53,350 bases of DNA, from contig NC_057718.1 in NCBI RefSeq assembly GCF_004010195.1, positions 75,681,504 through 75,734,853 on the forward strand, written 5' to 3'. Shown piece by piece: positions 1 through 53,350 of the stretch. This stretch comes from Chiloscyllium plagiosum (Eukaryota). The position numbers and the translations under genes are program-made. The first letter of the stretch is position 1. Each line of letters starts with the position of its first letter. Below the pieces are notes generated by a model. It did not search any database. It had not been told where the DNA came from and worked only from the letters and a program-made list of their open reading frames with translations.

Positions 1-202
1 GTCTAGATTAGAGTGGTGCTGGAAAAGCACAGCAGGTCAGGCAGCATCCAAGGAGCAGGAAAATCGAGGTTTCATGCTAAAGTCCTTCATTAGGAATAGA
101 GGCTCTATTCCTGATGAAGGGCTTTTGCCGAAATGACGATTTTCCTGCTCCTCGGATGCTGCCTGACCTGCTGTGCTTTTCCAGCACCACTCTAATCTAG
201 AC
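1..202. mobile_element. Penelope-derived fold-back element, family A (cut by window edge)
   Basis: 1-~100 is a near-perfect inverted repeat of ~103-202 (gtctagattagagtggtgctgg... / ...ccagcaccactctaatctagac), with a decayed hammerhead motif in each arm (ctgatgaagggcttttgccgaaa at 111-133). Confidence 0.8.
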
Positions 203-372
203 ACAGATGTTGGAACTGAGCCTTTTTTTTAACTCAGCCTTAGTTGAAAATAAATTCATTTATATCACACAGAAATTTATTGAGTTTGTATTCCTGGTCT
301 CTGTTGCATTGGTAGGTGGCGTCAGCTGGTTGTTACTGGGAATTCCTGAAGCTATCTTCAGGACCTTGAGCT

Positions 373-521
373 GGAAATGTGTTGCTGGAAAAGCGCAGCA
401 GGTCAGGCAGCATCCAGGGAACAGGAGAATCGATGTTCCCTGGATGCTGCCTGACCTGCTGCGCTTTTCCAGCAACACATTTCCAGCTCTGATCTCCAGC
501 ATCTGCAGACCTCACTTTCTC
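373..521 (+). mobile_element. Penelope-derived fold-back element, family A, 17-bp TSD
   Basis: Perfect ~55-bp inverted arms, ends ...ccagcatctgcagacctcactttctcc. Flanked by cttcaggaccttgagct at 356-372 and 522-538. Confidence 0.8.
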
Positions 522-1309
522 CTTCAGGACCTTGAGCTCAAGCATGATAAGTGGTCAAAATTTCCTTTTCTGTTGAATGATCACTTTCCAACAATGTTGA
601 AAAGATTGTTAAAGAAAGTCAGGTGAGGGCAGAATCAGGTTGAGTTGTATTGTCCGCCCTCATAATGGAAAAAGAAGCAGCCAACTCAGAGTTGCATGAG
701 AAAAATGATCACTTAGTACCTTAGATGTAGTAGACACCAGAGAAGCCCACCAGACAGAAATTTGAAGCAAATCATTTTAAAAAACAATAGACATGTGAAT
801 CAAAAGATGATATAGTATTTTTTCATAATTATTTAAAGAGTCAACACTACTTGAGGGGAGGAAGAAAAAATGTAACAGGACCCTTTATAAGACTCAGCCA
901 ATTTTCTTGCAACTCTTTGACCTTCAACCTTCTTGCTGATCTGGGATGGATCAGCAATTGTCCAAATGCAAGTCTTTGTCCTTTTTTTTCCATACGTTAT
1001 GATTCAGCTGAAGCATTTCTACTTGCTCTTATTTCTCTTGATGACTATGGTGATTATCCCAATTATCATTGCTTTGTGATCTATTGTTTAAGACAAAGGT
1101 GTGGTGACTTTATTATGGCTAACCAGCATTGTATGCAATAGCCCTGATGGGGACCAGACCAGGTCTCTGAAGAAACTTATTGCTGTAAAAAGTGTTAGGA
1201 TTTGAAAGGATTCAGTCTGAGTTGTGCTCACAATGGCATATAGTGATATTATGCAGACTTGGGCAGGAGAACAATTCTGGATCTCCAAAGAAATGGACGT
1301 ATCAAGTCT

Positions 1310-1514
1310 AAAGATGTGCAGATTAGGTGGATTGGCCATGCTAAGTGCCCATAGTATCCAGGAATATGCAGGTTAAGTGGATTAGCCGTGGGAAATATGG
1401 AGTGACAGGAATAGGATGGGCGATGGGTCTGGTTGGGATGCTCCTCAGAGGGTCTGGGTGGACTTGGTGGGCCAAATGGCCTGCTTCTACACTGTAGGGA
1501 GTCTATGATTCTAT
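1310..1514 (+). mobile_element. HE1/V-SINE, 5'-truncated
   Basis: aaagatgtgcag-ttaggtggattggccatgctaa ... gggccaaatggcctgcttctacactgtaggga-tctatgattctatg tail. Confidence 0.8.
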
Positions 1515-1736
1515 GAGTGTGGCACTGGAAAAGCACAGCAGGTCAGGCAGCATCCGAGGAGCAGGAGCGTCGACGGTTCGGGCATAATCCCTTCATCAGG
1601 AATGGTTTTCCTGATGAGGTGCTTATTCCCGAAACGTCGACTTTCCTGATCCTTGTATACTGCCTGATGGGCTGTTATTTTCCAGCGCCACACTTTTTGA
1701 CTCTGATCTCCAGCATCTGCAGTCCTCACTTTCTCC
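1515..1736 (+). mobile_element. Penelope-derived fold-back element, family A, inserted in a SINE tail
   Basis: Inverted arms around 1601-1608. Hammerhead-like ctgatgaggtgcttattcccgaaacgtc at 1611-1638. Flanked by ctatgattctat on both sides. Confidence 0.8.
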
Positions 1737-1968
1737 TATGATTCTATCAAATAAGACTCCCTCAGTTTTAACAACAATATCTATAATAGCAATGTAACGT
1801 GAACATGATGGCTATTGGTCAATAAATTACATCTTGTTTAAGGCAAGATCCCCTTATTGCAACTGACCATGTGTTTTTTTCTCTACCACACCAGAACAGG
1901 CAACCCTTCAGATTCAAACCTTAAAGAAGGATGGTGGCAGAAAATCTACGTGATATAGTTTCCATCAA

Positions 1969-2271
1969 GTGGCATGGTGGCTCAGTGGTTAGCATTACTG
2001 CCTCACAGCATCAGGGACTTGGGTTCAATTCCTATCTCGGGTGACTGTCTGTGTGGAGTTTGCACATTCTCCTTGTGTCTGCGTGAGTTTCCTCCCAAAA
2101 TCCAAAAAAAGTGCCAGTTAGGTAAAGTGGTCATGCTAAATTGCCCATAGTGTTCAGTGCATTAATCAGGGGTAAATATAGGGGAGGGGATATGTCTGGG
2201 TGGGTTACTCTTCAAAGAGTCGGTGTAGACTTGTTAGGCCCGTTTCCATACTGTATGGAAGCTAATCTAAT
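1969..2271 (+). mobile_element. HE1/V-SINE
   Basis: tRNA-derived head (tggctcagtgg A box, ggttcaattcc B box), V-domain tgtgtggagtttgcacattctcc, taatctaat tail. Confidence 0.85.
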
Positions 2272-3394
2272 GTCAGAGACGATGAGCCATCATATAGTGA
2301 GAAACGATACAGATTTATTTTGACTGCCCATGTAATTTGATGAACAGTGGCACGGATTCGAGTGAGCTTTAAAGTAATCTCCAGACATAGCTTTAAGAAG
2401 GCTAGTTGTCCAGACAGTCTGCAGTTGGGAAAGCTGCATATTCAAAAACAACTGCAGAAGAGTAACTGATGGTAAGATTCAACAAGCCAAAATCCAAAAA
2501 CAATGGAAAAATGCATTTCAGACTTGGTATGAGACAGTGTGAGTGAGATCATATACGGAAATAGTCATACTTGTCACACTTCAAACAGATTGCATAGATG
2601 CTGAATAACAGTAGAGGCAGACCTGAGACAAGGTTCATTTGGTGAGCAAACAAACACCAGTGGCTGCGTGAGTAAAGTTCAAATCCCTGGTGGACAAGAA
2701 GAAAAGTATATAAAAATATAGGCTGAGAAAACTATAAGAAAGTTCTTACAGCGCAAAGTGAGCACTGCCACCATTGCATGTGACTACCATGAGGCATGGC
2801 TACAGTAAGGGAAATTAAGAGTCACAGAAGTAAATTAAAAATAAGGTTGCAGCAGCAAGAACATCACAAAGTCCCAATTAAAATAATTATGGGGCACTTT
2901 AGAAGCTGAGGCAGGCAAAAGCTAATGGAAAAGAATGTAAGAAGATTACTGAGGCTACAGAGGAAAGTTAGAGATCAGCTATTTATACCTTAGCCAAAGC
3001 AGGACAAACTTGTTAAGAACATAGACAGTGAGACTCATCCAGGGTAAAAAACAATTAGAAATCAACAGCATCATCCACTGCACTGCAGACAACACAAATC
3101 AACTAGTGAAATACATTAAAGAGAATAAGATTCATCCTTTTGAACTATAAAAAGCATAATTCATTTGGTAAATCCTGGAAATTTTAGAGTTGGGACAAAT
3201 AGAATATAGATTGCACACCTCAGAAAAGGTAGTTCTTAAGATACAGAATTGTTTCCAAACTAGATACTAAATCAGAATCTGAACGAGCAAACGCACTCAG
3301 GTTAGATGGGCTTCAGATTGGTTTCACAGGGCAGTGCAACATCGAGGGCCAAAGGGCCTGTACTGCACTGTAATGTTCTATGTTCACTTTTAGA

Positions 3395-3715
3395 GTTTAG
3401 AATCCCTACAGTGTGAAAAATGGCCATTTGACCCAATAAGTCCACACCAACCCTCTAAAGAGTAACCCATCCAGACCCATTCCCCCATATTTCCCCCTTA
3501 CTAATGTATCTAGCCTATACATCCCTGAACACTATGGGCAATTTAGCATGGCCAATTCACCTAACCTGCACATCTTTGGATAGTGGGAAGAAATCCATAT
3601 AGACACAGGACGAATGTGCAAACTCCACACAGACAGTTACCCAAGGTTGGAATTAAATCCAGGTCCCTGGTGCTGTGAAGCAGCAGTGCTAACTACTGAG
3701 CCACTATACCACCCT
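3395..3715 (-). mobile_element. HE1/V-SINE
   Basis: Reverse complement of the same SINE (atttagcatggccaattcacctaacctgcacatctttgga; tgtgcaaactccacacagacag). Confidence 0.85.
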
Positions 3716-5134
3716 GTATTCAAGTGGAACAAAGCTGATGATGTTGTCATTAAACTATACGTACAAGAAAAATAGGTACTTTTGAAGAAGTTTTTCAAAC
3801 TTTGACAATTATTTTAACTGTAGGATGAATATATTTTCTGAAAGAGCAAGACTTAACAGAAGAGTTGAGCATTCAGTAAAATTTGTTAATAACCCTTACT
3901 GATAATGGAAAAATGTAACTTATGGAGCCTTGAAATCAGAGTTCATAAGAGACAAAATTAGCGACAAATTGTTGTTATTGTCAGATTTATTATAGAAGAT
4001 CTGACTAACATCTTATACACTATCTCTCCACAAGTGTTTCTCCATTATTAATCCTTATATATTGATCTAATTACATAGAGGTCCAGAAGCATCATAGTTC
4101 AACCCTACAAGAGAAGAGCAACCTTATCACAGGAAATCAGATTACTTGATGCTGGACTTGCTATTTTCCACTGCTCTCACTGTGTTTTCGCTGTCTCAGT
4201 GCCACTTTTACCTCTACTGCTGGTCTCGCAGTTCCCCATTGACCCCCCCACTTTGTTCTCACCATCAACATGCTGCTTTTATTCCCAATGCCAATCTTGC
4301 TTTTCCTCTGCTGCCCAGCTGTATTCTTGCTACTTCTGCACTATATTATAAAGAATAAAGGTTTACTCACGTGGATTGAAGATAAGTTGCATATGCCACC
4401 ATGAAAAGTGGGAAGATAAACGTTCACAGATTCAGAATGCATTCAAAAAGAAATTGCCTAGCTCAAAGGTCCAGGATGCTTGCAAAAACAGAAAATGGCC
4501 TGGTTCAGAGGTCTAGGATTTCATAAAAAGGTTCCTGTTTCAACAGGGCACCCATCCTCTGTGAAGGAAATTCGGGTAATTGAATATCCTCCAGACTCTG
4601 CTATGAGCAATTGCCTGGTTCAGCCAGAAACATGTCCTCTGCAAAGGAAATTCATGAGATTAAAGTTCCCACAGATAAGGTAATAGAGCAGATGTCTTTT
4701 CAGCAGGAAAGCTTAAAGTTGACAGGAACTTTATAGTCTTCTTACTGTCATGAATTGAATCAAGATCAACAGTCTTCAAACCAAAGACTTAGCTATTTTC
4801 CAAAGTGCTCTTCAGTAAAGTAGCAAAACCATTGGATCACTTGTAATGCCAAACACGTGGATAGAGATTGAGTATTGGTAAATTTAATTATATCAATATA
4901 TAAGGATTAATAATGGATAAACACTTGAGGAGAGATAGTGTATAAGATGTTAGACACTGAAGGGGTTAATGCTGAGGAGTGCATTAAGCACTGCACAACG
5001 TGATGATGTCATATGGACTTGGATAGGAGAATGGCTTTGGATCTCAAAGGACATCTCCTTCATAGGCATGTAACAATGTCTATTATACCAATTTTGCTTC
5101 TATCCGATTGCTGTTGGAGAATAAACTACATCTT

Positions 5135-5484
5135 AGAATCCTAGAATCTGAACAATTTGGAGAGAGGCCATTCAGCCCAGTGAGTCCGCACTGACCTGCC
5201 AAACAGCATCCGAGCCGAAGCCACACAAACTCAAACCCATCACCCTATCCCAGAATCCCACATTTACCTGGCTCATCCATCTAATCTGCACATTTTTGAG
5301 AAAACTGGAGCAACCGGTGGAAACCCAAAGAGAGACGGGAGAATGTGTAAACTCTAGACAGACAGTAATCCAAAGAGGTAAAAACAATGACTGCACTGAT
5401 CCAGACAGTAATCCAAGGCTGGAATCAAACCTAGGTCTCTGGTGTTCTGAGGCAGCAGTGGCAAGCACTGAGCCACTGTGCCAT
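5135..5484 (-). mobile_element. HE1/V-SINE (diverged) with a 28-bp internal insertion
   Basis: SINE head at the right end (gaggcagcagtggcaagcactgagccactgtgcc). Insertion 5374-5401 flanked by cagacagtaatccaa. Confidence 0.75.
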
Positions 5485-8349
5485 CAATTTTGTTTAAGAC
5501 AACAGCCTCTTCTCGTTAGACTACCAAGTGGTTTTCCTCTACCACTTAGATGAAACAGGAACTTTAGTTCTCAAATTAGAGGATGATGGCTGCAAATCTC
5601 CCTGACATTTTTCACAAAGGTGACAGTGGTGCAGTTGCAACATCGAACACTTGTTATTGACGTGTAAGTATCAGTACTCTATCCTTCTAAACGTATACCC
5701 CAAGATCCCGTTTTCTTTCTTCACTAATGAGGTACAAGTTATTTCTATATGTAGCAGTCAGCAAATAGATCTTTTGTCTGTAGCTCTTTTTTTATTGATC
5801 TGTTTTTATAACTTATTAACCAGCAGGATCTAGTTTTGATGTCTCTGCCATTTAATATGCAGCTAGAGGTGTGTATGACCACAGTTTGCCTGTTAATTCA
5901 TATTTACAGCAACTTAATTCTACTCATTAGAGCATAAGATAAATATTGTTGACCATTTGCTTTTCTGGCTTTTGTACTTTTGTGTTTGTTTAACAACAAT
6001 GAAATCTTGTTTATTTCTTCTCTAAGTGAGTAATTGGGATTTCAAATTGTCTCTAATTAACAGCAAAAAGGTTTCTAGCCCTTAATTGGACCACAGTGAA
6101 ATTTAGGGATCTTATTTAAGAACATAATACCATCCCACTGCTATGATTAATTTACTTGGCCTTCCACACTATTCTAATGGAACTCAAAGACGCTTGATTA
6201 ACAGCCTAATTGTTCTGTTATAGAATTTATGTGGCCTCAAAATTGAGTTCAACAACTTTAATTCACAACTACCACCACTATCTTTGCAGACATTAGATAG
6301 TAGTAAACCTATTTCTATTTATACCTCCTCTGCATCCACCTTTAGCGATTTAGTTTAACCTATTGCCCCCTTCTTTTGCTTTGTACATCATCCCTCTTGT
6401 CATTTACTGACTGCTGCCTTCCACCCTGTCTTGTATCTTCCCTTAATTCTGGGTACTCAACCATTACCATTTTCATAGTGAACAGTTTGTTAGCACCCCA
6501 TCATGGAGTGGGCAATCTTTCACAAGCTGAAGGATTCTATGGGTCTTCACAAACCTACTTTAGATTTTTGACTGATTTTTAAAAAGATTGATCAAAGGAC
6601 GACAGAGCAATGAAGTAAGGCAAGTAGGTAGTTCATATACTGAATAACACAGATCCTGGGTGTTGGAGGATTGGGTAGTATTCTTATTATAAGGTTTAGA
6701 CACATCTTAAACACATCTCAGTAAGGTTTCCGCTTCACCCATTTGTTATTTTTTACTTATTCACTCATGGGACGTGGGTGTCACTGGCTGTCCAGTATTT
6801 ACTGCCCGAACCAGGTTGTCCTTGAAAAGGTGGTGGTGAGCTGCTATCTTGAACCATTGCAGTTCATGTGCTCTAGATGGACTCACATTACCTATATTGT
6901 TGTAATTTTCTTAGTTAAGTTTAAAATCTTTCTTCTGTGGTGCAGTAGCAAAACAAAAGCATATGTCCCTATAACTGAATAAAATTTTCATAGAACAAGC
7001 AAATGAAAGGTTAAACTAAAGCATATTACTGTTATCTTGAGTCAAAATATTCACTTTCAGTAAACTATGTCACATTTTTACCACAAGATATAACATATAT
7101 TGCTTCATTTTTTAATATAATGTTGAACATTTGCTGAGCCTGAGAAATAAATAAAACATTCCAAGAAATACCATTAACATGCTTACAGCTTCTGCCCTCA
7201 GGTAAGTTAAGTGCAAATGAGTCATCTTCCTTCATCACAGATTTGAAGTTTAATGAAAGCAAAAATGTGCTATGAGCAGCAAACATACCTTTGTCTTTGA
7301 GAGCTTAAAGCCATTCTATACAACATATAATTTACACTTGAACATATTAGAAATGACAGGATCTAAAGGTTCATCCAGCCTGTCCCACATAATTGTGATG
7401 TTCTGTGCCTCTAAACAGACAATCCTTACCCACCAATAAATTCCTAGATAGGCAAAAAAAATCTAAGGGATAATATCTGTGGTTGTTCCAGGGGCCAAAT
7501 GGCTTATGGCCTATCCTCCCATGTTTCATACATCATCCATGCCGTCCTTATCCTCTACACATCAATGAAGTCCTTTATCACCCCCTGTCTATTTCAAGCC
7601 AACCCATGCCCCTAGCCACCAGTTATACCCTCCATGCCAATTTAGTTTGTATCCACCATAGGTAAACTTCAGGATCCCTGCTGAGACAAATTTTAAAAAG
7701 TTTTAGGCATCAATTGATATGTTGAAAAAAGTATGTTTTTTTAACTATGTTAGAAAAAACTCCCATTGATTAAAAAATTCACTGCATTAAAATATTTACA
7801 ACAACTTAATTCCTTATGTTTAAAAATTGCATCATAATTTCACATCAAAGACTTTATAACCATTTGGAGCTATCAATCAAACTGTGAACCTACAGGGACC
7901 CTATTGTAATAATGATAGGGCTTAAACCAGTGATGCAGAACAAATACTATAAAATGTGTCAATAAAGTGAAATAGCAACTAATTAATTTTTTGAAACTGT
8001 AGACATTTTCTTCAAAATATTGAATGCCTTCATAGATTAACAGTTCCCTTGGCAGTTTGACATTTCCAATGGATTTTATGGATTCAATTAGTTTATCCAC
8101 TTTTAATACACAGCTATGCCTACTTCTAACAATCCCAAAAGATACTTTCCCTCTCCCAAAGGGCACTTTATCTCTTCAAAAGTCTCTCTGAACCTACCTA
8201 AACGATCTATTGCCTTTAAATAAGGACTCTCTGCATAATTAAGTAACTACAATAACTTTAAACGTTTTCTGGACAAATGAAAAGCCCACAAACCATGTTT
8301 TGGATATCTTAATAGCAATTTAAAAATTGCTCGCTTGTTAGGTCAACAC

Positions 8350-10090
8350 TCATCGCCCATCCCTAATTACCCTTGAGAAGATGGAGGTAAGTGCTCTTCT
8401 AGAACCATTATATTTCACGTGGTGTCGAAAAGTTATGTTAGGAAGACAGTTCCAGGATTTTGACTCAGCAACAGTGAAGGAATGACAATATTGTTCCTAG
8501 TCAGGCTGATGTGTTGCTTGGAGGGTTAGTTACATTTGGTGATGTACCTTCTGCCCTTGTTCTATTCAATGATTGAGATTATGATTTGGAAGATGCTGCT
8601 GAAGAAGTCTTGATGAGATGCTACAGTATCTCTTATACATGCACACATTGCCACCACTGTGTGTTAGTAGTGGGGAAGTAAATGTTTAAAGTGGTGGATG
8701 GGATGCTGATCAAATGAGTTGCTCTGCCCTGAATAGTGTCAACCTTCTTGAATTTTGTTGGAACTGCGCTCATCCAGGCAAGTGGATAATATACCTTCAC
8801 ACTCCTGACTTGAGCTTTACTGATGGTAGATAAGCTTTGGAGAGTCAGGAGTTGATTTATTTATTGCAGAATTTCAGCACCTGAACTGCCCTGTAGCTAC
8901 ATTATTTAAATTGCTCATCCAGTTCAGTTTCTGCTAAATGCTAACTCCCAAAATATTGATAGTGGAGGAATTCAGAAATAGTAATGACTTCTAATGTTTA
9001 AAAGAAATGTTTAGATTCTCTCCTGTTGGAAATTGTGACTGATCAGTATTTACATGGTGCTAATGTCACTTGTCATTCATCAGCCCAAGCCTGGATGTTG
9101 GCCAGATATTGTTATATGGACATGGACTACTTCAATATCTGAGGAGTTGTGTATGGTGCTGAATATTGTGAAATCATGAGTGAACATCCCCACTCCTGAC
9201 TTTATGATAAAGGATAGATCATTAATGTAGCAGGTAAAGATTGCTGAGCCTAAGACACTACCCTGAGGAAATCCAGCAGTGATATTCCAGGAGTGAGATG
9301 ATGCATCATCAATTACCACAGCCATCTTCCTGCTAGGTCTGACTCCAACTCGTGAGGTGGTTTTCATCCCAGTCCTCATTGACTCAAGTTCCACTAAGGT
9401 TCTTTGAAGCCATATTCAGTGCCAAAAACAGTCACTTTCACCTCACTTTATGAGTTCAGCATTTTTGTTCCTGTTTGGACCAAAGCTATAAAGAGGTCAA
9501 GAGTTGTCCGAATGGAACTCAAACTGATCATCAGTGACCAGGTTACTTTTGAGTAAGTGTCACTTGATTGCACTGTTAACATCTCCTCATTATTGTTAAT
9601 TGAGAGTAGATAGGTGAGGGGGTAATTAGCAGGGGGCAATTGGATTTGTCCTGCTTTTTGTGGACTGGGCATACCTTAACCAGCTTTATTCGGGATATGG
9701 ATAGTTTTGGAGTAAGTTGCTGGAATGTTATCAGAGCCTATAGTGTTGACAGCATTCATACCCTTCACATGCAGTGAATCAAATTGGCAGAAGACTGTAT
9801 TGCTGAGGACCTCAGGAATAGGGTCACCCACTCAGCATTTCTGGATGAAAATGGCTGCAAATGCTTCAGCCTTGTCTTTTGCACTGACATACTGCCCTCA
9901 CTCCCTTATTATTAAGAATAGGATCACTCATGAAGCCTCCTCATCCTGATAATTGTTAAATGTCCATTACCATATTTGACTGGATGTGCCTATACTGCAG
10001 AGCTTAGATCTGATTCATTGGTTGTGGGAATGTCTATAGCTCTGTTTATAGCAAGCTACTTCCTCTGTTTGACATGTAGGAGTCCTGGGT
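8350..10090 (-). mobile_element. L2/CR1-clade LINE fragment (same family as 33960-37040)
   Basis: RT remnant AGFPQGSVLGSAIFTCYINDL in ORF 9080-9394. 3' end (cgcccatccctaattacccttgagaag) matches 36975-37000 in reverse. Confidence 0.75.
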
Positions 10091-10283
10091 TCAGGGTTAG
10101 AACTTCTGGAAATACAGCCTGGCACCATTTTGGTTCAGAGTAAAACATTTTGCTGTTGCAATACCTCAGGATTAAATGTCTGTGTTGATCACCCAACCAG
10201 CTGAAGTAATCTTTAATTCATGCACTAATAGTGAAGGTATTCTAATAATTGTCAGTAAAACTATGATTTAGGAGTACCTTTAG

Positions 10284-10911
10284 TCTAGATTAGATTACTT
10301 ACAGTGTGGAAACAGGCCCTTCGGCCCAACAAGTCCACACTGACCCACNNNNNNNNNNNNNNNNNNNNNNNNNNNNNNNNNNNNNNNNNNNNNNNNNNNN
10401 NNNNNNNNNNNNNNNNNNNNNNNNNNNNNNNNNNNNNNNNNNNNNNNNNNNNNNNNNNNNNNNNNNNNNNNNNNNNNNNNNNNNNNNNNNNNNNNNNNNN
10501 NNNNNNNNNNNNNNNNNNNNNNNNNNNNNNNNNNNNNNNNNNNNNNNNNNNNNNNNNNNNNNNNNNNNNNNNNNNNNNNNNNNNNNNNNNNNNNNNNNNN
10601 NNNNNNNNNNNNNNNNNNNNNNNNNNNNNNNNNNNNNNNNNNNNNNNNNNNNNNNNNNNNNNNNNNNNNNNNNNNNNNNNNNNNNNNNNNNNNNNNNNNN
10701 NNNNNNNNNNNNNNNNNNNNNNNNNNNNNNNNNNNNNNNNNNNNNNNNNNNNNNNNNNNNNNNNNNNNNNNNNNNNNNNNNNNNNNNNNNNNNNNNNNNN
10801 NNNNNNNNNNNNNNNNNNNNNNNNNNNNNNNNNNNNNNNNNNNNNNNNNNNCCCGGGTCTCTGGCGCTGTGAGGCAGCAGTGCTAACCACTGTGCCACCG
10901 TGCCGCCCACA
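10284..10911 (-). mobile_element. Young HE1/V-SINE spanning an assembly gap
   Basis: Tail tagattagattacttacagtgtggaaacaggcc on the left and head ...ccactgtgccaccgtgccgcccaca on the right of the N run. Confidence 0.8.
10349..10851. other. Assembly gap (503 N)
   Basis: Run of N. Confidence 1.
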
Positions 10912-11248
10912 ATAATAGTCTAATAATAAGGGATTACAGATTACAACATTGATATATCCAAAAGCTAATATAGTAACAATATTCCCTATTTGATTGATGA
11001 GCACATTACACTACTTAGACATTACAAAGAAAAGAGAATACTCTGTATGACAAAGAATGAAGGTTACTTATGAGACTGATCATTGGTAAAGTGTATGAAG
11101 AACTATCTGAGGAGGAACAAAAATTTACTAATAGCTTAATGAGGTTTTACAGAAGTTTCAATATTGTATGTGTTTTTAAAAGTTAATTTTCTATTCCTTT
11201 TTGTACAAATTCACCTCTTTGTAGATTATAAAAGTTACACTACAGTCT

Positions 11249-11490
11249 TAGAGTCATAGAGGTGTACAGGACTGGTCAGTCCAAATTGTCCATGCCAACC
11301 AGATATCCTAAATTAATCTAGTCCCATTTGCCAGCACTTGACACATATCCCTCTAAACCCTTCCTGTTCATATACCCATCCAGATGTCTTTTAAATGTTG
11401 TAATTGTACCAGCCTCCACCACTTCCTCTGGCAGCTCATTCCATACATGCACCACCCTTTGCGTGAAAGAGTTTCCCCTCTCACCCTAAA
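11249..11490 (-). mobile_element. CR1/HER1-like LINE 3' fragment
   Basis: tagagtcataga tail and 3' region shared with 23150-23430. Confidence 0.8.
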
Positions 11491-11991
11491 CTAAAATTCT
11501 GAAAAAAAATTTGATTAATTTAATCAATGATTTTGTGATACCTGTTTGAGGGAAGAAACATGATGAGATATAATTGTGTTTTGGCTGGTCTATTATTCCT
11601 CACCTCACTTTATGATTTATTTATATTTTATTATTTGGATATTTGGTAGGAGTTATTAAAGCCTGTCATCATAATTTACAGGACAATTAGGTGTTGTAAC
11701 ACTTTTCAGGTATGGCTCTTTTGTATGACATGACAGATATTTCTAAAATGAGACATGTTCTCTTTTGCTTCTTGTAAAGGGTGTATATGTTATTTTTTAG
11801 GAACAGTCTATTTATTTTCTTCTTCCTACTATTCCAGTTCAGATTAAATTGAAATATAAAATATAAAATATAATTTATTGCTGTTACTATTCATTCATTG
11901 GCTCTTTTTTTTCTGATACTCCAAGGATCCAAATGGCCTCATTTGAAGTTAATGAATGGTCACTAGTTCTCTCAATTTGAGGCTGAATTTG

Positions 11992-12250
11992 ATGTGGAGG
12001 TGCCAATGTTGGACTGGGGTGCGAGGGGGAGCAAAGTCTGAAGTCACACAACACCAGGTTATAGTCCCACAGGTTTATCTGAAATCACTCAGGCTTTCAA
12101 AGCACAGCTGTTCATCAGGTACAGTGAAAGAGCAGGGTACATGTGTGCCCTAATCTCTCACAGCACCTGACAAAGGGGCTGCACTCCAAACATCTATGCC
12201 ATTTCAGATAAACCTGTCGGACTATAACCTGGTGTTGTGTGACTTCAGAC
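11992..12250. mobile_element. Penelope-derived fold-back element, family B, 14-bp TSD
   Basis: Arms agtctgaagtcacacaacaccaggttatagtcc.../...ggactataacctggtgttgtgtgacttcagact with decayed hammerhead remnants inside. TSD tgaggctgaatttg (11978-11991) / tgaggctgagtttg (12251-12264). Confidence 0.75.
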
Positions 12251-12702
12251 TGAGGCTGAGTTTGGTCAACTCTATTTTTGTCACCTTTGGTTATGATAGA
12301 TCTCCCCCACACTTTCATTGCTAGTTTGAATTGCACAGTATTTCATTTTTATTATATTAGACTGAAATGCAACTTAGATTGTCATTTAATATGACTTTCC
12401 TGAGAATTTACTGGCCAAGTTATTCTGATCTGAATCTGTTGTCTGACAGAGTGATGGAAGCTAATTCATTAGCTCCTATAAAAGGGAATATACACTTGTA
12501 ATGAAAGCATTTCCAGGGATGAGAAGTAGAATTAATTGGTTAGCCTAGGAAAGAGCTGGTACAAGAATGATGGGCTTATTAGCTTCAGTCGGTCATAAAC
12601 GATTTTATGATTCAGTTAGCTGAAACTTATAACCACTAAAAACAAGACAGCTTTGTAGTAAGAAAATAATTAAAGTAATTATGTTTTATTTTGTGTTTGC
12701 AG

Positions 12703-12930
12703 ATGGTGTTGCAATAGAGAATACTCGAGAGAGGGAAAGTAATATTGCATCTGCAGAGTCTCTGAATGCAACAAACAACCGACAATCCTCAACCATTGGA
12801 AGGATAGTCAACTGGACTGCCAAGTACCGGGCCAAAAGGTCAACCTTTTTCCCAAATGGAGTTAAAGTTTGCACCACAGAATCAATGCGGCAGATCATGG
12901 CCAGTCACCTTGCATATTACAAGTTAAAGG
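12703..12930 (+). CDS. IMPG1: IMPG1-like coding exon (putative exon 2)
   Basis: Acceptor ttgtgtttgcAG (12701-02), donor G|GTAAGA (12931), phase 1/1. Encodes (D)GVAIEN...[47 protein letters not shown], resembling vertebrate IMPG1 '[35 protein letters not shown]' as recalled. Confidence 0.9.
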
Positions 12931-13119
12931 GTAAGAAATGCATTTCATGTTTAACAATTTGAAGTTAGGTCTCTCATGTGCAAATATGTATATGGTGAAA
13001 ATATTCTCTAGGACTTACTTCACTTTACAAATCAGCATCATCAATGAGTGAGTAGCCTCTACTCACTCTGTTTGTTCTTAACACAAATCTTTATCAAGCA
13101 GCCCTTTTCCATAAAAAAA

Positions 13120-14170
13120 GTCATAAAGTTATGGAAACAGACCCTTCAGTCCAACTTGTCCATGCTGACCAGATATTTTAAATTAATCTAGTCCCATTTG
13201 CCAGCACTTGGCCCATATCTTTCTAAACCCTTCCTATTCATGTACCCATCCAGGTGCTTTTTAAATGTGGAAGAGTGTGGTGCTGGAAATGCACAGCCGG
13301 TCAGGCAGCATCCAAGGAGCAGGACAGTTGACTTTTTGAGCAGACTTTTTTTGTCAACATTCCTGATGAAGAGCTTATGCTCAAAACGTCGATTCTCCTG
13401 CTCCTCAGATGCTGCCTGACTGGCGATTCTGATCCCCAGCATCTGCAATCCTCATTTCTCCTAGTTTTTTAAATGTTGTAATTGTACCAGCTTCCACCAC
13501 TTCCTCTGGTAGCTTATTCCATACGTGCACCACCCTCTGCATAAAAATGTTGCCCCTTAAGTCCATTTGTTTTCCCCTTTCACCTTAAAACTATGCCTTC
13601 TAGTTTCCCCTACCATGGGAAAAAGACTTTGGCTATTCACCCTATCCACGCCCCTCATGATTTGATAAAACTCTATAAGATCACTCCTCAGCCTCCAATA
13701 ATACAGGGAACATAACCCCAGCCTATTCAGCCTCTCCCTGTAGCTCAAATCCTCCAACCCTGGCAACATCCTTGTAAATCTTTTCTGCACCATTTCAAGT
13801 TTAACCACATCCTTCCTATAGCAGGGGGACTAGAATTAAACCCAGCATTCCAAAAGTAGCCAAATTAATGTCCTGCACAGCTGCAACATGTCCTCCCAAC
13901 TCCTATACTCAATACACTGACCAAAAAGGTAAGCGTTCCAAATGCCTTGTTCACTACCTTGTCCAACTATGATCCCACCTTCAAGGAACTATGAATTTTG
14001 TATCCAAATAGCTAGTCTCCCTGGATTCTATTTGATCTAATCTTGCTAAATAATCTACCACATGAAACCTTGTCGAACACATCCAAATAGCTAGCTCTCC
14101 CTGGATTCCATGTGACCTATCCTTGCTAACCAGTCTACCATGTGGAACCTTGTTGAATGCTTTGCTCAAG
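13120..14170 (-). mobile_element. CR1 LINE 3' fragment with internal insertion and ~80-bp duplication
   Basis: ORFs 13557-13808 (VQKRFTRMLPGLEDLSYRERL) and 13981-14169 (SKAFNKVPHGRL). atccaaatagctag repeated at 14002 and 14081. Confidence 0.85.
13269..13465 (+). mobile_element. Penelope-derived fold-back element, family A, 11-bp TSD, inside CR1
   Basis: Hammerhead-like ctgatgaagagcttatgctcaaaacgtc at 13363-13390. TSD tttttaaatgt at 13258-13268 and 13466-13476. Confidence 0.8.
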
Positions 14171-14708
14171 GTGTTTGTGCTAGATGTGAGGCAGTATGAC
14201 CAAAGATCTCAACACCTAAACTTGGGCTGGTGTTGACAGTTTCAGCTAATCCAGAGATACAAGTTCAGCATTTCAGAGACTGCAGAATTTACTTACAAGG
14301 CAAAGGAAGGGAAGCTGTGATGTCAAAAACTGAAAACTAAAATATTCAGTTGCAAATAAAACTTTGCATAAACAATGAGTAATGATTTTACACTAAGACA
14401 GTAATAATACTTTGAGAACTGTGTATTAGAACTGGCATTTCACACAGGAGCCACGGCAGTAGTTAACATTCATTAATTGCCGTCTGGAAGTAAAATCTCT
14501 TTTTTAGTGAAAATGCACAATGTATGGTGAACAATGAAAGTGTAAAGTTACCAAACATTTAGGCACTGCTATCTCTGAGATGACCATTAACACTAAGTTT
14601 CCAATCAAGACAACCAACTTGAATGGACAAATTCATCTCTCAATAGTGTAGGAATTGTGACAAATGCCATGACATGTTCAGACTGGTTCTTGCTACGCTC
14701 AATGAACA

Positions 14709-14993
14709 CGGGCGACACGGTGGTACAGCGGTTAGCACTGCTGCCTCACAGCACCAGAGACTTGGGTTCAATTCCTGCCTCAGGTGACTGTGTGAAGTTT
14801 GCACATTCTTCCTGTGTCTGCTTGGGTTTCCTCTGGGTGCTCCGGTTTCCTCCCACAGTCCAAAAATGTGTAGGTTAGGTGAATTGGCCATGCTAAATTG
14901 CCTGTAGTGTTAGGTGAAGAGGGGAATGGTTCTGGGTGGGTCAGTGTGGATTTGTTGGGCTGAAGGGCCTGTTTCCACTCTGTAACTAATCTA
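14709..14993 (+). mobile_element. HE1/V-SINE
   Basis: Head gggcgacacggtggtacagcggttagcactgctgcc, V-domain, ctaatcta tail. Confidence 0.88.
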
Positions 14994-16116
14994 AACAAAG
15001 TCAGTTCAATACTATAAGGGGATACATAATCCCTACTGATACAGGCCAAAAAGACTCCTTCTGTATTCTGACCATTCTGTCATTTTGTTAGTTTAACCCA
15101 TTACCTCAAACCAATATGATTTACAAAAACTTCATTTCTAAAACGTATGATATTCCAACAATCTTTTGACTAAACAGAAGCCTAGATATCTTGTGAGCCT
15201 CAGAAATAAACACCTAAGAGACAAATTTAACTTAATTGCAACATTACTTAACCCCGAAATTCCTTAGTAAATTAAACACACAATTTCGTCTTCACCACTG
15301 TACTGACAAACAAACAAATATTCTGATGAATATAATGGGAACTGGACTGAACAGACCCTATCCCTCCAAAAAAGTATGGAATAATTACGCACATGCAGTG
15401 TGTAATTATTCCATACTCACTCAGTATGATGCAGGCAGCACAGCAACGTCACGTTTCTTGGTCATTACAATAACTGTGACACATAACTATCAACTAATCT
15501 GATACAGATACTGCTCAATTCATCACATTCCCATTACTGAACTACAGACAGGTAATCAGGATTGAAAACTAGCATTATAGCTATCACATCCTCATTCACC
15601 TATCACCATCGCAAACCTTACAAAAAATGTCATACCTTGTAGACTATTTAACTACAGTAAGCCTATCAACCAAACAAATTGCACTGATACAAGCAGATTG
15701 TTTCATGTCTGGTGGTCTGTTATAGGGACAGTATGATAGGGTGACAGGATTCTTGATGCCACCACTAGTTTTCTACCAATTCCTTTACTGTTGCCTGTGA
15801 CTCATTTAGCCTAGACTGCTGTCAACCATACCAAAAGATGCACCTAAAGCAGGACCTTCTCTGGCCTAGGTTGCTTATGACTGTCCTCCATCTTAGATTC
15901 CTACTGAAAGGCAGCAGCCTTCTAATAGCCATAATGTAAACACTATGCATGAGCCCCTGGACTGAGTAAGGTACATGGAAGATAGGCACTAAGAAATTTA
16001 AGAGTGTGATTACTTTTGGAATGTTTACTTTGTGTTCTCTTTTACTGTCAAAGGACAATGTGATATCATTGATGGAAGAACAGTAAGATTTGATGCTGTG
16101 GTGAATGGGAAATTTA

Positions 16117-16237
16117 TGATTTGGAGATGCCGGTGTTGGACTGGGGTGTACAAAATTAAAAATCACACAACACCAGGTTATAGTCCAACAGGTTTAATTG
16201 GAAGCACACTAGCTTTCGGAGCGACGCTCCTTCATCA
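16117..16237 (-). mobile_element. Penelope-derived short element, family B (single arm), 10-bp TSD
   Basis: Same sequence as the 11992 and 50012 arms. gggaaattta at 16107-16116 and 16238-16247. Confidence 0.75.
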
Positions 16238-16238
16238 G
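16206..16238 (-). ncRNA. Minimal hammerhead ribozyme motif (intact core and stem II)
   Basis: Minus strand reads CUGAUGA-A-GGAGC-GUC-GCUCC-GAAA-GC-UA-GUG: conserved core, 5-bp stem II, self-complementary AGCU as stem III. The 5' strand of stem I appears lost at the insertion junction. Confidence 0.65.
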
Positions 16239-16350
16239 GGAAATTTAGGTTGAGTTTATTGTCGTCATACTTGGAAGCTTTCCGCATAGATAGCCTGATT
16301 TCAATTCAACTGTCTAAACTGCTCCACCTTCTTTTCCTCCTTCTCCCTTG

Positions 16351-16548
16351 GAGAAAGTGAGGACTGCAGATGCTGGAGATCAGGTCAAGAGTGTGGTGCT
16401 GGAAAAGCACAGCAGGCCAGGCAGCATCGGAGAAGCAGGAGAATCAATGTTTTGGGCATAAGCCCAATGTTGTTTCCTAATAATGGGCTTATGCCAGAAA
16501 CGTTGATTCTCCTGCTACTCTGATGCTTTTCCAGCACCACACTCTGGA
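16351..16548 (-). mobile_element. Penelope-derived fold-back element, family A, 14-bp TSD
   Basis: gagaaagtgaggactgcagatgctgg terminus, inverted arms. TSD ctccttctcccttg (16337-16350) / ctccttcgcccttg (16549-16562). Confidence 0.8.
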
Positions 16549-18786
16549 CTCCTTCGCCCTTGTACTTGCTCCTCCTCTTTCTCTTCTGCTCATTATATAG
16601 CTGGTGGAAAGGCCTGTCACTTAATGATAACTATGTTGTGCAGCATGAACCAAACCATCATGTATTTTGATACTCGCTATTCTGAGTATTACAGGGCTCG
16701 CCCAGAGGGGATCAGGTAGCAGAAGTGTTGTTACAGCATGGTACCAGTCTGCTTTTTCATTTCTTGTATAGCTTCCATTGCATGCATGTTGCCCATGTGT
16801 GCGTGTGTAGATTACACGTTAGAATCATGAGGCATATCATCAGCAGGTGCCTCTCTGGTTTGTCATAGTTGCTTAAATGAAGCTGGTACTGTGAAGTCCA
16901 CAAGGTTGTGACTAGTGTTAGAATATTAGTGACTGATTCTCTGCACTTGGTAGCTGTTAAGGGACAGGAATCCTTTTTATTCACAGTTGACTTGTGGTAC
17001 CCGCAGAGTAATGTGCAAATAATCAATAGCATCGTCATTCCACAGCCGCTGTCTGGCAAAAGACAACAAAATAAAAAGTCCCAGTAACTTATCCGATACA
17101 ATAATAGATAGAAGATTCTGATATATTTCATAAATATCTCCAGCTCTATCTTAAAAGGAGACAGACCCATAAATGTTTTTGCTGCAGTTAGCTTCAAAGT
17201 CACGAAACAATATCATTCTTGCCCTGATCTAGAGTTGTAATTGTTGCTCCAGCAGTGAAGATACCCTTACAAAAGTATGGACTTCTCACATACTATTCCT
17301 TGGCTAATCTTCAGATATGAGATCTGAACACTTTGCACAAATATGGCCTCCTACTTTCTCCCCTCCTCCTTCTTCCACTTCAAGCAGCTTGATCGATTCT
17401 ACAACGCCTCAATTTATTTCTGCACTTTAACATTTACAGTTACAACTAGTAGAGTCAATCAGAAACAAACTGAAAATAATTGATAATCTTTTTAAGTAGC
17501 ATTGTTGGAGTAGGTGGAGGAGTCAAATCTATTTGACATACTGCTTGATGCCATAATCCACCTACCTTGCATCCTTCTGGCAGATACTCATTGCTCCATT
17601 CTAAATATTCACCAACACAGTATTCAACAAAACTTACAGTTCACATGGCTGTTTGGAAAGTGAATCTATCCAAGTATCTCTTCAGTATCCATAATGTTCT
17701 TCAACAGAACAAGGTACAACTCCATGAATGTCCAAATATACTGTGATGATCAAAATATTCTGCATTTTAATGCCAAGATTCAATTTTTACTGTAAGAGAA
17801 TTGTTTGATAAATCAGGAACTTCCAAAGTCAGAGAAAGTTGGACATTTGGTTTCCTGGGAAGAAGAATTACCTGCTTGAAACTGGTTTGTAGCAAGATAA
17901 TTTCATACCCATCAGAAAAAAACAATCAGGCATAATAAAGAGATTGGCTCACTGTCAAAACAGATATTTGGTTATCCTCAACTAATTTTTTTTGATTTTC
18001 CAACCACACTGACTGGTGTTTTACAATGTGCCCTGGATAGAGATGGCAATGTAAAGTAATTTTGTTTGGTGCCCAGGCACAATAAGAATAGAGGTCACAA
18101 TATTATACAAAGGAACAAATTGATCAATTCAGCAATTAATTTCATTGTCAACTCCCAACAGCCCACAGTCACAAAACATCTTAGTACTTGCATGGTTTTG
18201 CTGAGCCTCTAATCTGTAGAAACCAGCTTCTTCAGACATCGTTTTTCATTCTTCCACATTCTTCGCAATAGGCTTTTCTTGTGTTTGTCTCCACTTAGTT
18301 GTTGACATGATTCACTCTATTATATCTGAAATACTCACAAATTTATGTTGTGCTTCAGGGTCTATTGTTAGTTTTCAATGTTGTGGTTGACTGACTTGCT
18401 GTACTTGAAGTTCACACATGTGGAATTATGCCAACATACACATATGTATCAAGAATGGAAAAATCTTGAGGAATAGGAATTGCTGTTACGTGATATCTCA
18501 TGAACAGTATACCAGTAGACCCTGACACTGATGAGAAGACACATACTCAGGATATCATCACTGTAACATAGTATGTGAACCAAGGATGTAAAGGTCCCAT
18601 GCTGTAATTTACCTCTGATCTCTGAAGTCTGACACTGTCCTGGAAACATGATCCTCAAGCTATAACCAAATGGTTTAATTTTAGTCCAGGTGCATACAGA
18701 GCCATAAAGTCAAACAGCATCAGAAACAGGTCCTTTAGCCCACCATGCCTACGTTGACCAACAAACATCATACTGTACTAATCCCA

Positions 18787-19868
18787 GCATTGCTAGCAGA
18801 AGCAGTAACGCAACATTTGGAACATACTGCCCTCCCTACAATCCAATCCAAACACTGGATCAAGTATGTAGATGATGCCTTTGTCATCAATAAATGGACA
18901 CAACTGGAAGAAACTCTCCACCACATCAATAACATCCTCACTGGAATAAAGTTCACGAAAGAAGCGGAGAACAACAGCAGGCTCCCCTTCCTGGATGTTC
19001 TAGACAGTGTGTACAGAAAGAACATCCATACAGACCAGACACTGAACTATCAAATCAACCATCCCAGCACCCATAAATGAAGCTGCATTAAGACGCTGTA
19101 TAAATGAACAATGACACACTGCAGCAATCCAGAACGCCAGAGGGAAGAACAGGAACACTTATTCAAGGAATTTAATTGGAATGGGTACCTCAAGAGCACT
19201 ATTCTCAGGTACTTAAGCCATAAGCCTAAGGAAGAAAACACTACATGGCCAGACACAACAGTGATCATACAGCAGAAATTACTACCTGACTACTCAGACC
19301 CCTAAGAATTACAGTGGCCTTCAAACCAGTAAACACCTTTCACCAGACCCTCACAAAAGTTAAAGATCAGCCACCCACATCCAACAGGACAAACATAATC
19401 CACAAGATACCCTGCAAGGACTGTGAAAAACACTACATAGGACAAACAGGAAGAACACTGACCATACGAGTGCATGAACATCAGCTTGCCACTGACAGAC
19501 ACGACCAGTACTCTCTCACTTATTACAGACAGACAATGAGAGACACAAATTCGACTGGAACAATGTACCCATCCTAGCACAGGCAAAACAGAGACACATG
19601 AGTCATTTCCTTGAAGCCTGGCACTCCAGCTGGAACTCAACCAATAAGCACATTGAACCCCCATATACAACCACTTAGATACAGAACCAGAAGTACCAGA
19701 AAACAGAGACACATAGATATCAGGTGGGACAGACCACCAATGCTTCACCAGAGGAGCACTGATGGTGTCACCTAGTGAGCTGACAAAATGTCTGCAAAAA
19801 AAAAATCAGCTCGGTGAACAAATCTATGACTTCACCCACAACCCGAGCTACAAATCTTTTCAAAGGTT
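18787..19868 (+). mobile_element. Penelope-like retroelement, 5'-truncated (RT C-terminus + GIY-YIG), pseudogenised
   Basis: WIKYVDDAF, LPFLDV, VYRK..HTDQTLNY..NHP, and IHKIPCKDCEKHYIGQTGRTLTIRVHEH. TSD ctgtactaatccca (18773-86) / ctatactaatccca (19869-82). Decayed hammerhead at 19759-19795. Confidence 0.9.
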
Positions 19869-21620
19869 CTATACTAATCCCATTTATCTGCACTTTGTCC
19901 ATTGCCTATTGTGCCCTGATAATTTCATTGCTTGTCCAAATACTTTTTAAAAGTTAGAAGTGTACTTATCTCCACTATCCCATCAAGTAACACACTCCAT
20001 ATTTCTACCACAGCCTCCTATGCTCAGGGAAAGCGACCCCAGCTTATACAGTCTCTCTTCATAACCAAGATTTTTCATCCAGGCAACATCTTGGTGAATC
20101 TTCTCTGCTCCCTCTCCAATGAAATCACATCCTTCCACTCGTCTGGTTACCAGAACTGCACACATTAGTGCATCTATGACCTAATTAATAGTTTGTAAAG
20201 TTACAATGACACTTCCCTGCTCTTATATTCTGTTCTTAGCTAATTAAGGCAAGCAATCATATGCCTTTTCCACCATCCTGTCTACCTATGCTGACACCTT
20301 CAGGAATCTATGGAGTTGTACACAAATATCCCTCAGTAATCCCAAGGGACCCATCATTCATTATATAAATCCTTCCCTTATTCAACATCCCAAATTGTAT
20401 CACCTCACACTTATCAGGATTAAATCCATCTGCCATTGTTCTTCCCGATTTACCAGCTGAATAATATCAAACTGCAGTCTGGGATCATCCTTCTCACAAT
20501 CAACACCATTAATTTTCATATTATCTGCAAACTTACTAATGATATCATCTGCATTCATATCCAAGTTATTAATGTACATAAGAAACAGCAAGGATCCCAG
20601 CACTGATCACTGTAATGTAGCACTAGTAACCAATCACAAAGGCAACCCTCCATCATTGCCCTTTTCTTCCTACTTGCAAGCCAATTTTGGATCCAGTTTA
20701 CAACACATCTTCGATCCCATGGGCTGTTATGTTTTAGATGAGCCTTCTATGGGAGAACTTGTCAAAAGCCTTACTGAAGTCCAGGTAAACCACATCAACT
20801 GCGCTACTTCATCAATATATTTAGTCACCTTTTCAAAAAACCCAATTAAATTAGTCAGGATCTCCCACCAACAAATCCATGCTGACAATCCATGATCAAT
20901 TCTTGCCTTTCCAAGTGTTGATTAATTCTGTCCCTCAGAATTTTTTCCAATAATTTCACAGCCACTGACATCAGACTAACTTGTCTGTAATTACCTGGCC
21001 TATATGTGCTGCCCTTCTTGAAAAAAAAACACATTAGCTATCCAGCAGTGGCCAGTGGAATAGTACATATCTCCACAGGGCCCCATTAATCTCCTCCCTT
21101 GCCTCTCATATCAGCCTGGGATAATGTCATCAGGGCCTGAGAATTTATGCACCTCTATGCTTGCTAAAACATCTAATAGTTGCTCCTTATTAATCTTAAC
21201 ATACTCAGATCTCAACTGAAACCTCCAACTAGAATATCTTTCTCCTTTATGGTTACTGAAGAGAAATAATCATGTGATGCCTCACTCATATCCTCTGGCT
21301 CCACCACAGATTAGCCGTTTGGTCTGTAATGGGCCCCACTCTTTCCCTGGTAATCCTCTTGCTCTTAATATACTTATAAAATGCCTTGGGATTTTCCTTA
21401 ATCCTGTGGGCCAAAGATATTTCATGGCCCCTCTTTGCCCTCCTAATTTCTTTTCTAGCCATCCCTGCTATACTCTCCATACTCCTGAAGGGTCTGCCCT
21501 ATTTTTAGTGATCTGCACCTAATCTATTCTTCCTTCTTTTTCTTCATCAAACTCTCAGTATTCCTTGATATGCAAGGTTCCTTGGACTTGCTGCACCTTC
21601 CTTCACTCTTCGAAGAACAT

Positions 21621-21935
21621 GTGGGCGGCACGGTGGCACAGTGGTTAGCACTGCTGCCTCACAGCGCCAGAGACCCAGGTTCAATTCCCGCCTCAGGCGA
21701 CTGACTGTGTGGAGTTTGCACGTTCTCCCCGTGTCTGCATGGGTTTCCTCCGGGTGCTCCGGTTTCCTCTCACAGTCCAAAGATGTGCAGGTCAGGTGAA
21801 TTGGCCATGCTAAATTGCCTGTAGTGTTAGGTAAGGGGTAAATGCAGGGGTATGGGTGGGTTGCGCTTTGGCAGGGTGTGGACTTGTTGGGCCGAAGGGC
21901 CTGTTTCCACACTGTAAGTAATCTAATCTAATCTA
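21621..21935 (+). mobile_element. Young full-length HE1/V-SINE
   Basis: A box tggcacagtgg, B box ggttcaattcc, V-domain, CR1-like 3' end, (taatc)n tail. Nearly identical to 49084-49406. Confidence 0.92.
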
Positions 21936-23149
21936 AACAAAAACATGCTGGCGCTGAACTCTCACCATACTATTTTACAGAAACGTCACTTTCCAAATGT
22001 AGACTGTCCCTAATCTACATTTGCCAGACCTCATTTAATGATATTGAAATTGACCTCCCCCCAGTTTAGGTACTTAAATTCTGCATTATCCTTATCTCTT
22101 TTCTTTATGAAATTGAAACTTACAGAGTAATAGTCACTATCCCCAAAGTGTTCACCCACTGACACTTCAACCACTTAATCTTTTTCATTTCCATGCAATA
22201 TACTTAACACTGTTTCATATCTAGTGGGAATATTTGCATACTGGCACAAAAAGATCTCTCGGATGCACTTCAACATTTCTACCTATTCTGGTTCTTTCAG
22301 ATTAAGGCGATCCCAGTTAATGTTAGCAAACTTGAAATCCTCAACAATTATAATCCTATTTCTCTCACATCCCTCTGCGATTAGCCTATTTATCTGTTCC
22401 TGTATCTCTCTCTGACTGTTGGGAGGCTTATAGTATAATTCCAGTAAAGTGATTGCTCTTTTTTATTTCTAAGATTTACCCAGATGGTCTCATTTAAAGA
22501 GCCTTCTGAGACCTAGTTCCTTATTACTGCAGTGATGGCCTCATTTATTAATAATTCAGTGCCCCCACCTCTTGTACCTACCCCCGATCATGCCTGAAAT
22601 GTTTATATTCTGGAATGTTGAACTTCCTGTCCTGCCCTTCCTTCATCGGGTCCCAGTGACTTCAACAACATCATATTCCCATGTGTGGACAAATGTTGTA
22701 AGTTTGTCAGCTTTACCAGTCAGACTCTTTGCATTAAAGTAGATATAACTTAGTTTTCCAGTTCTCCCAAGTGCCTTATCATGTTCATGTTCTCTCCTCT
22801 GCTTTCTGGACTGTCCTAGTATTCCTTCTATATCTGCTTGATGTGACTTGCCATGGCAAACATCAACCTGTTCTTGGAGGCAGCCAGATGATTACATGAT
22901 TAAAGCAGCAGGAATGCCATCATGTTGCTGCAATCCTGCAGCCTCTGGGTTAAAAGGGCCAGGTGGGGGAATAGTGATGGAGTGCCCTGAGTAAGAGATC
23001 AGGAACTGCAGAGGGCATGTAGGATGAATAGAATAGGGGGATTGAGGGTGTTGAGAGTGATTGAGAGAGAGGACATGCATTCATGACAATGTTAGAGCAT
23101 GAACTTTGGTGCAAGGCATGTGCAGTAGCAGAAAAAGGCTGTATGTGAG

Positions 23150-24082
23150 GTCATAGAGTCATAGAGATGTACAGAATGGAAACAGACGCTTCAGTCCAAC
23201 CCGTCCATGCCGCCCAGATATCCCAACCCAATCTAGTCACACCTGCCGCACCCGACCCATATCCCTCCTAACCCTTCCTATTCATATATCCATCCAAATT
23301 CCTCTTAAATGTTGCAATTGTACCAGCCACCACCACTTCCTCTGGCAGCTCATTCCATACCCATACCACCCTCTGTGTGAAAAAGTTGCCCCTTAGGTTT
23401 GTTTTATATCTTTCCCTCTCACCCTAAACCTATGCCCTCTAGTTCCGGACTCCCCGACACCAGGGAAAAGACTTTGCCTATTTATCCTATCCATGCCCCT
23501 CATAATTTTGTAAACCTCTATAAGGTCAGCCTCCGATGCTCCAGGGAAAACAGCCCCAGCCTGTTAAGCCTCTTCCTATAACTCAAATCCTCCAACCCTG
23601 GCAACATCCTTGTAAATCTTTTCTGAACCCTTTCATGTTTCACAGCATCATTACGATAGGAAGGAGACCAGAATTGCATGCAATATTCCAACAGTGGACT
23701 AACCAATGTCCTGTACAGCCGCAACATGACCTCCCAACTCTTGTACTCAATACTCTGACCAATAAAGGAAAGCATATCAAAAGCCTTCTTCACTATCCTA
23801 TTTACCTGTGACTCCACTTTCAAGGAGCTATGAACCTGCATTCCAAGGTCTCTTTGTTCAGCAACACTCCCTAGGATCTTACCATTAAGTGTATAAGTCC
23901 TGCTAAGATTTGCTTTCCCAAAATGCAGCACCTTACATTTATCTGAGTTAAACTCCATCTGCCACTTCTCAGCTGATTGGCACATCTGGTCAAGATCCTG
24001 TTGTAATCTGAGGTAACCATCTTCGCTGACCACTACACCTACAATTTTGGTGTCATCTGCAAACTTACTAACTGTACCTCTT
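23150..24082 (-). mobile_element. CR1/HER1-like LINE 3' part (outer copy; resumes at 28131-28283)
   Basis: ORF 23518-24033 (LQQDLD...WQMEFNSDKCKVLHFG...LYRTLVSPLLEYCMQFWSP), gtcatagagtcataga tail. Confidence 0.9.
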
Positions 24083-27000
24083 GTAGAGTCATAGAGTCAT
24101 AGAGATGTACAGCATGAAACAGACACTTCGGTCCAACCCGTCCATGCCAACCAGATATCCCAATCTAGTCCACCTGCCAGCACCCGGCCCATATCCCTCC
24201 AAACCCTTTCTATTCATCTACCCATCCAAATGCCTCTTAAATGTTGCAGTTGTACCAGCCTCCACCACTTCCTCTGGCAGCTCATTCCATACACGTACCA
24301 CCCTCTGCGTGAAAACGTTGGCCCTTAGGTCTCTTTTATATCTTTCCCCTCTCACCCTAAACCTATGCCCTCTAGTCTGGACACCCCAACACCAGGGAAA
24401 AGACTTTGTCTATTTATCCTATCCATGCCCCTCATAATCTGAGGTAACCCTCTTCGCTGTCCACTACACCTCCAATTTTGGTGTCATCTGCAAACTTACT
24501 AACTGTACCTCTTATGCTCGCATCCAAATCATTTATGTAAATGACAAAATGTAGAGGGCCCAGCACCGATCTTGTGGCACTCCACTGGTCACAGGCCTCC
24601 AGTCTGAAAAACAACCCTCCAACACTACCCTCTCTCTTCTACCTTTGAGCCAGTTCTGTATCCAAACGGCTAGTTCTCCCTGTATTCCATGAGATCTAAT
24701 CTTGCTAATCAGTCTCCCATGGGGAACTTTGTCGAATGCCTTACTGAAGTCCATATAGATCACATCTACTGCTCTGCCCTCATCAATCTTCTTTGTTGCT
24801 TCTTCAAAAAACTCAAACAAGTTTGTGATACATGATTTCCCACGCACAAAGCCATGTTGACTATCCCGAATCAGTGCTTGCCTTTCTAAATACATGTACA
24901 TCCTGTCCCTCAGGATTCCCTCCAACAACTTGCCCACCACTGAGGTCAGGCTCACCGGTCTATAGTTCCCTGGCTTGTCTTTACCGTCCTTCTTAAACAG
25001 TGGCACCACGTTTGCCAACCTCCAGTCTTCCGACACCTCACCTGTGACTATCGATGATACAAATATCTCAGCAAGAGGCCCAGCAATCACTTCTCTAGCT
25101 TCTCACAGAGTTCTCGAGTACAGCTGATCAGATCCTGGAGATTTATCCACTTTTAACCATTTCAAGACATCCAGCACTTCCTCCTCTGTAATCTGGACAT
25201 TTCGCAAGATGTTCACCATCTATTTCCCGACAGTCTATATCTTCCATATCCTTTTCCACAGTAAATACTGATGCAAAATATTCATTTAGTATTTCCCCCA
25301 TTTTCTGTGGCTCCACAAAAGGCCACCTTGCTGATCTTTGAGGGGTCATATTCTCTCCCTAGTTAACCTATTGTCCTTAATGTATTTGTAAAAACCCTTT
25401 AGATTCTCCTTAATTCTATTTGCCAAAGCTATCTTATGTCCCCGTTTTGCCCTCCTGATTTCCCTCTTAAGTATACTCCTACTTTCTTTATACTCTTCTA
25501 AGGATTCACTCGATCTATCCTGTCTATAACTGACATATGCTTCCTTCTTTTTCTTAACCAAACCTTCAATTTCTTTAGTCATTCAGCATTCCCTATACCT
25601 ACCAGCCTTCCCTTTCACCCTGACAGGAATATACTTTCTCTGAATTCTTGTTATCTCATTTCTGAAGGCTTCCCATTTTCCAGCCGTCACTTTACCTGCA
25701 AACATCTGCCTCCAATCAGCTTTTGAAAGTTCTTGACTAATACCGTCAAAATTGGCCTTTCTCCAATTTAGAACTTCAACTTTTAGATCTGGTCTATCCT
25801 TTCCCATCACGATTTTAAAATGAATAAAATTATGGTCGCTGGCCCCAAAGTGCTCCCCCACTGACACCTCAGTCACCTGCCCTGCCTTATTTCCCAAGAG
25901 TAGGTCAAGTTTTGCACCTTCTCTAGTAGGTACATCCACATACTGAATCAGAAAATTGTCTTGTACACTCTTAAGAAATTCCTCTCCATCTAAACCTTTA
26001 ACACTATGGCGGTCCCAGTCGATGTTTGGAAAGTTAAAATCCCCTACCATAACTACCCTATTATTCTTACAGATAGCTGAGATCTCCTTACAAGTTTGTT
26101 TCTCAATTTCCCTCTGACCATTGCGGGGTCTATAATACAATCCCAATAATGTGATCATCCCTTTCTTATTTCTCAGATCCACCCAAATAACTTCCCTGGA
26201 TGTATTTCCAGGAATATACCCCCTTCAGCACAGCTGTAATGTTATCCCTTATAAAAATGTCACTCCCCCTCCTCTCTTGCCTCCCTTTCTGTCCTTCCTA
26301 TAGCATTTGTATCCTGGAACATTAAGCTGCCAGTCCTGCCCATCCCTAAGCCATGTTTCCGTAATTGCTATGATATCCTAGTCCCATGTTCATAACCATG
26401 CCCTGAGTTCATCTGCCCTCCCTGTTAGGCCCCTTGCATTGTAATAAATGCAGTTTAATTTATTAGTCCTACCTTGTCCCTGTCTGCCCTGACTGTTTGA
26501 CTCACTTGTGTTCTCAGCTGTATCCGTCTCAAATTGATCTCTTTCCTCACTATCTCCCTGGGTCCCACCCCTCACCTTACTAGTTTAAATCCTCCCAAGC
26601 AGTTCAAGCAAATTTCCCTGCCAATTTAGGTGCAATCCGTCCTTCTTGTACAGGTCACTTCTACCCCAAAAGAGATTCCAATGATCTAAAAATGTGAATC
26701 CTTCTCCCATACACCAGCTCCTCAGCCATGCATTCATTTGCTCTTACCTCCTATTCCTGCCCTCACTAGCTCGTAGCACTGGGAGTAATCCAGATATTAC
26801 TACCCTTCACGACCTCCTTTTTAAATTTCTGCCTAACTCTCTGTAATCTCCCTTCAGAGTCTCAACTCTTTCCCTTCCAATGTTGTTGGTTCCAATGTGG
26901 ACAATGACCTCCTGCTGGCCCCTCTCCCTCATGAGAACATTCTGCACCCTCTCTGAGACATCCTTGATCCTGGCACCAGGGAAACAACACACCATTCTGC

Positions 27001-28130
27001 TTTTTCTCTGCTGGCCACAGAAATGTCTGTCTGTACCTCTGACTATAGAATTCCCTTACATAATTGATCTCTTGGAAGCCGACGTACCCCTCGTTGCATT
27101 AGAGCCAGTCTCAATACCAGAAATTTGGCTGTTCGTGCTACATTCCCCCGAGAATCTATCACCCCCTATATTTTCCAAAACAGCTTACCTGTTTGAAATA
27201 GGTACATCCACAAAAGACTCCTGCCCTAGGTGCTGACCTCTTTCACCCTTCCTGGAGTTAACCCATCTACGTGACTGTATCTGAGACGTTCCCCCCTTCC
27301 TGTAACTGCCATCCATCACATACTGTTGCTGTTGCAAATTCCTCATCGCTTCTATCTGTCTCCAACTGATCCACTCGATCTGATAAGATTCGCATCCAAC
27401 AGCATTTATGGCAGATATAATCCGCAGTAACCCTTTAACTCTCTTTAAACTCCCACATCTGCCAAGAAGTGCATATCACTGGAAAGGCCATTTTTGCTCC
27501 TTCACAATCTACAGACCCGGAAAATAACACCGTCTTATTCCTCTACAAACACTGCCCCAGGTTAAATTAATAGCTATGGCTTATATTTTAAGTTTAATCA
27601 AGAGACTGATCTCCAAACACATATAATCAAGAAAGAATCCACTATACTCACTACTGCAGCCTTTCTCTTGGACAGGCTTAAAACAACAATTAACTTATCT
27701 GATTCTTGGCTGTGAACTTCGCCCAACAGTTCCTCCAAGATTAGTTGTGAAAACAGTTCCTCCAAGATTAGTTGTGAATTTCACTGTTTGTTACTTTTCC
27801 CAGATGCACTCCAATGTCCAGCGATACACAAATTCAAACAGCAAAGGCAGTAACTGTGCAGGTTTTTTTTTTCTCTCTCTCTCTCCCTCTCTCTCTCTCT
27901 CCTGCACTATCCTCACCATGTGCTTCCTTTGTCTGTCTTCTCCCTTTTAAACTGCTGTTGTTTTGACATTTTTTTTCCAAAGTTCCAAAACAATACAACA
28001 GCATATAAAACAGTAATTGCTGCTCCTGGAATTCGAGGAAATCACCTCCAACACCTAAAATACCTCAAACAAAGGAGCAGCTCTTACATCCAGAAATCTT
28101 TCCTGCCCTCCATCTTGGATTACCCAGAAT
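24083..28130 (-). mobile_element. Near-full-length CR1/HER1-like LINE (ORF1 zinc finger + SGNH esterase; ORF2 APE + RT), inactivated
   Basis: ORF1 remnant CFPGARIKDV...VIVHIGTNNIG (26807-26995). APE VGDFNFPNIDW/LDLLL/SDHN (25583-26182). RT GNYRPVSLTSVVGK, QHGF, YMDFSKAFDKVPH, SGVPQ, KFADDTK (24432-25090). Frameshifts and a ~0.5-kb deletion at ~24436. Confidence 0.93.
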
Positions 28131-28283
28131 CTTGCTCACATCCAAATCATTTATGTAAGTGACAAAAGTAGAGGAACCAGCACCGATCCTTGTGGCACTC
28201 CACTGGTCACAGGCTTCCAGTCTGAAAAACAACCATCCACCACCACCCTCTGTCTTCTACCTTTGAGCCATATCTGTATCCAA
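28131..28283 (-). mobile_element. Continuation of the outer CR1 copy
   Basis: gctcacatccaaatcatttatgtaa... matches 24516-24664, the sequence expected immediately after 24082. Confidence 0.85.
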
Positions 28284-28299
28284 GAAAAAGTGGTGGCAC

Positions 28300-28526
28300 T
28301 TCACCTGGTGGAGTTGAAAAGTTAATTGGTCTTCTTTCTGCACTGTTGGGGCAATCCTCCAGATGCTGGAGACTGCACTCACCTGGGTGGCAACAGGTTC
28401 TGGTGTTGTGGCCCCTATTAACAGTCTTAGGGGAAGAAAGTAGTTCTTCTCTGCATCATTTCATCAACTAGGGCCTCCAGGTTCCTGTTGGTAAAACAGG
28501 ACACCACTTTCCCTTTGTCTGCCATG
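28300..28526 (-). pseudogene. Harbinger/PIF Myb/SANT-like ORF remnant
   Basis: Manual minus-strand translation: MADKGKVVSCFTNRNLEALVDEMMQRRTTFFP* ... VATQVSAVSSIWR..QQCRKKTN*L, with stops and frameshifts. Confidence 0.55.
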
Positions 28527-29279
28527 TTTCAGAAATATATTAATAAGATGGTTTCTACAGTCATATCAGTGAGCAGTAACAAGCTTTTGAAGCATAGTTA
28601 CATTTAGAGAATTGCATGGGAGGTGTACTTTGGATTCATATAGTCCCAATCTCCAATTCCATGTGATCTGACAGCACAATGGCATAGCTTTTACATGAAC
28701 ATTCAATACATTTTCCTATAGTAAAGAAATGATTAACCCTTAACTCCACAAACATTTATGCAAGAAATGTGTGACCCAAAATCGTCAATAAAAAAGTCTC
28801 AAACACTTTTCTCTTCTCATCAGGTAAAGGTTGTTTGTGCATCAGTTATAAAGAGATACATTAGCACCTGCCAATAGGCTCTTTAATTGCTTTCAGTCCA
28901 AACTGATGTATCAAATAATAGCTTAGCAATGAATTAAGCCACCAAAAAGTCACATTTTATGTATATCTTGACAGAACCTTAAGGATAATGGCTTTAAAAA
29001 GCAGTTTTTTCCAAATTGCGAGGGGTTATAATTTTACCTTTCCACAATCCATTCCCGGAGGGTTATTGTAAATTTATTACTTGCGTACATTTCAGTCCTG
29101 CTCCCCTATTGTTTCATGGTTATGAAATCAGTTTGTTTTTCACTTCATAGAAGTTTCTAAAGTAACATTCACTGCTCTGAAATCTTTTCTTCTATATGTG
29201 ATTTGCCAATTTAAAAAGCCACTTAATTGTCCTTCACTATACCAGAGCAACTGATTATTCAAGTCTTACCCACTTCAGA

Positions 29280-29990
29280 CCATAAGAAATAGAAGTACTA
29301 GTACACCCCTTGAGCTTGTCCCTCCATTGTATAAATGGCTAAGTTCTACTTTAACTCCAATTTCCTGCACAATGTCTGTATTCCCTTTGTTCGCTTAGAG
29401 TCTAAAAAATGAAATTGATCTTTCAAATAGATTGAATATCTGAACAACCACAGACTTTTAACAATGTTCCTTCAGCTCGACTGTGTTTTGGGCTGCACAG
29501 AAGGTTGAAACGTTCTGTGCAAGTATTGTCCTGTGGCAAATTACATCCGAAGAAACTTTATAGGGATAGTGCATTGAGAAAGTTGTCTGTGTACAACAAC
29601 AAGATGTTAAAGGAAACGTTTCCCTCTCTCAGTATTTATGCCCCACAAAATTACTATCCATCTCAGTGTTCAATAGGCAAACCATTATCCTGAAGCTTTA
29701 TTCCTAATTCTAAGCTCTCCAGCCAGAAAACAGCCTCTCAATAACTACCCTATCAAGCCCCCTCAGAATCCTGTATGCTTCAATGAGATCACCTCTCATT
29801 CTTCTAAAATCTGAGTACAGTGTAGTTTACTCAACCTTTCCTCCCAGGACAACCTTCTCACCTCAGGAATCAAACCAGTGAGCTTTCATTACAGCCTCAT
29901 TCAGAAAGACATATCCTTCCTTTAGTATGAGGACCAAAACAGTTCTCCAGGTTTAATCTCACCAAAGACCTGTAAAAATGTAACAAGAAA
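29280..29990 (-). mobile_element. Decayed CR1 LINE 3' fragments
   Basis: accataagaaatagaag tail. caatgagatcacctctcattcttctaaa (reverse: FRRMRGDLIE) at 29781-29808. Confidence 0.6.
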
Positions 29991-30785
29991 CAGAAAAAAG
30001 TTACAACACAAAAATAATCTATTAACCATTAAGCCCATTATGTCTGTGCCGACTGAGAAAGAGCTATTCAGCCTAATTTCCCTCCCTGCCTCTTGGTCTG
30101 GTTAGGCTAAGACATTTCAAATATATTCCTAACTATTTTATTTAAATGCAACAGGGGCTTCTGCTTCTCAACCGTTCAGGCAGAGGATTCTAGGGGTTCA
30201 CAACTATTGGATAAAAATCTTTCCCTCAATTCCTTGTACAGTGCACTGAGAAACCAAGAAATCTGGCCGAAGAAGATGCATTTAAAAAGGCTCTGTGTGC
30301 AAGTTCAGTCAGAGTGACAAGTGCTGTTAAATTTAGCTGGCTCCAAAAGATCTGAGTTAAAGAAAAAGTCCAGAGTGGCTCAGAATAAAACTCCAGCAAC
30401 AGAAAACTACTCGAAGCTGAAAGCATGGAAATTCTATGTGTTAGTTTATCAATGATCAAAAGAAAAGCTCTAGAAAACAATGACAGTCATATTAACTGAT
30501 AAAAGGAACTTTAAAGTGGCGATAGGGCAATCTTTCCCTCAGGTTTGAGTATCTGTAAGGTTATTGTTAATTGTAAAAGAGTTGAATCATTATTTCTGAT
30601 ATTTTTAATAAGATTGTTTTGAAAAATTCCTACAAAGTGTAAAATTGTTTATGTTTTTGTTCCTTTTGTCACTAATAAATGTTGATGTTATTTTTAAAAG
30701 TACGTTAGCAGCCTCTTGTGAATATGTTCGGTTACTCACGACCACAGTAAACAAATAGCAAAAGTTAAACAATGGTCTATCCAGG

Positions 30786-30875
30786 TAAAAACAATGACTG
30801 CAGATGCTGGAAACCAGATTCTGGATCAGTGGTGCTGGAAGAACACAGCAGTTCAGGCAGCATCCGAGGAGCTTC
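30786..30875 (-). mobile_element. Penelope-derived family A terminus fragment
   Basis: taaaaacaatgactgcagatgctggaaaccagattctggatcagtggtgctgg, near-identical to 53220-53300. Confidence 0.75.
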
Positions 30876-30917
30876 GAAATCTGACTTGTCCTGAATTACT
30901 ATCAGCTGAGGTCATAA

Positions 30918-31035
30918 CACAGAGTGATAACCTTTCACAGAGTGATAGTCTTTCACAGAGTGATAGTCTTTCACAGTGTGATAGTCTTTCACAGAGTGAT
31001 AATCTTTCACAGAGTAATAATCTTTCACAGAGTGA
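30918..31035 (+). repeat. 18-bp minisatellite, ~6.5 copies
   Basis: Unit CACAGAGTGATA(A/G)TCTTT repeated head to tail. Confidence 0.95.
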
Positions 31036-32617
31036 AGGCCAAGTGAAGTTAGGCTGCCACTTAAATGATATGTGGGTGAATACTTCAGTCTATGTAGCAC
31101 TGGACTGGCATTTATACCCATCTCTAGTTGACCCCTAGAAGGTGTTCACTGTGGTTTTCTTCATGAAATGTTGAATTCTGTGAAATAAAAGGAATTTTGT
31201 CATGCTGGGAGGTAATTGTTCAAGGATTTCGGCTGGTGACAAAAAAGGGACAGTGATATATGTCTCTGTCTGCGCAGTAAGTGACTTGGAGGGGAATTTG
31301 GAGGACGATGATTCATGGTGATCCACACTTCTGCTGCCCTTCCTCTTCTAGGTGCCGGATGTTGTGGAAAAGGTGCACAAGATGAAGCCAATCAGACCAC
31401 TCATGCTACTGATCAGAGCAGGTCCTTAGATGAGACACAGATAGGTCATAAGATTTTAAAGTCTTAGGAAATGGTTTCAGTTCAATTTTATTTGACATGC
31501 GCAACTAAATCAATCCAAATTGATTGGGCATTCTCCAGTTCTGTGACAACTTGGTTTTGAAAGCTGGATCACTCGGTGTTATGATCTCAGCTGATGGTAA
31601 TACAGAACAAGTCAGATCCCATAGTGAAACTGGTTTGATAGACCATAAATTTAACTTATGTTATTTGTTTACTTTGGTGCAGTCACTAAACAGGTTCACA
31701 AGAGGCTGCCAATGTACTTTTAAAAATAACATCAATGTTGACTACATATAAACAATTTTACACTTTGCAGGAATGATTTGAAACAGTCATATTAAAATAT
31801 CAGAAAATAATGAAAGAATTGATAAACATTTAGCAGTCAAGTGGTTAAAAAAATCCAAGGCCTGAACAGTTTCATCCAGAGCACAGAACAAAATGAAACC
31901 ATTGTTGCAGTACTGTACAATAACTTACCCATTTTCTACTCCACTGGTTTCTTCATTCCCATTCATTGTCATGAGTAAATAGCACTAAAGGATTTCAAAT
32001 ACTCTGAACACCACTTATTTTAGTTGCAAGAAAACTGCATCTCAATAGAAACAACTGCAAATCCAGGCGTGAAATTAGGATTCTGAGTTCAGCTGATTGA
32101 TCCACAAAACTGACTTGCTCATTTGAAGACAATTAAAAATAGCAATGTGGAAACAAAACAAAACTTCTTTTTTGTCACAGAGCCAGAGAATGCTTGATCA
32201 ATTTGGATTGATTTAGATGGGTATGGCGAATACAATTGAACTGAAATAATTCCATAAGACCTTAAAGTCTAGCTAAATTATTCCATAGAATTCAGAACTG
32301 AGTGCTACACTTAAAGTGCCAAGTTTCAAACAAGGACGTCCATCATCAGGTTGATGTAAAAGATTCCAAGGCACAATTCAATGAAACACAGAAAACCTTT
32401 TCTCAGTATATTGACAGCAATAGTTCCCAGTCAAGATCACTGTAAAAGCAACTTTTTATCACTATACAATCAATGTATGTAGAATCTTACAATGTACAAG
32501 TTACTTCCCTCATTTCATACCTTATAGAAATGGTCGTAACTTTAAAGTGAATCGTGGATTTATAAAGTGCTTTAGAAATCAGGTGGAAAGCTCTCCACTT
32601 GCTGGAGTCATACTTAG

Positions 32618-33230
32618 ACCATAAGTATGATTTAGGAGCAGAGGAGGCTAATCAGCCCATTAAATCTGCTCTGATATTTAATGAGCTAATGGCTAATGTG
32701 ACGGTACTCAACTCCACTTTCCTGCATTTTCCCCATAACCCTTGATTCTTCTAACTGATTAATTATCTATCACAATCTTGAATATGCTCAATGACAATTG
32801 AAGTAAAGAATTCCACATATTGACTACCCTATGAGAACCAAAAATCAGCCTCATCTCTGTCCTAGCTCATCGACCCCTTGTTCTGAGATTATGCCACTTA
32901 GAAGGAAAAGGAGGAAGCCATGCAGCTCCTTGAGCCTGTTCCACCATTCAATAGGATCAATCATTCATCATGTACCACTTTTCCACATTTTCCGCATACT
33001 GATTAAGAATCTATCTATCTCAGCCTTAAACATGCCCAAAGATTCTGCCTCCACAGCTCTCAGTAGCAAAAAGTTCCAAAGTCTCACAATCCTCTGAGAG
33101 AAAAAAATCCTCCTCATCTCTATTTTAAATTGCACCCCTGGCCCTAAACGCTGCCAGAAGGACAAACAACATTTGCATGGCTACACATTAAACTCCACGA
33201 AAATCTTTGATGTCTCAATAAGATATTCAA
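32618..33230 (-). mobile_element. Two decayed CR1 3' fragments
   Basis: ORF 32968-33165 (EMRRIFFSQRIVRLWNFL...AVEAESLGMFKAEIDRFL). A second 3' UTR copy at 32618-32880. Confidence 0.7.
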
Positions 33231-33347
33231 AACTTCATTGTGTATTCATTCCTACCAAGGATCACATGACCTTTCAAGTGCTCATCCAAGCACTTTTTAA
33301 AGGTTATAGATTTCACTTCTATTTTAAATAATCACCAAATCAATCTA

Positions 33348-33432
33348 GTCAAAATCACATGACACCAAGTTATAGTCCAACAGGCTTATTTGGAATCACA
33401 AGCTTTCGGAGCGTTGCTTCTTCGTCGGTGAA
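33348..33432 (-). mobile_element. Penelope-derived family B fragment with decayed hammerhead
   Basis: aaaatcacatgacaccaagttatagtccaacagg...caagctttcggagcgttgcttcttcgtcggtg. Confidence 0.7.
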
Positions 33433-34076
33433 GGAGTATTGAGTAGCATTTATGCAATAAAATATGAATGCCCTCATTCATTATGGTAGCATTAATTAGG
33501 AGCTTATGTCCCCTTTGACAATATTGTTCAGTACATTCCTCTGAAGCTCCTTGGAGAGTTTTCGTAGGTAGTAATATATTTTTGGTGATACAGGCTCTAT
33601 GGGCCAAAGGGCCCCTTCTGTACTGTATGATTCTAGTGAACTTTTTCTGACTGCCCCCAACGTCAGTATACCTTTCCTCAGAAAAAAGGGACCAATAACT
33701 GTTCTCAGTATCCCAGCTGTGATCCAACTAGTGCCTTGCAAAACTTTTTTTTAATATATTTCATTTGAAATAAAGGCCACTATTCCATTTGTCTTTTCTA
33801 ATATATGCTGAATTTTTTTATTTTTTGTGATTTATGCTCAAAGACTCCCAAATTTCTCTGAACAACAGCTTTCTGCAGTTTTCTTCATTTAAATAATATT
33901 GTGCTCTTTTATTCATCCCGCCAAAGCGTACAGCCTCACATTTGCCCACAGTAAATAAAATCTGGAATTAAGAATCCACTGATGACCAGGAAACTATTGC
34001 TGATTGTTGGTAAAAACCCATTTGGTTCATTAATGTCCTTCAGTGAAGGAAATCTGCCATCCTCATCTGGTCTGGT

Positions 34077-34205
34077 TTTGAGGGATATGGGCTGGTTGCT
34101 GGCAAGTAGGACTAGATTGGGTTAGGATATCTGGTCGGCATGGACAAGTTGGACCAAAGGGTCTGGTATCTGTGCTGTTCACCTCTATGACTCTATGACT
34201 CTATG
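34077..34205 (+). mobile_element. CR1 3'-end insertion
   Basis: gagggatatggg...ttggaccaaagggtctg...(ctctatga)n tail. Confidence 0.8.
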
Positions 34206-35242
34206 TGACTCCAGACCCACAGAAATATGGTTGATTCTCACTTGCCCTCTGAAGTAGCTAGCAAGCCATTCAGTTGTACCAACACTACAAAGTCTCAATG
34301 AAACAACAATAGAAACAGCCCTGTTGACCCTGCAAAGTCCTCCCTCCTAATATCTGGGGTCATGTTAAAATTAAGAGAGCTGCCTCACAGACTAGGCAAG
34401 CAACAGCCTGACATAGTCATACTCATGGAATCATACCTTACAGACAATGCCTCAAACGCCACCATCACCATCCCTGGATATGTCCCTGGCAGGATAAACC
34501 CAGCAGAGGTGGCAGCACAGTGATATTCTGGTGGGAAGGAGTTGCCTGGGAGTCCTCAGCATTAACTCTGAATTCTAATGGCTTCAGGTTAAACATGGGT
34601 AAGAAAACCTCCTACTGACGACCATGTATGGTCCTCACCCCTCCATGTTAAACAAAACTTGGAGGAAGCACCGAGGATGGCAAGGGCACAAAATGTACTC
34701 TTGGTGAGGGATTTCAATGTCCACCACCAAGAATGGCTCGGCAGCAGTACTCCTGATCAAGCCGGTCGGTTCCTAAAGGACATAACTGATGGACTAGGTT
34801 TGTGGCAGGTGGTTAGGAAACCAACAAGAGGGAAAAAACATCTTGACCTCATCCTTACCAATCTGCCAGCTGCAGATGCATCTGTCCATGAAAGTATAGG
34901 TAAGAGTGACCACTGCACAATCCTTGTGGAGATGAAGTCCTGCCTTCATAATGAGAATAACATCCATCACGTTGTGTGGCACTATCAACGTTCTAAATGG
35001 GACAGACTTTGAACAAATCTAGCAACTCAAGACTGGGCATCCATGAAGTGCTGTGGGCCATCAACAGCAGCAGAATTGTACTCCAGCACAATCTGTAACC
35101 TCATGGCCTGGCACACAACCATTACCATCAAGTGCTGGGATCAACCCTGGTTCAACAGACAGTGCAGGAGGGCTTGTCAGGAGCAGCGCCAAGCATGCTT
35201 AGAAATGAGATGTCAACCTGGTGAAGCTACCAAACAGGACTA

Positions 35243-35899
35243 CAGAGGAAACTTGATTATCCGGATACCAATTATCAGAAAATCAGATTATCCGAAGGAG
35301 ATCTGGAGGTCGCGATGGAAACATTACATCAAAGACGTGTTTCCAACAGTGATCGCGTCTTTTGTTTACAGTGATTAAACAGGTGCTGTCTCCAAATGAC
35401 TGTCCGCCCATGCTCTCTCTCCCCACACTTTCCCTGCAGTTCTACAGAAGAGTGTACCCTAACCCCATCCCCCTTCCCCAGATAATCTCTCCAACATTGT
35501 CCTGTACAGGGCAGAGGTGGAACCTGTCAAAAAGTTGCAGTAAAAACATGTGTGTGTGTGTGTGCATGCCCGCACGCACTATTTGGAGACTTACCCCACA
35601 AAGGCAACTTCAGCAGTCTCGTTGTTGGTATCCTGTCCAGCTGCCCCAGAGTGAGGGCAAGTATCTACGGGGATGGGAGGCGGGCAGGGAGTAGTGTTGG
35701 ACGGGGTTGGGGGGTGGGGTGGTGTTGGGGTGGGGCGCGGAGCTAATGCGCTCTGCGTTGCTGCTCGTCTCTTGAAGGAGGAGCAGACTTTAAAACTTCC
35801 GAGCCCCAGAGAAAAGGCATTTGACCAATTAACCGAATAATCGATTATCCGAATGAAATAGTGCCAGCCCATCCAGTTCGGATAATCGAGGTTCTCCTG
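35243..35899. mobile_element. Tc1/mariner (pogo/Tigger-like) non-autonomous DNA transposon
   Basis: TA duplication (35241-42, 35900-01). Imperfect TIRs CAGAGGAAACTTGATTATCCG / CGGATAATCGAGGTTCTCCTG. Removal restores the LINE frame KQDY|LNAKQHKQQ. Confidence 0.85.
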
Positions 35900-37319
35900 T
35901 ACTTGAATGCTAAACAGCATAAACAGCAAGTGGTAGACAGAGCTAAGTTAAGCAATCCCACAACCAACAGATCAGATCTAAGCTCTGTAAATATCCCTAT
36001 CCTCAATGATGGAAGAGCCCAGCACATCAGTACAAAAGATAAGGCAGTAGCATTTGCAGCGAACTTCAGCCTGAAGTGCCAAGTGGATGATCCATCTCGA
36101 CCCCCCTCCTGTGGTCCCCAGTGTTACAGATACCAGTCTTCAGCTAATTCAATTCACTCCACATGGTATTGAGAAACAATTGGAGAGACTGGATGCTCAA
36201 ACGCTGTGGCCCCTGACAATATTTTATCAATATTACTAAGGACTTGTGCTCTAAAACATGCCCTCGCCAATCTATTCCAGTAGAGTTACAATACTGACAT
36301 CTACCTGATAATGTGGTAATTTGCCCAGGTATGTCCTGTACATAAAAAGCAATCTCACCACCGCCCCTTAATATTCAACAGTGTTAAAATGACTGAATTC
36401 CCCACTATCAACACATTGGGGTTACCATTGCCAGAATCTCAACTGGACTCACCACATAAGCACAGTGGCTGCAGGAGCAGGTAAGAGCCTAGGAATTCTG
36501 TGGTGAGTAACTCACCTACTAACTCCCTAAAGCCTCTCCATCATCTAGGAGGATAAGTCAGGAATGTGATGGAACACTCCCCACTTGCTTGGATGAGTGC
36601 AGCCCCAACAACACTCAAGAAACTTGACACCACCCAGGACAAAGCAGCCTGCTTGATTAGTACCACATTCACAAGCATCCACTCCTTCCAATGCTAATGC
36701 TCAGTAGCAGCAGTGTGAATGACATGTAAGGTCCTCAGACTGCACCTCCCAAACCCACAACCACTTCCATCCAGAAGGACAAGGACAGCAGATACATGGA
36801 AACACCACCACCTTCAAGTTCCTCTCTAAGACATTCACCATCCTAACTTGGAATTATATCATTGTTCCTTCACTGTTGTTGGGTCAAACTCCTGGAATTC
36901 CCTACTTAATGGCATTATGAGTCAACCCACAGAAAGTGAACTGCAGTGGTTCAAAAAGGCAGCTCACCAACACCTTCTGAAGGGCAATTAGGAACAGGCA
37001 ATAAATGCTGGCCCCAGCAATGCCTGCATTCCACAAATAAATGACAAAAAAAAATCCTGTATTGAGCAGCACAATAGACCTTTATTCAGAGTTCCTTACC
37101 AATGTAATGTGGGAGAAGTTCTTCTTTGGACAATGCTTTTCCCCAATCAAATATAACGCTCACATGCAATATTGTTATCATTGTTAGCCACATCCCCTAA
37201 TCTACACATCCAATCTTGTTCTGTGACAAGGCTGACAAATTGGGGGCAGCTTCATTCTTGTTCAACCCTGGGAGATCAAACAGTCTCTGTCTTGCAGTTG
37301 CAGTTTACAACCTTTGTAA

Positions 37320-37815
37320 ATAGACATTGTCTACATGGATTTCAGTAAGGCCTTTGACAAGTTTCTGCATGGTAGAGTGGTTGGTAAATTTAGGTCATAT
37401 GGGATTTAGGGAAAGCTTGTCACTTGGAAACAAAATTGGCTTGACCTTATAGAGATTTATAAAACCATGAGGGGCATAAATAACGTGAATAGCAAAGGTC
37501 TTTTCTCAAGGGTTGGGGAGTTCAAAACTAGATGGCATAATTTTGAGGCGAGAGAGGAAGATTTAAAAGGGACCCGAGAAATAATTTTTTCACATAGCAG
37601 GTGGTTCGTATGTGGAACGAACTGCCAAAGGAAGTGGTAATGCAGATAAAGTTACAAAATTTAAAAGGCATTTAGAAAGGTACATGAATTGGAAAGATTT
37701 CAACAGATATGGGCCAAACACAGACAACTGGGACAAGTTGAGTTTGGGAAACGTGGTCAGCATATATGAGTTGGACTGAAGGGTGTGTTTCCATGCTGTA
37801 TGCTTCTATGACTGT
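37320..37815 (+). mobile_element. CR1 LINE fragment (deleted)
   Basis: gtctacatggatttcagtaaggcctttgacaag (VYMDFSKAFDK) followed by the CR1 3' end. Confidence 0.8.
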
Positions 37816-37819
37816 ACAC

Positions 37820-38748
37820 TTTGATTTAATTTATTGTCACGTGTACCTAGGTAAGTGAAAAGCTCTGTTTGCAAGCAGTATGTGCAGATCATAGTAAACA
37901 AGGACATACACGTGAAAAAGAACTTGGACAGAATAAGGCATACAGGTTACATCTCACACAGCGTGTGCAAGGCAAGAACAACAGTAACACCTTCAGCATT
38001 ATTTGAAGTTAGGGAATCCATTCATCAGTTCAATAACGGCAGGGAAGAAGCTGTTTTTAAACCTTCTGGTGCGTGTATCTTCTGTCTGATGGAAGAGGTT
38101 GTAGGAGAGCATTACCAGGGTGCGATGGATCGTTGATGGTGTTGGCAGCCATTTTGTGGCAGCGAGAAGTGTAAATGGAGTCCATGGATGGGAGGTTGTC
38201 TTCCTTGATGGTCTGGGCTGTGCACACAACCTTCTGTAGTTTCTTACAATCCTAGGCAGGGTAGTTACCATACCAGGCCATTATGCACTCAGACAATATT
38301 CTTTCTATGGTGCATCCATAAACATTGGTGAGGGTCTTTATGGCCATGCCAAATTTCCAGAGCTGCCTGAGGAAGAAGAAGCGTTGTTGTGCCTTCTTGA
38401 CATTCACATCTACGTGGGACGTCTAGGACAGGTTGTCAGTTATCATCACTCCTAGGAACTTGACACTGTCCAACCTCTCAACCTCCACTCCATTGATGTA
38501 GACGGGGACATGTTCTACTCCTTTCTTTCTGAAGTCAATGATCAGTTCATTAGTTTTGCTGAAATTGTGAGAGAGATTACCATAGCACCAGTCATGAAGC
38601 CCTCTAGCTCCTTTCTATATTCTGACTCACCATTGATTGATATCCGTCCCATGATGGTGTCATCAGCAAACTTGTAAATGATGTTTGTTTAGAATTTGGC
38701 AACATAGTCGTGAGTATACAGGGAGTACAGTGGGGGCTGAGAACACAT
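37820..38748 (-). mobile_element. Rex1/Babar-clade LINE 3' fragment
   Basis: Minus-strand motifs KFADDT, DNLS*TSHVD..VKKAQQRFFFLRQL.KFGM, RFKNSFFPAVI. Confidence 0.7.
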
Positions 38749-39214
38749 TTTTATGAGTTGACTCTGTAACTGTTTCATCAATGATCTTCCTTCCATCATA
38801 AGGTTAGAAGTTGGGATTTTTGCTGATGATTGCACAGCATTCAGTTCTAGTCACAAATCCTCAGATGCTGAAATAAATGCTGAATATTGTAGTTGCTGGA
38901 AGTCTGATATAAAACAGGAAGTGCAAGAAATACTCAGCAAGTCTGACTGCATCTGTGAAGAGGAAATCAGAGTCAATATTTGAGGTCTGATAAATGTCAC
39001 TGGATGAATGCAGCTCAAGTGACACTCAAGATGCTTAATTTTATTCAGGACAAAGTAGCCCGCTTCATCAGCAGCTTAGGCATTCCTTTACCTCCAGCTC
39101 ACATTGGTAGCTGTGTATACCCCATCCACAAAATGCACTGCACTAACACACCAAGGCTTCTTTTGCTGCACTTCCAAACCTCATGATTTGACCAACTAAA
39201 GGACAAGGACAGCA

Positions 39215-41345
39215 AAAGCCAAAAAAAATGCGGATACTGTAAATCAAAAACAAAAAAACAGAAATTGCTAGTAACGCTCAGCAGATCTAACAGCATCTGT
39301 GGAGAGAAATCAGAGTTAATGTTTTGAGTCAAGTGATCCTTCCTCAGAACTGATGGTAGCTAGGAAAATGTTGGTTTATATGTGGAAGATAGGTGTGGGG
39401 GAGGGGGTAAGGAGTAAATGATAGTTGGGGGGGGTGGGGGGTAGAGCCCAAAGAGTGAAAAGAACAGTTGGTCAGGAAAAGGAACGGGTAACAATACAGC
39501 TGGAAGGGTGAATAGCTGTTAATACGGGTTGTTAGTGGCTAACAATGGATTGTGTTAACAAGGCCTGACATGTGGGGTTGGGAAAAAGACATGGGGAGCT
39601 CAAGTCCTAAAATAATTGAACTCAATATTGAGTCTGGAGAGCTGAAGGGTCTTCATGCTGACTATCAGTTGCTGTTCTTTCAGGTTGTACTGAGCTTCGC
39701 TGGAACTCTGCAACAAGCCTGAGACAGAGATGACAACCTGGGAACAGGGTGGTGTGTTGAAGTGGTAGGCAACTGGAAGCTCAGGGTCTTTTTTGCGCAT
39801 AGGATGTAGGTGTTCTGCAAAGCCATTACCCAGTCTATGCTTCGTTTTCCCCAATTCAGAAGAGATCACATTGTGAGCAGTAAATGCAGTAAACTAGATT
39901 GCATGAAATGCAGGTTGACGTTGCTTGACGTGGAAGGTATGTTTGGACCCTTGGATACTGAAGAGGGACGAAGTAAATAGACAGATAGTACACCTTCTGT
40001 GGTTGCAGGAGAAAGTGCCTTGGGGCTGCGGGGGTGTGTTGGGAGTGAAGGAAGAGTGCACCAGGGTGTCCCAGAGAGAATGGTCCCTGTAGAAGGCTGA
40101 CAAAGGAGGGGAGCGGAATATGTGTATGGTGGTAGCATCTCGTTGGAGGTGGCAGAGATGGCTGCTAATAATCGTATGGATGTAGATGTTGGTAGGATGG
40201 TAGGTGAGGACAAGGGGGACCTTATTACTATTGCGAGAGGTAAGAGAGGGTGTAAGGACCAAAGTGCAGGAAATAGGTCGGACCAGACTGAGGTGCTGGG
40301 GATTCCTGGGTTGAGGAAGATGGTGGACATTTCAGAGGCTCCCGTGTCAAAGTTGGTATCATCAAAATAGATGCAGTGGAGATGGAGGAACTGGGAGATT
40401 GGAATAGAGACTTTACAGGAAGCAGGGTGCGAGGATGTGTAGTCAAGATAACTGTGGAAGTCGCTGGATTTATAGTGAATATTGGTGACCAGAAATGGAA
40501 ACATGGATGTTGAGAAAGGGAAGAGAGAAGTCGGAGATGGACCAGGGGAAAGTGAGAATGGAGTGGAAATTTGAAGTGAAATTGATAAACCTTTCCAATT
40601 CTAGATGAGAGATGGAAGCAGCACCATTTATATCATCGATATATCAAAGAAAGATTTGTGGTTGGGGGCCTCAATTGGACTGGAACAAAGAATGTTCCAT
40701 GTACATCACAAAGAGACGGGCATAACTAGGGCCCATGCATGTGTTCATGGCCACCCCTCTGTCCTGACGAAAATGAGAGGAGGTAAAAGAGAAATTGTTC
40801 AGGGTGAAGATGAGCTCGGCCAAGTGAAGGAGGGTGGTAGTGGATGGGAATTGCTCAGGCCTTTGTTCCAGGGAGAAACAGGGAGCCCTGAGACCATCCT
40901 GGTGGGGAATGGACGTGTAAAGGGATTGCATGTCAATGGTGAAGAGGAGGCAGCTAGATCCTGCAAACTGGAAATTCTCAGCAGGGACTGGACCAGGGGA
41001 GAAATGACTGAGTCAAGGTAGGAAGAGTTAAGCTCCATGGGGCAGGAGCAGGCAGAAACAATGGGTGTGTCCATGCAGTCCTGTTTGTGAACTTTGGGAA
41101 GGAAGTGGAAGTGAGCCATGTGGGGTTGGGGGACAGTCAACCTGGAGGCAGTGGCGGAGGGAATCACCAGAAGAAATGAAGTTGGTGACTGTAGTTTACA
41201 CAATAGCCTGATGTTCCATCTTGGGATCATGGTTTGGGGGGGAATAGGAGGAGGTATCAGAGACCTAGCAATCAGTAGTGTAGAGATCGGTCCACCAGAC
41301 TACAACAGAACCATTCTTATTGGCTGGTTTAATAATAAAGTCAGG
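39215..41345 (-). mobile_element. Penelope-like retroelement (RT + GIY-YIG), pseudogenised
   Basis: FHFLPKVHK...PIVSACSCP, SLYTSIPHQDGL, LNNFSF...GVAM...MGPSYA, YLDYTSSHP, GKTKHRLGNGFAEHL...PVAYHFN. Terminus with decayed hammerhead near 39315-39348. Confidence 0.88.
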
Positions 41346-41419
41346 GTTGGATCTGACAGCATGGAATGCAGTTGACTGAGTATTCCCCAGAACCATTGTT
41401 GACAAGGCCATCAGCTGGG

Positions 41420-41563
41420 TCCAGTCTGTCTCATACACTTCAGACCTTACCCTGTCTTTCCTCCCGTAACAGCGATAGGGTCCCCCTTGTCCTCACCTAC
41501 CATCTCAGCAACATCCATATCCAGAGGATCATTAGCTGCCATTTCTGACACCTCCAGCAAGAT
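41420..41563 (+). mobile_element. Inverted Penelope segment
   Basis: SSRNSDRVPLVLTYH...IQRIISCHF is a diverged inverted copy of 40135-40285 (SRNSNKVPLVLTYH). Confidence 0.8.
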
Positions 41564-41918
41564 GGGAAGAGTCTTCAGAACTGTTTAGGTGATCAGCTTT
41601 TTGCATTAATTAGCATGCCATGAATTCTCATTAACGCTCCAGCCACTGGAATGACACTGAGGAAAGCAAATCTGATGGACAAAAATGGAAACCTGCATAT
41701 TCGTAAATGCAAATACATATGAGCCAAATACCTAGTGAGGTAGACTGCTTCCTCCAACCTCTGGTGAGTACAAATCTTTTCACGAACTTGGATCCTTCAT
41801 AAGCAAGTAATTTTATATGCAACCTCTTATAGCAAGAAAGGTGAAGTCTGACTGGGTCCAGCAGACCATGAGCTATCTCAGTCATATGTACTTTTGGTTG
41901 TTCTTGTTACATCGCTAA

Positions 41919-42246
41919 CAGTGGTTCAGTCGTTAGCACTTCCACCTCACAGCACCAGGGAATCGGGTTCGATTCCAGCCTGAGATGACTGTCTGTGTGG
42001 AGCTTGCACATTTTCCCCGTGTCTGCATGTGTGTCCTCCTGTAATCCAAAGATGAGCAGGTTAGGGGAACTGGCCATGCTAAATTAACCATAGTGTTCAG
42101 GGATGTGTAGGTTAGGTGCATTAGTCAGGGGTAAATGTAGAGAAATAGGGGAACAGGTCTGGGTGGGATATTCTTTGGAGGGTCAGTGTGGACTTGCTGA
42201 GCCGAAGGGCCTGTTTTCACACTGTAGGCATTCTGTGATTCTATGA
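41919..42246 (+). mobile_element. HE1/V-SINE (diverged)
   Basis: ggttcgattcc B box, tggccatgctaaatt, gccgaagggcctgtttt...ttctatga tail. Confidence 0.85.
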
Positions 42247-43093
42247 GTGAAGCCTGACTGGGTCAACAATCCTGCTTGAGTGAGATAACCACCAAAAATC
42301 TTCACCAGGGCAGGCAAGTGCGACTAAGTTCAACTCAAAAGATTGAAATAAAGATGGGTTACGTGGAATGAAACTGTAAGGAGTGGAAAATGAAGGGCAT
42401 GGTCGTCAATGGAAATGACAGGATCCTGGACAGTGGAGGAAAGAAACTGAGAGACAGAAGAGAGAAACACAATTATAGAAACAAGGGAGATTGGAAACTG
42501 TATATTAGGGTGGTGAAGTCAGTGGAGTAGTTCGGTGGGCAGTGAGAAAGAGAAAGAGAATTGAGTAAGGGGCAGTACAAGGGTAAAGCTTAGGGTAAAG
42601 CTTGGTTTGGGGATATGGATGGGAATGGCATTAAAGGGAAGAGCAGTGATATCAAGGGAGATAGTAAAAAAAAGTAGACACAGAGGGAAATTGGAAAAGG
42701 ACCGAGGGGATGCCAGAGGAAAGGAGAAGGCCATCTACAGTGTTAGGAAATGTATAATTTAGAGGGGTAGAGTAGACAGTGAAGGATTCAAATTAAAAAA
42801 CAACAACCATCGTTTTTCTCTGTACAAAGCCTTGCAGACAATATATGTTTCAAACCAACAGTGGTGATGCTGCTGTGCATCCATGTACATGTACATGTGC
42901 AGCCATGTAGAAGCATTCACAGTCTATGTTTCTGAAAGTTAAGGAAATGCGGATAAAACTGTTATGTAGGCCATAGATTCTGATGTTGTAAGGCTGTACC
43001 AGAGAGGATAATGAAGGCCACCAGTGTCATGCTAAAATAATTGCTACATTCATGGAAAGCAACGTAAAGATCAAGCTACAAATAACTTGCAGT

Positions 43094-43215
43094 AGGGCTC
43101 TTGTGGCACAGTGGTAGTGTTCCTACTTCTGAACCAAGAGGCCCAAATTCAAGTTTCATCTGCTCCAGAGGTGTGTAAAAACATCCTAAACAGGTTTATG
43201 AAAAAATATCTACAA
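43094..43215 (+). mobile_element. Second tRNA-like SINE head (related copy at 50228-50306)
   Basis: gggctcttgtggcacagtggtagtgttcctacttctgaacc...ttcaagt vs gggctgttgtggtgcaaatggaagtgtcccaacctctggacc...ggttcaggtcc. Confidence 0.6.
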
Positions 43216-43404
43216 ATAATTTTGCACATGGCAGCATCATGAAGGGGAAAGACAGTCATTGGAAGATACACCTTACCATGGAGAGATTGCTGCAGCGCAG
43301 ACTTTCATCGAACGCATGAGCAACTTGGCAAGGGCACAAAGGATGGCTCGACCCTGTCAATGTTTCAAATTGAAAGCTTGATTAACAAGCGTATTAAACA
43401 AATG

Positions 43405-44135
43405 CTGATTCCTGGGATGGCAGGACTGATGTAAAAAGAAGAGTGGATTGGTAAGGTCCAAATTTACTAGAGTTTCAAAACGTGAGGTGAGATCTTGTAG
43501 AAACCTATAAAGTTCGAACAGGACTATGCAGGAAGGAAGTTCCCAAAACCAGGGAGTCAGAACAAGGAGTCACAGTGTAGGGATACAGGATAGCACTGGA
43601 ATGAGGGGAAATTTCTTCACACAGAGAGTGGTGAGCCTATGGAACTCTCTGAAACTGAAAGTGGTCGAAGACAAAACATTGAATATTTTCAAGAAGGACT
43701 TAGGTCTAGAGGGATCAAAGGGTATATAGAGAAAACTGGAACAGGTATTGAGTTGGATGATTGCTATGATCATATTGATTGGCAGAGCAGGCTTGAAGGG
43801 CCAAATGGCCCACTCCAGCTCTGTTTTTACAGAATCATAGAATCATTGAATTTTACAATAGAGAAGGAGGCCATTCACCCATCATGTCTGCACCAGCTCC
43901 AGAAAGAGCTACCCAGCTAGTCCATTTCTCCAGCGCTATCCATCACCCTCTAAATTCATCACTTTCAAATATATATCCAGCTCTTTTCGAAACCTCCTGT
44001 GGAATCCACTCCACCATTTTCCCAGGCAGCAGATTCCAAATCCTAACAACCCACTGAGTAAAGCAATTTCCCCTCAATTCACTCCTGGCTGTCTTGCAGA
44101 TAATCTTGACATTTTGACTCCTAGTCACTGACATT
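43405..44135. mobile_element. Two tail-to-tail CR1 3' fragments (+ 43405-43828; - 43830-44135)
   Basis: MRGNFFTQRVVSLWNSL (+) and LRGNCFTQWVVRIWNLLP (-). Confidence 0.75.
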
Positions 44136-44199
44136 CTGTATCATTCCTGGTATTTCTTCACTAAACAGTACTATCATGCCAGATGTTAATCAATTAAAT

Positions 44200-45310
44200 C
44201 CAGTTGTTGTACTAGGATTATTGGAATGAAGAAGGGGGAGGAGAAGAGGAAGGAAATCTTAGTGCAATAAGAACCAGAGATATAATGCTCAGGGACTGCA
44301 GCAGTGGACAAACAAGCAGTATCTGGAGAGGGGAACCAGGGTTTCCAACATTATCAAGCAGCACAACTGGTGAGGATACACCAAAGGCATTGCAGCTACC
44401 TTGTGGGTGAATGAAAGGCAGTGCCAGACACTTTCACATAACAGGGGCAAATCTATAGCTAGGCAGACTGAGTGGCCTGTGGCACTGAATACCACAGGAG
44501 CATTGATGTTCCTAGCCATCAGCTGAGTTCAAGCTTGAAATGTGGATGTGTGTGGCTTCTCCCAATTGCTATCTCACAAGTGTACTGGTGAGTTCACCAT
44601 TGCCACTTACAGTAAAACAATACAGTTGTTCAATGTCACCTAATACCCAAAAGCTAATGTTCCAGATATTGCTGGGTTCCTTCAGGTACAAGAGGTCTCT
44701 GACTGTATCCATGTAGTGCACAGAGCTCCATGGCATCACCCAACCAGATTCATGAACATGAAGGGATTTCATTCCTTAAATGACCAGCTCAATTGTCAAC
44801 ACAGGCAACAATTCCTGCGGATGTGTGCTTGCTGTTTAGGGGACTGTCATGATGGCTACATTCTACTCAACTCCAAAGGTTCCTCAAATATTCGTTCCCC
44901 TGCATCACCTGCATTATCTCCAGATCTGGCTCATGGGTGACAAGGTTTACCCTGAAAGCAAGCTAATTAATCCATTGCAAACCTTTAAACCAGTGTTAAA
45001 AATGCTAAAATGCTACCCATATATTCACTTTAGCCATGTCCATCATTGAAGGGCATTTTTTTTTTATTTGAAGATGTGCTTCCATATGGATTATTCAGGA
45101 GGAGTATTTCATCATTTGCTGAATTGTGTCTCCAGAATAGTGATTGGTTGGAACACCTTTCACAACCTAGCTCAATGGCAGGGTTAGAACCAGAAGAGGG
45201 GGAGGTAGAGCGACCTCAAATGAGGAAAAAGGGGAGACTGACAGAGATGCTGAGGGTGCCACTGTTGATGGCAAGGATGCTGAAGAAGATAGAGTGCGAT
45301 TAAAAGAGGT
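44200..45310 (+). pseudogene. Harbinger/PIF DDE transposase (HARBI1-like) remnant
   Basis: DCIHVVHRAP...FMNMKGFHSLNDQLNCQHRQQFLRMCACCLGDCHDGYIL...WLMGDKVYP, matching DCTH/NRKG.HS/GS.HD/LGD.GY motifs. Frameshifted. Confidence 0.8.
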
Positions 45311-46684
45311 AGCCAAGCCCACAAGAATCTGATAGCATCTAAAACATGAGTGAATTACTTTGCATCAACATATACAGATAATTAGAATTATGATGCAGAG
45401 GCACTTCTGCCATAAAGGAAATGTTTGCTTTCTACCTTTAAAATGTCATTAAATTTCTTTGTTTGCCTTTAGTTGTTAATTAAATTATCCCCCTCGCACC
45501 AGTAATCTTTGGTCTGTTTCCTGCCCAGAGCATCAGTATAGGTATGCAGGATTACATAGGAGCTGCATTTATGTGGCTCAAACCTCAGTTTGAAAGGACA
45601 ATTCATCTACCACAGAGTTTCTTGCTGCTCCAAAATGTCATGTGCTCTTGAATATTCAAGTCCCAGCTTTTGTTGTCTTACAGCCACGGATTCTTCCGTC
45701 TTCCTAATGTTAGACATTGAGGAAATTACAAGAAAATATTGAACTAGTCGGTTAGTTCAAACATTGGGCACTTGGTTTAAATCGCATCATGAGGCAAAAG
45801 ACAGGTGAAATTATTCTAAAGGCAACACAATTGAAGGCAGTATGGTTAATGACATGGCAATGGAAATGCAAAAGGCTAAGTTTGCACATGAACAGCTCAG
45901 AAAATGTAGTGGAGAAGCTCTGTTAATTAAGGATAATTAAGTACAATCGTGAGAGATGGTTACTAAGGAGCAGAATCAATGTGAACAAGACTGCAGCAGA
46001 GTGACAAAGTCTGACTGAGTTTCTGATTACTGTTGGGAACCTGGTTCCAGGTGGAATTTTGGTGCAAAGGGAGTCAGAAGTATTTTCACCAGGGATTCAC
46101 CAGGATGTAGCTTGACTGCCTTGGACACAGGTGACATTCCTGGTGTTTTTTTATTCTGTTAACAATGATAAAACTTCATGTTGTTGTTGTTGCTATTATT
46201 GACATTTGATTCAAAGTAGACAAAACCTAAGTCTTATATTTCCACTGGTTGAATGTAACCGAGTGCATCTGTTAACTAAACTTCCAATTACAAGCTCATT
46301 TACAAGTATCTTAGATTTTCTTAATGAATTTTAGTTCGTAACTATGTGTCTGGCACTAACAACAATTTTGATGCAGTGGTGTTTTTGATCACTGTTTCAC
46401 ATTCATTGTAGCTGAGAATCTGCCTCAGGGTTTCAAATTTGGTTTCAATGAGCTTTGACCATGATAGAACTCCTAAATTACTCCTAAATGTCCTACAAAA
46501 AAAAATTTGGCAAATGCACTGGATGCTCAATTATACTCCAGTGATTGTCAATTTTACAGCAAAGTTTATGTAGGTTCATTACAATCAAATTCAATGCTTA
46601 AGGTCAATAAGAATTGATCTTAGGAAGGCACCAGCTAGTCATTATCATCAGTCTGAAATACTTCTCATTGCAAATCATTTTCAG

Positions 46685-47140
46685 TCATAGAGTGAAACAG
46701 TCATACGGCAGGGAAACAGACCCTTCTGTCCAACTTGTCCATGCTGACCAGACATCGTAATCTAACATAGTCCATTTGCCAGCAATTGGCCCATATATCC
46801 CTGAACCCCTGCTATTCATATACCCATCCAGGTGCCTCTTAAATGTTGTAATTGTACAAGACTCTGCCACTTCCTCCGGCAGCTCATTTCATATAGGCAC
46901 TGTGCTCTGCATGAAACGGTTAACTCTTGGGTACTTTATAAAAAACTTTCCTTTCTCACCTTAAACCTATGCCTTCTAGTTTTGGACTCACCCACTACAG
47001 GAAAACGACCCAGGCTATTCAACCTAACTATGCCCCTCATAATTTTCTAGACCTTTATAAGGTCACCTCTCAGCCCTTGACACTCCACAGAAAAAAGCCC
47101 AGCCTATTCAGCCTTTCCCTATGACTCAAACCCTCCAGCC
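46685..47140 (-). mobile_element. CR1 3' fragment
   Basis: gtcatagagt tail, FKRHLDGYMN. Confidence 0.85.
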
Positions 47141-48412
47141 TTCTTCCCATTCTCCAAGCAAATGCTGCACATAATTATTTTCCCTTCAATAGTATGCATT
47201 GTCCAATCCTAAAATCCATGCACAAATGTCTGGCACATACATGCTACATTCCTCCTTGCTCTAATGTTTACAGAGCATTCTATAATGCCTTTCATTACCT
47301 CAGAATATTCTAAAACAACCTATATAGGGGAGTACTTTTACAATGTACTCACTTGTAAATTTAATGTCGGAAACACACATGCCGAGTTACTCACAGCAAG
47401 CTCCCACAAACACCAATGTAATAATAATCCGTTAATGTTTTAAAGGATGTTAGTTGAGTGATGCATTTTGGGCAGGACACAAGGGAAAATTCCCTGATGT
47501 CAAACAAAAGTGGTAGCACTGAACATACATAACAAAGCAAGCAATATGGTGAGACTAGTTCTTGGAAAAGCCCATCCAGAAGTAAGAATAAAGCAATGAT
47601 CAAAAGCCACTAATGATAATATAACCCACGTGAAGAGAAATTCTGATCTCTTGTCATATATCCTGTTTTTTTGTGTTCTTGCCATAATCAGTGATTGATT
47701 TTGGAACACATTTGGAGTTGGTTTTTGAACTGAAAACCATGCTAACATTTTAAGATAAGTTAGGTAGATGGAAAGAAGAATGCAATATTCAGGAATACGA
47801 TGTGTCTATGGGATTGAAAACTCCATTCACGCCAATCTTTGTGGGGGATAATCATCAAAACCGACAGTGTAATCATGTTTCTGTGTCATAATTTAATCAT
47901 AAAGTTGCAGCTTTTTAGTTTGAACCAATTAATCTTTATTGTTCACATTGGAGGAAGTCTGTCCTGTGTGTTTAAAAACTCACTGTTACCTATAAATTGG
48001 GGAACCTAAATGCTGAAGGGCCGAGATCAAGGGGGTGTAGATATTAGATTAAATGATGCAATTTGTTTGGTATGATCGCAAATATAAAAGATGTTGAACT
48101 CTTTTTAGGCCTTCAGCTACTAACGGGATCATATTTTCCAAACACCTGTCTCAGTTATAGTCCTCCTTAATGTTTTGCTAATCTAATATTGAAACAAAAC
48201 ATGTGTGTCTGAGCCTATGATAGCCAAATCACACTTAACTCCCTTTGATATCATAGACAATATTTAACAAGGTTGAGTTAAAGACAAAAATAAGTTTAAT
48301 GGACAACAGTGATGGTCAAGATTTCAGATTGTCACATTTCATGGTGAAACCATGAGACTTTGCTATATCTGACAATCAGGCTACTTGTCTTGATGCATTG
48401 TCCTCTGCTCAG

Positions 48413-48579
48413 TTTGCCAGGAAGCCGTCTGGGAAGCATTTCGGATTTTCTTGGACAGAATTCCAGAGAATGAAGAGTACCAGCAATGGGTCAATATTTG
48501 TCAGCGAGAAACACATTATCTATTCCAGATTGGGCAAAACTTCAGTGAATCCCAAGAACATCTAACCATGGTTCAAAAG
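48413..48579 (+). CDS. IMPG1: IMPG1-like coding exon (putative exon 3, 167 bp)
   Basis: Acceptor tcctctgctcAG, donor AAG|GTAAGG. Encodes (V)[55 protein letters not shown], the hallmark IMPG1/IMPG2 N-terminal block, in frame with the previous exon. Confidence 0.95.
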
Positions 48580-48834
48580 GTAAGGAATCAACTTTGAACA
48601 GAGACAGTCTTGGATGCTAACTCATTTTGTGCAAGTTTTACTCACAGCTTTCCACAATAATGAGCATTGAGATTTAAAATATTCACATCAATGATATTCT
48701 AACATTTTAATATTACACTGATATGAAATTCAGTCATATTAAATGTAAGAATCCAATTTGCCTTGTAGATTTTTCCATATCATTATTACACTTTCTTAAA
48801 AGATTAAAAATGATGGTTTTCCATTGCTTCACAG

Positions 48835-48869
48835 AGACTGCGTATCCAAGATAGTGATCTTCAACCAAG
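48835..48869 (+). CDS. IMPG1: IMPG1-like micro-exon (putative exon 4, 35 bp)
   Basis: ccattgcttcacAG acceptor, AAG|GTAAGC donor. Encodes RLRIQDSDLQP plus 2 nt, phase 0/2, at the position of the short IMPG1 exon. Confidence 0.85.
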
Positions 48870-49065
48870 GTAAGCAACAGATATGTTGTGGAAACCTATT
48901 GCATTAGGCCTTTTGCTACTGTTCGCTTCATCAAAAGTTGTCAAAAATTGTCACATTATCACAAAAATACCACAGAGCAGTATTTAGCTCTTGTGTTTCC
49001 ACACTTTCTATAAATATAACAATGTTCTGACTGAGTAATTGTGACGACTATGTAAATCCCAAACT

Positions 49066-49406
49066 GTGGGCGGCACGGTGGCAGTGGGCAGCACGGTGGC
49101 ACAGTGGTTAGCACTGCTGCCTCACAGCGCCAGAGACCCGGGTTCAATTCCCGCCTCAGGCGACTGACTGTGTGGAGTTTGCATGTTCTCCCCGTGTCTG
49201 CGTGGGTTTCCTCCGGGTGCTCCGGTTTCCTCCCACAGTCCAAAGATGTGCAGGTCAGGTGAATTGGCCATGCTAAATTGCCGTAGTGTTAGGTAAAGGG
49301 GTAAATGTAGGGGAATGGGTGGGTTGCGCTTCGGCGGGGCGGTGTGGACTTGTTGGGCCGAAGGGCCTGTTTCCACACTGTAAGTAATCTAATCTAATCT
49401 AATCTA
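49066..49406 (+). mobile_element. Young full-length HE1/V-SINE with duplicated 18-bp head
   Basis: gtgggc(g/a)gcacggtggca twice (49066-49101), then the canonical body and (taatc)4 tail. Confidence 0.92.
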
Positions 49407-49588
49407 AAATGAAGCAGGTCAAGATATTTTCATAACTGGGTATTAGCTCAAATTGAAGTGATTTATATTATTATTGTTTATATATGTAGTCCATATTAAG
49501 TGTCTTTTTGAATAATAACAAATGAGCTAAAATGAAATGACAATGTCAAATTTCTAATGTGTATCCCTTTCTCTGTTTGCTGAGCAAG

Positions 49589-49635
49589 TATTCCTGTGGA
49601 TAATCAGCCAGGTGAACTCACTACACTAACAGCAG
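49589..49635 (+). CDS. IMPG1: IMPG1-like micro-exon (putative exon 5, 47 bp)
   Basis: Pyrimidine tract cccttt ctctgtttgc followed by caAG, donor CAG|GTATTA. Phase 2/1 bridges the flanking exons and encodes (S)IPVDNQPGELTTLTA, similar to IMPG1 'EPGETIVIST'. Confidence 0.7.
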
Positions 49636-50011
49636 GTATTATTTCATGTCAACTTGTGTTATTTAATGTTTCACGTATAAACTGCAAAGCCTTTGAAAAT
49701 TGATTAAAAACCAAGGCTATTCAGCATCCTCATTAAGTAGATTTTCTTAATAATCTACTTGAATGGGAATGTCCCACTATATTTGAACTAGCCATTAGAA
49801 GATAAATGAGATGGACATGGGACGTATATAATAATAATTGGAGTTTTAAGAGAGGCAGAAAGGGTTCTGTGACTCACCTTTTGTTATCAAATTTATCTAT
49901 TTAATAAACTATCATGTCAGCACTCAAATTGGCAAAAATTCATGTGCATATATCTGATCTAGTAAGATCAAAGTGACTAAGGTATGTGTCATCACTTCAC
50001 CACTTGAATAT

Positions 50012-50201
50012 AGGTTAAAATCACACAACACCAGGTTATAGTCCAACAGGTTTATTCAGAGGCGCTAGCTTTCCAAGTGCTGCTGCTTCATCAGGTGGTT
50101 GTGGCTAAAGCTAGTGCCTCTGAATAAACCTGGTGGACTATAACCTGATGTTGTTTGATTTTTAACTTTGTCTACACCAGTCCAACACCTGCACCTTCGA
50201 G
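50012..50201 (+). mobile_element. Penelope-derived fold-back element, family B, 15-bp TSD
   Basis: ~60-bp inverted arms. TSD tcaccacttgaatat at 49997-50011 and 50202-50216. Confidence 0.8.
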
Positions 50202-50544
50202 TCACCACTTGAATATGGAGATTTGAAGGGCTGTTGTGGTGCAAATGGAAGTGTCCCAACCTCTGGACCATCAAGCCTGGGTTCAGGTCCCACTTTCTCC
50301 AGGGGTATTAAATTAATAGAGGTTTGAATTCCTGATTGGCTGACCTGTACTTTCTGTTTTTTTTTCTCAGATGGTATTGATTTCAAACAAGTGTATTATA
50401 ACTTGCTGTTGTTTTCTAGTTTCTATTGACAGGTAGCACCAGAATAATCTATAATAGTTATTCCTAGTAAGATATCAGGGTCGGTGGACACTTTGGGGCT
50501 GCAATCTTTGACCTTCCAGTTAATAAGCAGGTTTTCCTTTACTG

Positions 50545-50722
50545 AAGGTGCTGGAGAAACGTACCAAGTCTGGCAGTAACATGGCGCTTCTTCTAAAGAA
50601 GAGTCGTATTGGATGTGAAATGTAAACGTTCTCTCTCCATAGATGCTGCTAGACCTGCTGAGTTCCTCCAGCATTTTCTCTTTGAAGTTCAGATTTCCAG
50701 CATCTGCAGTATTTTGTTTTTA
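50545..50722 (+). mobile_element. Decayed Penelope-type terminus
   Basis: gatgctgctagacctgctgagttcctccagca...ccagcatctgcagtattttgtttt, similar to 39225-39305 in reverse. Confidence 0.6.
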
Positions 50723-50819
50723 CTCCGAGACTAATTCTATCAGTCAATTTTGTCATACAGCAAGACTTAAAGCATCAGGGTATCTTTCTCTAACTTCTGA
50801 TTGGTATCATTTTCTTCAG

Positions 50820-50911
50820 AGATCCCTGCTGTCCCAGTGTCAAAAACCACATCAATTCCAGACATTGTGGTCTCTAATGAGATTGTGAATGAAACTAAAA
50901 TTCCTGTTAAG
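50820..50911 (+). CDS. IMPG1: IMPG1-like coding exon (putative exon 6, 92 bp)
   Basis: ttttcttcAG acceptor, AAG|GTGAGA donor, phase 1/0. Encodes (E)IPAVPVSKTTSIPDIVVSNEIVNETKIPVK, similar to IMPG1 'NEILDNTLNDTKMP'. Confidence 0.85.
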
Positions 50912-51858
50912 GTGAGATTTGCAAAATTCAATTACTTATTAATCATGGTTTAGATGTGCTATAAAATGGTTCTGAACAAGCAATAAGTACACTGAGATAT
51001 GTTAGTCAGATTTGGATGAGCCAGAATTTAAATATTTACAAAATGCAAAATGGAAATCACGACAATTTTGTAAATTTACATAGACAATATATGTTGGCAG
51101 GCCAGACAGCAGAGTTCCAATCAATGTCTGTGTTTTTTAAATTCATTCACAGGATGAGGGTATCATTGCCTAGACCAGCATTCATTGCCTAACTCTAATT
51201 TGCCAGAGGGCAGTTAAGGTCTGGATTCACGTGTCAGCCAGACTAAATGGCATTTTCCTTCCCTAAAAGACATTAGTGGACATTTGAAGAAGGGGAATAA
51301 TTTGTTTTCATTGTCAACATAAACAAATCTTCTATTCCCACAACGGCTCAGTTGAAAAGTCAAGTCATAGACTGTAAAAAACAATCAGATTAATTAGAAA
51401 ACTGGTGAAAGTAATTAGAGATTACATTTTCTCAACAGTGGATGTGCATGTATTTCAGAGAAAATTTAAATGGACTGATGTTCCTTGATACTTAGTGTTT
51501 AATATCCACCCCTCCAGAATCTTAATATAATTCAAGTTTTGAAAATGTTTAATTTTCCTCGAGGTTTGCCTTATGTAAAGGTTAATTTTCTTCAAGATTG
51601 GTGCAGCTAGTTTCTTTTCTCCCCTGGTATATCTTCTAGGTTATAAGGACATTAACATTTATAATTTGATCAAACCTATCACTGCACTTGCAGAATTGTA
51701 AGTATCACAGAACATATTCTCTGCAAAGTAGGTATGAGGTGAAGAGATTCATTACTCGGTGGTGATGTCAACACTATAGTGGTAAATGTGCATTAAGTAT
51801 TTCCTTTTTTTAATAGCACATTCTATGTGATGGATCATATCCTTTCTATCTGCTTCAG

Positions 51859-52008
51859 GATCTGCATGTAACCAACATTGTCCCAGAGCAGTCATCAGAA
51901 CAGGTTGTGGAGTTCAGCATTAAACTCAACAATCAAAGTTATAGCAGAGAGTTGAGTGAGCCGAACTCACTCGAGTATCAGGAACTTATCCGAAGGTTTG
52001 AGATTCAG
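51859..52008 (+). CDS. IMPG1: IMPG1-like coding exon (putative exon 7, 150 bp), start of SEA domain 1, GC donor
   Basis: ctttctatctgcttcAG acceptor. Encodes DLHVTNIVPEQSSEQVVEFSIKLNNQSYSRELSEPNSLEYQELIRRFEIQ (SEA motif 'EL...S..YQEL'). Ends at CAG|GCAAGT. Confidence 0.9.
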
Positions 52009-52129
52009 GCAAGTTCGTTGAATATACTGACTTTTTGCTGTAAAAAAAGCTGCTCACTTTTCCATGTAGTGAAAATTGAAAAATGTAGTTCAGCTGAATT
52101 CATTGGCTGAAACATATATTCTTCTAATT

Positions 52130-52859
52130 ACAAAGAGATCTGGGTGTTCTTGTACACCAGCCAATGAAGGTAAGCATGCAGGTAAAGCAGGTAGTGAAGA
52201 AGGCTAATAGCATGCTGGCCTTCATAATAAGAGGAATTGAGTATAGAAGCAAAGAGGTTCTTCTGCAGCTGTACAGGGCCCTGGTGAGACCACACCTGGA
52301 GTACTGTGTGCAGTTCTGGTCTCCAAATTTGAGGAAAGACGTTCTGGCTATTTAGGGAGTGCAGCGTAGGTTCACGAGGTCAATTCCTGGAACGGCGGGA
52401 CTACCTTACACTGAAAAACTGGAGGGACTGGGCTTGTATACCCTTGAGTTTAGAAGACTGAGAGGGGATCTGATTGAGACAAATAAGTTTATTAAAGGAT
52501 TGGACACTTTGGAGGCAGGAAACATGTTTCCGATAATGGGTGAGTGCCGAACCAGAGGACACAGCTTAAAAATACGGGGTAGAACGTTTAGGACAGAGAT
52601 CAGGAGAAACTTCTTCACCCAGAGAGTGGTGGCTGTGTGGAATGCTCTGCCCCAGAGGGCAGTGGAGGCCCAGTCTCTGGGTTCATTTAAGAAAGAGTTG
52701 GATAGAGCTCTCAAGGATAGTGGAATCAAGGGTTAAGGAGATAAGGCAGGAACAGGATACTGATTAAGGATGATCAGCCATGATCATATTGAATGGTGGT
52801 GCAGGCTCGAAGGGCAGAATGGCCTACTCATGCATCTTTTGTCTATTGTCTATTGTCTA
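52130..52859 (+). mobile_element. Young CR1 3' fragment
   Basis: LYRALVRPHLEYCVQFWSP, FRRLRGDLIE, RNFFTQRVV; (tctattg)n tail. Confidence 0.9.
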
Positions 52860-53029
52860 ATTAAATTTTTGGGTTTTTGTCTCCATCTGAGAGTGATTAT
52901 CTCCCACCATCATTTAAAAGTTAGTGAGGGGACTGTAGCTTCCATTTGTACATTATTGCATGGTCCTGACAGCACAGAAATGGGCTATTCAGTCTAAATG
53001 TTCTGCACAAATCGACTCAACCTTACCTC

Positions 53030-53219
53030 TGTGGATAGCTGTATGGGTACCGGCTTTACCCATGGACCAATCCCTCTTCCACAGATACACTGGCACTCTC
53101 CCCACCTTTTCCTCTGCGACATTGATGACTGTATCAGCGCTGCCTTATGCTCCCACGAGGAGCTTGAAAAATTCATTCACTACTCCATCAGCTTCTACCC
53201 TGACCTCAAATTCACCTGG
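53030..53219 (+). mobile_element. Penelope RT fragment
   Basis: PHLFLCDIDDCI...ELEKFIHYSISFYPDLKFTW (RT catalytic xIDD region). Confidence 0.7.
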
Positions 53220-53350
53220 TAAAAACAATGACTGCAGATGCTGAAAACCAGATTCTGGATCAGTGGTGCTGGAAGAGCACAGCAATTCAGGCAGCATCCG
53301 AGGACAGGCAAAATTGACGTTTCGGGCAAAAGCCCTTCATCAGGAATAAA
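53220..53350 (-). mobile_element. Penelope-derived family A element (cut by window edge)
   Basis: Same terminus as 30786. Contains an intact hammerhead core. Confidence 0.8.
53312..53347 (-). ncRNA. Minimal hammerhead ribozyme motif (intact core and stem II)
   Basis: Minus strand reads uuc-CUGAUGA-A-GGGC-UUUU-GCCC-GAAA-C-GUC-aauu, with self-complementary ACGU as stem III. Stem I is weak. Confidence 0.65.

What the first reader, a model, noticed from the sequence alone, without database searches (positions are those of the whole stretch)
1..53350. Dispersed system of small fold-back retroelements carrying minimal hammerhead ribozymes
Seen: about a dozen 85-260 bp elements in two sequence families (A: 1, 373, 1515, 13269, 16351, 30786, 53220; B: 11992, 16117, 33348, 50012). 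Most have a unique end plus a long inverted duplication of variable length, and six have clear 10-17 bp TSDs. Most carry CUGAUGA-A-[stem II]-GAAA-[ACGU or AGCU]-H or a decayed version. Known: Penelope-like elements carry minimal type-I hammerheads in their termini, thought to act as dimers through a palindromic stem III, and they often insert with inverted 5' segments. Inference: these are non-coding, ribozyme-bearing hairpin elements mobilised by Penelope RT/GIY-YIG. They may be a poorly described non-autonomous shark family, or stereotyped abortive fold-back insertions.
Basis: partly seen in the sequence, partly recalled or inferred. Interest (0 to 1): 0.8.

Follow-up and report, generated by a model that had tools for sequence, protein, structure and literature searches.

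The report
Shark Penelope run-off hairpin stubs
The small hairpin repeats are real but are end-stubs of very abundant Penelope-like jumping genes in a shark-type genome, a known kind of element and not a separate ribozyme family; their shared stop point and a poly(A) site seen in RNA suggest that they are likely short run-off copies of the front end of the element's messenger RNA.

Summary
All 11 elements exist. Seven are head-to-head fold-backs, and 7 of 9 testable carry 12-17 bp TSDs. Every arm is the hammerhead-to-3'-end piece of a Penelope-like element (PLE); family A matches the end of a decayed RT-GIY-YIG element in the window. Only 2 of 11 keep an intact minimal hammerhead. They are not a non-autonomous unit: both fold junctions tested are rare genome-wide, while the arms match over 100,000 contigs. 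All 6 complete fold-backs have one tailed and one tail-less arm, the published PLE pattern. Twelve of 17 arms stop within 13 nt of the hammerhead's front edge. In one RNA run, family B is polyadenylated 22-64 nt before both 3' ends. Best reading (inferred): two primings per target, each copying the mRNA's 5' leader and running off its end. This scan already noted such elements in many shark windows, including run-off and poly(A) readings. New member of a known kind; interest 0.3.

The parts
1..202 (.). A1: head-to-head fold-back; both arms reach about 10 nt upstream of hammerhead C3; right arm tail-less; left end cut by window edge
373..521 (+). A373: tailed arm (+, 434-521) and tail-less inverted arm (373-430); no hammerhead core; perfect 17-bp TSD at 356-372 and 522-538
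1516..1735 (+). A1515: tailed arm (+) and tail-less arm (-), both reaching the hammerhead front edge; 14-bp TSD; junction at 0.3% of arm depth genome-wide
11991..12250 (-). B11990: tailed arm (-) and tail-less arm (+), about 35-40 nt unexplained centre; 14-bp TSD
13270..13463 (+). A13271: tailed arm (+, internal deletion) and tail-less arm (-); 13-bp TSD; sits inside a LINE-like repeat end
16117..16239 (-). B16117: single tailed arm with intact minimal hammerhead (C3 at 16238, predicted cut 16210/16209), ATTAAA hexamer 16198-16193, family poly(A) joins at 16181 and 16178, family 3' ends at 16156 and 16116/7; 12-bp TSD
16351..16548 (-). A16351: tailed arm (-, stops inside stem II) and tail-less arm (+); 14-bp TSD; junction at near single-locus depth
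30787..30872 (-). A30786: single tailed arm of a second A subfamily, stops 3' of the hammerhead; no TSD found
33348..33432 (-). B33348: single tail-less arm with decayed hammerhead; no TSD found
50013..50201 (+). B50012: tailed arm (+, starts inside the hammerhead) and longer tail-less arm (-); 17-bp TSD
53220..53350 (-). A53220: tailed arm with intact minimal hammerhead (C3 at 53343); cut by window edge; adjoins an old PLE RT fragment
39220..41447 (-). Decayed protein-coding PLE (RT, CX4CxxC linker, GIY-YIG) whose 3' end is an older relative of family A (39266-39348, E 5e-4 with a model of young A arms only)
50547..50725 (+).

Best explanation
[quoted passage not shown] Shown: TSDs, two fixed 3' ends per family, one tailed plus one tail-less arm, junctions that are not amplified, 5' ends clustered at the hammerhead's front edge, and a poly(A) site used in family B upstream of both 3' ends. 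Inferred: (1) staggered nicks 12-17 bp apart; (2) one strand primes at the distal start (tailed arm), the other at the proximal start 33-40 nt upstream (tail-less arm); (3) the template is the 5' leader of a pLTR-initiated mRNA, so copying ends after 85-135 nt at the RNA's 5' end; (4) the two cDNAs are joined head to head. The hammerhead is a passenger here and decays after insertion.
For: TSDs in 7 of 9. One tailed plus one tail-less arm in 6 of 6 complete fold-backs. Family B loose ends at the tail end and tail-less end are equal in number in two DNA runs of two organisms: 1532 vs 1463 and 1450 vs 1437, 40 nt apart. Neither arm is a subset of the other in 5 of 6: the tail-less arm reaches 2-33 nt further upstream while only the other has the tail (by eye). 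Arms of one element share 1-7 variants against the window majority. 12 of 17 arm 5' ends lie between -12 and +1 of C3 and none further upstream; p about 2e-8 per element under constant truncation risk, 6e-5 at three times that risk. RNA run X21: 551 and 446 of 5426 laid reads carry poly(T) loose ends at 16178 and 16181, 12-15 nt after the hexamer and before a GU-rich tract, 22-64 nt upstream of both 3' ends. In vitro, an anole PLE cuts and extends both strands and starts at two internal sites that bound the tail, 111-118 nt into the ORF (PMC11167929).
Against: No transcription start was measured; the stop could be an RT stall or an intron boundary (the D. virilis intron ends at helix I). 5' ends scatter over 13 nt, were called by eye on decayed copies (about 3 nt uncertainty), and 5 of 17 stop earlier. 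A non-templated G before the arm, which earlier notes read as a cap mark, is visible in at most 2 of 10 arms examined (A1 right arm; B50012 ambiguous), no more than chance. The poly(A) signal rests on one run of which about 2% was read; its sister run X22 laid 0 reads; the reads may be host transcripts ending in a B copy. No poly(A) site was listed for family A. No protein-coding parent of B or of young A was found; the A link to the coding copy is weak (E 5e-4). A central deletion in a perfect palindrome could also make arms unequal.
Confidence: 0.6

Rival explanations
1. Same PLE origin, but the inverted arm arises by self-priming or snap-back on one strand (the published proposal is self-priming on an antisense template), and the clustering of 5' ends reflects an RT stall at the structured hammerhead or a splice boundary, not the RNA's 5' end.
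For: Palindromes at inverted junctions were read as self-priming in PMC3846280. A1 has a perfect palindromic centre with a 1-nt loop. Arms share variants. In A1 and B11990 the inner parts differ more than the outer parts, so centres were altered after insertion.
Against: In 5 of 6 complete fold-backs each arm has sequence that the other lacks; snap-back needs an extra asymmetric deletion each time. The tail-less arm ends at a fixed family position next to the TSD, which priming at a second RNA site explains directly.
Confidence: 0.25
2. A non-autonomous, retrozyme- or SINE-like family: a short hairpin or monomer RNA with its own hammerhead is transcribed, self-processed and mobilised as a unit by PLE protein.
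For: Very high abundance (148,970 and 128,540 contigs laid on 581 bp); stereotyped length; hammerhead core and stem II conserved with variation listed in loop II; non-LTR retrozymes are reported from one chondrichthyan. A dedicated short monomer RNA is not excluded.
Against: All seven junctions differ; two tested are not amplified. No direct tandem repeats of the unit. Only 2 of 11 hammerheads intact; ends do not sit at the predicted cut (nearest: A373 at 2 nt upstream). Polyadenylated B RNAs span the predicted cut and continue upstream at least 24-27 nt, to the read-length limit.
Confidence: 0.1
3. MITEs (non-autonomous DNA transposons) with long terminal inverted repeats.
For: Terminal inverted arms of 50-100 bp with TSDs.
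Against: TSDs are long and variable (12-17 bp); the two ends differ by a tail; single-arm copies exist, one with a TSD; family A aligns with the 3' end of an RT-GIY-YIG element.
Confidence: 0.02

Closest known systems
Insertion units of canonical EN+ Penelope-like elements: pLTR, adjacent inverted 5'-truncated copy, optional 30-40 bp tail, TSD (PMC3846280 passages; PMC8557442 passages)
   Same: Head-to-head inverted arms, tail of 33-40 nt on one arm only, variable TSD, hammerhead in the terminal repeat.
   Different: Here the whole insertion is 85-260 bp with no coding sequence, and most arms stop at the hammerhead's front edge.
[quoted passage not shown]
   Same: Core boxes, extra base at 9/10.1, G10.1-C11.1, palindromic 15.2-16.2 with no loop 3, short helix I; that paper already notes dispersed single motifs and pairs 100-700 bp apart on opposite strands as truncated PLEs.
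   Different: Shark families are not named in the parts read; activity is untested here.
Poseidon of Anolis carolinensis in vitro (Frangieh et al. 2024, PMC11167929; parts 1-2 of 4 read)
   Same: Two internal RT start sites bounding the tail, about 110-120 nt downstream of the hammerhead; both strands cut and extended; hammerhead cleavage not needed for insertion.
   Different: The parts read do not connect both-strand priming to head-to-head stubs or discuss run-off or poly(A); TSDs here are not AT-enriched (60% vs 59% background).
Non-LTR retrozymes (PMC7229834 passages; bioRxiv 10.64898/2026.07.22.740005 part 1 and passages)
   Same: Short, non-coding, hammerhead-bearing, PLE-related.
   Different: Retrozymes are direct tandem repeats with a hammerhead in each unit; these are single or inverted arms with TSDs.

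Membership tests
EN+ Penelope-like element insertion | Terminal sequence belongs to an element encoding PLE RT plus C-terminal GIY-YIG | tested here: met
   Family A model (young arms only) hits the 3' end of the decayed RT-GIY-YIG copy at E 5e-4; an older relative, not the direct parent
EN+ Penelope-like element insertion | Same, for family B | tested here: inconclusive
   No coding parent in the window; none found in the metagenome scan; inferred from architecture
EN+ Penelope-like element insertion | Inverted 5'-truncated copy adjacent to the 5' end | tested here: met
   7 of 10 elements whose 5' side is in the window
EN+ Penelope-like element insertion | 30-40 bp tail on one end only | tested here: met
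   6 of 6 complete fold-backs; 33 nt in A and 39-40 nt in B
EN+ Penelope-like element insertion | Variable-length TSD | tested here: met
   7 of 9, 12-17 bp; no empty site was seen
Neptune clade (coding copy at 39220-41447) | [quoted passage not shown] | tested here: met
   Both read in the three-frame translation; definition from PMC8557442; shared with Nematis
Neptune clade (coding copy at 39220-41447) | RT phylogeny within Neptune | not tested
   No reference PLE set available; no tree built
Minimal type-I hammerhead (min-HHR) | Core boxes, paired stem II, palindromic 15.2-16.2, UH | tested here: met
   Intact in 2 of 11 elements vs 0.02 per shuffled window; stem II differs in sequence among A, B, old A and the Poseidon-type end while pairing
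Minimal type-I hammerhead (min-HHR) | Self-cleavage as a dimer | not testable with these tools
   Needs an assay; no pile-up of read ends was listed in RNA, which 3'-end libraries may not show
Non-LTR retrozyme | Direct tandem units each with a hammerhead | tested here: not met
   No tandem array of A or B in the window
Non-autonomous element amplified as a hairpin unit | Shared internal junction across many loci | tested here: not met
   7 different junctions; 2 of 7 laid on contigs, both rare
MITE | Symmetric TIRs at both termini and short fixed TSD | tested here: not met
   Asymmetric ends, 12-17 bp TSDs, single-arm copies

The most novel reading that the evidence does not exclude
The Penelope pLTR works like the R-U5 of an LTR element: transcription starts at the hammerhead's front edge, polyadenylation falls between the hammerhead and the two RT start sites, so a normal mRNA carries those start sites only in its 5' leader. 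Target-primed synthesis must then give a 85-135 nt strong-stop product, and full-length copying needs a jump to the repeated region at the RNA's 3' end or a read-through transcript. The shark stubs are the mass record of failed jumps, primed once from each target strand.
Probability: 0.35. Interest if true: 0.65.

Novelty: new member of a known kind. Interest (0 to 1): 0.3.

Why it matters
The PLE transposition cycle is still described as undefined (PMC8557442). If these stubs are run-off products primed from both strands, one very abundant natural data set would explain the inverted arm, the one-sided tail and the pLTR together, and would give sharp predictions for the existing in vitro system. 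For annotation, such hairpins should be filed as PLE ends, not as MITEs, microRNA hairpins (the Rfam near-hits) or a new ribozyme family.

Tried and rejected
No whole genome was held, so no genome-wide consensus or junction census was possible. Rfam scan: no hammerhead model hit; seven weak hits, five to miRNA hairpin models, all below gathering score. Pfam on seven ORF pieces did not recognise the PLE fragments; homolog search and tblastn did. Pattern scans: 0 hits in metagenome contigs; 9 hits in bacterial genomes, taken as chance and not examined. Run search listed no holder on record as RNA. X22 laid 0 reads. The 24-nt median loose end behind 16239 in RNA is not a transcription start: 67-69 + 61 + 24 is about the 150-nt read length. 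Family A's tail-less end count at 16384 (775) is confounded by an indel in that copy, and the loose ends at 1516, 1525, 1603 and 1604 by local mismatches, so they were not used to count ends. The joint 16207-16239 is not taken as proof of cutting because a 2-nt indel lies there. A helix joining the tail to the mid-pLTR appears in several folds, but z-scores run from +0.4 to -4.0 over 12 pieces and are weak for B; not claimed. Inner-versus-outer arm divergence for A373 and B50012 was dropped because those columns include non-homologous junction sequence. No AT enrichment in TSDs. Literature: 'Penelope' with 'twin priming' gave 3 papers, none on PLE insertions by title or abstract; 'Penelope-like, pLTR, polyadenylation' gave 2, one checked by passages and not about pLTR poly(A); shark searches and searches listed nothing on these families. 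Lunse et al. 2016 was not held. Subscription papers, Repbase, Dfam and supplements (none opened) may already describe these families.
Full report
Observation. Self-comparison of the window and family searches recover all 11 listed elements. Seven are head-to-head fold-backs, three are single arms and one runs off the window. With boundaries fixed by homology, 7 of the 9 elements with both flanks have TSDs of 12-17 bp, each at p 0.0007-0.0027 against 2932 random flank pairs. A strict minimal-hammerhead descriptor hits 2 of 11 elements and 0.02 sites per shuffled window, so the motif is real but mostly decayed. A373 and A30786 do not reach it. The host is a cartilaginous fish by inference: the named protein relatives of a retroelement in the window come from rays and a skate.

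What the arms are. Aligned in sense orientation, every arm is a piece of one 120-135 nt sequence per family: hammerhead, about 55-60 nt, then a tail. The window holds a decayed element at 39220-41447 with RT, a CX4CxxC linker and GIY-YIG, which fits Neptune or Nematis by the definitions in PMC8557442 (passages). A model built only from young A arms hits its 3' end at E 5e-4, so A is the terminus of a related PLE family. B has no coding partner in the window; its PLE status is inferred from the same anatomy. Laid on two DNA runs, 581 bp holding one A and one B element attracted 148,970 and 128,540 contigs. That is not a copy number, but it shows great abundance in two organisms.

Two fixed 3' ends. 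In 6 of 6 complete fold-backs one arm has the tail and the other stops 33 nt (A) or 39-40 nt (B) short. For B the genome-wide loose ends at the two positions are equal in number: 1532 vs 1463 and 1450 vs 1437 (the tool notes that some were not counted in X1). For A the count is confounded by an indel. This is the published PLE pattern of an inverted 5'-truncated copy with a 30-40 bp tail on one end (PMC3846280 and PMC8557442, passages). An anole PLE protein cuts and extends both strands and starts at two internal sites that bound the tail (PMC11167929, parts 1-2 of 4).

Not a mobile hairpin unit. The seven junctions all differ. Two were laid on contigs. At the A16351 centre, depth in X1 is 22-39 against about 420,000 in the arm. 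At the A1515 centre it is 1,360 against 428,647 in X1 and 1,970 against 594,576 in X11. Four listed contigs cross the A1515 centre, three of them with gaps of 3-9 nt, so other loci fold near the same place but not identically. There are no direct tandem units, which retrozymes require (passages). In predicted folds of the two-armed elements the hammerhead pairs with its own antisense copy.

How the second arm arises. By eye, with upstream reference from the loose-end lines, arm 5' ends relative to C3 are: A1 -10/-10, A373 +37/+27, A1515 -3/-5, A13271 -8/+1, A16351 +9/-3, B11990 -2/-12, B50012 +23/-10 (tailed/tail-less; A1's tail is off-window), and single arms +38, -1, -3. A53220 was left out because it is cut by the edge. 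In 5 of 6 complete fold-backs the tail-less arm reaches further upstream than the tailed arm, so neither is a copy of the other unless a later deletion is added. The arms share 1-7 variants against the window majority, so both came from the same template or subfamily, or were homogenised later. Two primings, one per target strand, explain this most simply. Self-priming, as proposed in PMC3846280, remains the main rival.

Why so short. Twelve of 17 ends lie in -12..+1 and none further upstream; TSDs bound the inserts, so longer arms were not missed, apart from the unexplained centre of B11990. With a constant truncation risk estimated from the five earlier stops, the chance is about 2e-8 counting 8 elements once, and 6e-5 at triple the risk. 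The model search found no longer young copy; 1 of 3 older A-related ends is attached to a long element. In RNA run X21, 551 and 446 of 5426 laid reads carry poly(T) joined at 16178 and 16181, 12-15 nt after the hexamer and just before a GU-rich tract; the sense sequence there is not A-rich. The hexamer is ATTAAA in this copy, and the variant giving AATAAA makes up 33-40% of DNA depth. This site lies 22-26 nt before the tail-less end and 61-64 nt before the tail end. These RNAs therefore lack both start sites at their 3' end, span the predicted cut and continue upstream to the read-length limit. I infer that the template of the stubs is the mRNA's 5' leader and that copying runs off its end. 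No start site was measured, the cap-G mark claimed in earlier notes is not evident here (at most 2 of 10 arms), and the RNA evidence is one run, about 2% read, possibly host transcripts.

Hammerhead. Stem II differs in sequence among A, B, old A and a Poseidon-type end at about 19760 while keeping its pairing, and positions 15.2-16.2 are palindromic. Among the variants listed for well-covered hammerhead positions, those that depart from an intact motif fall in loop II and N7 (131 and 29 rows not shown). This matches the min-HHR of PMC4209133 (parts 1-2 of 4), which already mentions pairs on opposite strands 100-700 bp apart. Cleavage was not tested, and arm ends do not mark the predicted cut.

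Novelty. The element class, motif and insertion shape are in print. I found no paper on these shark families, on both-strand priming as the cause of PLE inversions or on a pLTR poly(A) site in the searches, which cover open-access text only. Earlier notes of this scan report the same kind in at least 21 genomes, the run-off reading and a used poly(A) signal; they are unreviewed and not independent support. I recorded the two-arm reading before and the poly(A) position. Verdict: real, new member of a known kind, interest 0.3; the R-U5-like model has probability 0.35 and would deserve 0.65.

Noticed in passing
window:39220-41572: Decayed Neptune/Nematis-type PLE on the minus strand with an inverted internal ORF piece at 41383-41572 on the plus strand; the inverted piece does not reach the element's 3' end.
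   Followed up: partly
window:18739-19866: Decayed PLE on the plus strand (RT, GIY-YIG, no cysteine linker seen, so probably Poseidon-type) ending in a third, decayed hammerhead family at about 19760.
   Followed up: partly
window:53028-53219: Old PLE RT fragment directly adjoining the tail end of A53220, a PLE stub in or beside another PLE.
   Followed up: partly
window:16116 and 16350 (joints): Contigs join the 3' end of family B to the 3' end of family A or to another B end in opposite orientation (55 and 57 contigs for 16116-16350). May reflect re-insertion at PLE ends; letters between the ends are not given.
   Followed up: no
window:1-202 and 11991-12250: Outer arms are nearly identical while the hammerhead part differs (A1: 1 of 65 vs 7 of 27; B11990: 5 of 55 vs 12 of 28); three other fold-backs show no such contrast. 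Could be arm-to-arm conversion or survival of palindromes with damaged centres.
   Followed up: partly
window:12122-12160: Unexplained 35-40 nt centre of B11990 containing its own small hairpin.
   Followed up: no
window:30900-31061: 18-bp tandem array, 6.6 copies, 30-50 bp from the A30786 stub.
   Followed up: no
window:15373-15417: Isolated 45-bp near-perfect palindrome unrelated to families A and B.
   Followed up: no
window:23176-26224: LINE with RT and endonuclease Pfam hits on the minus strand, with several related 3' fragments elsewhere; assembly gap at 10349-10851.
   Followed up: no
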